From Kineosporiaceae bacterium (GTDB lineage Bacteria; Actinomycetota; Actinomycetes; Actinomycetales; Kineosporiaceae), in contig JBQGCR010000189.1 in NCBI GenBank assembly GCA_052038585.1, positions 1 through 28,639 of the forward strand: a DNA stretch of 28,639 nucleotides. Reading direction: 5' to 3'. Below the pieces are notes generated by a model. The model saw nothing but the letters and a program-made list of their open reading frames with translations, did not search any database and was not told the origin of the DNA. Of this stretch, positions 1 through 28,639 are shown piece after piece. How positions within the stretch are numbered: position 1 is the first letter of the stretch; every line of letters begins with the position of its first letter. Both the position numbers and the translations under genes were made by a program.

Positions 1-188
1 CCCCAGCCCGTACCCCCATACCGTCTAGTGATCAACTGCCGCCGAGACGTGAGCCCAGAAAGTGCGGACGGTTCGTGAGCGACGTTCGGGCTGGTCACGC
101 GGTCCTCCAGCGAGTTCGCTGGCCGCCTAACGGCGAAAGAGATGCTCGCGGCTCGCTTCAGGTCGTCCGCGGCTCCACGGCGCAGTTG

Positions 189-1353
189 TCAGTGGCCTCC
201 GGACACTGATTCGAGGGCCCGGATCCCATCCGCCATGGACTTGACCTCGTCGGCCGCATGCTGGACGTCGGACGATACCTGGCCAACGGCAGCCGCCTGC
301 TCCTCCAACGCGGCCGCCAGGGTCGCGTGGTGCGAGGAGAGGTCTGCCATGCTCGCGGCGATCTGGCCGACCCGTTCCACCGCGGTGGACACCTGTCCCC
401 GGACCTCGCTGAGCGTCCGCGTGATCGAGTCCGCGTTCTCCCCGGACTGCCGTGCCAGGGCCTTGACCTCGGCCGCGACGACCGCGAGGCCGCGACCGGC
501 CTCCCCGGCCCGGGCAGACTCGATCGTCGCGTTGAGCGCCAGGAGGTTCGTCTGCTCGGCGATGCCCTGAATGACGTCGGACGCGGCCATGATCTGCGAG
601 CTCGAGGACTCCAGGTCCCGGATCACGCCCGCCGCCTCACCGGCCTGCTCGACCACTGCGGCGGTGATCCCCTCGGTTGCCGCGGCCGTTCGTGTGAGCT
701 CCTGCAACGCCTGGTACATCTGCTCCGTGGCGGCCGCCGCCGACGTGGTGTTGCCGCTGACCTGGCGCGCGACGTTCGACAGCCGCGCAGCCTGCTCCGC
801 GACCTGCTGCTGCAGCCTGCTCTGGAGGCCCAGCTGCTCGGCCACCTCGGCTGCCCGGCGGGCCTCGGCGAGCCGTTCCTGCTCCGCAGCCTGCAGGCTC
901 AGCTCCGCCGTCTCCGCCTGGGCGCGGGCCACTTCGCGGGCCGCTCCGTCCATCCTGGCGCGCAGCCAGTTCATCGTCAGACCCGCGGTCACGACGACAA
1001 CGGCGACCGGCAGCACCGACATGGCCGCAGGCACGGCTCCGAACTGACGGATCCGGTCCACGAAGAGGGCGGCGCTGCACAGCATGGCCATGAGCCCGAC
1101 GTCGAGGCGCTCGAGGGCGAACCCCGACCACATCATGGCGACGATCATCACGGCGATGATGGCTTCTCCCGCGCCGGACGCGGCCAGGCCGGGTGCCTCC
1201 GAGCAGGAGGACTCCCACGTAAGGCAACGGCCGCACGAACCAGACCGGTGTCCGCGCCCAGTCGAGCTGCGTCATCGCGCAACCGATGACGAGCACGAGG
1301 GTCCCGACGCCGACCAGCCACCACCGGCCGTCGGGGGATCGAAACGTCGACAC
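189..1353 (-). pseudogene. Methyl-accepting chemotaxis protein (membrane-bound, MCP signalling domain), split by a +1 frameshift near 1191-1193
   Basis: C-terminal frame (189-1151) has the MCP hairpin signature [37 protein letters not shown]. The hydrophobic N-terminus (WWLVGVGTLVLVIG...[11 protein letters not shown]) is in another frame from GTG 1353. Total span 1165 bp = 3n+1; removing one base from the GGG at 1191-1193 joins the frames. Confidence 0.8.
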
Positions 1354-1468
1354 GTTCGAGGGCGCTGCCGACCGAGGCCTACAGTGCGGGCATCAACGCA
1401 CCGGAAGTTGATAAGTCGTCGAGCGGGCTAAGTCGCTGGGGACGGCCGATCTTGGGCATGTCGCACCG

Positions 1469-1495
1469 ATCGTCCACCGCCGAAAGAAACTTGAG
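1469..1495 (-). promoter_or_regulatory. Putative sigma-28 (FliA/WhiG-type) promoter for the chemoreceptor gene
   Basis: Minus strand reads CTCAA...GACGAT with 16 nt between TCAA and GACGAT, resembling the sigma-28 TCAA/TAAA-N15-16-GCCGAT consensus (one mismatch in the -10), ~115 bp upstream of an MCP gene. Confidence 0.4.
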
Positions 1496-1574
1496 TCCTT
1501 GGTCAGCCCTATGACCAAGCGGCCCGACCCGTTGACAGTCGGGTGCAGCGTCAGGTCGCTGGCACCGCGGAGGT

Positions 1575-1744
1575 TCAGTTGGAGGGGACTTCGGGGCGAT
1601 CCGCCGCGAGATCGATTTTCTTGGTCGATATCGCGCCGGTCCGGAGGCCGCGGTGCGGCCGGTCCTGCTGGCGCCAGCCGTAGATGGTCGGCTCGCTGAC
1701 GTCCAGTTGCGTGCAACGACATCGACCTCACGTTCGGCCTGGCG
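1575..1744 (-). mobile_element. Degenerate IS3-family transposase OrfA remnant
   Basis: Minus strand with one frameshift near 1710 reads RQAEREVDVVAR/QLDVSEPTIYGWRQQDRPHRGLRTGAISTKKIDLAADR then stop, matching the actinobacterial IS3 OrfA HTH pattern (VADVAADLGVSEQTIYNWRRQDRIDRG). No OrfB or terminal repeats seen. Confidence 0.65.
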
Positions 1745-1825
1745 AGGTGTGAGTGAAACGCCTCTGTGCGGGTGCTCGCAGCGACATCGGCCGGTCGCGG
1801 AGCCGGCGACGGTCGTGCCGGCTCA

Positions 1826-1872
1826 TGGTCCGGGCCACCCAAGCCCGGCGACTTTCTTGGTCCGCTGCACCA
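1826..1872. promoter_or_regulatory. Candidate pair of PucR/CdaR-family operator sites upstream of the SDR gene
   Basis: TGG-N9-CCC (1826-1840) and TGG-N9-CCA (1858-1872), 32 bp apart; the same architecture recurs at 4306-4352. Confidence 0.35.
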
Positions 1873-1995
1873 GTGTGCGGCCGCGTGCGCGCCCGTAGCG
1901 TTCCGGCCTGGCCGCCGCCGGCTACCGGCGCACCTGGCCTGTCGCCCTCGTCGTGCCCGCCCGCCCCGGGCCCCCTCACTGAAGGAGAGCTCTCC

Positions 1996-2769
1996 ATGAC
2001 AGCGCTGCTGGAGAACAAGGTCGCCGTCGTCACCGGGTCGGCCCGCGGACTGGGGCTGGCCATCGCCGAAGCCTTCGTCGCCGAAGGAGCCGTCGTCGTC
2101 GTCTCAGACCTCGACGAGGCAGCGGCCGAGGCAGCCAGGAGGAGCATCGGTGCCGCGTCTGCCGTCGCCTGCGACGTCCGCGACGAGGCCCAGGTGCAAC
2201 AGCTGGTGAGCACGGTCACTCAGCGGCACGGCGGGTTGCACGTCATGGTGCCGAACGCCGGTGTGGGGCGTCCGGTGCCGCTGCTGGGCATGGACCTGGC
2301 GGAGTGGCGGTCGGTGACCTCGGTCAACCTGGACGGCGTCTTCCTCAGCATCCGCTACGCGGCCCCCGCGATCATCGCCTCCGGAGGCGGCTCGATCGTG
2401 ACTCTCTCGTCCGTCACCGCGACGGCCGGGTCGGCGCTCATCGCGCACTACGCGGCGGCCAAGGCCGCGGTGCTCAACCTGACCAAGACCGCTGCGGTCG
2501 AGCTCCGCGACCACGGCGTCCGGGTCAACGCCCTGCTCCCGGGGTTCATCGGCACCGAGCTCGTCACGGCCGCGGCTCCCGTGTTCGAGCAGCTGCTGGG
2601 CCTGCCGGACGGAGGCTTCGACGATCTCATCACCATGAAGCAGGGGCGCTACGGGACGCCGGACGACGTCGCCCGGGCGGCGGTGTACCTCGCGAGCGAC
2701 GCCCAGTCGTCGTGGGTCACCGGCAGCGGCCTGATCATGGACGGGGGACTCAGCGCCTCCCTGCTGTGA
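1996..2769 (+). CDS. Classical short-chain dehydrogenase/reductase (SDR)
   Basis: GAAGGAG RBS before ATG 1996; TGSARGLG cofactor motif, NAG, catalytic Ser (LSS) and YAAAK; 257 aa. Confidence 0.95.
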   Translation: MTALLENKVAVVTGSARGLGLAIAEAFVAEGAVVVVSDLDEAAAEAARRSIGAASAVACDVRDEAQVQQLVSTVTQRHGGLHVMVPNAGVGRPVPLLGMDLAEWRSVTSVNLDGVFLSIRYAAPAIIASGGGSIVTLSSVTATAGSALIAHYAAAKAAVLNLTKTAAVELRDHGVRVNALLPGFIGTELVTAAAPVFEQLLGLPDGGFDDLITMKQGRYGTPDDVARAAVYLASDAQSSWVTGSGLIMDGGLSASLL

Positions 2770-2779
2770 CCTCTCGACG

Positions 2780-2817
2780 CCGGGGCCTGTCCGGCGGATC
2801 CGTCGGACAGGCCCCGG
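2780..2817. terminator. 38-bp near-perfect palindrome between convergent genes, likely a bidirectional terminator
   Basis: CCGGGGCCTGTCCG (2780-2793) is the exact reverse complement of 2804-2817; the inner GCGGATCCGT also pairs apart from one G-T. Starts 11 bp after the SDR stop. Confidence 0.7.
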
Positions 2818-3022
2818 ACAGGGATGCCCAAAACGCTGCGGTGCTGCCAGCACCCGCCGCAGGTCGAGGCCGGCCCTGAGCAGATGTCTTCCTCCGAAGC
2901 AAGCCCGCGTGATCGCAGGCCTTGGGCGACCGTCGGAGATGGGGTGACGTACGGGCGCTCGGCAGAAGGAAGCACCTTCCCCTGAGTGGGCCACCTGGCG
3001 CCGACTCAGTCGGGCCTGCGGC

Positions 3023-4267
3023 TCAGTCGGGCCGGCGGCGGCTGGTGGAGAGCACGCGCGGGCCGAGGAGCTCGCAGACGAGGAGGGCGACCTCGACGTC
3101 GAGGCGGCCCTCGGCGAGGGGCAGGCCGCGCAGCTCCTCGGCGCGCTGCACGCGGTAGTGCACGGTGTTCTTGTGGACGTGCAGCAGGGCGGCGGCGGCC
3201 GTGTAGCTGCCTCCGCAGGTGAGCAGCGCCCGGACCGTCTGTCGCAGCCGGGCGGTGCCCTCGTCGTCTTCGGCGAGGTCCCCGAGGACGCGCCGCACCC
3301 ACGCTCGCAGCACCGCCGGGTGGTCCGTGAGCAGGGCCGCGACGGCGACGTCGTCGAACCGGACGACGCCACCGTGCGCGGACGGGGCGGCCTGGACGAC
3401 GGCTCTGGCCCGCAGCGCCTCGCGGTGCGTCTGCCGGAACCCGGCGAGCCCGGCTGCCGGTGAACCGAGGGTGACCCGGACCGGGCCGACGGCCTCGAGC
3501 CGTCGCGCGAGGCTGTCGACGTCGACGACGGGCCGGGACGGCGAGGCGGTCCACGCCCAGAGCGTCGCGTCGTCCACGACGACCGTCTCGACCGACCGGC
3601 CGAGGCATTCCGCGACGACACGGCGCGCCGCCTGCAGCGCCGAGAGCGGGTCGGCCGTCGTGTCGTCGAGCCAGGCGACGGCACCGACGTGCCAGCCGTC
3701 GAGTGGTACGCCGATGAGGTCCTGCGCGGACCGGGTGCTCAGCGACTCGTTGTCGAGGACGATGCGCAGCTGGGCGGTCCGGGCGGCGTCCGTGCGGCTG
3801 TCCCACCGGCGGCGCTCGGACTCGTAGATCTCGACCAGCGCCTCGGCGACCCGGTCGATGTAGACGTCCGTGCGCAGCACGAGGTGGTTGCCCGCCCCGG
3901 CCAGCTCCTCGGCCGACGTCGTCACCTCGGCGAGCGCGGCGAGCCCCCAGCGGACGAACCGGTTGTGCCCGATCCGGTACGCGCGCAGCAACCCCTCGAG
4001 GGAGAGCCCGTGCTGGGCGAACCGCCGGGCGTACTCGGCGGCCGCGGGCGGCACGCTGATGTCGTCCTCGGCGATCTTGTGGACTAGGAGGGCGATGATC
4101 GCCTCTACGTTCGCGGTCGTGCTCGCGACCATGAGCCGCCGGACCGCGTCGTCATGCTGGAACTCCGGGATGACCTCGACGAACGAATCCGTCATCTCGG
4201 GCACGAGGGAGCCGAGCCGGCCCTCGATACGGCGCGCGGCCTCGGCGACGAGCTCCTCGGTGAGCAC
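3023..4267 (-). CDS. PucR/CdaR family transcriptional regulator
   Basis: C-terminal HTH SYTAAAALLHVHKNTVHYRVQRAEEL typical of PucR; central GGDEF-like region (VTLGSPAAGLAGFRQTHREA); 414 aa from GTG; divergent from the acyl-CoA ligase. Confidence 0.92.
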   Translation of the reverse strand: MLTEELVAEAARRIEGRLGSLVPEMTDSFVEVIPEFQHDDAVRRLMVASTTANVEAIIALLVHKIAEDDISVPPAAAEYARRFAQHGLSLEGLLRAYRIGHNRFVRWGLAALAEVTTSAEELAGAGNHLVLRTDVYIDRVAEALVEIYESERRRWDSRTDAARTAQLRIVLDNESLSTRSAQDLIGVPLDGWHVGAVAWLDDTTADPLSALQAARRVVAECLGRSVETVVVDDATLWAWTASPSRPVVDVDSLARRLEAVGPVRVTLGSPAAGLAGFRQTHREALRARAVVQAAPSAHGGVVRFDDVAVAALLTDHPAVLRAWVRRVLGDLAEDDEGTARLRQTVRALLTCGGSYTAAAALLHVHKNTVHYRVQRAEELRGLPLAEGRLDVEVALLVCELLGPRVLSTSRRRPD

Positions 4268-4305
4268 GATCGGCGACTCTAGCCGCGCTCGGGGACCTTG
4301 GACCC

Positions 4306-4352
4306 TGGTGCGCAGGCACAGTCATCCGTCCGGACTTCGTGACGGCAGTCCA
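4306..4352. promoter_or_regulatory. Candidate pair of PucR-family operator sites in the divergent pucR/acyl-CoA ligase intergenic region
   Basis: TGG-N9-ACA (4306-4320) and CGT-N9-CCA (4338-4352), 32 bp apart, as upstream of the SDR. Confidence 0.35.
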
Positions 4353-4431
4353 TGGCGTGGGTCGCACCGCGCCGGTGATCCTCTCAGGACCGGCGCCCCG
4401 GCCGGCCCCTCGAGAGCGACGGAGCCTTCGA

Positions 4432-5901
4432 ATGCCGACCCCGCCTGCGATCCCGGCCCTGCCGGCGGCGCGGCTGCACGCGGACCCGACAGGGCCCTGC
4501 CTCGCCGACGACACCCGGAGCCTGAACAACGCGGCGTTCGCCGCCGCGGTCCGCGCGGCCGCCGGGCACCTCGCGGCGGCCGGCGTCGGGCCCGGCGACA
4601 TGGTCGCGGTCGCCCTGCCGAACCGGGTCGAGCTCGTCGTGACGCTCTTCGCCGCCTGGCATCTCGGGGCCTGCGTCACGCCGGTCAACCCGGCCCTGAC
4701 CCCGGTCGAGGCCGGCTACCAGCTCGACGACAGCGGCGCGAAGGTCGTCGTCGCCGACCCGGCCGTGACGCCGGCCGCGACGCTGGACGTCGCGGCGCTG
4801 CTCACCGCCGACGCGGACGCGCCGACGGTGCCCGTCGAGCCGGCCGCACGGGCGGACGACCTGGCCCTCGTCATCTACACGAGCGGGACCACTGGCCGCC
4901 CGAAGGGCGTCATGCTCGACCACGCGAACGTCGAGGCGATGTGCCGCGGCATCGTCGCCGGGCTCGGCCTCGACGGGACCGACCACTCCCTGCTCGTGCT
5001 GCCGCTGTTCCACGTCAACGGGATCACCGTGAGCGTGCTCTCGCCGCTGCTCGCCGGCGGCCGGGCGACGATCGCGGGACGGTTCCGCCCCGAGACCTTC
5101 TTCGCGGACGTCGAGCGCGTCCGGCCGACGTACTTCTCCGCCGTACCCGCGATCTACGTGCTCCTGACGAACCTGCCCGCCGACGTCGCGCCGGACACGT
5201 CGTCCCTGCGGCGGGTCGTCTGCGGCGCCGCCCCGATGCCCGCCGCGGCGATCCATGCTTTCGAGCAACGGTTCGGCGTCCCGCTCGTCGAGGGCTACGG
5301 CCTCTCCGAGGGTACGTGCGCCTCGACGCTCAACCCGCCGGACGGCGTCCGCAAGCCCGGCACCGTCGGGCCCCCGCTGCCCGGGCAGCAGGTCATGCTG
5401 CGCCACGAGGACGGCGCGATCGACCGCGAGGGCACCGGCGAGGTCGTCATCTCCGGGCCGAACGTCATGCGCGGCTACCTGGGCCGCCCGCAGGACACCG
5501 CCGCGACGGTCGTCGACGGCTGGCTGCGGACCGGGGACGTGGGCCGGTTCGACGAGGACGGCTACCTCGTGCTCGTCGACCGGATCAAGGACATGATCAT
5601 CCGGGGCGGGGAGAACATCTACCCCAAGGAGATCGAGAACGCGCTCTACGCGCACCCGGACGTCGTGGAGGCCGCCGTGGTCGGCGCCCCGGACGCCGTC
5701 CTCGGCGAGGTCCCCGTCGCCTTCGTCGCCCTGCGTCCCGGCTCCGCGACGACGGTCGAGGCCCTCCTCGTGCACTGCGCGACCCGGCTCGCCCGGATGA
5801 AGCTCCCGACCCGGGTTGACCTCGTCGAGGCCCTCCCGAAGAACCCCGTCGGGAAGATCGACAAGCCGACGCTGCGCCGGAGCCTCGCCCCGACCGGTTG
5901 A
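4432..5901 (+). CDS. AMP-forming acyl-CoA synthetase (long-chain fatty-acid-CoA ligase family)
   Basis: YTSGTTGRPKG, GYGLSE, RTGD, GGENIYPKEIE and LPKNPVGKIDK adenylation motifs; GGAG RBS before ATG 4432 (the ORF-track start at 4339 is probably too far upstream). Confidence 0.95.
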   Translation: MPTPPAIPALPAARLHADPTGPCLADDTRSLNNAAFAAAVRAAAGHLAAAGVGPGDMVAVALPNRVELVVTLFAAWHLGACVTPVNPALTPVEAGYQLDDSGAKVVVADPAVTPAATLDVAALLTADADAPTVPVEPAARADDLALVIYTSGTTGRPKGVMLDHANVEAMCRGIVAGLGLDGTDHSLLVLPLFHVNGITVSVLSPLLAGGRATIAGRFRPETFFADVERVRPTYFSAVPAIYVLLTNLPADVAPDTSSLRRVVCGAAPMPAAAIHAFEQRFGVPLVEGYGLSEGTCASTLNPPDGVRKPGTVGPPLPGQQVMLRHEDGAIDREGTGEVVISGPNVMRGYLGRPQDTAATVVDGWLRTGDVGRFDEDGYLVLVDRIKDMIIRGGENIYPKEIENALYAHPDVVEAAVVGAPDAVLGEVPVAFVALRPGSATTVEALLVHCATRLARMKLPTRVDLVEALPKNPVGKIDKPTLRRSLAPTG

Positions 5902-5981
5902 CCCACCCCCACCGACACCTCGCGACCACCCGGCCGCGAGGGGATGCACCACGCCCGCCTCCCCCACCCGAAGGACACGCG

Positions 5982-7799
5982 ATGGGCTTCAAGACCGGCG
6001 ACTTCCCACCCGTCGACCTCGAGACGTTCCTCGACGAGCCGCTCATGAAGCGGACGAAGACCCTCGCGCTGCACTGGGTCGAGTACGGCTTCGGCACCCC
6101 GAAGATGATCCACACGACCTACGTCGTGAAGATCGCCCTCCTGTGGCTCGTTGCAGGCTTGTCGCTCGCGACGTGGACGAGCAGTCTGGGGGCGCCCTGG
6201 CACGTCTCCGCCTGGTGGGCGGAGCCGGTCGTCTGGCAGAAGATGGTCGCCTGGACGATGTTCCTCGAAGCGCTCGGCATCGCCGGGTCGTGGGGGCCGC
6301 TCGCCGGCAAGTTCAAGCCGATGACCGGCGGCGTCCTGTTCTACGCCCGGCCCGGGACGATCCGGCTCCGGCCGTGGAAGGCCGTCCCGTTCACCGACGG
6401 CGACACCCGGACGGTCTTCGACGTCGCGGTGTACCTCGGCTTCCTCGCCTCGCTCCTCGTCCTCGTCGTCACGCCGGGACGGGTCACCGACTCGCTCGCG
6501 AAGGCGCTGCCGGACAACACCTCCGGGCTCGTCAGCCCGACCGTCTCGCTCGTCGCGCTCGGCCTGCTCGTCGTCCTCGGGCTGCGCGACAAGACCGCGT
6601 TCCTCACAGCCCGCGCCGAGCAGTACGCCCCGGCGCTGCTCTTCTTCGGCACCCTCGGCTTCGTCGACATGATCGTCGCCGCCAAGCTGCTCATCGTCGT
6701 CGTGTGGATGGGCGCCGGCGTCTCGAAGCTCGGGCACCACTTCACGAACGTCGTCCCGCCGATGCTCTCGAACAGCCCCTGCCTGCCGTCCCGCGGCTTC
6801 AAGCGGGCCCTCTACCGCGACTTCCCGCGCGACATCCGGCCGTCCTGGGTCGCCTACGGCTTCGCGCACGTCGGCGGCACCGTCGTCGAGCTCGTCCTGC
6901 CGCTCGTCCTGCTCTTCTCGACGAACCGGACGATCACCCTGCTCGCCGTCGCGGGGATGGTGATCTTCCACTTCTTCATCATCGGCGCGTTCGCCCTCGC
7001 CGTGCCGCAGGAGTGGAACCTCCAGTTCGCCCTGACGACCGTCGTGCTCTTCGCGGGCTTCCCGGCGGGCGCGGGCTACGGCGTCGGGGACCTGTCCTCG
7101 CCGCTGCTGCTCGCCGCGCTGGTCGTCGGCCTGCTCTTCTTCCCGGTGCTCGGCAACCTGCGCCCCGACCTCGTGTCGTTCCTGCCGTCGATGCGGCAGT
7201 ACGCCGGCAACTGGGCCTCGGCGACGTGGGCGTTCGCGCCGGGCGCCGAGGAGAAGCTCAACACCCTCGCCCACCGGCCTACGAAGAACCAGGTCGACCA
7301 GCTCCAGGCGATGGGCTACCCGCTGCCGGTCGCCGAGGTGACGATGCAGCAGACGCTCGGCTGGCGCACCATGCACAGCCAGGGCCGCGGCCTGTTCTCC
7401 GTGCTGCTCTCCCGAGTGCCGGACATCGAGAGCCGCACCGTCCGCGAGGCCGAGTTCGCCTGCAACTCGCTCATCGGCTTCAACTTCGGCGACGGCCATC
7501 TCCACGACGAGGACCTCCTCAAGGCGCTCCAGAAGCGGATCGGCTTCGAGCCCGGCGAGTTCCTCGTCGTCTGGGTCGAGTCGCAGCCGATCCACAAGAA
7601 GACCCAGGAGTGGAAACTCATCGACGTCGCGACCGGCGTCGTCGAGCGCGGCACGTGGGACGTCGCCGAGTGCACCCGCACCCAGCCGTGGCTGCCCGAC
7701 GGGCCGGTCGCGCTGACGTCCACGTGGACGCGCGAGAAGGACGGCCCGCTGCCCTGGGTCTCCGGCCCCACCTCGCCGCAGGCGAAGATCTCTGCATGA
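5982..7799 (+). CDS. DUF3556-like polytopic membrane protein
   Basis: N-terminus MGFKTGDFPPVDLETF...LALHWVEYGFGTPK matches my recall of DUF3556; many TM segments; conserved-looking MRQYAGNWASATWAF; AAGGA RBS before ATG 5982; 605 aa. Confidence 0.85.
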   Translation: MGFKTGDFPPVDLETFLDEPLMKRTKTLALHWVEYGFGTPKMIHTTYVVKIALLWLVAGLSLATWTSSLGAPWHVSAWWAEPVVWQKMVAWTMFLEALGIAGSWGPLAGKFKPMTGGVLFYARPGTIRLRPWKAVPFTDGDTRTVFDVAVYLGFLASLLVLVVTPGRVTDSLAKALPDNTSGLVSPTVSLVALGLLVVLGLRDKTAFLTARAEQYAPALLFFGTLGFVDMIVAAKLLIVVVWMGAGVSKLGHHFTNVVPPMLSNSPCLPSRGFKRALYRDFPRDIRPSWVAYGFAHVGGTVVELVLPLVLLFSTNRTITLLAVAGMVIFHFFIIGAFALAVPQEWNLQFALTTVVLFAGFPAGAGYGVGDLSSPLLLAALVVGLLFFPVLGNLRPDLVSFLPSMRQYAGNWASATWAFAPGAEEKLNTLAHRPTKNQVDQLQAMGYPLPVAEVTMQQTLGWRTMHSQGRGLFSVLLSRVPDIESRTVREAEFACNSLIGFNFGDGHLHDEDLLKALQKRIGFEPGEFLVVWVESQPIHKKTQEWKLIDVATGVVERGTWDVAECTRTQPWLPDGPVALTSTWTREKDGPLPWVSGPTSPQAKISA

Positions 7800-9223
7800 G
7801 CACAGCACTCGTCGTCGGCGGCGGGCCCAACGGGCTCGCCGCCGCGGCGCTGCTCGCGCGCGAGGGCGTCGACGTGACCCTCCTCGAGGCGGCCGACGAG
7901 GTCGGCGGCGGCACCCGGTCCTGGGAGGGCCTCGTGCCCGGGATGCTCCACGACCACTGCTCGGCGATCCACCCGATGGCGGTCGGCTCGCCGGTCGTCG
8001 AACGTCTCGGCCTCGCCGCGCAGGGACTGTCGTGGCGCTATGCACCGGTCGACTGCGCGCACGTCCTCGACGGCGGCCGGGCCGGCGTCCTGCACACGGA
8101 CGTCGCCCGGACGGCGACCGGGCTCGGCCGGGACGGCGCGACGTGGCGCCGTCTGCTCGCCGGACCTGTGGCCGGGTACGACCTTCTCTCCCAGGACATC
8201 CTTGGCCCGCTGCTCGGCGTCCCCCGGCACCCGGTGCGGCTGGCGCGCTTCGGGGCGCCCACCCTGCTCCCGGCGACGGTGCTCGGCCGGCTGTTCCGCA
8301 CCGAGGAGGCACGGGCGCTCTGGACCGGCGTCGCGGCACACGCCTTCACCCGCCTCGACCGGCCGCTCAGCTCGGCCATCGGACTCGGCATCCTCACGGC
8401 CGGCCACCGGCATGGCTGGGCGGTCGCGGCGCGCGGTTCGCAGTCGATCGCCCGCGCGCTCGAGGCGTCTCTCCTCGAGGCCGGCGGGAAGGTCGAGACG
8501 GGCGTCCGGGTGCGCAGCACGGCCAACCTGCCCCCGGCCGACGTGACGCTCTTCGACCTCGACCCCTTCCAGGTGGCGCAGGTCCTCGGCGACCGGCTGC
8601 CGGGCGGGGTCGCCCGGGCGTACCGCCGGTTCCGCCGCGGCCCGGGGGCCTGGAAAGTCGACCTCGCCGTCGACGGCGGCGTGCCCTGGACCGCGCAGGC
8701 CGCCCGCGAGGCGGGCACCGTGCACGTCGGCGGCACCGCAGCCGAGGTCGCCGCGGCGGAGCTCGACGTCGTCCGGGGCCGGATGCCGCGGCGTCCGTTC
8801 GTCCTCGTGGGTCAGCAGTACCTCGCGGACCCGCAGCGGTCCGCGGGCGACGTCCACCCGGTCTGGGCGTACGCGCACGTCCCGCACGGGTACGACGGGG
8901 ACGCGACGCAGGCGGTGCTCGACCAGCTCGAGCGGTTCGCCCCCGGTTTGCGTGACCGGGTCGTCGGGATGAGGGTGACGCGTCCGGTGGACTTCGCGGC
9001 CTGGAACCCGAACTTCGCCGGGGGCGACATCCTCACCGGCCGCAAGGACGTCCGTCAGCTCGTCCTCGGCGCAGGAGGCGTCCGGAACGCGCTCTCGCCG
9101 TACGACATCGGGATCCCGGGGATGTTCCTCTGCTCGGCGGCGACGCCGCCAGGGCCGGGAGCGCACGGGATGTGCGGCTGGCACGCCGCGCACCGGGCGC
9201 TCACGTACCTCGGCCGCCGCTGA
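7796..9223 (+). CDS. Phytoene-dehydrogenase-like FAD-dependent oxidoreductase
   Basis: VVGGGPNGLAAA...LLEAADEVGGG dinucleotide fold, HDHCSAIHP, C-terminal LCSAATPPGPGAHGMCG; ATGA overlap with the DUF3556 stop; 475 aa. Confidence 0.93.
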   Translation: MSTALVVGGGPNGLAAAALLAREGVDVTLLEAADEVGGGTRSWEGLVPGMLHDHCSAIHPMAVGSPVVERLGLAAQGLSWRYAPVDCAHVLDGGRAGVLHTDVARTATGLGRDGATWRRLLAGPVAGYDLLSQDILGPLLGVPRHPVRLARFGAPTLLPATVLGRLFRTEEARALWTGVAAHAFTRLDRPLSSAIGLGILTAGHRHGWAVAARGSQSIARALEASLLEAGGKVETGVRVRSTANLPPADVTLFDLDPFQVAQVLGDRLPGGVARAYRRFRRGPGAWKVDLAVDGGVPWTAQAAREAGTVHVGGTAAEVAAAELDVVRGRMPRRPFVLVGQQYLADPQRSAGDVHPVWAYAHVPHGYDGDATQAVLDQLERFAPGLRDRVVGMRVTRPVDFAAWNPNFAGGDILTGRKDVRQLVLGAGGVRNALSPYDIGIPGMFLCSAATPPGPGAHGMCGWHAAHRALTYLGRR

Positions 9224-9341
9224 GCCATCCGGCGCGTCATCGCCCTCACAGCGGCAGCTCCGCCCTGTCTCTGGCGACCGCCACGTCACGCCGTACCCGC
9301 CCTGCGGACGCCGCGACACCGCTCCCCGTCCAGGCTCCACG

Positions 9342-10589
9342 TCATGATCGCAGAGCGCCGGACGGCTCAGCTCCACCTGCGTCACCCTCCTGTCCGGCGT
9401 GGCTGGTACGGCCGAGAAGCTCCACAGCGCGGAGGGTCACGGTGGAACGGGTCACGGGCAGGCCTTCTGCGGCCAGCTGCCCGCGGGCGCGTCGCTGCAG
9501 CACCACGCGCAGACCACCGACCTCCGCCAAGACCGCTTCGAGGTCGGCGACATCCGTAGCTGCAACGCCACCGGTAGCGGAAAGTCCCGAGCGCTGCGCG
9601 GCCGGTGCGGTGTCCCACCACGGACCGGGACACCGCAGACGTGCAGGACTGCGGGTTGCGGGGTCCGCGGCGAGTGCGTGCAGGGCCGGGATCGCTGCCG
9701 CGGCCGGCAGGCCGTGATCGAGGATGGCGTCCGCGACCACGTCCGTCAGCCGCCCGGAGATCCCACAGGCCGGCAGGCAGGCCGTGACGGCGTCGCAGAT
9801 CGGCGCAACGGGCGGCGACGTCGACCAGGTCGCTGACACCCAGGAGGGCCAGCATCTGCGCCCGCCGCCCGCTCCGGCGGTCGAGCGGCGGCGTGCCGTG
9901 CGGATTCTCAACGCCGGCGTCCCTGGCATCGGGTGCCGTGGAGGAGGGGCGGGGAGGAGGTGTGTTCTCGGTCAAGAACTCTGGGTTGGGCCGCGCCGGT
10001 GCGGCCACCCTGGCCGCACCCGTGCGGCCAGGGGTAGCCGCATCCTTGCGGCCACCCCTCCCCCGCGTCGCCCGGTCCGTAACCCCTGAGCGGGTGGCGC
10101 GGACCAGGTAACTGTTGGTCAGGTTCACTCCGTCCCGGCAACGGCGGGTCACCTCGACCGCCCCGATCCCGACCAGCTCCCTCAACGCCCTGTCAACGGA
10201 GTCGACGGACTTCTTCCGCAGCCGGTCGGCCAGGGTTCGCCGCGACGGCATCCGCCGGCCCGAGGACTGGCCGTACCTCAGCAGCACCGCGTACAGCCCG
10301 ACCGCGGCGTCGGAGATGTCGGCGTCCAGGACCCATTCCGGGACGATCGCGAACCGCTCCTCCAACAGCAGCGCAGCCGCATGCCGGCCGGTGTCCCCAG
10401 CGGCGTCGTGCCGGTCCGCCGGTTCGAGGTCGTCGACGTGGTCACCGGTCTGCGTGCGGGACGGGACGGCATCTGCCGACACGTTCCAGCGCTCGCCGGA
10501 CGGCGGGGGATGCGTTCTTCGAGGTCGTTGACGACGGGGGGCTCGAGGGGTTCGACTGGGCGTGGCAGGGCGAGCGAAGGGGTGGGCAT
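9342..10589 (-). pseudogene. Winged-HTH replication-initiator-like protein, copy 1, with two opposite frameshifts
   Basis: Colinear with the intact paralog at 26916-28265 (FAIVPEWVLDA.ISDAAV.LYAVLLRYG...SVDRAL.ELV; DPATRSPARL.CPGPWW). One base missing in the G5 run at 10505-10509 and one extra in the C3 run at 9762-9764; total span 1248 bp = 416 codons; GGAGG RBS. Confidence 0.8.
9989..10053. repeat. Three 18-bp palindromic iteron-like units inside rep copy 1
   Basis: GGCCGCGCCGGTGCGGCC (9989-10006), GGCCGCACCCGTGCGGCC (10012-10029) and AGCCGCATCCTTGCGGCC (10036-10053), separated by 5-6 nt C- or G-run spacers. Confidence 0.8.
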
Positions 10590-10659
10590 CCGGGCCTCCA
10601 GCAAGGGGTCCGGCGGCACACCACCCCCGACCCGGCCGGCCCCGCAGGAGCGGCAGGCG

Positions 10660-10680
10660 TTGTCCGCGGATTGTCCGCGG
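10660..10680 (+). repeat. Tandem TTGTCCGCGG x2, candidate integrase arm-type sites (left arm of att1)
   Basis: 10660-10669 and 10671-10680, ending 128 bp before the att core; same sequence and spacing at 28335-28355. Confidence 0.65.
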
Positions 10681-10807
10681 CGGGACCGGGAGGTGGTGTG
10701 CCGCGCAGGGATCAACCGACACACGGCGGAATCCCGAAATCTCACTGACCTGCACCAACACCGACAGGGCGGACGCGGTGGCACCAGGCGGACCAGGACC
10801 GAGGCCT

Positions 10808-10851
10808 CTGAAATCGGAAGGCTTGCGGATCGACCCCGCCCCTGGCCACCA
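10808..10851 (+). mobile_element. att site 1: degenerate 3' half of tRNA-Phe(GAA)
   Basis: CTGAAA-TCGGAAGGCTTGCGGATCGACCCCGCCCCTGGCCACCA; differs from att2 by one missing A and 4 substitutions; no D-arm or 5' acceptor strand upstream. Confidence 0.85.
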
Positions 10852-10853
10852 CA

Positions 10854-10876
10854 CCCAGGTCGTTGACCTGGGGTTT
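10854..10876 (+). terminator. Short hairpin directly after att1
   Basis: CCCAGGTC-GTT-GACCTGGG followed by GTTT, in the position usual for a tRNA terminator. Confidence 0.5.
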
Positions 10877-10918
10877 CGTCATTCAGGACCCTCGAGCAGT
10901 CGCTCGATGCGCTTCCGC

Positions 10919-10949
10919 TTGCTCACGGTTGCTCACGAACTGCTCACGG
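10919..10949 (+). repeat. Triple TGCTCACG repeat, candidate integrase arm-type sites (right arm of att1)
   Basis: TTGCTCACGG (10919), TTGCTCACGA (10929), CTGCTCACGG (10940); 10-11 bp period; shares consensus TTGYYCRCGG with the left-arm repeats. Confidence 0.65.
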
Positions 10950-10982
10950 TTCGACCTTCCGACGAGAGTCGGAAGGTCGAAC
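10949..10982. repeat. Perfect 15-bp inverted repeat with a 4-nt loop
   Basis: GTTCGACCTTCCGAC-GAGA-GTCGGAAGGTCGAAC. Confidence 0.85.
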
Positions 10983-11153
10983 TCTCCGGGGCAATCCTGC
11001 GTCACTGCCCGACATAGCGCTCTTCAGCGGCCTCTGGCGGGTCAGTGTCGCCAGGGAGCCACCCGGCATAACCACGGATCTGCGACGCACCCGTGCGGCC
11101 TCTGACTCCTAGCCCCGGCCTACCGACTAGCGCCGAATTGCTGCCTCAGGACA

Positions 11154-12098
11154 CTAGAGGTCCAGCACCAGCGGACCTCTTCCGCGGGACACGCACAGGC
11201 ACATCCGGTCCTGCTTGTCCTGTTCTTCCACAGTGAGGAACTGGTCACGGTGATCCAGCCGACCAGCGAGCACGCCGGTGAGACAGGTTCCGCAGACGCC
11301 CGTCTCGCAGCTGCTGTCGACGACTACCCCGGCGCGCGCCAGGGCGTTCAGCGCAGACTCGCCGGCGCCGACGACGACCTCTTGCCCGGTGCTCGCCAGC
11401 GTGACCGTGAACGCGGACTCGGTGTCGAGCGGCGCTGCCGTGAACGCCTCGGTCACCGGCGTCGGAAGCCCGAGCCGTGTTGCAGCGGCGGCCACGTCGA
11501 GCATCCAGGCCGCCGGGCCGCAGATGTAGACGGCCTGCGGACGGGCCGCCAGGGCCTCCAGCAGCCGCTTGCCGGTTCCCGCGCGGTCGGCGCCGCGATG
11601 GAGGTGGACGTGGCCGCCGGGGTCTACGGCCGCGACCTGACGACGGAACGGCGATCGTGCGGGGTCCCGGACGACGTGATGGAGATCGAAGTGTGCGCCG
11701 CGCCGGGCGAGGTCACGGGCCATCGACAGCAGGGGGGTGATGCCGATGCCGGCGGCGAGCAGCAGCACCGGCCCGTCGTGGGCGCCCAGCGGAAAGGTGT
11801 TCCGCGGGGCCCCCACCGTGACGAGGTCGCCCACGGACAATGCGTGCATCGCGGCCGATCCCCCACGGGAGGCGATGTCCAGTCGCACCCCCAACTCGTA
11901 CCCCCCCGAAACGTCGGAGTCGCACACGGAGTACTGACGCACCAGGCCGTCGGGTCCGGCAGCAATGTCCAGATGGCTACCGGGAGGCGCAGGAGCCAGC
12001 GGGCCAGACTCCGGGGCGACGAGCAGCCGGACGACGTCGGGCGCCACCAGCTCACGTTCGACAAGCCGCATCCGGCTCCGCGGCGGCTGATCGATCAC
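11154..12098 (-). CDS. PDR/VanB-family flavin and 2Fe-2S reductase for the Rieske oxygenase
   Basis: RQYS flavin motif, SRGGS, AAGIGITP NAD motif, C-terminal SCETGVCGTC...CLCVSR ferredoxin; GTGA overlap with the oxygenase stop (alternative ATG at 12071). Confidence 0.93.
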   Translation of the reverse strand: MIDQPPRSRMRLVERELVAPDVVRLLVAPESGPLAPAPPGSHLDIAAGPDGLVRQYSVCDSDVSGGYELGVRLDIASRGGSAAMHALSVGDLVTVGAPRNTFPLGAHDGPVLLLAAGIGITPLLSMARDLARRGAHFDLHHVVRDPARSPFRRQVAAVDPGGHVHLHRGADRAGTGKRLLEALAARPQAVYICGPAAWMLDVAAAATRLGLPTPVTEAFTAAPLDTESAFTVTLASTGQEVVVGAGESALNALARAGVVVDSSCETGVCGTCLTGVLAGRLDHRDQFLTVEEQDKQDRMCLCVSRGRGPLVLDL

Positions 12099-13159
12099 CT
12101 CGGATCGGCCGCCGGCACCGTGGCCGGCGAGGGCCTTTCGGCGTCGAGAAGCTGCTCCATGATCCGGTGCCAGCGCACGACCCCGGCGTCCGTCTCCAGC
12201 AGGATCGGGCGCGGCGCGTCCGCAGCGAAGGCGCGCAGATTGTGGTGCTGCGCGCGGATCATGGGCTCGTCCTGCTCCTCGAAGGCGAAGCGACGCAGGT
12301 CGGCCACCTTCAGCCGCATCTCGTCGCTGTCCGTGCCCGGCTGCAACCCCCAGCGGGTCGCGGCGGTGTGGTAATGCGTCGTCGTCGCAGTCTCCGGGGT
12401 GAGCACGTGCGTCCCGAAGTAGCCGGTCCCGGCCCGCCGGTCTTCCCCCGGTGCCGTCACCCCGACGTCGAGCAGGAGGTGGGACGGCGCATCCCAACGG
12501 AAGTCCGTCCAGGTGTCGACGAGCTGGCCTCCGCGGCCGAACAGCATGTCGAACATGCCCGGGGGCGGCACCGATGCGGCCTCCCGCACGACGCGGATCG
12601 TCGTGCCCGTCTGGACTACCTGCGTGCGTACGCCGAGCATCTGCTCGTTGCCGAGGATCCCGTCGTGCAAGAAGCTCGTGTGACTGCAATCCAGCAGGTT
12701 GTCGACGATGAGATCGAACGGTGCGTCCATCACCAAGTGGTCTCGGCGAGTGACGAAGTCCTCGCTGTCGAGGATGCTGAAGTCGGGGATCAGACGTTCG
12801 TCCGGAGTACCGTCGCCCGCCCACATCCAGATGCCGCCGTGCCGCTCCACGACCGTTCTGGTCGGCACGGAGGTACCGCGCGGGATCCGACCGTCCCCGT
12901 GAGGATTGCCCACGCAGGCGCCGGTGCTGTCGAACACCAGGCCGTGATAGCCGCAGGTGAGGCGGTCGCCGTTCAGCCGTCCCATCGACAGCGGCGCCGA
13001 GCGATGCGGGCAACGGTCCTCGAGCGCGTGCACGAGACCGTTCGGTTCTCGGAAGAAGACCATCGGCCTGTCGAGGAGGGTCCGGGCAAGCATCCGCCCG
13101 GGGACGACGTCGGCCGACCAGGCTGCGAGGTACCAGGCTGTGCGGAGGTACTCCATCAT
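12095..13159 (-). CDS. Rieske non-heme iron oxygenase, VanA/DdmC (O-demethylase)-like alpha subunit
   Basis: CPHR...CGYH Rieske cluster, DNLLDCSHTSFLH mononuclear Fe motif, late QDE; NPHGDG and GTHVLTPET resemble dicamba monooxygenase DdmC as I recall it; GGAGAG RBS. Confidence 0.92.
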   Translation of the reverse strand: MMEYLRTAWYLAAWSADVVPGRMLARTLLDRPMVFFREPNGLVHALEDRCPHRSAPLSMGRLNGDRLTCGYHGLVFDSTGACVGNPHGDGRIPRGTSVPTRTVVERHGGIWMWAGDGTPDERLIPDFSILDSEDFVTRRDHLVMDAPFDLIVDNLLDCSHTSFLHDGILGNEQMLGVRTQVVQTGTTIRVVREAASVPPPGMFDMLFGRGGQLVDTWTDFRWDAPSHLLLDVGVTAPGEDRRAGTGYFGTHVLTPETATTTHYHTAATRWGLQPGTDSDEMRLKVADLRRFAFEEQDEPMIRAQHHNLRAFAADAPRPILLETDAGVVRWHRIMEQLLDAERPSPATVPAADPR

Positions 13160-13177
13160 GCTCTCCATCCCCATTGA

Positions 13178-13234
13178 TGTACTCAGCAGTACAGGAATTG
13201 GGATGAGAGTGGGCCCGACAGGGGCGGATGTCAA
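13178..13234 (-). promoter_or_regulatory. Housekeeping-type promoter and downstream operator for the Rieske operon
   Basis: TTGACA (13229-13234) -N17- CACTCT (13206-13211) on the minus strand; palindrome TGTACT-CAGC-AGTACA (13178-13193) between the predicted TSS and the RBS. Confidence 0.55.
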
Positions 13235-13253
13235 TCCCCTGCCTGCCGGCCGA

Positions 13254-13829
13254 TCAGCGAACGATGCTCGGCAGGATGAGGTCCACGACGCGCGCCGGCC
13301 ATGCCGGGTCCGCCCAGCCCCGGCCCGCGAGGTGGTCCGCGTACAGCGCTCCGAACATCAGGCTTACGACGGCCTCGACGTCACAGTCGGCCGCGACCTG
13401 CCCCGCGGCGATCCCCCGCCGAAGCACGTTCGTGCACTGCTCGCGCCGGGGAAGAATGGTGCTTTCGCGCACGATCCGGAGCAGCTCTCCATCGGTCGCC
13501 TCATCGACCAGGCAACTGCCGATGATCGTCATCCCGCGCACGTCGACGTACTGCCGCCGCATCGTGTCCAGGACCGCGACGAGGTCGGTCCGCAGGTCGC
13601 CCGTCACGGGCGGAAGCTCCGCCAGTCGCAGATGTGCGAGCGCGGCACCGACGAGATCCTCCTTGCGGCGCCACCGGCTGTACACGGTCATCTTCGAGAC
13701 GCCCGCGGCCGTCGCCACCTGGTCCATGGTGAACGCGGGACCTTCTGTGCCGAGCAGGTCGAGTGCGGCCTCGAGGACGGCGCGGTCCTTGCCGGGATCT
13801 CGCGGTCTTCCACGAGTCGTTGCAGCCAC
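13254..13829 (-). CDS. TetR/AcrR family transcriptional regulator
   Basis: GRPRD...VLEAALDLL...FTMDQVATAAGVSKMTVYSRWRRKEDL HTH; C-terminal PVTGDLRTDL pattern. Confidence 0.95.
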   Translation of the reverse strand: MAATTRGRPRDPGKDRAVLEAALDLLGTEGPAFTMDQVATAAGVSKMTVYSRWRRKEDLVGAALAHLRLAELPPVTGDLRTDLVAVLDTMRRQYVDVRGMTIIGSCLVDEATDGELLRIVRESTILPRREQCTNVLRRGIAAGQVAADCDVEAVVSLMFGALYADHLAGRGWADPAWPARVVDLILPSIVR

Positions 13830-13865
13830 CCGCGGATGGTACGCCCCTTGCGGAGACCAGGAACC

Positions 13866-13905
13866 TGTGTCATCGTCACACCGCTACGTTCATCAATTGT
13901 TACAT
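13866..13905. promoter_or_regulatory. Candidate PaaX-type bipartite operator upstream of the hydrolase
   Basis: TGTGTCATC at 13866 is identical to the left half-site at 21112; imperfect partner TGTTACAT at 13898-13905 (25-nt spacer). Confidence 0.4.
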
Positions 13906-13927
13906 CGACTCACACCGGGGTGAGCTC

Positions 13928-14647
13928 ATGAGCAGCACCGATCCCTTCGTTCTCGTCACCGGCGCCTGGCACGGCGGCTGGGGGTGGCGGCCGGTCGCCG
14001 AGCACCTTCGGGCTGCCGGCCACCGGGTCTACACCCCGACGCTTCCCGGTCTCGCCGACGGCGACGACCCCACGGGTCTCACCCTCGCCGATACCGCCCG
14101 GGCCGTCGTGGACCTGGTCGTGGGCGAGGACCTCCACGACGTCCGGCTCGTGGGGCACAGCTGGGGCGGATACGTGATCACTGCCGCGGCTCCCGCTCTG
14201 GCCGACCGGCTGCGCAAGCTCGTCTACTGGAGCGCCTTCGTGCCCGCCGAGGGCAAGTCGCTCTTCGATGAGGTCCCGCCGCACTACCAGGACCTCTTCC
14301 GCGCGGTGGCCGGGGCATCCGGCAACAACACCGTGACCCTGCCGTTCGAGGTCTGGCAGCAGGGCTTCATGAACGATGCGGACGAGGCGGCTCAACGCAT
14401 CGTGCACTCTTTGCTCGTGCCGCAGCCGTTCCAGTACTTCACCGAGCCGGTCACTCCGCTGGACCCGGCCTTGGGAATCGAGACGAGTTACCTGCTGTCC
14501 GAGCTCGACCTCGGCCTGCCGCCGGGGGAGTACGGCTGGGAGCGATTCGCCGATCGGCTGAGCGTGCCCGTCCAGAAGGCGCCCGGGAGCCACGAGGCGC
14601 TGTTCACCGAGCCCGCCGGCCTCGCCGAGGCCCTCCGGCAGGCCTGA
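13928..14647 (+). CDS. Alpha/beta hydrolase of the salicylate/methyl-ester esterase type
   Basis: FVLVTGAWHGGWGW oxyanion region, GHSWGG nucleophile elbow, C-terminal GSHE catalytic His; 239 aa. Confidence 0.88.
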   Translation: MSSTDPFVLVTGAWHGGWGWRPVAEHLRAAGHRVYTPTLPGLADGDDPTGLTLADTARAVVDLVVGEDLHDVRLVGHSWGGYVITAAAPALADRLRKLVYWSAFVPAEGKSLFDEVPPHYQDLFRAVAGASGNNTVTLPFEVWQQGFMNDADEAAQRIVHSLLVPQPFQYFTEPVTPLDPALGIETSYLLSELDLGLPPGEYGWERFADRLSVPVQKAPGSHEALFTEPAGLAEALRQA

Positions 14648-14683
14648 GCCAGCGGTCCAGGGTGTGGCGTCGAGGGTCCAAGG

Positions 14684-14715
14684 GGGCGGGTCGTGACGGC
14701 AGTCACGACCAGCCC
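14684..14715. terminator. Hairpin downstream of the hydrolase
   Basis: GGTCGTGAC-GGCA-GTCACGACC, extended by GGGC/GCCC after one mismatch. Confidence 0.55.
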
Positions 14716-14771
14716 TCGCCGTTGGGTCGGAGGCAAGCGGCGTCGGAGGCGCCGGAAAGGCGCACTGCATT

Positions 14772-15608
14772 ATGGGACCCGTGGCTCAACGACCCCGCAC
14801 ACTGGTCCTCGACCTCTTCGGTGACTACCTGCGCTACCTCGACGGCGAAGTGCGGCTGAGTCATCTCACGACGCTTCTCGAGGCCTTCGGTATCGGTGCG
14901 CCCACGACGCGGGTGACTCTGTCCCGGCTCCGGCGCGAAGGCTGGTTCGAGACCGAGCGCATCGGCCGGGAGACGCTCTACCGGCTCACTCCGGGCATGC
15001 TCGGCGTCCTGGACGAGGGGCGCGAACGGATCTTCGCCGCACCCGTGACCCAGTGGTCCGGCACCTGGACGCTCGTCATCTACCAGGTGCCGGAGTCCGA
15101 GCGGCAGGAGCGCAACACCTTGCGCAAGTCGCTGTCGTGGAACGGTTTCGGGGCTCTGACAACGTCCACCTGGCTCGCCCCGGGAGATCGACGGCAGGAG
15201 ACGCGCACCCTTGTCGACTCCCTCACTGACGAGCTCGTAGACGTCCTGGCATGCGCCTCCGAGGGGCTCGAACACGACCGCGACCTCGCCCGCCGCTGCT
15301 GGGATCTCGAGGCGCTGGCACGGCAGTACGCCGAGTTCGTCAGTGACCACACAAGCCTGCTCCGCGCGGGGGCGGAACTATCCGGGGCCCCGGCCCTCCT
15401 GGCCCGCACCGGGCTCATCAGCGCCTATCGCGTCTTCCCCTTCCGGGACCCCAGACTCCCCCCCGACCTCCGGCCGGACCCGTGGCCGGGGGCGCAGGCG
15501 TACGACCTGTTCCGCAGGGTCCACACGTTGCTCGGACCTGCGGCGCGGGCCTACGTCGGACAGGTCGTCGGCGTCGAGCCGCCCGACCCCGGGCCGGCCG
15601 CCGACTGA
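14772..15608 (+). CDS. paaX: PaaX family transcriptional regulator (paralog 1)
   Basis: LVLDLFGDYLR, RVTLSRLRREGW, WSGTWTLVIYQVPE, C-terminal RVFPFRDPRLPPDLRPDPWPG; alternative GTG start at 14781. Confidence 0.92.
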   Translation: MGPVAQRPRTLVLDLFGDYLRYLDGEVRLSHLTTLLEAFGIGAPTTRVTLSRLRREGWFETERIGRETLYRLTPGMLGVLDEGRERIFAAPVTQWSGTWTLVIYQVPESERQERNTLRKSLSWNGFGALTTSTWLAPGDRRQETRTLVDSLTDELVDVLACASEGLEHDRDLARRCWDLEALARQYAEFVSDHTSLLRAGAELSGAPALLARTGLISAYRVFPFRDPRLPPDLRPDPWPGAQAYDLFRRVHTLLGPAARAYVGQVVGVEPPDPGPAAD

Positions 15609-15746
15609 CGGACCCGCGGCACGGCAACATCGGCCCACGGCAGCTCACCGGGGCCGTCACCCTGACACAGCTCGACCTGGCTGGACCTGGCTCGTCAGCG
15701 CTCTCCACGGTTCGTCGACGTCGGACGTTCGGGAGAGGCGCACGGC

Positions 15747-17435
15747 TCAGGACGGCGACAGGCGCCGGACGACGTCCTGACGCAACGCCTTCTTGTCGAT
15801 CTTGCCGACCTTGGTGGCCGGCAACTCGGGGATGACCTCGAGCCGCTCGGGGACCTTGTAGGTGGCCGCACCGGCCGCGAGCACTGCCGCGCGGACATCC
15901 GCGAGCGCGAGTGACGCACCGTCGGCGAGAACTGCGTACAGGCAGACACGCTCGCCGAGCACGGCATCCGGCATCGCCACGGCCGCACACTGCACCACCT
16001 GGGGCAGGCTGCGGTAGACGAGATTCTCGACGTCCTCGGCGCTGATCTTCTCCCCGCCCCGGTTGATCATGTCCTTGTCGCGGCCCTCGACGACGAGGTT
16101 GCCGTCCGGCCGCCGCCGGACGATGTCGCCGCTGCGGTACCAGCCGTCAGGGGTGAAGGCTCGGGCGTTCTGCTCCGGGGCGCGGTAGTAGCCGCGCGGC
16201 GTGTAGGGACCTCGGGTGAGCAGCGAACCGGCGGTGCCGTCGGAGACGTCCACGCCGAACTCGTCCACGATGCGCACCTCGTCGCCCTCGCTCATCGGAC
16301 GGCCCTGGGTCGTACAGACGACCTCGTCCGGGTCGTCGTCACGGGTGTAGTTGAGCAGCCCCTCGGCCATGCCGAACACCTGCTGCAGCCGGCAGCCCAG
16401 CACCGGCTGCACGGTGCGGGCGACGTCGTCCGCGAGCCGGGCCCCGCCCACCTGCAGCAGCCGCAGGGTGGCCAGCTGCGCGGCCCCGTACTCCTTCGCG
16501 TGCGTGATCCAGCGCTGGGCCACCGCGGGAACGGCCGCCGCGACGGTGACCCCCTCCGCAGCGATGGTGGCGAACACTCGCTCCGGCTCCGGCGAGGGCA
16601 GCAGGACGGTCCGCCCGCCGGCGAGCATCGTGCCGAGCAGGCCGGGGCAGGCGAGCGGGAAGTTGTGCGAGGCCGGCAGCGTCCCCAGGTACACGGCGTC
16701 CGGGCCCAAACCGCAGACCTCCGCGCTGGCCCGGGCGTTGTAGGCGTAGTCGTCGTGCGTCCTGGCGATGAGCTTCGGCAGGCCGGTCGTGCCGCCGGAA
16801 AGCAGGAAGACGGCGACGCTGCGGCTGTCCGGTGCGGCGGCGTCCCAGCGTGCCCGGTGCGCGGCCGCCTCGTCGGCGTCCTCGGGCTCGGCGCACAGTG
16901 CCGTGAGGTCGACGTGCCCGGTGCGCGGCGCGGAGCCGACCACGAGGACGTGCTCGAGGGTCGGGGCGTCCGCCCGAAGCTCGTCGGCGAGCGCCTCGTG
17001 GTCGAAGTCGCGCAGCACGTCCGGCACCGCCACGGCGGCCGCCTCGCTGTGGTCGACGATGTAGGCCATCTCGTGTCGACGGTGCGCGGGCAGGGCCATC
17101 ACCGGGACGATCCCGGCCCGCAGGCAAGCCAGCGTGAGGACGACGAACTGCCAGCAGTTCGGCAGCTGGACGACGACCCGGTCCTCGCGCCGCAGCCCGA
17201 GCTCGTCGGTCAGGCGGGTGGCGAGGGCGTCGGCGCGCGCCGTGAGGGAGCGGTAGGTGAGGCGCACCTCGTCGTCGACGAGGGCCACCGCGTCAGGGCG
17301 TCCGTCGGCGACGGCGAACAGCTCGGTGCCGAGCGAGAGGCCGCGCCACCACCCGCGTGCGGCGTAATCGCGGGCGAGGTCGTCGGGCCAGGGGACGACA
17401 CCGTCGCAGAGCGGGCTCACGGGCGTGCGGCTCAC
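15747..17435 (-). CDS. sdgA: Salicylate/2,3-dihydroxybenzoate-AMP ligase (DhbE family), SdgA-like
   Basis: LLSGGTTGLPKLIARTHDDYAY, PASHNFPLACPG, QQVFGMAEGLLNYTR, RGPYTPRGYYRA, KVGKIDK; context matches the Streptomyces sdgABC order. Confidence 0.9.
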   Translation of the reverse strand: MSRTPVSPLCDGVVPWPDDLARDYAARGWWRGLSLGTELFAVADGRPDAVALVDDEVRLTYRSLTARADALATRLTDELGLRREDRVVVQLPNCWQFVVLTLACLRAGIVPVMALPAHRRHEMAYIVDHSEAAAVAVPDVLRDFDHEALADELRADAPTLEHVLVVGSAPRTGHVDLTALCAEPEDADEAAAHRARWDAAAPDSRSVAVFLLSGGTTGLPKLIARTHDDYAYNARASAEVCGLGPDAVYLGTLPASHNFPLACPGLLGTMLAGGRTVLLPSPEPERVFATIAAEGVTVAAAVPAVAQRWITHAKEYGAAQLATLRLLQVGGARLADDVARTVQPVLGCRLQQVFGMAEGLLNYTRDDDPDEVVCTTQGRPMSEGDEVRIVDEFGVDVSDGTAGSLLTRGPYTPRGYYRAPEQNARAFTPDGWYRSGDIVRRRPDGNLVVEGRDKDMINRGGEKISAEDVENLVYRSLPQVVQCAAVAMPDAVLGERVCLYAVLADGASLALADVRAAVLAAGAATYKVPERLEVIPELPATKVGKIDKKALRQDVVRRLSPS

Positions 17436-19489
17436 GGTGCGGGCTCCTTGTCGACGATGAGGACGGCGTCCAGGGCGAGCAGCCCGTCCGCCGTCACGCG
17501 CAGCGGGTTGATCTCGACGTCCCGGACGTGCGGGCGGGCGTGCAGGAGGTCGCCGAGCGCGACGAGGACCCGGCCGACGGCCGCTCGATCCGCGGCGGGG
17601 CCGCCGCGGAAGCCGTCGAGCAGCACTGTCGCTCGCAGCTGGTCCAGCAGGGCAGCGGCAGCGGTGGCGTCCAGCGGTGCCGGCGCGAGCGCGACGTCGT
17701 CCAGGGCCTCGGCGACGACGCCGCCGAGGCCGACGAGTACGACCGGCCCGAACACGGGGTCGCGGGTGGCCCCGACGACGAGGTCGATGCCCGACGGGGC
17801 CATCGTCTCCACGAGGAACCGCCGGGCGCCGGCGGCCTCGAGCGCGTCCAGGGCTGCGTCGAGCGCCGCGGCGTCGCGCACGCCGAGGTGGACGCCGCCG
17901 ACGTCGGACTTGTGCGTCACCGAGGCGTCCAGCAGCTTGACCGCGACCGGGCCCGGCAGCTCCGCCAGGGCTCGGTGGGCCTCGTCGCGGTCGGCGCAGA
18001 CCCGGCGCGGAGGCGTCGGCACGCCAAGCGCTGCCAGCAAGGTCTTGGCCTCGTCCTCGTCGAGGTCACGGCCGGGGACGTCCGGCGGCGCCGGCGCCGC
18101 GGAGGGCGGTGTCTCCCGCCGGCGGGCGTGCCGGGCGCGGGAGTCCTCGACGAGGGCGGCCACAGCACTGGTCAAGGCGGCGGGGCCGGTGACGGCGGGC
18201 ACGCCGAGCGCGTGCAGGGCCGCACGCTGGCGCGCGACCTCGGCCTGCGGTCCCCCCAACCCGACGACGAACGGCGCCCCGCCGGCGGACGCCGCGCTGG
18301 CCACAGCCGCGGGCAGGTCGAGGGCGTCCGGCTCGCTGAGCGCGTAGACGCTGACGACGTCGACACCCGGGTCGGCGGCCACGGCGACGAGGACGTCGTC
18401 GAACCCCGCTCGGGGCCGGCCCGTGTCGACCGGGTTCGCCTGGTACGTCAACGGCGGCAGCACCGCGGACACGCCCGCCCGGGTCCGCTCGTCGAGCACG
18501 GGCAACTGGACGTCGCGGCCGCGCAGACCGTCGACGTGCAGCAGGCCGGGGCCGGCCTGCGCCGTCACGACCCCGACCCCCGCCGCGGGCGAGGCGGGCA
18601 GCCGGAAGGCCGACAGCGCGGTGACGGCGTCGACGAGCTCGCGCTCGTCGGCCACGAGAACGGCACCGGCGGCGCGCAGGACGGCCCGGGTCGTCCGCCA
18701 CGAGGTGGCCAGCGCGCCGGTGTGGGACCGGGCGAAGTCAGCGACGTCGTTGCGCCCGACGACGAGCGCCACGACCGGCTTGCGCGTGCTGAGGCGACGG
18801 ACGGCCGCCGCCAGCCGCGGCCCGTCGGCAACGGACTCGACGTGGAGGGCGACCGCCGCGGTGGCCTCGTCGTCCTCGAGGTACTCCAGGACGTCGGCCG
18901 CGGACACGTCCACGGCGTTGCCGAGCCCCACGGCGAGCGAGACGCCCACGCCGGCCTCGGCGAGCGCGAAGGCGAGCGCGTGATTGACGCCGCCGCTGGC
19001 CGCGACGACGGCGACCGGCCCCGCAGCGAGGGCCGTCGTCCCGGGGACGAACGAGGCCGTGAGCGCCCGGCCGGGCACCACGAAGCCGGAGGTGTTGGGG
19101 CCGAGCAGCGTCGTGCCGGTGCCCAGCGCCGCGGCGACGAGGGCCGCCTGGTGCGCGATCCCGTCGCCGCCCGCCTCGGCGTACCCGCCGGAGCAGACCA
19201 GCGCGGCCCGGACGCCCGCCCCCGCCACCTGCGTCACGACCGCCGCGGACGCGGCCGCCGGGACGCATAGGACGGCCAGGTCGAGCGGGTCACCGGCGGC
19301 GTCCGCCGCCTCGGCGACGCTCGCGTAGCGGCCCGCTCCCGGGTCGGCGTCCCGGGCATTGACCCCGACGACGGTGCCGGGGAACCCGGCCAGCGACCGG
19401 AGCATGACGGCGCCCAGCTTGCCCGGGTCGCGGGACGCCCCGATGACGACGATCCCGCGGGGCGCGAAGAGCGCGCCGAGCCCGCTCAC
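17432..19489 (-). CDS. sdgB: ADP-forming acyl-CoA synthetase family protein (CoA-binding + ligase + ATP-grasp), SdgB-like
   Basis: VIGASRDPGKLG CoA-binding motif, LLGPNTSG, SHTGALA with the phospho-His, HKSDVGGVHLG and EINPL ATP-grasp; GTGA overlaps at both ends. Confidence 0.88.
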   Translation of the reverse strand: MSGLGALFAPRGIVVIGASRDPGKLGAVMLRSLAGFPGTVVGVNARDADPGAGRYASVAEAADAAGDPLDLAVLCVPAAASAAVVTQVAGAGVRAALVCSGGYAEAGGDGIAHQAALVAAALGTGTTLLGPNTSGFVVPGRALTASFVPGTTALAAGPVAVVAASGGVNHALAFALAEAGVGVSLAVGLGNAVDVSAADVLEYLEDDEATAAVALHVESVADGPRLAAAVRRLSTRKPVVALVVGRNDVADFARSHTGALATSWRTTRAVLRAAGAVLVADERELVDAVTALSAFRLPASPAAGVGVVTAQAGPGLLHVDGLRGRDVQLPVLDERTRAGVSAVLPPLTYQANPVDTGRPRAGFDDVLVAVAADPGVDVVSVYALSEPDALDLPAAVASAASAGGAPFVVGLGGPQAEVARQRAALHALGVPAVTGPAALTSAVAALVEDSRARHARRRETPPSAAPAPPDVPGRDLDEDEAKTLLAALGVPTPPRRVCADRDEAHRALAELPGPVAVKLLDASVTHKSDVGGVHLGVRDAAALDAALDALEAAGARRFLVETMAPSGIDLVVGATRDPVFGPVVLVGLGGVVAEALDDVALAPAPLDATAAAALLDQLRATVLLDGFRGGPAADRAAVGRVLVALGDLLHARPHVRDVEINPLRVTADGLLALDAVLIVDKEPAP

Positions 19490-21096
19490 GGGGTGCCCTC
19501 GCCCACGGCGACGAGGTCGGCCCGGCCGGACAGGACGGCCGTCAGGGCGTCGTCGTCGCCGCCGTCCGGGCCGTCGACGAGCACGCTCACCAGACCGTGC
19601 TCCAGCCGCGCCTCCTCCGTGAGCAGCCGGCGCGTCAGAGCCGTGCCGCCGTGGACGGCGACCAGGCAGGCACCGGACGCCGCGGCGTCCGCGAGCGCAC
19701 GGGACGCCGCCGCGATCCCGGCCTCCGACTCCGGAGCCTCGACGTCGACCCCCCACGGCCCGGATCCGTCCGACTGCCGCATCTGTCTGGAACCGTTGCC
19801 GTGCAACGGGACGACGAGCCCGTCGAGGACGGCGGCCCCTGCCCGGACGACGGCGGTCCGCCGGGCGACCCGGTGCCCGGCGACGACGATGGCGCTGTCG
19901 AGCGGCTCGGCTCCGTGCAGGCCGCGCCAGCGGGCGTGGGCGGTGTCGACGAATGCGGGATCGCGCCGCCTCAGCTTGGCGTCAGTGAGGCTGCGCGTGA
20001 GGAAGTGGTGGGCGAACTGCCACGGCGGCAGGGCATCGTAGGAGCGGCCGAAGTGCTCCCACCAGGCCAGGCTGGGGCGGGCGGCGCCCTGGATCCGGGC
20101 GACCTGCGGCTGCCGCACGGCCTCGTACCTCTCGAGGGCGGCGTCGACGTCGTCGGCGCCGTCACCGGGGTGCTCAGCAAGGGCCGCGACGAGCGCGACG
20201 GCGTCCTCCATGGCCATTTTCGTGCCCGAGCCCACGGAGAAGTGCGCGGTGTGCGCCGCGTCGCCGAGCAGGGCGACGGCGGTGCCGCCGACCCGGTGCC
20301 GCCAGCGCGATGAGCCCCGGGTGCGGAAATTGGCCCAGCGGGAGTTGTTGACGAGCAACGGATGCCCGTCGAGCTGACCGGCGAACAGCTGCTCGAGGTA
20401 CGCGCGCGAGACCTCGTCGCTGGGCCCCGGCGGCTGCGTGACGTCGAAGGCGTGCAGCCCGGCGGCGCGCCACGACGCCTCGTCGGTCTCGACGATGAAG
20501 GTCGACCGTCCGCCGCCGATCGGATAGCCGTGGACGGCGAAGACGCCGTGCGGGCCGCGCTCGTGGACAAACGTGAGCCCCTGGAACGGGTACGTCGTCC
20601 CCAGCCAGATGAACTTCACGGCCGACGTCACAAGGGTCGGCTCGAAAACCTGGCCGAACCGGTCGCGCAGCTGGGAGTTCGCGCCGTCCGCCGCCACGAC
20701 GAGGTCGTAGCCGGCACCCAGCAGGTCCTCCGGTGCGACCGGGGAGGCGAAGCGGACGTCGACGCCGGCGTCGGCGGCACGTTCCTGCATCAGGCGCAGG
20801 AGCGTGCGACGTTCCACTGCGGCCATGCCGTTGCCCCCGCACCGCCACTGCTCGCCGCGGAGGCGCACCTCGATCGAGTCCCAGTGCACGCCGTGCTGCT
20901 CGAGCGCGGTCCGCAGCACGGGGTCGGCCTCGTGGATGCCGTCCAGCGTCGCGTCGGAGAAGACGACACCGAAGCCGAAGGTGTCCTCGGCCCGGTTGCG
21001 CTCGAAGACCGTCACCTGGCGCGCGGGGTCGGCACGCTTGGCCAGCGTGGCGGCGAACAGGCCGCCAGGGCCGCCGCCGAGGACGGCTATCCGCAT
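19486..21096 (-). CDS. sdgC: Salicyloyl-CoA 5-hydroxylase-like flavin monooxygenase (SdgC/AbmA family) with a shortened C-terminal domain
   Basis: MRIAVLGGGPGGL, TFGFGVVFSD, VAADGANS, LLGDAAHTAHFSVGSGTKMAMEDA; 536 aa ending in SGRADLVA. Confidence 0.88.
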   Translation of the reverse strand: MRIAVLGGGPGGLFAATLAKRADPARQVTVFERNRAEDTFGFGVVFSDATLDGIHEADPVLRTALEQHGVHWDSIEVRLRGEQWRCGGNGMAAVERRTLLRLMQERAADAGVDVRFASPVAPEDLLGAGYDLVVAADGANSQLRDRFGQVFEPTLVTSAVKFIWLGTTYPFQGLTFVHERGPHGVFAVHGYPIGGGRSTFIVETDEASWRAAGLHAFDVTQPPGPSDEVSRAYLEQLFAGQLDGHPLLVNNSRWANFRTRGSSRWRHRVGGTAVALLGDAAHTAHFSVGSGTKMAMEDAVALVAALAEHPGDGADDVDAALERYEAVRQPQVARIQGAARPSLAWWEHFGRSYDALPPWQFAHHFLTRSLTDAKLRRRDPAFVDTAHARWRGLHGAEPLDSAIVVAGHRVARRTAVVRAGAAVLDGLVVPLHGNGSRQMRQSDGSGPWGVDVEAPESEAGIAAASRALADAAASGACLVAVHGGTALTRRLLTEEARLEHGLVSVLVDGPDGGDDDALTAVLSGRADLVAVGEGTP

Positions 21097-21110
21097 CGGG
21101 CATCCCTTAT

Positions 21111-21150
21111 ATGTGTCATCTATGAGCCGGACGGCGCTACAGTGACACAT
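21111..21150. promoter_or_regulatory. Candidate PaaX operator between divergent sdgC and paaX
   Basis: Perfect 8-bp inverted repeat ATGTGTCA-N24-TGACACAT; widely spaced half-sites resemble the E. coli PaaX operator architecture. Confidence 0.55.
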
Positions 21151-21243
21151 GTGCGTCGACGGCCGCAAGACCGCGTGGCCTCGGACGCGCGGTGACCACC
21201 CGGCGTCCAGGACAATCACGGGCGGGGCCGCGAGAGGAGGACG

Positions 21244-22047
21244 ATGAAGCCGCGGTCGGTGGTGTTCGACCTGTTCGGGGACCATCTGCGCTACCTCGCC
21301 GGCGCCGTCCGGACCCAGAGCCTCGTGGCACTGCTCTCCGCGTTCGACATCGGGGAGCCGACCGCCCGGATCGTGCTCGCGCGGCTGCGGAAGGAAGGCT
21401 GGCTGGAGACGCGACGGTCGGGCCGGGAGGCGGTCTGGGCCGTGACGCCGCGCGCCCTGGGGATGCTCGACGACGGGCGCGCGCGCATCTTCGAGCGGGC
21501 GCGTGCGCCATGGGACGGCCAGTGGCGGATGGTCATCTACACCGTCGCCGAGCAGGACCGCGCAGAACGCGAGCAGCTCCGGCGGGCCCTGGCCTGGCTC
21601 GGGTTCGGCCCCCTCGCGGCGTCGACGTGGCTCAGCCCGCACGACCGGCTCGACGACGTCGAGAAGGCGCTTGCCGAACACACCGCCGTCCGGGCGGACC
21701 TCTTGACCTGCCGGTCCCGCGGCCGCGCGGCCGACCTCGACATGGTGTCCCGCTGCTGGGACCTCGACACCCTTGCCGGGGACTACCTGGAGTTCGTATC
21801 CAGCGTGGACCGCCTGCCCTCCCCCACCGACCTCGCCCGGCTGCCTGGGCCCGAGTCGCTGCGCGTCGGGGTCCGCCTCGTCGCCGACTACCGCCGGTTC
21901 CCCTTCCGCGACCCCGACCTGCCCGCCGACCTGCTGCCGCGAGGCTGGCCCGGGACGCACGCCCACGAGCGGTTCATCGCGGCCCACGAGGCGCTCGCCG
22001 GCCCGGCTCGCCGGTTCGTCAGCGAGGTCCTCGAGCGGGACGGCTGA
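21244..22047 (+). CDS. paaX: PaaX family transcriptional regulator (paralog 2)
   Basis: MKPRSVVFDLFGDHLR, WDGQWRMVIYTVAE, LGFGPLAASTW, RRFPFRDPDLPADLLP; GAGGAGG RBS. Confidence 0.93.
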   Translation: MKPRSVVFDLFGDHLRYLAGAVRTQSLVALLSAFDIGEPTARIVLARLRKEGWLETRRSGREAVWAVTPRALGMLDDGRARIFERARAPWDGQWRMVIYTVAEQDRAEREQLRRALAWLGFGPLAASTWLSPHDRLDDVEKALAEHTAVRADLLTCRSRGRAADLDMVSRCWDLDTLAGDYLEFVSSVDRLPSPTDLARLPGPESLRVGVRLVADYRRFPFRDPDLPADLLPRGWPGTHAHERFIAAHEALAGPARRFVSEVLERDG

Positions 22048-22069
22048 CGCGGCAAGGCTTTCCGGCCGC

Positions 22070-22843
22070 TCAAAGCGCGTCCGTGACGGCATCCGCCGCG
22101 GCGGCCAGGGCCGCGGCGATCCGGGGCACGCGGTCCTTGCGGTACCGCACCGACGGCATGGAGACCGAGACGGCCGCGACCGTGTCACCGTGACGGTCCA
22201 CCACGGCGCGCCCCACGGCGGCGAGCCCGCGCTCGGACCGCTCGAGGTTGATGGCGATGCCGGTACGCCGGACGGCGCGCAGCTCGCGGTGCAGGCGGGG
22301 CAGGTCCGGCCGGTCGGCCGCCCGGTCGGCGAACCGTTCCGGCGCGTAGAGCGCGTCGACCCGCTCCGGGCTGAGAGCGGCGAGCATGACGAGGCCGCCG
22401 GTGACCGTGTGGGCGGGGAAGACCATGCCCTCGCGGTTGCCGACCCGCAGCGCTTGGTCGCACTCGACCGAGGCGATGAAGCGCGCCGTCGTACCGATCC
22501 GGACCGACAGGTTGCACGTCTCGCCGAGGGTGTCGACGAGCAGGCGCATCGGTTCCAGCGCCGCCGCCCGCAGCCGCGCGACGTCCGACGAGGAGCGGCC
22601 CGAGAGCTCGAGCACCGGGCCGGCCCGGTAGACCCGGTCCTCGCCCTGCACGGCGAAGTCGCGGTACACCAGCGCCTGGAGCAGCCGGTGCGCCGTCGAC
22701 CGCGCGACCCCCAGTCGCTCTGCAGCGGCAGAGACCGTGATCGGCCCCTCGACCTGCAGGACGACCGCGAGTCGCAACGCGTGGTCGACACTCGTCACCG
22801 CGTACGCAGGCGGCGTCTTGAACGGGGCAGACGCGCGGGCCAC
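22070..22843 (-). CDS. IclR family transcriptional regulator (GenR/NagR-like) of the gentisate operon
   Basis: CAGGAGG RBS before GTG 22843; SVDHALRL...LGVARSTAHRLLQAL HTH; TVTGGLVMLA and AVSVSMP effector domain; divergent from gentisate dioxygenase. Confidence 0.92.
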   Translation of the reverse strand: MARASAPFKTPPAYAVTSVDHALRLAVVLQVEGPITVSAAAERLGVARSTAHRLLQALVYRDFAVQGEDRVYRAGPVLELSGRSSSDVARLRAAALEPMRLLVDTLGETCNLSVRIGTTARFIASVECDQALRVGNREGMVFPAHTVTGGLVMLAALSPERVDALYAPERFADRAADRPDLPRLHRELRAVRRTGIAINLERSERGLAAVGRAVVDRHGDTVAAVSVSMPSVRYRKDRVPRIAAALAAAADAVTDAL

Positions 22844-22857
22844 CGATCCTCCTGGTG

Positions 22858-22872
22858 TTCTGCTGTGCAGAA
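22858..22872. promoter_or_regulatory. Candidate IclR operator
   Basis: TTCTGC-TGT-GCAGAA 15-bp palindrome in the 70-bp divergent intergenic region. Confidence 0.6.
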
Positions 22873-22913
22873 TCGTATGTTCCCGCCGGGGAGCCCGCGA
22901 CGAGCATCGGGGC

Positions 22914-24053
22914 ATGACCGACACGCCGCCGTTCGCCGTCGTCGCCAAGGACGGGCCGGACCAGCCCCCGGTGACGCCGGAGCTCCAGGACCTGTACCGG
23001 GGCTTCGAGAAGGCTCTGCTGATCCCGCTGTGGACCGAGATCGGCGGCCTCATGCCGCACGAACCGGTCTCCAAGGCCTCCCCGCACCTGTGGGAGTGGA
23101 AGACCCTGCTCGAGCTGGCAGGGTTGTCCGGCGAGCTCGTGCCGGTCGGCCGTGGCGGCGAGCGACGGGCGATCGCCCTGGCGAACCCGAGCCTGGGCGG
23201 CCGGCCGTACGCGACACCGACCCTGTGGGCCGCGATCCAGTACCTCATGCCGGGCGAGGACGCCCCCGAGCACCGGCACACCCAGAACGCGTTCCGGTTC
23301 GTCGTCGAGGGCGAAGGCGTCTGGACCGTCGTCGAGCGCGAACCGGTCCCGATGCGGCGCGGCGACTTCCTGCCGCAGGCAGGGATGCACTGGCACGCCC
23401 ACCACAACGCCGCCTCGACGCCCATGGCGTGGATCGACGGGCTGGACATCCCGTTCCAGTACGAGGTCGAGGGCCAGTTCTTCGACCTCGGCCGGGACAC
23501 GCTCACCGAGGCCGAGCACGCGACACCCGAGCGCTCCCGGTCGGAGCGGCTCTGGGGCCACCCGGCTCTCGCCCCGGTGTCTCAGCTCGGGTCCACGGCG
23601 GGCAGCCCGCTGCTCGCCTACCGCTGGGTCGACACCGACGCCGCTCTGACCGACCAGCTCGCCCTCGAGCGCGAAGGCTTCGCAGGCGTCGTCGAACCCG
23701 ACCACGCACTCGTCCGGTACACCAACCCGACGAACGGCGGCGACGTCCTGCCGACGATCCGGACCCAGTTCCATCGCATCGCGGCCGGCGCGCAGACCGC
23801 GCCGCGGCGCGAGACTGGGTCGTCGGTGTACCAGGTCTTCGACGGCTCCGGCCGGGTCACCGTCGGCAGCCACTCCTGGTCCATCACCCGAGGCGACCTG
23901 TTCGTCGTCCCGTCGTGGCAGCCGTTCTCCGTCGTCTCGCAGGCCTCCGCGTCGGACTCCGACTCCGGCGCCCTCGACCTCTTCCAGTTCAGCGACGCAC
24001 CGATCTTCGAGCGCCTCAACCTGTTCAAGTCCGCCACGGAGGACGTCTCGTGA
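22914..24053 (+). CDS. nagI: Gentisate 1,2-dioxygenase (bicupin)
   Basis: GRGGERRAIALANP, AAIQYL.PGE.AP.HRHTQNAFRF, HWHAHHN, WIDGLDIP, GDLFVVPSW, LFQFSDAPIFERL. Confidence 0.93.
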   Translation: MTDTPPFAVVAKDGPDQPPVTPELQDLYRGFEKALLIPLWTEIGGLMPHEPVSKASPHLWEWKTLLELAGLSGELVPVGRGGERRAIALANPSLGGRPYATPTLWAAIQYLMPGEDAPEHRHTQNAFRFVVEGEGVWTVVEREPVPMRRGDFLPQAGMHWHAHHNAASTPMAWIDGLDIPFQYEVEGQFFDLGRDTLTEAEHATPERSRSERLWGHPALAPVSQLGSTAGSPLLAYRWVDTDAALTDQLALEREGFAGVVEPDHALVRYTNPTNGGDVLPTIRTQFHRIAAGAQTAPRRETGSSVYQVFDGSGRVTVGSHSWSITRGDLFVVPSWQPFSVVSQASASDSDSGALDLFQFSDAPIFERLNLFKSATEDVS

Positions 24054-24913
24054 AGCTCGCCACCGCCCGCCTGACGTCCTCGACGGGCTCCCGGACGGCC
24101 GCCGTCCGCGTCGAGGGCGACACCCTTGTCGAGCTGCCGTTCACCGACGTCGGCGCGCTCCTCGCGACGCCCGGCTGGCAGCAGGCGGCCTCGGCCGCCG
24201 GGCCGGAGCACCCGACGGACGGAGTGACCTTCGCACCCGTCGTTCCCGCACCTTCCAAGGTCGTCTGCGTCGGCCTCAACTACAAGAACCACATCCAGGA
24301 GATGGGCCGGGACCTGCCCGAGCACCCCACGCTGTTCTCGAAGTTCGCCGACTGCCTCGTCGGCTCGACCGACGACGTCGTCCGGCCCGCCGAGACGACC
24401 GAGTTCGACTGGGAGGTCGAGCTCGCCGTCGTCGTCGGCACACCCGACGCGACGCCGGTGCGGCGGGCGGACGACGAGGCCGCCGCCACGGCGATCGCCG
24501 GGTTCACGGTCCTCAACGACGTGACGTGCCGGGACTGGCAGTTCCGCACCCGGGAGTGGCTGCAGGGCAAGAACTGGGACTCCACGACCCCGGTCGGCCC
24601 CTGGCTCGTCACCCCGGACGAGGTCGGCGGCGTCCGGCCCTCGCTGAAGGTCACCTGCTCCGTCGACGGCGTCGTCATGCAGTCCGACACGACCGGCGAC
24701 CTGCTCTTCGACCCCGTCGACCTCGTCAAGTACGTCTCCACGATGGTCCGGCTCAACCCCGGCGACGTCATCGCCACCGGCACCCCCGGCGGCGTCGGCC
24801 ACGCCCGCAAGCCCCCGCTGTACCTGGCCGGCGGGGAGCTGCTCGTCACCGAGGTCGAGGGCATCGGCCGGCTCGAGAACCGCGTCGTCACCGACCCGGC
24901 CCGGAGCGCCTGA
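24050..24913 (+). CDS. nagK: Fumarylacetoacetate hydrolase family protein (fumarylpyruvate hydrolase)
   Basis: VCVGLNYKNHIQEMG, DWEVELAVVVG, LNDVTCRDWQ, WLQGKNW, GDVIATGTPGGVG; GTGA overlap with the dioxygenase. Confidence 0.92.
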   Translation: MKLATARLTSSTGSRTAAVRVEGDTLVELPFTDVGALLATPGWQQAASAAGPEHPTDGVTFAPVVPAPSKVVCVGLNYKNHIQEMGRDLPEHPTLFSKFADCLVGSTDDVVRPAETTEFDWEVELAVVVGTPDATPVRRADDEAAATAIAGFTVLNDVTCRDWQFRTREWLQGKNWDSTTPVGPWLVTPDEVGGVRPSLKVTCSVDGVVMQSDTTGDLLFDPVDLVKYVSTMVRLNPGDVIATGTPGGVGHARKPPLYLAGGELLVTEVEGIGRLENRVVTDPARSA

Positions 24914-25566
24914 TGGGCCGCGACCTGCCCGCGGCCCTGTCGTACGTCGCGACCGGGACCAAGCTGTGCGCGGACGCCGTCGCCGGCTTCGACGAGGCCG
25001 CCTTCGCCGCGCCGTCGGCGCTACCGGGCTGGACCCGAAAGCATCTCGTCGCGCACCTCGCGGCCAACGCCGAAGCCCTCATGCGGCTGCTCCACTGGGC
25101 CACGACCGGGGAACGGACCCCGATGTACTCCTCCCCTGCGCAACGCAACGCCGACATCGACGCCGGCGCTCGGCGTCCCGGCGCCGACCTCGCCCGCTGG
25201 TTCACGACGTCCGCGGCCCAGCTCGACCAGACGCTCGCCGCGCTGCCGGACGCCGCATGGACCGCCGAGGTCGTCACCGCCCAGGGGCGCACCGTCCCGG
25301 CGTCCGAGATCCCCTGGATGCGGGCCCGCGAGGTGCTCGTCCACGCCGCCGACCTCGCCACCGGCGTCACCTTCGCCGACCTGCCCGACGGCTTCCTCAG
25401 CGCGCTCGGCAACGAGATCCGCGCCAAGCGCACCGCCGCCGGCGAGGACGTCGAGGGCCTCACCGGGTCCCTCGCCGACGTCACCGCCTACCTCGCCGGC
25501 CGCAGCACGTCCGGAGTCACTGCCCCGGACGGCACGCCCGCCCCCGCCCCCTCCCGCTGGCTGTGA
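24913..25566 (+). CDS. nagL: Mycothiol-dependent maleylpyruvate isomerase family protein
   Basis: [51 protein letters not shown]; TGATG overlap with the hydrolase stop. Confidence 0.9.
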
Positions 25567-25576
25567 AGGACTGGTC

Positions 25577-26837
25577 ATGAGCGAGCGCCCGGACGTCATC
25601 GTCGTCGGCGGCGGCATCGGCGGCCTGTCGGCCGCCCTGTCCTGCAAAGGCATCCGGGTCCGCCTCTACGAGAGGTCCGCCGAGTTCGGCGAGGTCGGCG
25701 CCGGCCTGCAGATCGGCCCGAACTGCACCCGCATCCTGACGACTACGGCCTGCTCGACGAGGCCAAATCCCTCGGCGTGCTGCCCGAGGCGATGGTCATG
25801 AAGGGCGCCACCGACGGCTCCGAGCTGACCCGCCTGGACCTGCACAACCTGGAGAAGACCTACGGCTACCCGTACATGGTCATCCACCGCAGCGACCTGC
25901 ACGGCCTGTTCCTGCATGCTTGCCGGCGCCTCGGCGTCGAGCTCATCACCGACCGGCAGTGCGTCGGGTACGCAACCGGCGACGGCGTCGCATCGGTGAC
26001 GTTCGCCGACGGGACGACCGACACCGCCGAGCTCGTCATCGCCGCCGACGGGCTGCACTCCGTCGCCCGGGGTCGCGCTCGTCGGTGACGAGCCGGTCAA
26101 CTCCGCGTACGTCGCCTACCGGGGCGCGGTCCCGTTCGACCAGGTGCGCGAGAACGACGTCCACGAGAAGGACGTCGTGGTCTACATCGGGCCGCGCTGC
26201 CACTTCGTGCAGTACCCGCTGCGCGGCGGCGAGATGTTCAACCAGGTCGCCGTCTTCCAGTCCCCCAAGGCCCTCGCCGGGCAGGACTGGGACACGCCCG
26301 ACGAGCTGGACGCCGCCTTCGACGGCATGTGCGACCCGATCCAGAAGGGCCTGCCGCTCATGTGGCGCGACCGCTGGTGGCGGATGTTCGACCGTGACCC
26401 GATCACCCGGTCGGTCTTCGGCCGGGTCGCCCTGCTCGGCGACGCGGCGCACCCGCCCCTGCAGTACATGGCCCAGGGCGCGATCATGGCGATCGAAGAC
26501 GGCTGGGTCCTCGCCGAGCACGTCGGCGCCCAGAGCGCCGTCCGCACCGAGACCTCGTCCGGTGTCGACTGGGACACCGCCCTCGCCGCCTAGGAGGCCG
26601 TCCGGCCCGAGCACTGCCGGCGCGTCCTGTCCACGGGCCGTGCATGGGGCGAGCTCTGGCACCTCGACGGCGTGGAACGCCTCCAGCGCAACGTCATCCT
26701 GCGGTCCCGCGACACCTACGACTACTCCTTCACCGACGATCTACGGCCCGACGGCGCTCACCCCCGAGGAGGAACCGTCGCTCTACACGACGATCCCCCT
26801 CAGCTCCGTCCAACTGACGGACGAGACACACAACTAA
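25577..26837 (+). pseudogene. nagX: Disrupted 3-hydroxybenzoate 6-hydroxylase (flavin monooxygenase)
   Basis: Fragments match the Rhodococcus/Corynebacterium enzyme ([68 protein letters not shown]). Frameshifts near 25738 (-1), 26069-26072 (+1) and 26738 (-2); TAG at 26591-26593 where homologs have Tyr. Confidence 0.9.
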
Positions 26838-26845
26838 GGTCTGAC

Positions 26846-26919
26846 CTCGTCGCCATGCAGCAGGGCGACGAGACCGGCCCCTCGTCACCTGGCTCGAGGC
26901 GGTCACCGACGACGTCTAC
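26846..26919 (+). pseudogene. 3'-terminal remnant of a cupin-domain gene
   Basis: With one C added at 26879-26881 it reads LVAMQQGDETGPLVTWLEAVTDDVY, resembling the recalled C-terminus of small cupin proteins (HLAMQEADxxGxxVTWxExVTDxxY); no upstream portion present. Confidence 0.45.
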
Positions 26920-28265
26920 CCGATCTCCGCGTCGCCGGTCGATCTCGACCCAACCACCTTCCCTGCGGCGGTGCCTGAGCGCTGCGCCACCTCGAGAAGG
27001 TCGACGGCGCGGCGGGTGACCGTCCGCCGGGTCACCGGCAGCCCCTCGGCCGCCAGCTGTGCCCGTGCCTGCCGTTGGACGATGACCCGCAGCCCATCGG
27101 CCTCGGCGAGGACCGCCTCCAGACGCGTGACGTCCGTGTCCGGTGCAGCAGTCGGCTCGGCGGGCAATCGGCCCGGCTCCCACCACGGGCCCGGGCAGCT
27201 CAACCTTGCCGGGCTGCGCGTCACCGGATCCGCTGCGACGGCCAGCAGGGCATCGATCGCCCGGTCGGGCGGCAGGCCGCGGTCCAGGACCGCGTCCGCC
27301 AGTACCTCGACCAGCCGTCCCTTCGTCCACAGCCCGGCCGGCAAGCCCTGCTCGTGCCGCCGCCGCACGCAGCGACCCGCCAGCTCGACCAGCCCCTCCG
27401 AGTCGAGGCCGAGCATGCCCAGCACGCGCAGGCCGCGGGCCGTCCCCGCGCTGCCCGGGCCCTCAGGCAGCGGCCTCTGGTGCGTGCCCACCTCGGCCGC
27501 GAGGTCGCGGCGACCGACGGAGGAGGGGCGGGGAGGAGGGCTGTTCTCGGTGAAGAACTCTGGGTCGGGCCGCACCCATGCGGCCACCCCAGCCGCAGCC
27601 CTGCGGCTACCCCTGGCCGCACCCGTGCGACCACCCCAGCCGCTGCGGGAGTGACTCCCCCGGGCACGGCACGCGCCGGACAGCAATGGGTCCTCCGGGG
27701 TGGCCGCAGCCGTGCGGCCACCGTCCTCAGCAGCCCTGTCCGCCGGCATCGGCGCAGGTCCCTTGCGGCGGGTGGAGCGCACGAGGTACCGGTTGGTCAG
27801 GTTCAGGCCGGCCCGTGACCGGCGGGTCACCTCGACCGCACCGAGCGCGACCAGCTCCTTCAGCGCGCGGTCGACGGAGTCGACCGACTTCCGCAGCCGC
27901 CCGGCCAGGGTCCGCCGGGACGGCATCCGCTGCCCGGAGGACTGCCCGTACCGCAGCAGCACCGCATACAGGCGCACCGCGGCGTCGGAGATGGGGGCGT
28001 CCAAGACCCACTCCGGGACGATCGCGAACCGCTCCTCCAGGACCAGCGCACCGGCATGCCTGCGAGTGTCCTGGTCGGTGTCGTGCCGGGCTTTGGACTC
28101 GAGGTCGTCGGTGTTGTCACCGGTCTGTGCGCCGGACCGGGCGGCATGTGCTGGCACGTCACGGCCCTCGCCGGACGACAACGGCAGGCGCTCGCGAAGG
28201 TCGTTGACGGCCGCACGCTCGAGGGGTTCGACTGGACGTGGCAGGGCGGTAGAAGGGGTGAGCAT
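26916..28265 (-). CDS. Winged-HTH replication-initiator-like protein, copy 2 (intact)
   Basis: GGAGG RBS before ATG 28265; 449 aa. N-terminal FAIVPEWVLD...LYAVLLRYG...PSRRTLAGRLRKSVDSVDRALKELVALGAV...NLTNRYLV is the wHTH pattern of phage/element Rep N-termini; repeat-coded low-complexity linker; conserved C-terminal DPVTRSPARLSCPGPWW. Confidence 0.8.
   Translation of the reverse strand: MLTPSTALPRPVEPLERAAVNDLRERLPLSSGEGRDVPAHAARSGAQTGDNTDDLESKARHDTDQDTRRHAGALVLEERFAIVPEWVLDAPISDAAVRLYAVLLRYGQSSGQRMPSRRTLAGRLRKSVDSVDRALKELVALGAVEVTRRSRAGLNLTNRYLVRSTRRKGPAPMPADRAAEDGGRTAAATPEDPLLSGACRARGSHSRSGWGGRTGAARGSRRAAAGVAAWVRPDPEFFTENSPPPRPSSVGRRDLAAEVGTHQRPLPEGPGSAGTARGLRVLGMLGLDSEGLVELAGRCVRRRHEQGLPAGLWTKGRLVEVLADAVLDRGLPPDRAIDALLAVAADPVTRSPARLSCPGPWWEPGRLPAEPTAAPDTDVTRLEAVLAEADGLRVIVQRQARAQLAAEGLPVTRRTVTRRAVDLLEVAQRSGTAAGKVVGSRSTGDAEIG
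27568..27720. repeat. Palindromic iteron-like array inside rep copy 2
   Basis: Units at 27568-27585 (GGCCGCACCCATGCGGCC), 27591-27608, 27615-27632, a partial unit from 27638, and TGGCCGCAGCCGTGCGGCCA at 27701-27720; 23-24 bp period with ACCCC spacers. Confidence 0.82.
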
Positions 28266-28333
28266 CCGGGCCTCCAGCAAGGGTCCGGCGGCACACCACC
28301 CCCAACCCGCTCCGCCCGCAGGGAACGGCAGCT

Positions 28334-28355
28334 ATTGTCCGCGGATTGTCCGCGG
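28334..28355 (+). repeat. Perfect tandem ATTGTCCGCGG x2, candidate integrase arm-type sites (left arm of att2)
   Basis: Ends 128 bp before the att2 core, the same offset as at att1. Confidence 0.65.
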
Positions 28356-28482
28356 CCGGGTCAGGAGGTGGTGTGCCGCGCAGGGATCAACCGACACACG
28401 GCGGAATCCCGAAACCTCACTGACCTGCACCACCACCGACAGGGCGGACGCTGTGGCACCAGGCGGACCAGGACCGAGGCCT

Positions 28483-28526
28483 CTGAAAATCGGAAGGTCG
28501 GCGGTTCGACCCCGCCCCTGGCCACC
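28483..28526 (+). mobile_element. att site 2 (probable attR): exact 3' half of tRNA-Phe(GAA)
   Basis: CTGAAAA anticodon loop, TCGGA 3' stem strand, AGGTC variable loop, GGCGG-TTCGACC-CCGCC T-arm, CCTGGCC-A-CC acceptor strand. The 31 nt upstream cannot supply the GGCCAGG 5' strand or a D-arm, so this is not a tRNA gene. Confidence 0.92.
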
Positions 28527-28528
28527 GC

Positions 28529-28586
28529 AAGGGGCTCTGACCAGCGAGCGAGAACGCAAGCTTTCGCCGCTGGACACAGGCCCCTT
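28529..28586 (+). terminator. Long imperfect hairpin after att2, probably the native tRNA-Phe terminator region
   Basis: AAGGGGC (28529-28535) pairs with GCCCCTT (28580-28586); CCAGCG (28541-28546) pairs with CGCTGG (28568-28573). Confidence 0.5.
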
Positions 28587-28639
28587 CTCGGTCTCCGTTA
28601 GGGTCGACGCCGCCCCCAGACAGCCGGACATGACCTGAC

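Follow-up and report, generated by a model that had tools for sequence, protein, structure and literature searches.

The integrases of phage lambda and mycobacteriophage L5 are heterobivalent, and their attP sites carry arm-type sites, P1/P2 and P'1-P'3 in lambda and P1-P7 in L5, the latter phage targeting a tRNA gene. Many tRNA-targeting integrases exchange strands in the anticodon-loop region. Among the integrative elements of actinobacteria, pSAM2 of Streptomyces ambofaciens, which is found at tRNA-Pro, and pACPL of Actinoplanes sp. SE50/110 are described in PMC3364876 as having a 43-nt identity segment in the tRNA 3' end and two flanking 21-nt tandem repeats. The same paper, citing Raynal et al., states for pSAM2 that Int binds the tandem repeats and that these are needed for efficient recombination (PMC3364876). 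Three other actinobacterial elements, pMEA100, pSE211 and pMR2, integrate at tRNA-Phe (Table 1 of PMC2440964). Finally, tandem accretion and cis-mobilizable elements (CIMEs) have been reviewed for the att sites of ICEs, e.g. those of the ICESt1/ICESt3 family (PMC5704250, PMC6323972).

We analysed a stretch of 28,639 nt from a Kineosporiaceae bacterium (the window), which is the entire contig C189 of a draft assembly of 984 contigs, 4.73 Mb and 72.5% G+C. The repeats found in it resemble those of pSAM2 and pACPL in a 2+2 layout with an adjacent integrase gene, in an identity segment of about 43-58 nt that corresponds to the tRNA 3' end, and in a tandem of about 21 nt on each side, made of a 9-10-nt word. 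The word itself is different, GTCACSCAG in type in pSAM2 and pACPL and TGTCCGCG or TTGCTCAC here, and so is the tRNA target. In addition, the arm neighbour here is a Rep-like gene instead of xis-int, the right arm can hold as many as four copies in a second subfamily, and the sites are predicted from sequence. With lambda and L5 the locus shares an N-terminal arm-binding domain of the integrase, arm sites that are separate from the core on both sides, and helical phasing, whereas it offers no evidence of IHF, Xis or Fis sites. Taken together, the comparisons reported below make it probable that the repeats are arm-type sites of heterobivalent tyrosine integrases which insert islands at the 3' end of tRNA-Phe, and att1, the left one of two candidate attachment sites, is most likely a tandem-array junction of two element types with a decayed core.

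The 3' part of tRNA-Phe is present in the window twice, as direct copies on the plus strand. The att1 core (10808..10850) is a degenerate version that begins in the anticodon loop and reaches the 3' end, and the att2 core (28483..28526), 44 nt long, matches the corresponding 3' portion of the intact tRNA-Phe with 100% identity. Both are tRNA halves only: ARAGORN found zero tRNA genes in the window, an Rfam scan of 10300-11300 gave no matches, and the only intact tRNA-Phe of the assembly is on a separate contig, C974. Relative to this intact gene the att1 core is 90% identical over 40 nt; one A is absent from its anticodon loop and its T-stem is mutated, a sequence confirmed by contigs from the runs X1 and X2. 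Independent Logan contigs from two straw-metagenome runs span 10689-14682 with one or two differences, and the att1 junction is therefore no assembly artefact. To the left of each core we found a gene on the minus strand for a Rep-like HTH_36 protein (Pfam). Copy 1, at att1 (9382..10589), shares 55% amino acid identity with copy 2, at att2 (26916..28265), in which the frame is intact and the HTH_36 match is above the cut-off. The start codon of copy 1, an ATG at 10589, is preceded by GGAGG, and both the ATG and the ribosome-binding site are kept in eight related left arms. In the assembly, the frame of copy 1 appears to shift near 10504; run X2 has an extra G after 10504.

At att1, a pair of direct copies of TTGTCCGCGG (10660-10669 and 10671-10680, 11-nt period) forms the left (P) arm, and a triplet consisting of TTGCTCACGG (10919-10928), TTGCTCACGA (10929-10938) and CTGCTCACGG (10940-10949), with periods of 10 and 11 nt, forms the right (P') arm 69-99 nt past the core. 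All five copies are on the plus strand, in agreement with the coordinates and the direct orientation reported in the initial annotation. We predict them to be arm-type integrase sites, those of the triplet belonging to a second integrase subfamily. The annotation had fitted both arms to the consensus TTGYYCRCGG, which describes the left pair well; on the right it is exact in one of the three copies only, and the other two have one mismatch each. At att2, an identical left pair (28335..28355, plus strand) stands at the same offset from its core and no triplet occurs in the 113 nt up to the contig end, just as had been noted. The pair is kept in an alignment of all eight left arms of its family (8/8), hereafter family 1, the TTGTCCGCGG type; it is one of two arm families found at Kineosporiaceae tRNA-Phe sites, the other being family 2, the TTGCTCAC(G/C)G type.

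Several structural features accompany these repeats. The att1 left pair is enclosed by a perfect 11-bp inverted repeat (10615-10625 and 10692-10702), which is kept in all family-1 left arms, and the segment 10615..10702 has a DNA fold of -42.9 kcal/mol (z = -5.2). Directly after the att1 tRNA fragment there is a terminator-like hairpin followed by TTT (10854..10872, plus strand; fold -8.5 kcal/mol, z = -3.4), and counterparts of this hairpin are present after the tRNA end at attL and att2. The triplet is abutted by a perfect hairpin with a 14-bp stem and a 4-nt loop (10950..10981; fold -21.6 kcal/mol, z = -7.1), which may be the terminator of a reductase gene or a deletion boundary. Between the left pair and the core, the left arm (10681-10807 at att1) is 94.5% identical at att1 and att2, and the adjoining rep coding sequence about 76-83%. 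A short ORF that crosses the left arm was also weighed as a coding sequence but dismissed, since all changes that separate the relatives there are non-synonymous, which points to conservation at the DNA level.

In order to judge whether the repeats exceed chance, we counted them at several scales. TTGYYCRCGG has five matches in the window against 0.78 expected, and none of 100 shuffles reached five. The 4.73-Mb draft as a whole contains 13 copies of TTGTCCGCGG, five of which make three tandem pairs, the partner in the third pair having one mismatch; each of the three pairs has a tRNA-Phe core no more than about 150 nt away. When 49 genomes of the family were searched with the pair pattern, 12 matches were obtained, compared with 0 for the reversed control. 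A metagenome scan with the 20-mer pair yielded 115 matches of mixed nature. Some of them are at the ends of tRNA-Arg(CCG) or tRNA-Gly(GCC), beside mobile-element genes, and others are coincidences within coding sequence, e.g. in ribosomal protein S19-like genes; no integrases were found beside the metagenomic tRNA-Arg copies of the pair. A literature search for the arm words returned unrelated primer matches only.

The initial annotation had proposed to look for a tyrosine integrase near the intact tRNA-Phe, and such a gene is indeed present on C974; the gene beside the att1 left arm is the Rep-like HTH_36 gene. The order on C974 is the intact tRNA-Phe, a terminator-like hairpin, the pair TTGTCCGCGG-A-TTGTCCGCGC at +83, and the 3' end of the integrase gene. 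The pair has the same orientation as those of the window and overlaps the 3' end of the integrase gene, which is on the opposite strand, so that its tail reads through the repeats. Apart from the repeats, the C974 flanks are unrelated to the left arms of the window. With one pair beside the Rep-like gene, ending 127 nt before the core at att1 and likewise at att2, and another beside the C974 integrase to the right of the intact tRNA-Phe, elements of the TTGTCCGCGG type have a native 2+2 layout.

The same arrangement was observed in other genomes. The family-1 word can be written as (G/T)TGTCCGCG(G/C)-A(A/T)-TGTCCGCG. Left pairs at the offset seen in the window occur in the genomes G044, G045 and G047 and in three metagenome contigs, and right pairs occur at +65 to +83 in G043, G044 and G045; on contig C541 of G045, one tRNA half has family-1 arms on both sides. 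Contig C109 of G044 carries an intact tRNA-Glu/Asp/Phe cluster, a pair at +83 and then a complete integrase gene, whose product is 74% identical to the C974 fragment. The remainder of the C974 integrase, including its N-terminus, was sought in the draft of this genome and is not assembled, and it is in the G044 ortholog that the N-terminal arm-binding domain was found: Pfam recognised Arm-DNA-bind_4 (26.6 bits, cut-off 22.3), Phage_int_SAM_3 and Phage_integrase. The spacer co-varies between the two arms as well. It is contained in GGATTGTCC in both arms here and in G(G/C)AATGTCC in both arms in genomes of the Kineosporia group, the letters between the words being ATT and AAT, respectively.

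Family 2 was defined by 11 integrase loci from Kineosporiaceae and Winogradskya, which are 53-100% identical to the query. Their integrases share 48-49% identity with those of family 1, and the annotation's suggestion that the two arms belong to related but distinct integrases is borne out by these two subfamilies. At 10 of the 11 loci, the interval from the end of the tRNA to the stop codon of the integrase contains two to four TTGCTCAC(G/C)G repeats, spaced at a period of 10-11 nt; in the eleventh lineage, Kineococcus xinjiangensis, two copies of TTGTCAGCAG take their place. The right-arm repeats of these relatives are located at +62 to +135, with the integrase stop codon in or at the last repeat. 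The loci target tRNA-Phe, tRNA-Arg(TCT), tRNA-Arg(ACG) and tRNA-Gly(CCC), and because the same word is found at different tRNA genes, it follows the integrase lineage rather than the core. Positional conservation at homologous att sites, which had been named as a possible point of failure, thus holds across genomes and also across tRNA genes. A genome-wide pattern search of five family-2 genomes gave 2-7 matches in each and 0 for the reversed control in all five. On the far side, partner pairs were found in two genomes, each 139 nt to the left of a tRNA half: in G052 this is a 45-nt 3' half of tRNA-Arg and the distance to the integrase end is 12.3 kb, and in Winogradskya consettensis (G049) it is a tRNA-Phe half and the distance 30 kb. 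The initial annotation had likened the 2+3 arrangement at att1 to that of lambda. This likeness is mere mimicry, an accident of a junction at which the arms of two element types are joined: the TTGTCCGCGG type has 2+2 repeats, and the TTGCTCAC type has two on the left and two to four on the right.

We also examined the N-terminal domain of the family-2 integrases. Variant words, TGTCCGCG and TGTCAGCAG, go together with variant N-domains, which suggests that the arm word co-varies with the integrase N-domain. The Pfam arm-domain match of family 2 is below the cut-off (E 0.035). An AlphaFold model of the domain consists of three strands and a helix (pLDDT 74). Foldseek returned nothing for it against the PDB, and a wide structure search gave Z-scores of at most 5.3, in which AP2 domains, the best of the relevant matches, were in the noise range at 4.5, 4.0 and 3.9.

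The position of the TTGTCCGCGG pair also invites a different explanation, in which the Rep-like HTH_36 protein, or else another regulator of the element, would recognise it as an operator or iteron, and it would control the rep promoter or origin. In the eight related left arms, without exception, as in the two copies of the window, the conserved start codon of rep is located 71-91 nt downstream of the pair, and on the metagenomic contig L122 the pair precedes another HTH_36 gene. However, pairs of TTGCTCAC, which are homologous, are present in family-2 left arms where the adjoining genes are not HTH_36, and this speaks against a role as Rep operator. An excised circle would place both TTGTCCGCGG pairs upstream of rep, but in the integrated state the pair at the integrase end, by the intact tRNA, is kilobases away from it, and TTGCTCAC pairs are found at the integrase end as well, at 11 loci. 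Similarly, the first TTGTCCGCGG copy contains a palindrome, TCCGCGGA, that would suit a dimeric regulator, but it is absent from the relatives, where only TGTCCGCG is kept. We prefer the integrase reading because of the pairs at the integrase end, the left arms that lack HTH_36 genes and the tracking with the integrase lineage, and we regard an operator as improbable.

As for the triplet, its word, its phasing, its orientation and how far it lies from the tRNA end all place it in family 2. Its closest match is the right arm of L046, TTGCTCACGG-A-TTGCTCACGA-AC, a near look-alike. Its resemblance to an arm word could still be fortuitous, the triplet being a short tandem repeat that arose by chance or belonging to the 3' region of the reductase gene, and several observations would agree with this: no integrase follows it, its flank outside the repeats has no similarity to the right arms of relatives, a strong hairpin, possibly the reductase terminator, abuts it, and single copies of TTGCTCACG(G/A) number 27 in the genome. 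We nevertheless give this explanation only a small chance. The triplet consists of three direct copies with a 10-11-nt period, placed after a tRNA-Phe half with a terminator hairpin; its position and phasing are exactly those of integrase-bearing relatives, and its word forms no other tandem anywhere in the genome. It is highly unlikely that the repeats serve a recombination directionality factor (Xis) or a bending protein of the host instead of the integrase: Xis sites are likewise short direct repeats with helical phasing in att arms, and no xis gene was located in the assembled parts, but directionality-factor sites are normally confined to one arm, whereas here the same word is in both and tracks the integrase subfamily across elements and tRNA targets.

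If the repeats are integrase arm sites, as we favour, the following series of events can be proposed. The N-terminal arm-binding domain would dock on (A/T)TGTCCGCG or TTGCTCAC(G/C)G words, which lie about 130 nt to the left and 60-110 nt to the right of a 44-bp identity segment (anticodon loop to 3' end), while the catalytic domains would work at the core. We infer this binding from the anatomy of the arms, from their conserved positions beside integrase genes and from the domain of the ortholog. Integration would rebuild the tRNA from the element's copy and leave the displaced 3' half at the far end, and repeated insertion would give rise to an array of halves in which the left arm of one element is joined to the right arm of the next. 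At att1, the left side would then be the Rep-proximal arm of a TTGTCCGCGG-type element, and the right side would represent a TTGCTCAC-type element by its integrase-proximal arm, the integrase itself having since been lost. The putative cognate integrase of the TTGTCCGCGG type would be that of C974; one for the TTGCTCAC type is absent from the window.

The initial annotation had interpreted att1 as the junction of two tandemly integrated relatives. The arms of two types do join there, as expected in a tandem array; a simple pair of relatives would not lead one to expect the mismatched arm at att2, and no integrase follows the triplet. After the triplet and the hairpin at 10950..10981 comes the reductase gene, where the relatives have their integrase. 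A tblastn search with three integrases found no remnant near 10850-11200, and PF00589 has no match on C189. Without an integrase or a remnant of one after the triplet, the right-hand relative is at best decayed, or a hybrid island. When the junction of triplet and cargo was compared with 48 genomes of the family, only weak gene-level matches were obtained.

The 17.7-kb island between the two cores carries cargo genes at 11154..26593 (Pfam). They encode a Rieske oxygenase and its reductase, a TetR regulator, a hydrolase, two PaaX regulators, aryl-CoA ligases, an FAD monooxygenase, an IclR regulator, a gentisate dioxygenase-like bicupin, an FAA-family hydrolase and a mycothiol maleylpyruvate isomerase. 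No transfer or integrase domains were found in the Pfam-scanned ORFs between att1 and att2; one Rep-like gene is the sole mobility-related gene there, and a combination of int/xis, replication and FtsK-like modules is not present. In gene content the window thus differs from pMEA100, pSE211 and pMR2, which have replication genes of the RepAM or RepSA type and transfer genes that the window lacks. The island has more in common with CIMEs. It is flanked by att sites, i.e. cores with arm repeats, has no recombinase of its own, appears to stand in tandem with related elements at one site and has an attP-like junction. It differs from them in that its arms are of two types and that its helper integrase is deduced from another contig: an integrase with the same arm word is located beside the intact tRNA-Phe on C974, a contig that the assembly does not join to the window. 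Since the island has no integrase, it would be movable only with one supplied from elsewhere.

The arms of the island are mismatched, TTGCTCAC-type at att1 and TTGTCCGCGG-type at att2, which requires an extra event, such as an internal deletion that fused two elements, hybridisation, or an integrase of loose specificity. With its perfect core and intact rep frame, att2 looks like a competent right end for excision from tRNA-Phe by the C974 integrase. By contrast, the loss of 1 nt from the anticodon loop may have crippled att1, if strand exchange takes place there. Contigs from four public runs contain no joints of att1-att2 excision or of a circle, a search in which contigs cannot show absence or rare events. 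It is conceivable, but we consider it unlikely, that the hybrid island is still mobile in trans through integrases of either subfamily that read a TTGYYCRCGG-like word loosely. Its circle would then have a TTGTCCGCGG-type left arm and a TTGCTCAC-type right arm, and such cross-compatibility of arms would let decayed catabolic islands hitch-hike on several helpers at tRNA-Phe.

To the right of the att2 core, the last 113 nt (28527..28639, plus strand) contain a hairpin and a CCGGAC-type word and end with the contig. The initial annotation had taken att2 to border chromosomal DNA. This flank shares homology with a module of about 275 bp, inside which the contig ends, and a chromosomal border at att2 is therefore no more than possible. 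Two Kineosporia genomes carry the module beside five or more further tRNA-Phe halves, and it has phased CCGGA words of its own. As a possible continuation past att2 we tried contig C943, which matches the gene situated after one of the Kineosporia copies of the flank; it was rejected, as it does not overlap the end of the window.

The site is of a well-known kind and reveals no new mechanism. What it provides is a testable predicted arm word, the TTGCTCAC(G/C)G class with its TGTCCGCG variant, for an uncharacterised, widespread family of actinobacterial integrases with four or more tRNA targets, and this word could be used to delimit islands and to recognise integrase-less remnants in draft genomes. 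In Kineosporiaceae, tRNA-Phe is a heavily used integration hot spot, one in which a cluster for the catabolism of an aromatic acid, gentisate, is housed inside an array of tRNA halves. The core is matched in 47 of 48 other genomes of the family, and many of these have tRNA halves arrayed in the same orientation, a single Kineosporia contig holding as many as ten.

The predicted family-1 left-arm pairs of both attachment sites lie within a perfect 11-bp inverted repeat (GGCACACCACC / GGTGGTGTGCC), found at 10615-10625 and 10692-10702 around the att1 pair (10660-10680) and again at 28290-28300 and 28367-28377 around the att2 pair (28335-28355). As revealed by alignment of the arms, this repeat was unchanged in 8 of 8 family-1 left arms, and the right arms did not carry it. 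Both of its halves include TGTGCCGC, which is the arm word plus one extra base. The repeat may serve as an additional site for an integrase, Xis or a regulator, or may form a cruciform. The non-coding stretch from the pair to the core (10681-10807 at att1, 28356-28482 at att2) was 94.5% identical between the two copies, whereas the adjoining rep coding sequences (9382-10589 and 26916-28265, both on the minus strand), which encode a Rep-like HTH_36 protein, shared only ~76-83%. This difference in sequence identity suggests that the arm is under constraint or has recently undergone conversion. Near 10504, ~28 codons past the conserved start, rep copy 1 changes frame relative to copy 2. The contig of one public run has an extra G after 10504, so this change of frame may reflect either a polymorphism or a misassembled G-run.

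The N-terminal domains of the integrases were aligned (alignment A4). Integrases with TTGCTCAC arms had HGSW-x-(F/Y)T-x-D and Q-x-x-RSG(F/Y) in common, and both lineages with TGTC-type arms, namely Kineococcus and the family-1 locus with a complete integrase (G044:C109), had QVAK-(G/S)-GF and altered second strands. With only two TGTC-type lineages in support, the alignment hints at co-variation between the N-terminal domain and the arm word. The TGTCCGCGGAATGTCCGCG pair, as in the window, also occurred in metagenome contigs of 53-66% G+C, 48 nt after tRNA-Arg(CCG) or tRNA-Gly(GCC) genes (L063, L074, L079, L084, L095, L098, L100, L117, L121, L122, L126 and L127), and was adjoined there by helicase, GmrSD, Prim-Pol or HTH_36 genes. 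This word may be in use well beyond Kineosporiaceae. At two further loci, L196 (G043:C39) and L205 (G043:C10), ~150 nt separate pairs of TGTCCGCGCATTGTCCGC(G/A) from the 3' part of a different, opposite-strand tRNA; hence, the arm-to-core orientation is inverted relative to the tRNA-Phe sites.

The right flank of att2 (28527-28639) is part of a ~275 bp module that recurs at tRNA-Phe halves in Kineosporia genomes (L034:8834-9110, L038 and L039) and includes a long hairpin as well as three phased words with CCGGA in them. The left arms matching this module there bear CGCCCAGGA x2, and together they probably represent a third element family. One-orientation arrays of 4-10 tRNA-Phe 3' halves, extending up to 130 kb, were found in Kineosporia sp. 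A_224 (G043:C103), G005:C2 and G018:C1, most with no adjoining integrase gene. Accretion in Kineosporiaceae has a major hot spot at tRNA-Phe.

The cargo (11154-25566) consists of clustered genes for a CoA-dependent pathway of aromatic acids and gentisate, comprising a Rieske oxygenase and reductase, two PaaX regulators, aryl-CoA ligases, an FAD monooxygenase, a bicupin dioxygenase, an FAA hydrolase and a mycothiol maleylpyruvate isomerase. A perfect hairpin (10950-10981; 14-bp stem, 4-nt loop; -21.6 kcal/mol, z = -7.1) abuts the right-arm triplet (10919-10949), 170 nt downstream of the reductase gene stop.

Follow-up and report, generated by a model that had tools for sequence, protein, structure and literature searches.

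A catabolic interval between two tRNA-Phe halves in a Kineosporiaceae genome: a probable CIME-like remnant in a tandem array of integrative elements

CIMEs and the tandem accretion of integrative elements have been described for ICESt1 and the CIME of Streptococcus thermophilus, and a CIME is proposed to originate when an integrated element decays and a new integration then takes place at the rebuilt target (reviewed in PMC5704250). [quoted passage not shown] The Islander approach takes an intact tRNA gene and displaced direct 3′ fragments as marks of island ends, with anticodon-centred crossover as the commonest class (2083 of 3919 islands); its tandems, in which each member needs its own integrase, number 125 of two or more and 4 of three or more (PMC4383910). 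Here we analysed a 28,639-nucleotide stretch of a Kineosporiaceae bacterium genome (contig JBQGCR010000189.1, referred to as C189; the whole stretch is called the window), in which the original prediction placed an integrase-less, Rep-bearing mobile element of a candidate satellite-like class between two tRNA-Phe halves, att1 and att2. We conclude that the interval between these halves is probably a decayed, fused, CIME-like remnant in a tandem accretion array behind tRNA-Phe, a structure already known in kind, and that the claim of a new satellite class is not supported.

tRNA-Phe halves, arm repeats and the integrase contig

The left boundary of the interval, att1 (10808-10850, forward strand), is a degraded copy of the tRNA-Phe 3′ part, anticodon loop through acceptor end; it is ~90% identical to the intact tRNA, has four substitutions and has lost one A from the anticodon loop. 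The right boundary, att2 (28483-28526, forward strand), begins at the first anticodon-loop base and matches positions 33-76 of the tRNA-Phe on contig C974 (394-469, minus strand) at 44 of 44 nucleotides. The two halves are in direct orientation with a start-to-start distance of 17675 bp, which confirms the predicted geometry with the qualification that att1 is a degraded copy, and neither ARAGORN nor Rfam detected a tRNA in the window. Read against the lambda-type integrases, the 1-nt deletion in att1 lies where such enzymes exchange strands and would be expected to block recombination.

Each half forms the final 43 bp of a diverged direct repeat of 0.9-1.4 kb (82-91% identity), a module in which a Rep gene is joined to a P arm and a core and which is present twice in the window; both modules end exactly at the anticodon-loop position that all other tRNA-Phe halves of the family use. 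Between the module copies the P arm region is 91% identical versus 82-83% for the coding parts, which could mean that the right end is still selected for function. This repeat, together with the second, frameshifted Rep copy to the left of att1, had been omitted from the original prediction.

Two copies of TGTCCGCG, 11 bp apart, lie ~130-150 bp to the left of the att1 core (10660-10680, forward strand), and the same type A P-arm repeats recur as two copies ~130-150 bp to the left of the att2 core (28335-28355, forward strand); the arrangement TGTCCGCG-N3-TGTCCGCG was observed twice, at 10661-10679 and 28336-28354, against an expectation of 0.03. To the right of att1 (10854-10949, forward strand), a terminator-like hairpin at 10854-10873 is followed at 10920-10947 by three TGCTCAC repeats of the type B P′ arm, where 0 were expected, and so the arm-like repeats of the original prediction are real and non-random. 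Arm-repeat type tracks integrase subtype. Cores next to type-A integrases are flanked by TGTCCGCG pairs (G026:C109), and in G031:C541 such pairs occur on both arms. TGCTCAC is likewise found on both arms of its type: the repeats adjoin type-B integrases (G020:C103 at 85.8 kb, and G031:C517) and also occur on a P arm at 102.2 kb of G020:C103. The two integrase subtypes are 44-48% identical. In relatives the integrase gene comes after the TGCTCAC repeats; in the window no integrase stands there, and tblastn detected no integrase remnant. Because the left end has a TGCTCAC-type P′ arm and the right end a TGTCCGCG-type P arm, a circle formed by att1 x att2 recombination would not carry the full attP once proposed for it. 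Cross-recognition of both arms by one integrase is possible, since the two motifs have the pattern TTGYYCRCGG in common.

The flank to the right of att2 (28527-28639, forward strand) is of a third kind, a hairpin followed by CCGGACA-like words, and is 73-74% identical to what lies to the right of numerous tRNA-Phe halves from Kineosporia genomes; therefore, the array probably goes on past the contig end. As this flank resembles yet another element end, att2 would not be the outer border of the array.

The only intact tRNA-Phe of the genome is that on C974, where a tyrosine integrase with HxxR and Tyr motifs, reading toward the tRNA, has its 3′ end ~40 bp after it, and where, at 84 bp from the tRNA, TGTCCGCG occurs twice, as it does to the left of att1 and of att2. 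This integrase is assembled over its last 119 codons only, and C974 and C189 have no end overlap and are not physically linked, in an assembly that is a fragmented bin, 88% complete and 6% contaminated. Contig depth is flat (8-15) within and outside the interval, independent contigs cross att1 colinearly, and no excision junction was seen at contig level, where rare excised circles cannot appear, so that neither depth nor junctions lent support to the predicted circle. A scan of one metagenome collection, from which the organism may be absent, yielded no attP-type junction.

Rep-like genes, cargo and related arrays

Rep copy 2 (26916-28265, reverse strand) is intact at 449 aa and consists of an N-terminal winged helix (HTH_36, its only Pfam match), a disordered linker and a helical C-terminal domain with no recognised relative. 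Rep copy 1 (9342-10589, reverse strand) lies directly left of att1 and is frameshifted near 10504, where the frameshift is polymorphic and is undone by an extra G in run X2, and again near 9760, past the GLPAGLW motif. Matches to PHROG replication-initiator profiles suggest that Rep is a winged-helix replication initiator; a tblastn search of a plasmid collection gave no match, and Foldseek gave nothing beyond generic winged-helix hits, all with E above 0.1. Palindromic iterons lie within both genes, as three units of the GGCCGCA-N4-TGCGGCC type spaced 23-24 bp in copy 1 (9987-10057) and as three tandem units plus one distal unit in the linker of copy 2 (27566-27722). They follow the consensus GTGGCCGCA-N4-TGCGGCCAC with a freely varying spacer, and in both window copies these 18-bp palindromes, four in number, fall in the low-confidence linker (residues 177-265). 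Intragenic iteron clusters were found in nearly all Rep homologue loci, and in none of the fetched loci that lack a Rep homologue.

As originally read, the interval holds only catabolic and regulatory genes and one Rep-like gene with internal repeats, the iteron cluster: Pfam and NCBIfam assigned its sizeable ORFs to catabolic or regulatory families and a single HTH_36 Rep-like gene. The first cargo block (11154-15608) comprises a ferredoxin reductase and a VanA-like Rieske oxygenase (both reverse strand), a TetR regulator, an alpha/beta hydrolase and a PaaX-type regulator; the second (15747-22047) an aryl-acid AMP ligase, an ADP-forming acyl-CoA synthetase and a salicylyl-CoA 5-hydroxylase-like flavoprotein (all reverse strand) with a second PaaX regulator; and the third (22070-26837) an IclR regulator, gentisate 1,2-dioxygenase, a fumarylpyruvate-type hydrolase, mycothiol maleylpyruvate isomerase and the fragmented remains of an FAD monooxygenase. 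This cargo includes a salicylate/gentisate degradation pathway. Its GC3 is host-like across most of its length (0.92-0.97) and lower in the first block (0.83-0.90). At 80.7% nucleotide identity the third block recurs in another genus (G007:C3), where a Rep homologue follows it too, the stretch from IclR to Rep being common to both as one piece, and Kineosporia Rep homologues likewise have cargo directly after them. The window's left part is accessory DNA too: its DUF3556 cluster occurs in only 5 of 49 family genomes and is 90-91% identical at the amino-acid level in another genus.

A six-frame HMM search of the genome gave no match on the window's contig to Phage_integrase (PF00589), Resolvase (PF00239), FtsK_SpoIIIE (PF01580) or the Xis-type HTH_17 (PF12728), in agreement with the predicted absence of recombinase, Xis and FtsK genes from the interval; PF01580 matched only contigs C68, C647 and C16 of this genome. 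No transfer genes were found anywhere in the window.

Extra tRNA-Phe halves are carried by ~25 of the 49 family genomes (apparently Kineosporiaceae). The array in G020:C103 spans 125 kb with the tRNA, eight halves, one tyrosine integrase and no serine recombinase, and PF01580 is absent from it and from the arrays in G026:C103 and G026:C109. G031:C249 has an intact attP in the order int, arm repeats, tRNA-like core, arm repeats, Rep, and integrase and Rep are also neighbours in L043, L048 (next to tRNA-Leu) and L053. Several Rep homologues with readable context thus adjoin their own integrase, so that the integrase-less state seen here is most simply a loss. Integrase-less, att-bounded tandem segments are frequent in the family and match the published accretion/CIME picture (PMC5704250).

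Origin of the interval and competing accounts

We propose that the window is the distal part of an integrative-element array behind tRNA-Phe. In the founding family the tyrosine integrase gene would read into attP and Rep, on the far side, would read away from it; Rep would be a candidate winged-helix initiator whose putative binding sites are the four 18-bp palindromes inside its own gene, and the rest of each element would be metabolic or metal-resistance cargo. Strand exchange in the anticodon loop would leave the integrase beside the rebuilt tRNA (attL, as on C974) and Rep beside the displaced 3′ half (attR), and each newer insertion would shift older units outward. The interval would then be an older unit and a fusion product: of the second integrase subtype, whose gene was presumably deleted, the left end keeps just the P′ arm repeats and the terminator hairpin, and the right end has Rep, P arm and core of the first subtype, with the left core damaged. 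The interval is probably no longer able to excise alone; if it is still mobile, it would be a passenger of a larger composite excised between the intact tRNA end and att2.

A working form of such passage is a less likely possibility: the interval would move within a composite island reaching from attL on C974 (type-A P′ arm) to att2 (type-A P arm), excised by the C974 integrase, with Rep copy 2 serving the whole circle. It would account for the matching arm repeats and identical 44-nt cores of attL and att2, for an intact Rep copy 2 beside a broken copy 1 and for the accessory nature of the window's left part, and tandem transfer of a CIME with an ICE is documented in other bacteria (PMC5704250). 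However, it joins two contigs that are not linked, relies on an integrase assembled only in part, and sets its outer border at att2, whose right flank has the appearance of another element end; the window supplies no transfer genes, and the metagenome collection, which may not include the organism, supplied no attP-type junction.

That the interval is instead a working, integrase-less minimal replicon of a satellite-like kind, released by att1 x att2 excision with an integrase acting in trans and replicated from its own Rep and origin, is improbable. The interval does lack recombinase, Xis and Tra genes, Rep copy 2 is intact with a conserved iteron cluster, att2 has a perfect core and P arm repeats that match those by the C974 integrase, the P arm is better conserved than coding sequence, and TTGYYCRCGG fits both arm motifs. 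Yet its two ends carry arms of different integrase subtypes, its att1 core has decayed and carries an anticodon-loop indel, relatives have an integrase after the TGCTCAC repeats where it is missing here, several Rep homologues elsewhere have their own integrase by attP, contig depth stays flat, and none of the listed junctions is an excision junction. The proposal of a borrowed integrase therefore survives in one respect, a matching integrase with TGTCCGCG arms on C974, and falls in the other, a coherent excisable element; heterologous ends, a damaged att1, Rep homologues beside their own integrase and the commonness of arrays all speak against a new class.

It is more doubtful again that there is no element at all, and that an ordinary chromosomal catabolic locus lies by chance between two independent Rep and att relics or within a segmental duplication of the module. 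Plain metabolic cargo of mostly host-like GC3, flat depth and the lack of any mobility gene would suit this, but the IclR-to-Rep block common to another genus and the cargo directly after Rep homologues in Kineosporia do not, and the modules are too diverged for recent copies, both end at the family-wide anticodon-loop position, and the right flank of att1 is an element-type P′ arm. Least credible of all is a tRNA-Phe platform whose array integrase or integrases excise, shuffle and re-insert att-bounded modules in trans, with the interval as a live cassette in an integron-like economy of 3-45 kb cassettes, some keeping Rep and origin.

Setting aside a new mobile-element class spares the catalogue a false lead. 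The CIME-like remnant reading offers in its place the anatomy of a so far unnamed actinobacterial integrative-element family, with int, attP, a Rep with lambda-O-like intragenic iterons and sizeable catabolic and metal-resistance cargo, and a rule for reading its arrays, in which arm-repeat type points to the integrase that owns each end. In this family the tRNA-Phe anticodon loop emerges as a much-used integration site, where long arrays consist mostly of integrase-less segments. Rep and the iteron consensus are directly testable and could seed cloning vectors for poorly tractable actinomycetes.

Comparison with known systems

Like the AICEs, the locus belongs with a tRNA-targeted tyrosine integrase family, a candidate element-borne replication gene and remnants. 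Its Rep, with conserved intragenic iterons and PHROG initiator matches, is a candidate replication module; the resemblance to RepAM, repeats inside its own gene, is one of behaviour. Unlike AICEs, it has an integrase fragment on C974 in place of its own recombinase with adjoining attP; the window lacks an FtsK/SpoIIIE-type Tra gene, Xis and any module of the Nudix or KorSA type; Rep is separated from int by attP; and catabolic cargo is extensive where classic AICEs have only little.

The lambda O initiator has two domains, of which the N-terminal one binds DNA, and four dyad-symmetric iterons in the linker stretch of its own gene. Rep has a similar two-domain layout and likewise dyad-symmetric iterons in the interdomain linker of its own gene, but it hits O-like PHROGs only weakly and through the winged helix alone (E ~4e-4 and 2e-3), has no match to the Pfam O family, and so stands outside that family, and has no evident lambda P-like partner. 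Phage satellites of the PICI/P4 kind bring genes that hijack a helper phage through packaging or capsid redirection, and usually an integrase of their own; this model was rejected, the interval ORFs including neither helper-hijacking genes nor any phage-related family.

As in Islander islands, a tRNA and displaced direct 3′ fragments mark the ends, but the arrays here and in Kineosporia are mostly integrase-less. The interval comes closest to the CIMEs: direct attL-/attR-type sites bound it, with att1 degraded; it lacks genes for integration or transfer; and it probably stands in tandem with an integrase-bearing element of the same specificity. A derivation by decay may be reflected in P′ arm repeats that stay where relatives have an integrase and in the several Rep homologues that adjoin their own. 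It differs from the described CIMEs in its target, a tRNA-Phe anticodon loop in an actinobacterium, in keeping a replication-initiator gene and presumed origin, and in ends that carry the arms of two integrase subtypes, cis-mobilisation being putative here.

Paired tRNA-Phe halves and heterologous arms

The source assembly (984 contigs, 4.73 Mb, 72.5% G+C, 88% complete, 6% contaminated) supplies the window as one whole contig, C189, whose proteins find their named close relatives in Kineosporia strains and Kineosporiaceae-type metagenome bins. Neither ARAGORN nor an Rfam E-value scan called a tRNA in the window, the halves being too short for either tool, and their identity is based on BLAST against the genome's single tRNA-Phe, which is located on a different contig, C974. 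The right half, att2 (28483-28526), is the exact last 44 nt of this tRNA and starts at base 1 of the seven-base anticodon loop. The left half, att1 (10808-10850), is degraded, with one A missing from the loop (CTGAAA-T versus CTGAAAAT) and four bases substituted in its variable and T-stem portion. The BLAST match and the measured spacing bear out the original prediction of two direct tRNA-Phe 3' halves that begin at the anticodon loop 17675 bp apart. A search for end overlaps joining C189 to C974 or any other contig returned none.

The prediction of an interval free of recombinase genes also held: when the whole assembly was searched with profiles in six frames, C189 had no match to a tyrosine or serine recombinase, an FtsK-type protein or an Xis-type protein, and the interval is therefore truly integrase-less. 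A tblastn search of the window with five integrases from relatives yielded no credible integrase remnant. A hairpin comes after the intact tRNA-Phe on C974 and, ~40 bp past the tRNA, a tyrosine integrase gene that reads toward it and is represented by its 3' end; the HxxR and Tyr motifs are present, the contig ends within the gene, and the N-terminal two thirds were not found in the assembly. The last codons of this integrase contain TGTCCGCG-N3-TGTCCGCG, 84 bp from the tRNA, and the same TGTCCGCG pair lies ~130-150 bp left of both window cores (0.03 expected by chance). The pairs on C974 and in the window constitute the arm-type site layout of one attP, its two arms split by integration.

The DNA right of att1 carries a different motif. 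A hairpin is followed there by three copies of TGCTCAC at a pitch of 10-11 bp, directly after which comes a 34-bp palindrome (10948-10982; 16- and 15-nt arms around GAGA), which may be a deletion scar or an additional core-type site, and then the cargo. In relatives, TGCTCAC occurs at equal distance from the core, immediately ahead of integrase genes (at 85.8 kb in the Kineosporia contig G020:C103, and in the relative's contig G031:C517), and it is also found on a P arm at 102.2 kb in G020:C103; a TGCTCAC pair at G031:C517 2367-2378 was rejected as an arm on account of its coding context. The TGTCCGCG pair adjoins the other integrase subtype in G026:C109 and sits on both arms in G031:C541, and identity between the two subtypes, here called type A (TGTCCGCG pair) and type B (TGCTCAC), is 44-48%. 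The window palindrome occupies the place of the relatives' integrase stop codon, and 11 nt of one of its arms (TCGGAAGGTCG) recur in the att core.

From the arm motifs at each end, the interval combines a type-B P' arm on the left with a type-A P arm on the right. The two arms being heterologous, a circle released by att1 x att2 recombination would not carry the full attP that was proposed. Reading att1 as one reconstituted attP fitting TTGYYCRCGG finds no support in how the motifs segregate by integrase subtype, and we conclude that att1 is the joint of two different elements. Independent contigs from two straw-metagenome runs span att1 colinearly, long-contig depth is alike inside and outside the interval (8.2-12.6 and 11.7-15.4 in the two runs), and no att1 x att2 joint appears among the contigs listed from these runs. 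Exact-pattern scans of a metagenome contig collection, which may not hold the organism, matched neither the att1 x att2 circle junction nor the type-A attP junction. Rare excision would be compatible with these depth and junction data.

The Rep-like gene and its relatives

The halves are the tails of a far longer diverged direct repeat (~9940-10853 and 27519-28529, 82-91% identity), which extends at the protein level back to 9384 and 26919 and consists of an HTH_36 gene on the minus strand, 218 bp of intergenic DNA and the tRNA part. Rep copy 2 (26916-28265), left of att2, is intact at 449 aa. Rep copy 1 (9342-10589), left of att1, carries two frameshifts, one at 10504 and one past the GLPAGLW motif near 9760. 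The 10504 frameshift is polymorphic: contigs of straw-metagenome run X2 have an extra G in a G-run, absent from run X1 and from the window, which returns the start codon at 10589 to frame with the winged-helix domain and which reflects either variation within the population or a homopolymer error. No indel variant was seen near 9760 among the metagenome contigs compared. The best-conserved part of the repeat is its non-coding arm, the intergenic P-arm/promoter stretches (10606-10813 and 28281-28488) being 91% identical and the adjoining Rep coding parts 82-83%.

PHROG profiles of replication initiators and DnaD-like loaders match Rep residues 77-176. A plasmid collection gave no match, and five Arthrobacter phages match in the winged helix only; in three of them the gene is annotated as encoding a RepA-like initiator. 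In the AlphaFold model a disordered linker (177-265) joins a winged helix (81-170) to a helical C-terminal domain that is modelled confidently (270-434); mean pLDDT is 70, and most of each domain exceeds 80. Foldseek against the PDB returned generic winged-helix matches only, all with E above 0.1 and including a staphylococcal Rep-DNA complex and the DnaD N-domain, and no match to the C-terminal domain. The linker DNA contains 18-bp palindromes with the consensus GTGGCCGCA-N4-TGCGGCCAC, three in tandem at 23-24 bp and one 87-111 bp away. Their half-sites are conserved in nearly all Rep homologue loci, across several actinobacterial families, with free variation of the 4-nt spacer; the fetched loci lacking a Rep homologue have no such cluster. 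Judged from sequence, conserved half-sites around a free spacer are the signature of a putative dimer-binding site. Taken together, the profile matches and intragenic iterons make a predicted replication function of Rep well supported. Initiator-site repeats inside the initiator's own gene are an arrangement known from lambda O and ori-lambda. [quoted passage not shown]

The most complete layout was found in the relative's contig G031:C249 (locus L054, 16.3 kb), where positions 5239-7944 hold, on one strand, an integrase, three copies of GGTTCGTT, a tRNA-3'-end-like core with CCA, more arm repeats (GGTTCG words) and a Rep homologue, so that int and Rep enclose an intact attP. The flanks of this unit encode copper resistance (a P-type ATPase, a multicopper oxidase and two DUF305 proteins) as well as an ECF transporter. 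This contig may represent a free or plasmid-borne form, and its two ends showed no overlap. The integrase adjoins Rep in three further, more distant loci, one beside a tRNA-Leu, and a module of Rep, P arm and tRNA-Phe half recurs in G026:C103 and G031:C541. In Kineosporia contig C82 Rep is followed directly by cargo. In Vallicoccus soli (L056, 10001-14133) and Acidothermaceae B102 (L058, 10001-12335), NikA-like and DUF2637 genes come after Rep, joined in Vallicoccus by a weak relaxase-like match; this suggests that some Rep-family members are mobilisable via a relaxase route, not an FtsK-type one. These layouts indicate that Rep beside attR is the family's normal integrated form, and that the missing integrase is probably a derived state.

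Accessory DNA on both sides of att1

By Pfam and NCBIfam, the interval encodes a VanA-like Rieske oxygenase and its reductase, a TetR regulator, an alpha/beta hydrolase, two PaaX-type regulators, an aryl-acid AMP ligase, an ADP-forming acyl-CoA synthetase, a salicylyl-CoA 5-hydroxylase-like flavoprotein, an IclR regulator, gentisate 1,2-dioxygenase, a fumarylpyruvate-type hydrolase, a mycothiol-dependent maleylpyruvate isomerase and fragments of an FAD monooxygenase. With these genes the interval carries a salicylate/gentisate pathway. The block from IclR to the decayed monooxygenase (22094-26812) is 80.7% identical to the relative's contig G007:C3, where a Rep homologue also comes after it. 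Left of Rep copy 1, a cluster of PucR, acyl-CoA ligase, DUF3556 membrane protein and FAD oxidoreductase genes (1996-9223) is patchily distributed (5 of 49 family genomes) and reaches 90-91% amino acid identity in two genomes of another genus, Kineosporia, a pattern that suggests horizontal spread. Given the block shared with G007:C3 and the patchy DUF3556 cluster, the DNA on both sides of att1 is accessory.

The monooxygenase after the gentisate genes, 3-hydroxybenzoate 6-hydroxylase-like, is present as fragments only (25577-26837; compare locus L019, 7682-7971), and the G007:C3 matches to its first fragment (25777-26088) are likewise split across frames; the decay may be older than the divergence of these copies, or the G007 sequence may contain indel errors.

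A probable decayed unit of a tRNA-Phe accretion array

At least one extra tRNA-Phe half is present in ~25 of 49 family genomes, and all halves begin at the same loop position; their left flanks are of at least seven kinds and their right flanks of several. The largest example described here, Kineosporia sp. A_224 (G020:C103 1-140000, loci L030-L036), has an intact tRNA-Phe (5368-5442) and eight direct 3' halves over 125 kb (at 8792, 18773, 64423, 85668, 89061, 102338, 112983 and 130855), with one tyrosine integrase only (85906-86454) and no serine recombinase in the array. Six of its junctions share one conserved combination of left flank, core and right flank, resembling repeated attP-type joints. 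For the left flank that Kineosporia halves have in common, an antisense gene starting in the att core was rejected, as the frames are inconsistent and short (31-86 aa, one of 177 aa); this flank is probably non-coding. The flank right of att2 is the commonest right-flank kind of the Kineosporia arrays. That it is native chromosome is unsupported, as ten family genomes with a single tRNA-Phe show unrelated downstream flanks, and the array probably extends beyond the contig end.

Thus, we conclude that the interval is best read as a fused, decayed accretion-array unit in which Rep, its presumed origin and one good att end survive. Heterologous arms and a damaged att1 overlap region make its independent excision unlikely; passive movement as part of a composite excised from the tRNA end to att2 is possible. 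What had been put forward as a new satellite-like class of mobile element accordingly reads as a unit of a known kind. The Kineosporia and window arrays fit the accretion/CIME picture known from streptococcal elements (PMC5704250), and tandem tDNA islands have been catalogued (PMC4383910).

Follow-up and report, generated by a model that had tools for sequence, protein, structure and literature searches.

A putative aromatic-acid O-demethylase module adjoining genes for a CoA-dependent salicylate–gentisate pathway in a Kineosporiaceae bacterium

The conversion of salicylate to gentisate via a CoA-dependent pathway (SdgABCD) was reportedly described for Streptomyces sp. WA46 by Ishiyama et al. 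in 2004 and is summarised in PMC4600096. The dicamba system, which includes the VanA-family Rieske monooxygenase DdmC (3GB4/3GKE), has three components, with ferredoxin and reductase separate. GdmA (7QWT) is a guaiacol O-demethylase of Rhizorhabdus wittichii RW1 (PMC12445004), and the VanAB system of Rhodococcus ruber R1 is divergent, meta-specific and does not accept 2-methoxybenzoate (PMC9867520). Further, BH1999 of Bacillus halodurans is a gentisyl-CoA thioesterase of the hotdog fold (PMC516016). The sequence-only reading of the locus described here knew of no pathway joining these modules, and likewise no description of an aerobic 2-methoxybenzoate-to-salicylate route of this type was found in the literature searched.

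The window, i.e. the whole stretch of DNA that was analysed, comprises 28,639 nt of a Kineosporiaceae bacterium (contig JBQGCR010000189.1, assembly GCA_052038585.1), within which the region 11154-25566 was examined. Genes were called using GC3 frame analysis in combination with Pfam, NCBIfam and PDB searches. The region is filled by 13 genes with intergenic gaps of at most 150 bp; all 13 were identified, and bear out the predicted neighbourhood of a DdmC/VanA-like Rieske enzyme, a reductase and a hydrolase beside sdgABC-like genes and a gentisate operon. The features, including two non-coding elements and one decayed gene downstream, are:

11154-12098, minus strand: reductase of the PDR (VanB) type (Pfam Fer2; full-length match to 2PIA, E 1.3e-44)
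12095-13174, minus strand: VanA-family Rieske non-haem-iron oxygenase, 359 aa (Pfam Rieske and VanA_C)
13166-13205, no strand: imperfect 18-nt inverted repeat over the start codon and 5' region of the oxygenase gene
13254-13829, minus strand: TetR-family regulator (Pfam TetR_N and TetR_C_11), heading the tetR-oxygenase-reductase string
13928-14647, plus strand: SABP2/MES-type alpha/beta hydrolase of 239 aa, separated from the divergent tetR by a 98-bp spacer
14684-14715, no strand: GC-rich, terminator-like hairpin between the hydrolase and the first PaaX-like gene
14772-15608, plus strand: PaaX-like regulator 1 (Pfam; TIGR02277 190 bits, below the cut-off of 265)
15747-17435, minus strand: SdgA-like salicylate-AMP ligase (top PDB match 5WM2, a salicylate-AMP ligase, 2.6e-166)
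17432-19489, minus strand: SdgB-like ADP-forming acyl-CoA-synthetase-type protein (CoA_binding_2, Succ_CoA_lig, ATP-grasp_5)
19486-21096, minus strand: SdgC-like flavin monooxygenase, 536-aa short form (PRK08255 424 bits, positions 1-389 of 768)
21244-22047, plus strand: PaaX-like regulator 2, divergent from sdgC (Pfam and NCBIfam)
22070-22791, minus strand: IclR-family regulator, divergent from the gentisate operon (Pfam)
22914-24053, plus strand: gentisate 1,2-dioxygenase, bicupin (455 bits to 3NST/2PHD; TIGR02272 237 bits, below the cut-off of 442)
24050-24913, plus strand: fumarylpyruvate hydrolase of the FAA hydrolase family (Pfam/profile match)
24910-25566, plus strand: mycothiol-dependent maleylpyruvate isomerase (TIGR03083 100 bits, above the cut-off of 50)
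25577-26816, plus strand: decayed 3-hydroxybenzoate 6-hydroxylase gene (four tblastn pieces, in frames 2, 1, 2 and 3)

Like the WA46 system, the island, which is actinobacterial and of a soil type, encodes an aryl-AMP ligase, a CoA-synthetase-like protein, an acyl-CoA 5-hydroxylase-type flavoprotein and a gentisate dioxygenase; unlike it, the island adds two PaaX-like regulators, the SABP2-type hydrolase and the Rieske module. The SdgA-like ligase carries Cys at the position of DhbE Ser240 and Leu at that of Val337, and its specificity residues are those of 5WM2, unlike those of two DHB ligases; the predicted specificity is thus of the salicylate type. The NCBIfam model matched by the SdgC-like protein (PRK08255, 'salicylyl-CoA 5-hydroxylase/oxidoreductase') has 768 positions with a C-terminal reductase half, whereas the protein of the island corresponds to the N-terminal hydroxylase half, extended by a tail of some 140 aa, and lacks the full OYE-type reductase half. 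This short form is present in three of 400 sampled genomes. PaaX-like regulator 1 belongs, by its profile matches, to an acyl-CoA-responsive repressor family, and its effector is likely salicylyl-CoA or gentisyl-CoA. The IclR-family regulator is 85% identical to its Kineosporia counterpart, and the dead 3-hydroxybenzoate hydroxylase noticed in the sequence-only reading is genuine: with at least three frameshifts and pieces that share 69-88% identity with the undamaged gene of Kineosporia, it is the final gene of the ancestral gentisate operon.

The solved relatives scoring best against the oxygenase are GdmA (3e-59, 204 bits) and DdmC (1.2e-55, 192 bits; phmmer); its identity to GdmA, DdmC and CndA is only about 35-38%, and it belongs, as judged from sequence, to a clade without any characterised enzyme. 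C55, H57, C74 and H77, which bind the Rieske cluster, and H165, H170 and D302, which bind the iron, are invariant among 30 aligned clade members and align with C49/H51/C68/H71 and H160/H165/D294 of DdmC, of which His251 is also kept. By analogy to DdmC, the enzyme would turn a 2-methoxybenzoate into a salicylate; we propose that it is a putative aromatic-acid O-demethylase giving a salicylate, with 2-methoxybenzoate to salicylate as our best guess for the reaction. O-Demethylation is not guaranteed, since the VanA family also holds methyl hydroxylases and N-dealkylases. GdmA shares the fold family; unlike guaiacol, which has no carboxylate, the substrate here would be an aromatic acid, to which the transporters and the pathway point. 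The reductase (flavin/NAD domain followed by a plant-type 2Fe-2S domain at the C-terminus) has a GTG start that overlaps the stop codon of the oxygenase gene, and orthologues of the TetR-family regulator (51-53% identity) adjoin the oxygenase in Amycolatopsis, Pseudonocardia and Rhodococcus. The inverted repeat is a candidate operator for this regulator; its pattern, with up to three mismatches allowed, gave three matches against 0.27 expected, two of the three being its own two arms.

The attachment of the Rieske module to the CoA-dependent salicylate route recurs beyond this island. An SdgC-like acyl-CoA hydroxylase gene lies within 10 kb in six of nine oxygenase-clade members with readable context (it is absent at the other three), but in just one of 79 more distant oxygenase homologues; it is therefore very probable that the salicylate route is supplied by this oxygenase. 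All six coupled loci fall inside one 15-row clade (support 86/82 in the tree of clade and context), and they show five gene orders in two phyla, spanning Actinomycetota and high-GC Mesorhizobium/Bradyrhizobium-type loci. Coupling was seen again in Amycolatopsis acididurans, Pseudonocardia, Mesorhizobium sp. YR577, Bradyrhizobium mercantei and one metagenomic contig, and the same wiring in distant bacteria implies that the link is probably functional. In A. acididurans, of which strain K13G38 is in culture, sdgABC adjoins the oxygenase and the gentisate dioxygenase orthologue is located on a separate contig, which points to salicylate, and not gentisate, as the oxygenase product. The neighbouring transporters, which are either symporters (aromatic-acid/H+ or metabolite/H+) or ABC systems with Peripla_BP_6, suggest an acid as substrate. 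Beside one orthologue lie FolD, PurU and a gene resembling DMG dehydrogenase, together a folate one-carbon module, which fits formaldehyde release by the oxygenase. Gamma-resorcylate-type decarboxylase and hydroxyquinol genes adjoin the sister lineage and also part of the clade itself; gamma-resorcylate is another ortho-hydroxybenzoate.

The hydrolase was assigned by fold comparison to the structural family of SABP2, the methyl salicylate esterase, in agreement with its first description as salicylate-esterase-like. A longer open reading frame from 13763, given earlier as its start, is not a likely start, and 13928 is preferred. The AF2 model (pLDDT 94.3) superimposes on Paenibacillus 6TJ2, the title of which claims functional homology to SABP2, with Z 34.5 and rmsd 1.4 A (34% identity), and on tobacco SABP2 with Z 25.7; the fold and the Ser-Asp-His triad are shared, and Ser78/Asp194/His222 are invariant in the homologue alignment. 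These features agree with a salicylate-ester esterase, which is the role that we propose for the hydrolase. Unlike SABP2 and 6TJ2, it is a cytoplasmic actinobacterial protein within catabolic operons, and may act on a CoA thioester instead.

For the island, the identities and families of the genes, the integrity of the catalytic residues and the repeated coupling of the oxygenase clade to SdgC-like genes are established; we infer the reaction type (O-demethylation), the substrates of oxygenase and esterase, and the regulator effectors. In a first stage, the TetR-controlled Rieske monooxygenase with its PDR-type reductase would oxidise an ortho-alkoxy or ortho-methoxy aromatic acid, most likely 2-methoxybenzoate (o-anisate), to yield salicylate and formaldehyde. 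In a second stage, the SdgA-like ligase would adenylate salicylate, the SdgB-like enzyme would transfer it to CoA, and the SdgC-like flavoprotein would 5-hydroxylate the salicylyl thioester, under control of the two PaaX-like regulators, presumably acyl-CoA sensors. Gentisate dioxygenase, then the mycothiol-dependent isomerase and fumarylpyruvate hydrolase, would form the third stage, under IclR control. The SABP2-type hydrolase would most likely open carboxyl esters (for example methyl salicylate and methyl 2-methoxybenzoate, both of them plant volatiles) and so feed stage one or two. We hold this whole three-stage funnel, from ortho-alkoxy/methoxy acid through salicylate and gentisate to ring cleavage and with the ester-opening hydrolase included, as a plausible but tentative proposal; the nearest characterised relatives of the oxygenase, GdmA, DdmC and CndA, are distant at the identities given above and use differing substrates.

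Somewhat unlikely, though seriously to be considered, is that the hydrolase represents the missing gentisyl-CoA thioesterase (or a proofreading thioesterase for salicylyl-CoA), an alpha/beta analogue of the hotdog protein BH1999 with the same logical step in the gentisate cluster and an unrelated fold; the oxygenase could still feed salicylate. The CoA route requires hydrolysis of gentisyl-CoA ahead of ring cleavage (PMC4600096), the sole enzyme known for this step is a hotdog protein (PMC516016), and the 13 tiled genes leave no space for a hotdog gene. Moreover, homologues of 68-72% identity lie within Rieske-free sdg/gentisate operons, at the slot expected for such a thioesterase: as the end of sdgC-B-A-GDO-FAH-isomerase in Blastococcus and as the first gene, followed by sdgCBA, in Kineosporia. 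By origin, the hydrolase hence belongs to the sdg/gentisate cluster and not to the oxygenase module, contrary to what had been supposed. Genome G419 pairs it with a PaaX-like gene. Against this role, the nearest structures are SABP2-type carboxylesterases, and the hydrolase is not obligatory for short-form sdg loci, since among seven examined it is adjacent in four, about 50 kb away in G419 and missing in two. Bradyrhizobium has a homologue of 38% identity directly next to the oxygenase and a separate hotdog thioesterase beside the SdgC-like gene, and some other clade members, which have no sdg genes, couple the oxygenase with different alpha/beta hydrolases.

For the oxygenase itself, a meta-O-demethylation (3-methoxybenzoate to 3-hydroxybenzoate, or 5-methoxysalicylate to gentisate) that bypasses sdgABC appears improbable. 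The model would be R. ruber R1 VanAB, by description also a VanA-type demethylase that relies on its own genome's gentisate pathway; it allows growth on these two compounds with products entering as 3-hydroxybenzoate or gentisate, and no CoA route (PMC9867520). The window does hold a gentisate operon and the broken 3-hydroxybenzoate 6-hydroxylase gene, and two relatives outside the 15-row clade, L006 (56%) and L038 (45%), adjoin GDO-like and FAH genes only. However, the recurrent SdgC-like partner would be superfluous in such a route, the hydroxylase needed for 3-hydroxybenzoate is dead in this window, and the contig arrangement in A. acididurans argues likewise for salicylate. That the tetR-oxygenase-reductase cassette is unrelated cargo, acting on some other compound, is very unlikely. 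In its favour, neither 40 relatives nor 400 genomes sampled from the phylum yielded the oxygenase, it is missing from the ancestor cluster of the Kineosporia type, and some gene adjacency could be accretion because the island is mobile and rearranged. The pairing at six loci in varied gene orders and two phyla, against one of 79 among more distant homologues, speaks against cargo. Degradation of dicamba or other chlorinated 2-methoxybenzoates, as raised in the sequence-only reading, we consider highly improbable. DdmC is among the two closest solved relatives, yet it is a distant match and no closer than GdmA; the redox partner is of the fused, two-component PDR type; Leu replaces DdmC Asn230 and Trp285, which we take to be two of three carboxylate ligands, so that nothing here points to dicamba; and Pfam and profile searches found no dehalogenase or chlorogentisate-specific genes in the window.

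Each module of the island is thus already known and their combination is novel: a two-part oxygenase, itself uncharacterised and assigned from sequence to the family of aromatic O-demethylases, and an enzyme resembling methyl salicylate esterase are attached to the known CoA-dependent pathway from salicylate to gentisate.

The window has 28.6 kb of roughly 72% GC and makes up the entire contig C189, in an assembly of 984 contigs that is 88% complete. Its genes were called from third-position GC in each reading frame and an inspection of start codons, combined with sequence searches against Pfam, NCBIfam and the PDB. The island at 11154-25566 resolves into 13 genes, and every intergenic gap is at most about 150 bp. 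The gene content that the sequence-only reading had proposed for this region was confirmed, and the coordinates given there coincide with the outer ends of the genes. The genes, and a gene remnant next to them, are:

13829-13254, minus strand: tetR, heading a tetR-oxygenase-reductase string
13174-12095, minus strand: oxygenase with Rieske and VanA_C domains, second in the tetR string
12098-11154, minus strand: reductase, its start codon overlapping the oxygenase stop
13928-14647, plus strand: alpha/beta hydrolase (239 aa), divergent from tetR across a 98-bp spacer
3' of the hydrolase gene: a hairpin, then a PaaX-like gene
minus strand: aryl-AMP ligase (SdgA-like), ADP-forming acyl-CoA-synthetase-like gene (SdgB-like) and flavin monooxygenase (SdgC-like), with overlapping stop/start codons
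after the flavin monooxygenase gene: a second PaaX-like gene and an IclR gene
plus-strand operon: gentisate 1,2-dioxygenase (GDO), FAA-family hydrolase (FAH) and mycothiol-dependent maleylpyruvate isomerase
25577-26816, directly 3' of the isomerase gene: broken 3-hydroxybenzoate 6-hydroxylase (3HB6H) gene

The 3HB6H remnant consists of four frame-shifted pieces (in frames 2, 1, 2 and 3) with 69-88% identity to an intact Kineosporia gene, which holds the same place after the isomerase gene.

The salicylate and gentisate part of the island is of a known kind, and the sdgABC-like genes and gentisate operon named in the sequence-only reading are borne out by domain, NCBIfam and PDB matches. The SdgA-like ligase has the salicylate-AMP ligase 5WM2 as its best PDB match (2.6e-166) and shares with it Cys and Leu at the positions of DhbE Ser240 and Val337; both DHB ligases carry Ser and Val there. 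In the DhbE literature, these positions distinguish the activation of salicylate from that of 2,3-dihydroxybenzoate. The SdgB-like protein comprises CoA_binding_2, Succ_CoA_lig and ATP-grasp_5 domains (Pfam), and scores 251 bits against the AcCoA-syn-alpha model TIGR02717 (cut-off, 567). The SdgC-like protein (19486-21096) matches positions 1-389 of 768 of PRK08255 (NCBIfam; bifunctional salicylyl-CoA 5-hydroxylase/oxidoreductase) with 424 bits, and the curated cut-off of 1078 is unreached because the reductase half is missing: the protein is a 536-aa short form, with the hydroxylase half and a tail of ~140 aa that resembles the end of an OYE-type barrel. This short form (530-550 aa) is rare, being found in three of 400 sampled genomes of the phylum (a tally that takes in two unpublished genomes, G127 and G041, which bear on no other result here), as against about 60 with the bifunctional form of 770-800 aa; it is common to the window, Amycolatopsis, Kineosporia, Blastococcus and the three sampled genomes. 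The GDO (22914-24053) is closest to the solved enzymes 3NST/2PHD (455 bits), which we take to be the Pseudaminobacter salicylatoxidans enzyme that also cleaves salicylate directly, and scores 237 bits against TIGR02272 (cut-off, 442); it is united in one operon with the isomerase and the fumarylpyruvate hydrolase.

The gentisate operon and the IclR gene share 82-88% identity with their counterparts in Kineosporia sp. R_H_3, where the locus is ordered 3HB6H-isomerase-FAH-GDO, IclR-hydrolase-sdgC-sdgB-sdgA, PaaX. The window thus looks like a rearranged Kineosporia-type cluster, with an extra PaaX-like gene and a tetR-oxygenase-reductase cassette set beside the hydrolase gene. An 18-nt imperfect inverted repeat at 13166-13205, over the start region of the oxygenase gene, is a plausible candidate TetR operator; a search of the hydrolase promoter gave no second copy within three mismatches. 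The usual effectors of PaaX-family proteins are acyl-CoA compounds, and salicylyl-CoA or gentisyl-CoA would therefore be the obvious candidates. The island accordingly holds four regulators for three metabolic stages.

The predicted oxygenase bears every sequence hallmark of a class IA (alpha3) VanA-type Rieske monooxygenase. It has an N-terminal Rieske domain (Pfam, 1e-20) and a VanA_C domain over the full profile length (1.8e-46), and the Rieske ligands of the CxH...CxxH motif (C55, H57, C74, H77) and the iron ligands of the 2-His-1-carboxylate site (H165, H170, D302) are invariant in 30 clade sequences and align with those of dicamba demethylase DdmC (C49/H51/C68/H71 and H160/H165/D294). 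The reductase matches phthalate dioxygenase reductase (PDR) 2PIA over its full length (E 1.3e-44) and is a single, fused flavin/NAD/2Fe-2S partner. The nearest solved or characterised relatives of the oxygenase are distant and differ in substrate: DdmC (192 bits), a 348-aa ORF of Rhizorhabdus wittichii DC-6 plasmid pDC05 (35.5% identity), which we take to be the chloroacetanilide N-dealkylase CndA, and GdmA (204 bits). The description of the oxygenase as DdmC-like holds only at the family level, and nothing indicates dicamba as substrate: of the DdmC residues that bind the carboxylate (Asn230, His251 and Trp285), His251 is kept, but Asn230 and Trp285 are both replaced by Leu, by a hand count along the alignment. 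Furthermore, the DdmC system has three components with separate ferredoxin and reductase, whereas the partner in the window is a fused PDR-type reductase, and no separate ferredoxin gene was found in the tiled region 11154-25566 (Pfam domain search). GdmA is named as a guaiacol demethylase (PMC12445004).

Close homologues of the oxygenase (56-83% identity) are rare. Searches of 40 relatives (E<=1e-60) and of 400 genomes sampled from the phylum (E<=1e-90) gave no orthologue, and a scan of genome contigs gave one close relative among the matches listed, the other 79 loci forming a distant background set. Where close homologues do occur, they repeatedly adjoin genes for the CoA-dependent salicylate route. 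In Amycolatopsis acididurans K13G38 (72%), the order is sdgA-sdgB-sdgC-MFS-unknown-PaaX-hydrolase, oxygenase-reductase, TetR, with the GDO orthologue on a different contig from the oxygenase. In Pseudonocardia (69%), the string TetR-MFS-oxygenase-reductase has a decarboxylase/hydroxyquinol cluster on one side and PaaX-MFS-GDO-FAH-sdgC on the other. In Mesorhizobium sp. YR577 (63%), genes for an SdgC-like hydroxylase (44% identity in the stretch that was read), CoA ligase, FAH and ABC transporter come ahead of TetR, binding protein, oxygenase and reductase. A metagenomic contig of 70% GC (62%) carries on one strand a binding protein, ligase and SdgC-like gene, and then IclR, TetR, binding protein-oxygenase-reductase, MarR, GDO and an isomerase-like/FAH gene. 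In Bradyrhizobium mercantei (61%), the oxygenase gene has a hydrolase homologue directly next to it, and ~6.5 kb upstream of this homologue lie genes for FAH, a hotdog thioesterase and an SdgC-like protein.

The window and these five SdgC-linked loci fall within one 15-row clade (support 86/82) of a maximum-likelihood tree in which CndA (pDC05) is the only characterised reference added. Three further clade members with readable context have no SdgC-like gene, and among the matches listed only one of the 79 more distant homologues (<=51% identity) has an SdgC-like neighbour. Although related genomes do not count as independent samples, the six positive loci represent five gene orders and two phyla; an accidental coupling of the oxygenase with SdgC-like genes is therefore very unlikely, and functional coupling of the oxygenase clade with the CoA-dependent salicylate route is well supported.

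Two further loci with VanA-like genes were also noted. The Ramlibacter terrae locus L086, left out of the tree, encodes at 10001-11055 an oxygenase homologue (48% identity) as two overlapping ORFs, probably frameshifted, which adjoins SdgA/SdgC-like and FAH genes. In the Xanthobacter-type locus L006 (3918-13180), two VanA-like oxygenase/reductase pairs flank GDO-like and FAH genes. Genes for an aldehyde dehydrogenase and for a dioxygenase of the RPE65 family (stilbene or carotenoid cleavage) come after them, and the locus may serve to turn a methoxylated stilbene into a gentisate-type acid.

Only with salicylate, or a substituted salicylate, as the product is an SdgC-type route required, and not with gentisate; the coupling therefore implies a salicylate-type product of the oxygenase, and the layout in A. 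acididurans points the same way. The transporters near clade oxygenases (aromatic-acid or metabolite/H+ symporters, or Peripla_BP_6 ABC systems) indicate that the substrate is an acid. At one locus (L151, 4414-10801), a 63%-identical orthologue adjoins a dimethylglycine-dehydrogenase-like gene, FolD, PurU and ETF genes, a folate one-carbon module that would suit formaldehyde or methyl-group disposal and fits formaldehyde release by the oxygenase. Genes for hydroxyquinol dioxygenase and maleylacetate reductase lie beside the oxygenase in a Rhodococcus sister locus and in three clade members (Pseudonocardia, Bradyrhizobium and the metagenomic contig P0018), together with an ACMSD-family decarboxylase gene in Rhodococcus (L005, 600-6800), Pseudonocardia (L002, 260-4210) and Bradyrhizobium (L093, 14461-21059). 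This gene set resembles that for gamma-resorcylate catabolism, whose substrate also has a hydroxyl ortho to the carboxylate, and suggests methoxy-resorcylates as substrates in the latter three carriers. Among the rivals, a meta-specific enzyme such as VanAB of R. ruber R1 is the best documented; VanAB converts 3-methoxybenzoate and 5-methoxysalicylate to 3-hydroxybenzoate and gentisate and rejects 2-methoxybenzoate (PMC9867520); gentisate formed in this way would bypass the SdgC-type step to which the clade is coupled. The simplest single rule would be that the oxygenase demethylates or dealkylates an ortho-alkoxy aromatic acid, and in the island of the window it would convert 2-methoxybenzoate to salicylate.

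The hydrolase (true start at ATG 13928, with a purine-rich stretch ahead) is, by its AlphaFold model (pLDDT 94.3), predicted to be of the SABP2/MES/HNL-type alpha/beta fold with a cap domain and a Ser-Asp-His triad. The model aligns with 6TJ2 over 235 residues (Z 34.5, rmsd 1.4 A, 34% identity) and with SABP2 itself at Z 25.7, and the triad (Ser78, Asp194, His222) is invariant in 35 homologues. By its title, 6TJ2 is a Paenibacillus hydrolase homologous in structure and function to tobacco SABP2. Homologues of 70-75% identity are common in actinomycetes; one of 69% identity is called "Salicylate esterase" in UniRef, by automatic annotation. The sequence-only reading had grouped the hydrolase with the oxygenase. 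This needs correcting, since in Kineosporia sp. R_H_3 and Blastococcus colisei the gene is part of sdg/gentisate operons, and these lack a Rieske gene. Nor is it obligatory there: in seven short-form sdg loci examined it is adjacent in four, ~50 kb off in one (genome G419) and absent in two. A search across the phylum sample gave one match, with seven candidates scored per genome, so that absence elsewhere is weak evidence. In G419, a lone hydrolase/PaaX-like pair (L145, 9915-11536) lies next to a fragment of an IS; the sdgCBA cluster, some 50 kb away, is embedded among phenylacetate (paa) genes.

Two readings of the hydrolase remain, as a salicylate-ester esterase and as a gentisyl-CoA thioesterase. 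The latter is favoured by pathway logic, in that the CoA route requires hydrolysis of gentisyl-CoA (PMC4600096), and the only known enzyme for this step is the hotdog protein BH1999 (PMC516016). No gene of the region matched a 4HBT-type hotdog domain and the tiling (gaps <=150 bp) leaves no room for one, which counts for the hydrolase as the thioesterase. The Bradyrhizobium locus, in contrast, does have a BH1999-type hotdog gene; this thioesterase already sits beside the SdgC-like gene, with the hydrolase homologue apart from it, next to the oxygenase, which favours the esterase. The esterase reading is also favoured by the predicted fold family, and by other alpha/beta hydrolases that adjoin clade oxygenases at loci lacking sdg genes.

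Each module of the island is of a known kind. The literature searched describes neither their combination nor the tie between this uncharacterised oxygenase clade and CoA-dependent salicylate breakdown, in agreement with the sequence-only reading, which had known of no pathway joining these modules. The gene content is confirmed; the substrate of the oxygenase and the role of the hydrolase are proposed, and both are directly testable in A. acididurans K13G38. Our tentative proposal, to which we give clearly less than an even chance, is that the clade represents an unrecognised family of aerobic ortho-anisate (2-alkoxybenzoate) O-demethylases in Actinomycetota and Pseudomonadota that is repeatedly wired to CoA-dependent salicylate 5-hydroxylation and that, with the SABP2-type esterase, forms a dedicated route for consuming two plant volatiles, methyl salicylate and methyl 2-methoxybenzoate. 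Several papers list both esters side by side among plant volatiles, so the proposed funnel would have a natural substrate. Should the assignment fail, the island would be an ordinary mosaic catabolic island. If it is true, a Rieske enzyme family acting on ortho-methoxybenzoates other than dicamba would be named for the first time, and new O-demethylases would be at hand to valorise lignin-type and aromatic ethers; a role would be explained for the SABP2-like hydrolases that are widespread in the salicylate clusters of actinobacteria, and the question of gentisyl-CoA hydrolysis in the Sdg pathway would be sharpened. A complete bacterial path would be outlined that takes methyl-ester and methoxy volatiles of plants into central metabolism, and by which soil and rhizosphere bacteria could remove a plant defence signal.

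Follow-up and report, generated by a model that had tools for sequence, protein, structure and literature searches.

A winged-helix gene beside tRNA attachment sites in actinobacterial islands: a candidate replication initiator with an intragenic origin

In the closest described systems, sites bound by a replication protein lie within the gene that encodes it. The lambda origin comprises four iterons in the middle of gene O (PMC7466680), and the O protein combines an N-terminal DNA-binding domain, an origin-encoded linker and a C-terminal partner-binding domain. In the RepA_N plasmid pSK41, the N-domain of Rep binds four Rep boxes located centrally in rep, the linker encoded by the origin is dispensable and the C-domain binds DnaG; the Rep of pPR9 has a PF13730 N-domain (PMC5703833). 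Among the AICEs, RepAM of pMEA300 binds repeats in its own gene (PMC2440964), RepAM proteins being defined by DUF3631 (PMC3218068). A 2017 review lists only one canonical mobilisable island for Actinobacteria (PMC5704250).

Here we describe a gene found in the window, the whole 28.6-kb contig (C189; 28,639 nucleotides) of a metagenome-assembled Kineosporiaceae genome of 4.73 Mb (984 contigs, 88% complete, ~72% GC). Its product joins a winged-helix N-domain, homologous to annotated phage initiators, through a disordered linker to a helical C-domain; the linker-coding DNA holds boxes that are under selection at the DNA level, and the gene has a fixed position opposite the integrase. We lean, a little beyond even odds, towards the reading that the gene encodes a replication initiator in the style of lambda O and RepA_N, with an intragenic origin, belonging to tRNA-integrating mobilisable islands of actinobacteria. 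An initiator with an intragenic origin is a known type of mechanism; new are the setting and the C-terminal domain. To our knowledge, little work has been done on how mobilisable islands replicate once excised.

Domain architecture of the intact gene product

The intact gene (copy B; 26916..28265, minus strand), defined by its open reading frame and translation, encodes 450 aa from an ATG at 28265 to a stop codon at 26916-26918. An alternative TTG start lies at 28280, and the P0001 residue numbers given for copy B count from it. The N-terminal extension MLTPSTALPRPVEP is common to the nearest homologs, which share the pattern MLTxxxxLPRPV, and the ATG at 28265 is therefore the likely start. 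The protein retains all 30 of 30 family-invariant residues. A scan for promoters and terminators around the gene found nothing. Using 118 homologs, we built an AlphaFold2 (AF2) model in which a winged helix (aa 85-170, pLDDT >90) is followed by a disordered segment (aa 171-270) and then by a helical domain (aa 275-435).

The N-terminal winged-helix domain spans 27771..28046 on the minus strand (P0001 aa 79-170), as delimited by HTH_36, phrog_270, hhalign and pLDDT >90. It passes the Pfam threshold for HTH_36 (PF13730), with 29.3 bits against a cut-off of 25 over aa 97-147, and no other Pfam domain exceeds its cut-off in copy B. Together with the modelled winged helix, this score bears out the N-terminal wHTH that an earlier note on this DNA had described. 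With NCBIfam, the GntR-type matches of copy B were all sub-threshold, and the wHTH likewise has sub-threshold similarity to MarR and LexA-like proteins. Membership of the GntR family was rejected, given a score of 20.9 bits against a cut-off of 27 and the absence, by Pfam and NCBIfam, of an effector-binding domain (FCD, UTRA or aminotransferase-like). Similar wHTH domains also occur in plain regulators, an observation that, with a GntR match only just below threshold, tells against an initiator. When the whole copy B model was searched with Foldseek, only generic wHTH matches were returned, among them pSK41-type Rep and the DnaD N-domain.

The best PHROG match of the N-domain is phrog_270, 'replication initiation protein' (5e-11), followed by DnaD-like loader and O-like families, the latter at 4e-4 to 0.1 and over the wHTH only. 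By hhalign, the domain aligned with the 'RepA-like replication initiator' of phage Bolt007 (98% probability, E 1.7e-13, 44% identity over 95 aa). These phage names are annotations by similarity; the Arthrobacter phage genes that carry them sit between SSB and helicase-loader genes. A tblastn search against plasmids and phages matched the wHTH part only. The RepA-like initiators of Arthrobacter/Microbacterium phages (Bolt007 gp44, Kovu gp88) resemble the family described here in their homologous N-domain (44-50% identity) and in carrying internal repeats of ~24 bp just past the N-domain code. Bolt007 has two such repeats of 24 bp, and Kovu has at least four of ~24 bp, with a period of 23-25 bp, followed by two AT-rich 15-mers. 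The phage proteins differ in their unrelated C-terminal halves and the phage genes in their other repeat sequences and in the helicase-loader gene that follows them.

The C-terminal domain (26976..27458, minus strand; P0001 aa 275-435) is all-helical, comprising eight helices and an invariant PGPWW loop, and was modelled with a pLDDT of about 90-95, or 90 when folded alone. The motifs that the earlier note had read from it, GLPAGLW, AADPxTRSPARLxCPGPWW and LRVxxQRxARxQLAAEGLPVTR, are present in both copies and in at least 118 homologs. The domain also matches no family that we can name, as had been stated from the letters, whether by Pfam, NCBIfam, PHROG, PDB sequences or fold. Foldseek searches with the domain model against the PDB, VIA-wide, AFDB Swiss-Prot and ESM Atlas gave no significant match; the best VIA Z, 6.1, covered a three-helix piece and lies under the noise level for helical proteins. 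A profile of the domain retrieved nothing from PDB sequences, and hhalign against two phage RepA-like proteins likewise found nothing. Against 1.84 billion representatives, the profile returned only the same architecture or fragments of it, the domain always occurring with an HTH_36 N-domain or as a fragment. No relation to known initiator C-domains or to DnaD was detectable, and this lack of kinship with initiator C-domains weighs against an initiator. Language-model neighbours, which serve as leads only, include a 'putative replication protein repA' cluster (0.92) and, more weakly, RepB_C, Bac_RepA_C and DnaB_2 (0.82-0.85). By its likeness in placement to the C-domains of lambda O and pSK41 Rep, the domain may recruit host replisome proteins.

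DNA sites within the linker code

The linker-coding DNA of copy B contains four dyad boxes of the form GGCCGCA-N4-TGCGGCC (27568..27719), located at 27702-27719, 27615-27632, 27591-27608 (imperfect) and 27568-27585. Across the family, the consensus is TRGCCGCA-N4-TGCGGCYA with a period of about 24 bp, each dyad having arms of 8-10 bp around a 4-nt spacer. Boxes 2 to 4 abut at 23-24 bp, and the distance to box 1 is variable. At position 27630, public runs X1 and X3 have a G (A27630G), with which box 2 becomes perfect. A search of the window for the box pattern gave 8 matches against 2.1 expected, all but two within the two gene copies, and in the 20-kb homolog loci the exact box core occurs inside the initiator-like gene only. 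The boxes are nearly identical family-wide, which counts against an initiator; plasmid iterons usually diverge between incompatibility groups.

The residues encoded by the boxes are disordered in the AF2 model. The linker peptides GGRTxAA(T/R)(P/G) are encoded by GGT GGC CGC Ann nnT GCG GCC ACC. Codon choice was counted over 32 box units from 11 genes that share only ~45% aa identity; the units are not fully independent. The first T-ending codon ends in T in 30 of the 32 units and the second in 26 of 32, where T has a background frequency of 7.6% at third positions; the arginine codon is CGC in 30 of 32 (background 42%) and the alanine codon GCG in 30 of 32 (background 34%). Synonymous sites elsewhere in the 11 genes are saturated. 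The fourth box is the same DNA in another reading frame, encoding G-VAAx(V/L)RP (VAAxxRP) instead of GGRxxAA, and this use of box DNA in two frames shows that selection is on the DNA rather than on the peptide. Half-site variation within the boxes is uncompensated, with R at one position and Y at its mirror, which points to duplex DNA bound by a dimeric protein rather than to a hairpin.

Directly after box 4 lies a direct repeat, ACCCAGAG-N6-ACC(C/G)AGA(G/A) (27541..27567, minus strand), which encodes 'PDPEFFTEN'; a CCTCCTCC tract follows it. In the family, ACCCAGAG-N6-ACCCAGAG is likewise maintained as DNA, appearing in two frames and encoding D-P-E and T-Q-x. The post-linker motif reported by the earlier note is present, as RPDPEFFTEN in copy B and PNPEFLTEN in copy A. 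Its treatment of the linker and post-linker motifs as features of the protein fares worse: judged from codon use and frame, the peptides GGRTxAA, VAAxxRP and PDPExxTQ are more readily accounted for by DNA sites that are read in two frames and leave their imprint on the protein. Searches for motifs should take this as a warning, for these are the linker's most conspicuous conserved peptides. The family-mean GC has a local minimum of 0.61 at the ACCCAGAG repeats after box 4, against 0.70-0.80 elsewhere. As an observation against an initiator, GC after the boxes is only mildly low at this value and comes without a clear unwinding element.

We infer box binding by the protein, origin activity and a partner for the C-domain as steps of the following scheme. 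The integrase would excise the island as a circle, and dimers of the winged-helix N-domain would bind the four dyad boxes in the initiator's own linker-coding DNA. The duplex would then open at the ACCCAGAG repeats, at the GC dip, and the family-specific helical C-domain would recruit parts of the host replisome, such as the helicase or primase. If such an origin does work, it could serve as a cloning replicon for poorly tractable actinobacteria.

The arrangement recalls lambda O in its four tandem dyad-symmetric sites mid-gene, here predicted, followed by a less GC-rich stretch (PMC7466680). Pfam Phage_rep_O gave no match in copy B at E up to 1, and the family differs from lambda O in its unrelated C-domain, in lacking an adjacent P-like or DnaC-like loader gene, in residing on an integrative mobilisable island rather than a phage, and in a candidate unwinding region that is only mildly GC-poor. 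With RepA_N proteins such as pSK41 Rep, it shares a three-part plan in which a wHTH N-domain and a C-domain particular to the lineage flank a linker encoded by four boxes, and the hybrid Rep of pPR9 is a precedent for an HTH_36 N-domain in such an initiator (PMC5703833). Copy B has no Pfam match to RepA_N (PF06970) or Bac_RepA_C, however, where only weak language-model neighbours came up, at 0.83, and its boxes are palindromes, whereas those of RepA_N are A+T-rich direct repeats. RepA_N systems are also Firmicutes plasmids, whereas the present family belongs to high-GC Actinomycetota and to a replicon that is normally integrated in the chromosome. Identity with RepAM was rejected, DUF3631 (PF12307) giving no match in copy B at E up to 1. 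RepAM of pMEA300-type AICEs differs further in its 8-bp repeat units, which lie in a 3'-terminal hairpin with an RCR-like nick site, and AICEs transfer by FtsK-like TraB, whereas the islands here carry a relaxase.

We regard it as unlikely that the gene product instead regulates transcription on the island as a Kor-type or repressor/activator-type protein, which would control the DUF2637, NikA-like and relaxase genes as well as itself, use its C-domain for oligomerisation or signal sensing, and employ the boxes as operators or as a roadblock. The sub-threshold GntR, MarR and LexA-like similarity of the wHTH is consistent with this, as is the position of the gene as the first of a co-directional set. 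The upstream region is strongly conserved, with 91-95% DNA identity between the two window copies from att core to start codon against about 80% in the coding part, and AICEs always have a GntR- or XRE-family regulator (PMC2440964). The boxes, however, lie mid-gene and not at a promoter, and four tandem dyads with a second repeat behind them resemble an origin. Moreover, the N-domain is most closely related to initiators from phage replication modules, whose genes likewise contain internal repeats. These points argue against a plain regulator.

Probable mobilisable islands and their oriT-like site

More than 300 homologs were found at 45-60% identity, mostly of 330-370 aa and annotated only as 'helix-turn-helix domain-containing' or hypothetical. 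They come from Kineosporia, Vallicoccus, Motilibacter, Acidothermaceae and many metagenomes. Their distribution is patchy: 9 of 120 genomes of the same order have a homolog, several of these copies being broken, and none was found in a phylum-wide sample of 400 genomes, where the stricter filter used makes that count a floor only. Each of the 11 loci examined has a tRNA 3' half that is antisense to the gene and 190-440 nt upstream of it, so the anchoring beside an att site that had been proposed for this gene recurs at every one of them. The halves belong to six types of tRNA (Phe, Lys, Thr, Asn, Ser and Arg). Along with the N-domain homology to phage initiators and the four-box array, this adjacency places the earlier Rep-like, two-domain reading on firmer ground. 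The C-domain profile yielded at least 553 clusters at 50% identity, and a family of this size beside the 3' halves of six tRNA genes constitutes a testable module.

In genome G406, both ends of the element could be located: a 46-nt tRNA-Arg repeat, attL and attR, bounds an island of 50.1 kb. The island opens with an intact tRNA-Arg(ACG) and a convergent integrase, continues with metabolic cargo, and then carries a relaxase (PF03432, 2.6e-13), a 127-aa gene and DUF2637 ahead of the initiator-like gene and the 46-nt attR, with the initiator-like gene at the end of the island opposite the integrase. It shows most of the marks of an integrative mobilisable element (integrase, att repeats, relaxase and oriT, without mating-pore genes), having the integrase, the att repeats, the relaxase and an oriT-like site. 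A second locus, L034, reads integrase, tRNA-Ser 3' half, initiator-like gene, DUF2637 and NikA-like gene, and is an attP-like or tandem junction. The usual downstream neighbours in homolog loci are DUF2637, a NikA-like gene, a MobA/VirD2-type relaxase and a separate oriT-like hairpin. In three genomes, the sole matches to PF03432 and DUF2637 (PF10935) lie 0.6-3 kb downstream of the gene.

The oriT-like site occurs once per homolog element, usually 66-128 nt past the stop codon of the gene, and has an invariant GGAGCAAGATAT beside a hairpin with co-varying arms. An invariant GG(G)AGCAAGATAT comes first and then a hairpin of 8-9 bp, the arms of which change in a compensatory way (GCATCTGG/CCAGATGC, GCGTCTGCT/AGCAGACGC and GCGAATCGC/GCGATTCGC). 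On the other strand, the hairpin is followed by ATATCTTGC, which we take to resemble the MOBP nick consensus YATCCTG|Y. The combination of gene, tRNA half and oriT-like motif offers a signature for delimiting catabolic islands in high-GC genomes.

This site bears on a further reading, which we hold to be improbable, in which the protein is a relaxosome accessory factor that binds the boxes as part of oriT and, through its C-domain, passes the DNA on to the relaxase or a helper's coupling protein in a TraM-like manner. The tight linkage of the gene to the MobA/VirD2-type relaxase, NikA-like gene and DUF2637 in the three genomes above would suit such a role; inverted repeats are typical of oriT, and the box region, taken as a single strand, folds better than shuffled controls (z -3.75). 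Yet the hairpin site, with its nick-like sequence and compensatory arms, appears from its sequence to be the better oriT candidate, and since a separate oriT-like site exists, transfer can be explained without the boxes. The elements already encode a NikA-like accessory protein, the uncompensated half-site variation argues for duplex binding, and loci L033 and L034, which are without a relaxase, keep the boxes.

Attachment sites and gene copies in the window

Beside copy B, the attB-side core (28483..28529, plus strand; about 46 nt) is the 3' half of a tRNA-Phe(GAA), from the anticodon loop to the 3' end, and is identical to the matching part of an intact tRNA-Phe(GAA) on another contig of the genome, C974. 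ARAGORN found no whole tRNA at 28483-28529, and the loose ends of the assembly before 28483 consist of short unitigs from the 5' half of the tRNA. The att site of copy A is a degenerate tRNA-Phe 3' half at 10808..10853 (plus strand), with arm repeats at 10660-10680. Both genes read away from their tRNA-Phe core, as the earlier note had stated. Its spacing of 218 bp from core to start codon is exact for copy B (28265 to 28483), whereas we count 219 nt for copy A (10589 to 10808).

Between core and gene start, both window copies carry TTGTCCGCGG twice, which in copy B forms tandem arm-type repeats at 28335..28355 (plus strand). The same pair lies beside an integrase fragment on C974, oriented alike with respect to the tRNA, a pattern that fits TTGTCCGCGG being an arm-type site for the integrase that a single type of element carries on both of its arms. 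The fragment is the C-terminal part of a tyrosine integrase that converges on the intact tRNA-Phe, so an integrase for the tRNA-Phe att exists in the genome. The initiator-like gene thus occupies the att arm opposite the integrase and not, as had been supposed, the att-proximal place that an integrase usually takes. An integrase remnant to the right of the copy A att site was looked for and none was found. That the protein is a recombination directionality factor (excisionase) bending the att arm beside its own gene, an alternative raised earlier, is very improbable: the gene does adjoin att at 11 of 11 loci, wHTH folds are known among Xis proteins and the promoter region overlaps the arm-type repeats, but RDFs are small (under about 130 aa, single-domain, typically HTH_17 or Xis) and this protein has 340-450 aa with a large second domain, L034 encodes a separate HTH_17 Xis-like protein beside the integrase, the conserved boxes lie outside the att arms, and the TTGTCCGCGG arm repeats differ from the boxes and occur on both arms, as expected for integrase sites.

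Copy B is neighboured by a salicylate/gentisate-type catabolic cluster. The window's genome has the integrase fragment on C974; no DUF2637, NikA-like or relaxase gene was found in it, nor the oriT-like motif in either the window or the rest of the genome. Copy B stands alone beside its att copy, and the gene is a remnant in this genome. The window shows two accreted island ends at tRNA-Phe, neither with a transfer module, of which one has decayed and the other may still be functional. More speculatively, and with considerable doubt, the initiator reading could be extended to a class of islands so far undescribed in Actinomycetota, replicative, relaxase-bearing and with metabolic cargo, in which a module of initiator and internal origin, equipped with a new replisome-docking C-domain, lies opposite the integrase. 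Here, the segment from the tRNA-Phe and integrase of C974 to 28483-28529 might then still excise and replicate as a circle of at least 29 kb with the catabolic genes, its transfer genes having been lost.

Copy A (9393..10589, minus strand) sits 17.7 kb to the left of copy B, to which its DNA is about 82% identical. It belongs to the same family, as the earlier description of two paralogs implied, but it is not intact: its frame is broken near 10450 and near 9760, and the 56% identity to copy B over 445 aa is obtained only when both breaks are read through. It scores 24.0 bits for HTH_36, just under the cut-off of 25, and its boxes lie at 9989-10053. Contigs from public straw-metagenome runs cover the copy A region and differ from it at 0-2 positions. 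Those of three runs share the break near 9760, so that at least one frameshift makes copy A a pseudogene. In one public run, an extra G behind 10504 mends the first break, near 10450, which may thus reflect either a variant or an error.

Cargo organization in the window and a complete island

The two copies of the putative island replication initiator gene, the pseudogene copy A and copy B, enclose an aromatic-acid catabolic cluster (window 11154-26837), which contains no mobility gene. The cluster encodes a Rieske/VanA-like oxygenase with a reductase, a TetR protein, a hydrolase and two PaaX proteins, together with AMP-forming and ADP-forming CoA ligases, an FAD monooxygenase, a bicupin dioxygenase and a mycothiol-dependent isomerase. 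A complete 50-kb island, bounded by 46-nt tRNA-Arg repeats, is present in the homolog-bearing genome G406 (G406:C4:420475-470645; L035, L037, L036 and L026). Among its cargo genes are a beta-lactamase-like gene, WS/DGAT, PhaC and an acyl-CoA ligase, as well as a dioxygenase, an FAD monooxygenase, a CoA-transferase and an acyl-CoA dehydrogenase. The G406 island and the window share a common design, in which cargo is followed by the initiator gene and then by att.

The homolog islands carry an oriT-like site, one per element (L001:11174-11203; L027:10565-10594; L028:10678-10707; L031:10488-10517; L026:7363-7373, minus strand). Here, an invariant GG(G)AGCAAGATAT precedes a hairpin of 8-9 bp, whose arms vary between islands in a compensatory way. 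No such site occurs in the window or elsewhere in its genome.

Repeats and variants in putative initiator genes

The RepA-like initiator genes of Arthrobacter phages contain tandem repeats of ~24 bp (L039:2755-2894; L038:2788-2835), to which Kovu adds two AT-rich 15-mers. The repeats and the 15-mers lie immediately after the part coding for the N-domain, and all of these elements probably make up the phage origins. Two positions of the window, 27630 and 10504, read differently in public straw-metagenome contigs. There, A27630G restores a perfect box 2, one of four dyad boxes in the linker-coding DNA of copy B (27615-27632), and an extra G behind 10504 would repair the first of the two frame breaks in copy A.

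Attachment site surroundings

On C974, another contig of the same genome (L006), a C-terminal tyrosine-integrase fragment (4-234, plus strand) converges on an intact tRNA-Phe(GAA) (394-469, minus strand). Two arm repeats, TTGTCCGCG (292-311), are the same as those next to the att copies of the window. C974 terminates within the integrase, and the two contigs are unjoined in the assembly.

A short GTCCG-containing motif (window 28440-28482) occurs at an equal offset in all homolog loci and may represent either a promoter element or a core-proximal integrase site. On the side of the initiator gene, it lies 15-25 nt past the att core, recurring in elements with differing tRNAs.

Follow-up and report, generated by a model that had tools for sequence, protein, structure and literature searches.

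Palindromic repeats inside a rep-like gene of actinobacterial integrated elements: candidate lambda-O-type iterons conserved at the DNA level

The replication origin of phage lambda lies in the middle of gene O and is built of iterons, imperfect inverted repeats of 19 bp that contain G-tracts (PMC7466680). These iterons act as the origin; there are four of them in lambda and six in Stx phages, and an unwinding tract follows the last one (PMC7466680). The original prediction for the DNA analysed here had invoked this precedent of origin iterons within the initiator's own coding sequence. RepAM of pMEA300, an integrative conjugative element of Amycolatopsis, binds multiple identical, hairpin-capable repeats inside its gene (PMC2440964). 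These RepAM repeats are 8 bp long and occupy the 3' end of the gene, where a pC194-like nick site suggests rolling-circle replication (PMC2440964). On the repeat sequence described below, our literature search returned nothing relevant.

The window, i.e. the whole stretch of 28,639 nt that was analysed, is one contig (C189) of a fragmented 4.7-Mb genome with 72.5% GC. It carries two paralogous rep-like genes, 17 kb apart. Like lambda O, their protein has an N-terminal DNA-binding domain, a linker and a C-terminal domain (which serves recruitment in lambda O), and dyad-symmetric repeats with G-tracts lie in the middle of the gene for this putative initiator, their number varying between relatives. 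The lambda-type arrangement of at least three dyad repeats, with a period of about two helical turns and placed between two domains, is found in the family. Unlike in lambda, the units are near-perfect palindromes extending to ~30 bp, the tract that follows the array has just a mild decrease in GC, and the family resides in integrated islands or conjugative elements rather than in phages. Also unlike lambda O, the protein has no Phage_rep_O match (PF04492, none in Pfam at E ≤ 0.1) and no P-like helicase-loader gene is adjacent. The family shares with RepAM an actinomycete integrative element as host and repeats inside the coding sequence, but its units are 16–30-bp palindromes in mid-gene, which sets it apart from RepAM as that system is described.

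The two rep-like genes and their palindrome array

The genes, and the domains of the copy 2 protein, are located as follows.

26916..28280, minus strand: rep-like gene copy 2, intact open frame of 454 aa (HTH_36; phrog_270)
27771..28025, minus strand: winged-helix DNA-binding domain (wHTH), aa 86-170, AF2 pLDDT ~90, recognition helix SVDSVDRALKEL
27453..27770, minus strand: disordered linker that encodes the array, aa 171-276 (from AF2 and GC3)
26976..27452, minus strand: helical C-terminal domain, aa 277-435, AF2 pLDDT 92, all-helical
9357..10604 (about), minus strand: rep-like gene copy 1, frameshifted near 9755-9763

Of the two genes, copy 2 appears to be intact, whereas copy 1 is decayed. 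Copy 1 matches copy 2 in two frames (tblastn HSPs and frame plot), and because of the frameshift near 9755-9763 it is probably a pseudogene; no correction at this place was seen in contig sets of four public straw-metagenome runs. Two of these four sets have a G inserted behind position 10504, so that one frame problem in the copy 1 N-terminus may be an assembly or strain variant.

We found 304 homologs of the copy 2 protein; members of the family are named 'hypothetical' or 'HTH domain-containing' in their sources. The wHTH matches HTH_36 at 7.7e-07, above the cutoff for that family. Among PHROG families it matches phrog_270 'replication initiation protein' (5.1e-11), phrog_186 (DnaD-like helicase loader, 8.4e-07) and, weakly, phrog_678 (replication initiation O-like, 4.4e-04). 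Judged by these similarities, the wHTH belongs with phage replication initiators. Fold comparison (VIA) gave Z 9.7 to Geobacillus DnaB 1-300, 8.6 to the RepA_N initiator 4pta and 8.1 to the N-terminal domain of DnaD (8ojj), and the fold neighbours also include many generic repressors, GntR- and MarR-like ones among them. The domain thus resembles RepA_N/DnaD-like initiators of Firmicutes plasmids and phages in fold, with Z values within the generic wHTH range and with no sequence-level family match. For the C-terminal domain, no fold relatives outside its own family were found in the PDB (VIA best Z 5.7), AFDB clusters or BFVD, and a profile search of PDB sequences gave noise only. The named clusters returned by a language-model search were all C-terminal domains of replication proteins, with weak similarity that makes them leads only.

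The palindrome GCCGCA-N4-TGCGGC, with at most one mismatch, occurs nine times in the window versus 0.47 expected, and none of 100 shuffled windows reached nine; the palindromic array described within the rep-like gene is thus real. Seven of the nine matches fall inside the two rep-like genes. Throughout the 4.73-Mb genome the exact word occurs six times, five of them in these two genes, which are also the only places where the palindromes cluster. Matches at 11084 and 12565, and those on contigs C371 and C601 elsewhere in the genome, were rejected as array members: they are single or unrelated and have no GGGGT flank. The 16-bp cores (no strand is assigned to palindromes) and the tract next to them are as follows, in gene sense for copy 2.

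27703..27718: distal unit, first in gene sense; perfect palindrome in reading frame A (GRxxAA)
27640..27655 (~27640): decayed unit, in 24-bp phase with the cluster, with only the arm remnants GCCGC/TGCGGG
27616..27631: cluster unit with one mismatch in the window (A at 27630)
27592..27607: cluster unit, perfect palindrome, 24 bp from the preceding unit
27569..27584: last unit, perfect palindrome, 23 bp from the preceding unit, in frame B (AAxxRP)
27541..27566: lower-GC tract directly after the array, with a ACCCAGAG-type repeat and coding for PDPEFFTEN (no strand assigned)
9990..10052: copy 1 array of three units (9990, 10013 and 10037; spacings of 23 and 24 bp), without a distal unit

Position 27630 reads G instead of A at full depth in contigs of the four straw-metagenome runs, which makes the 27616 unit a perfect palindrome there. 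As had been proposed, the unit number differs between the paralogs, copy 1 having three units and copy 2 four plus the decayed one. The units also account for part of the length difference between the genes, and they do so exactly: copy 1 lacks the distal unit together with its spacer, a gap of 87 bp or 29 codons, which is one unit-to-unit distance. The array lies in the linker after the wHTH, again in line with the original prediction. Here AF2 pLDDT is below 50 for residues 182-225 (and again for residues 255-273), and the GC3 coding signal is lost over 27520-27760.

The lower-GC tract holds a short direct repeat, ACCCAGAG-N5-ACCCAGAG, which is found past the last unit in many homologs as well and is followed by a pyrimidine run coding for PPPP. 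A phage contig (L123) has a similar repeat, GAACCAGA.

Constraint on the nucleotide sequence across the family

We scanned homologs using one genome per species, which gave 80 loci from Kineosporia, Kineococcus, Quadrisphaera, Acidothermaceae, Dermatophilaceae, Jatrophihabitans, Nocardioidaceae, Jiangellales and others. Among genomes of relatives the gene was found in 12 of 61, often in several copies and often broken. The array is at the same place after the wHTH in about 76 of the 80 loci, while protein identity across the array-bearing homologs is only 41–75%. The question raised with the original prediction, whether homologs keep the palindromes despite divergence of the linker protein, is thereby answered decisively in favour of the palindromes. 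Their arms are invariant and the central N4 is free. Loci have from two to seven units in a recurrent layout, in which a distal unit is followed by a spacer of 30–99 bp (in most homologs, and mostly a multiple of three) and then by units 24 and 23 bp apart. The 18-bp unit first described does not hold, since the conserved word is longer: T occupies position –2 in 94% of units, the consensus is roughly GGGGT-R-core-Y-ACCCC, and in many cases the palindrome of the distal unit reaches 30 bp. No unit was found consistently upstream of the gene across the 80 loci. Just past the array, mean GC is 0.57 over ~20 bp versus 0.72–0.75 elsewhere (52 homologs), in a stretch that also codes for a conserved peptide. 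At one locus (L111) three further palindromes form a cluster of their own ~6.1 kb downstream of the matched gene (anchor +6140 to +6199), which may be a second, diverged gene copy.

The period had been described as no fixed codon multiple. This is wrong for the 24-bp spacing, which is a codon multiple, and right for the last spacing of 23 bp, which is near-universal among homologs and shifts the frame. Upstream units are therefore read as xGC CGC Axx xxT GCG GCx (157 units) and the last unit as GCC GCA xxx xTG CGG Cxx (55 units), so that the same DNA word yields the peptides GRxxAA and AAxxRP. Conservation of the array could in principle reflect selection for a GGRxxAA linker repeat, with the palindrome as a by-product; the motif is visible in the protein alignment, where R189, A192, A193, R218, A222 and R226 are nearly invariant. 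We therefore counted codons in units picked by their peptide alone, i.e. without the DNA pattern, to avoid circularity, and took the rest of the same genes as background. The Arg codon is CGC in 143 of 146 such units (36% in the background) and the Ala codon is GCG in 144 of 146 (34% in the background). The fourth codon ends in T in ~100% of units versus 8.6%, and the Ala of the last unit is encoded by the rare GCA in 48 of 50 cases (96% versus 9%). R..AA peptides from other parts of these genes, taken as a control, have ordinary codons. With synonymous sites fixed, rare codons forced and one DNA word giving a different peptide in the second frame, the codon counts contradict peptide conservation as the sole cause, and we regard the chance of that explanation as negligible. 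Selection therefore acts on the nucleotide sequence, and conservation of the array at the DNA level, as first proposed, is borne out by the codon bias and the two reading frames.

Constraint of this kind could also be placed on a structure. As a single strand, the array stretch folds better than its shuffles (MFE –60.4 kcal/mol, z = –3.15), and the long distal palindromes of many homologs would suit hairpins in mRNA or in transferred single-stranded DNA that serve translation control, processing or single-strand priming. However, the arms are invariant in sequence and not just in pairing: deviations are rare single mismatches and never compensated changes. Because of this, recognition of a specific sequence fits better than a mere hairpin. 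The repeat moreover changes along with the recognition helix of the wHTH (see below), and no T-run for termination was found at the array. Altogether, a hairpin function seems highly improbable.

Phage relatives and genomic context

Proteins on IMG/VR phage contigs share only the wHTH with the family (~50% identity). The contigs range from 54 to 74% GC and carry units of the form GGGGTAGCCGCA-N4-TGCGG(A/C) two or three times, 22–23 bp apart. Those of 54–57% GC encode O-like initiators (phrog_270 at 6e-45) and have GGGGTAGCCGCA-N4-TGCGGA two or three times in the gene, directly after the wHTH, followed by a strongly A-rich tract. A contig of 74% GC has three perfect GCCGCA-N4-TGCGGC units and then an A-rich tract. 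The helix S(V/T)D(S/T)VDRA(L/M)xEL is common to the family and the IMG/VR phage proteins with the same repeat, and CCGCA/TGCGG half-sites are found with every protein that has the S(V/T)D(S/T)VDRA helix. Arthrobacter phages have homologs annotated as 'RepA-like replication initiator', with a helicase loader gene behind them. One of these, Kovu gene 88, has a different recognition helix and stands just before the helicase loader. Inside this gene, at the same place as in the other proteins (L126:2770-2900), there are four GGGTAGTCCC-n-AAAAACGG repeats of ~24 bp (spacings 25, 24 and 23), after which comes an AT-rich tract; the region is likely an unannotated phage origin.

The actinophage RepA-like/phrog_270 proteins (e.g. 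Kovu, Bolt007 and IMG/VR L114-L121) resemble the family in a homologous wHTH (40–52% identical) and in repeats with a 22–25-bp period located in the gene directly after it, and in L114-L121 the repeat core is also the same. They differ from it in their unrelated C-terminal domains, and their genes, unlike those of the family, have a helicase loader behind them and a clear A-rich tract; Kovu differs further in both repeat and recognition helix. Since the same helix goes with the same repeat, and the Kovu helix with another repeat, these comparisons indicate that wHTH and repeat move and diverge as a pair, with different C-terminal domains attached. Lambdoid replicons are known for this modular pattern.

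In the window, each rep-like gene lies close to a partial tRNA gene.

28483..28527, plus strand: tRNA-Phe 3' fragment (att-like), ~200 bp upstream of copy 2
~10808-10853: matching tRNA-Phe 3' fragment, ~200 bp upstream of copy 1

Both copies are transcribed away from their fragment, and the arrangement fits tandem islands integrated at tRNA-Phe. The fragments span the anticodon loop to CCA. An identical stretch of 44 bp lies in an apparently intact tRNA-Phe on another contig of the genome (C974:394-437), and public-run contigs ending at 28483 continue into the tRNA 5' half. A search with ARAGORN for intact tRNA genes found none in the window, nor any up to ~8 kb away from 54 homolog loci; what is present are 3' fragments only. 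No integrase, relaxase or translocase is encoded in the window. The DNA around and between the two copies carries aromatic-acid catabolism and lipid-type genes. Between the copies (11154-26837) there is a gentisate/salicylate-type catabolic cluster, apparently the cargo of the 17.7-kb island, with a Rieske/VanA-like oxygenase, a hydrolase, two PaaX-like regulators, CoA ligases, a bicupin dioxygenase and a mycothiol-dependent isomerase. In contigs of the four straw-metagenome runs, the element had no extra depth over its flanks (assembler depth, a weak measure) and no att-to-att joint was listed; as contigs show presence and not absence, they are a weak test of excision and over-replication.

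Across loci, the neighbours of the rep-like gene are DUF2637, NikA-like or relaxase genes, or cargo, and in Motilibacter a gene for a CHAP-domain protein comes after it. No helicase-loader, primase or partition gene was found beside it among the neighbours examined. Neither the protein nor its neighbours have a ParB/ParA family match, as would be expected of a centromere of the ParB/parS type. Downstream of the gene, no more than 5 kb away and in its orientation, at least 22 of the 80 loci have DUF2637, NikA-like, MobA/VirD2 or TrwC relaxase, or TraG-like genes, with relaxase families in ~12 of them. These mobilization genes place the family with conjugative or mobilizable integrated elements. 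Among the plasmids of PLSDB none encodes the protein (tblastn), and this database thus has no record of a free replicon that carries it. Copies of the gene tend to lie in clusters. Acidothermaceae bacterium B102 (AP028633) has four of them on a single complete chromosome, all oriented alike and spread over no more than 125 kb (2.33-2.46 Mb; L049, L051, L053 and L085), as would be expected if related elements had accreted serially at one site. Pairs of copies on a contig occur in other genomes too (L090/L098, L101/L113).

The mobilization genes raise the possibility that the array is an oriT or relaxosome site and the protein an accessory factor for the relaxase encoded downstream. Inverted repeats are indeed typical of oriT regions. 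However, the same repeat and wHTH are found in phage replication modules that have no relaxase, most loci (both window copies included) have none nearby, and where a nikA-like gene is present the array is 1–2 kb from it and not directly upstream. We consider an oriT role very unlikely.

The array as a candidate origin of replication

Overall, we suggest, with a probability of roughly 65%, that the array consists of lambda-O-type iterons, i.e. binding sites of the protein that is encoded across them and, at the same time, the replication origin of the element; the interpretation given with the original prediction is thus supported. The existence of the array, its DNA-level conservation throughout the family and its travel with one type of wHTH are shown here; binding by the wHTH, origin firing and the role of the C-terminal domain are what we infer. 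In the proposed mechanism, the units would be dyad-symmetric sites for dimers of the N-terminal winged helix, laid in the stretch of the gene that encodes the flexible linker between the two domains. Occupation of the distal unit and of the 24/23-bp cluster by several dimers would lead to wrapping or bending of the DNA, and strand opening would follow in the lower-GC tract that adjoins the last unit. The host replication machinery would be brought in by the C-terminal domain, the outcome being the copying of an excised integrative, mobilizable or conjugative element. The tract at 27541..27566 is a candidate unwinding element, on the grounds of the GC dip there and of the A-rich tract at the same place in the phage relatives. 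There are reservations: the tract is not clearly AT-rich and shows just a mild dip in GC, no loader gene is adjacent, the C-terminal domain is an orphan in fold, and the window has no sign of activity.

The evidence for binding by the wHTH applies equally if the units serve control only, through autorepression by roadblock or handcuffing, and the origin is elsewhere. GntR- and MarR-like repressors among the fold matches of the wHTH are compatible with control, as is the modest GC dip in place of a strong AT-rich tract, and a regulatory role has also been proposed for the intragenic sites of RepAM (PMC2440964). Yet operators are usually located at promoters, whereas the 80 loci have no consistent upstream unit. 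The phage relatives, in turn, are annotated initiators with an A-rich tract directly past the repeats, and in lambda the iterons do act as the origin (PMC7466680). We regard a purely regulatory array as unlikely; control and origin functions are not mutually exclusive.

Returning to the array as iterons and origin, a more speculative extension can be made. The family might be a self-contained 'initiator plus internal origin' cassette at the att-proximal end of actinobacterial islands that often have no integrase or transfer gene, the window being an example. Such islands would be satellites that replicate themselves after excision by a helper, and the C-terminal domain would be a new recruiter of the replicative helicase in hosts without DnaC/DnaI-type loaders. 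We hold this extension to be doubtful.

The principle of iterons within an initiator gene is known and not new; the array itself is well supported and useful. If the iteron reading is true, it gives a working function to a widespread and unannotated actinobacterial protein family, along with a compact one-gene candidate replicon for genera that are poor in tools (Kineosporia, Kineococcus, Acidothermaceae). The family would be an unusually clean case of a predicted array of DNA binding sites that dictates amino acids of the very protein that reads it. The comparison with phages also shows the DNA-binding domain and its predicted sites passing as a single module between phages and integrated elements, with a change of recruitment domain, and the array helps to interpret the tandem tRNA-Phe islands of the window.
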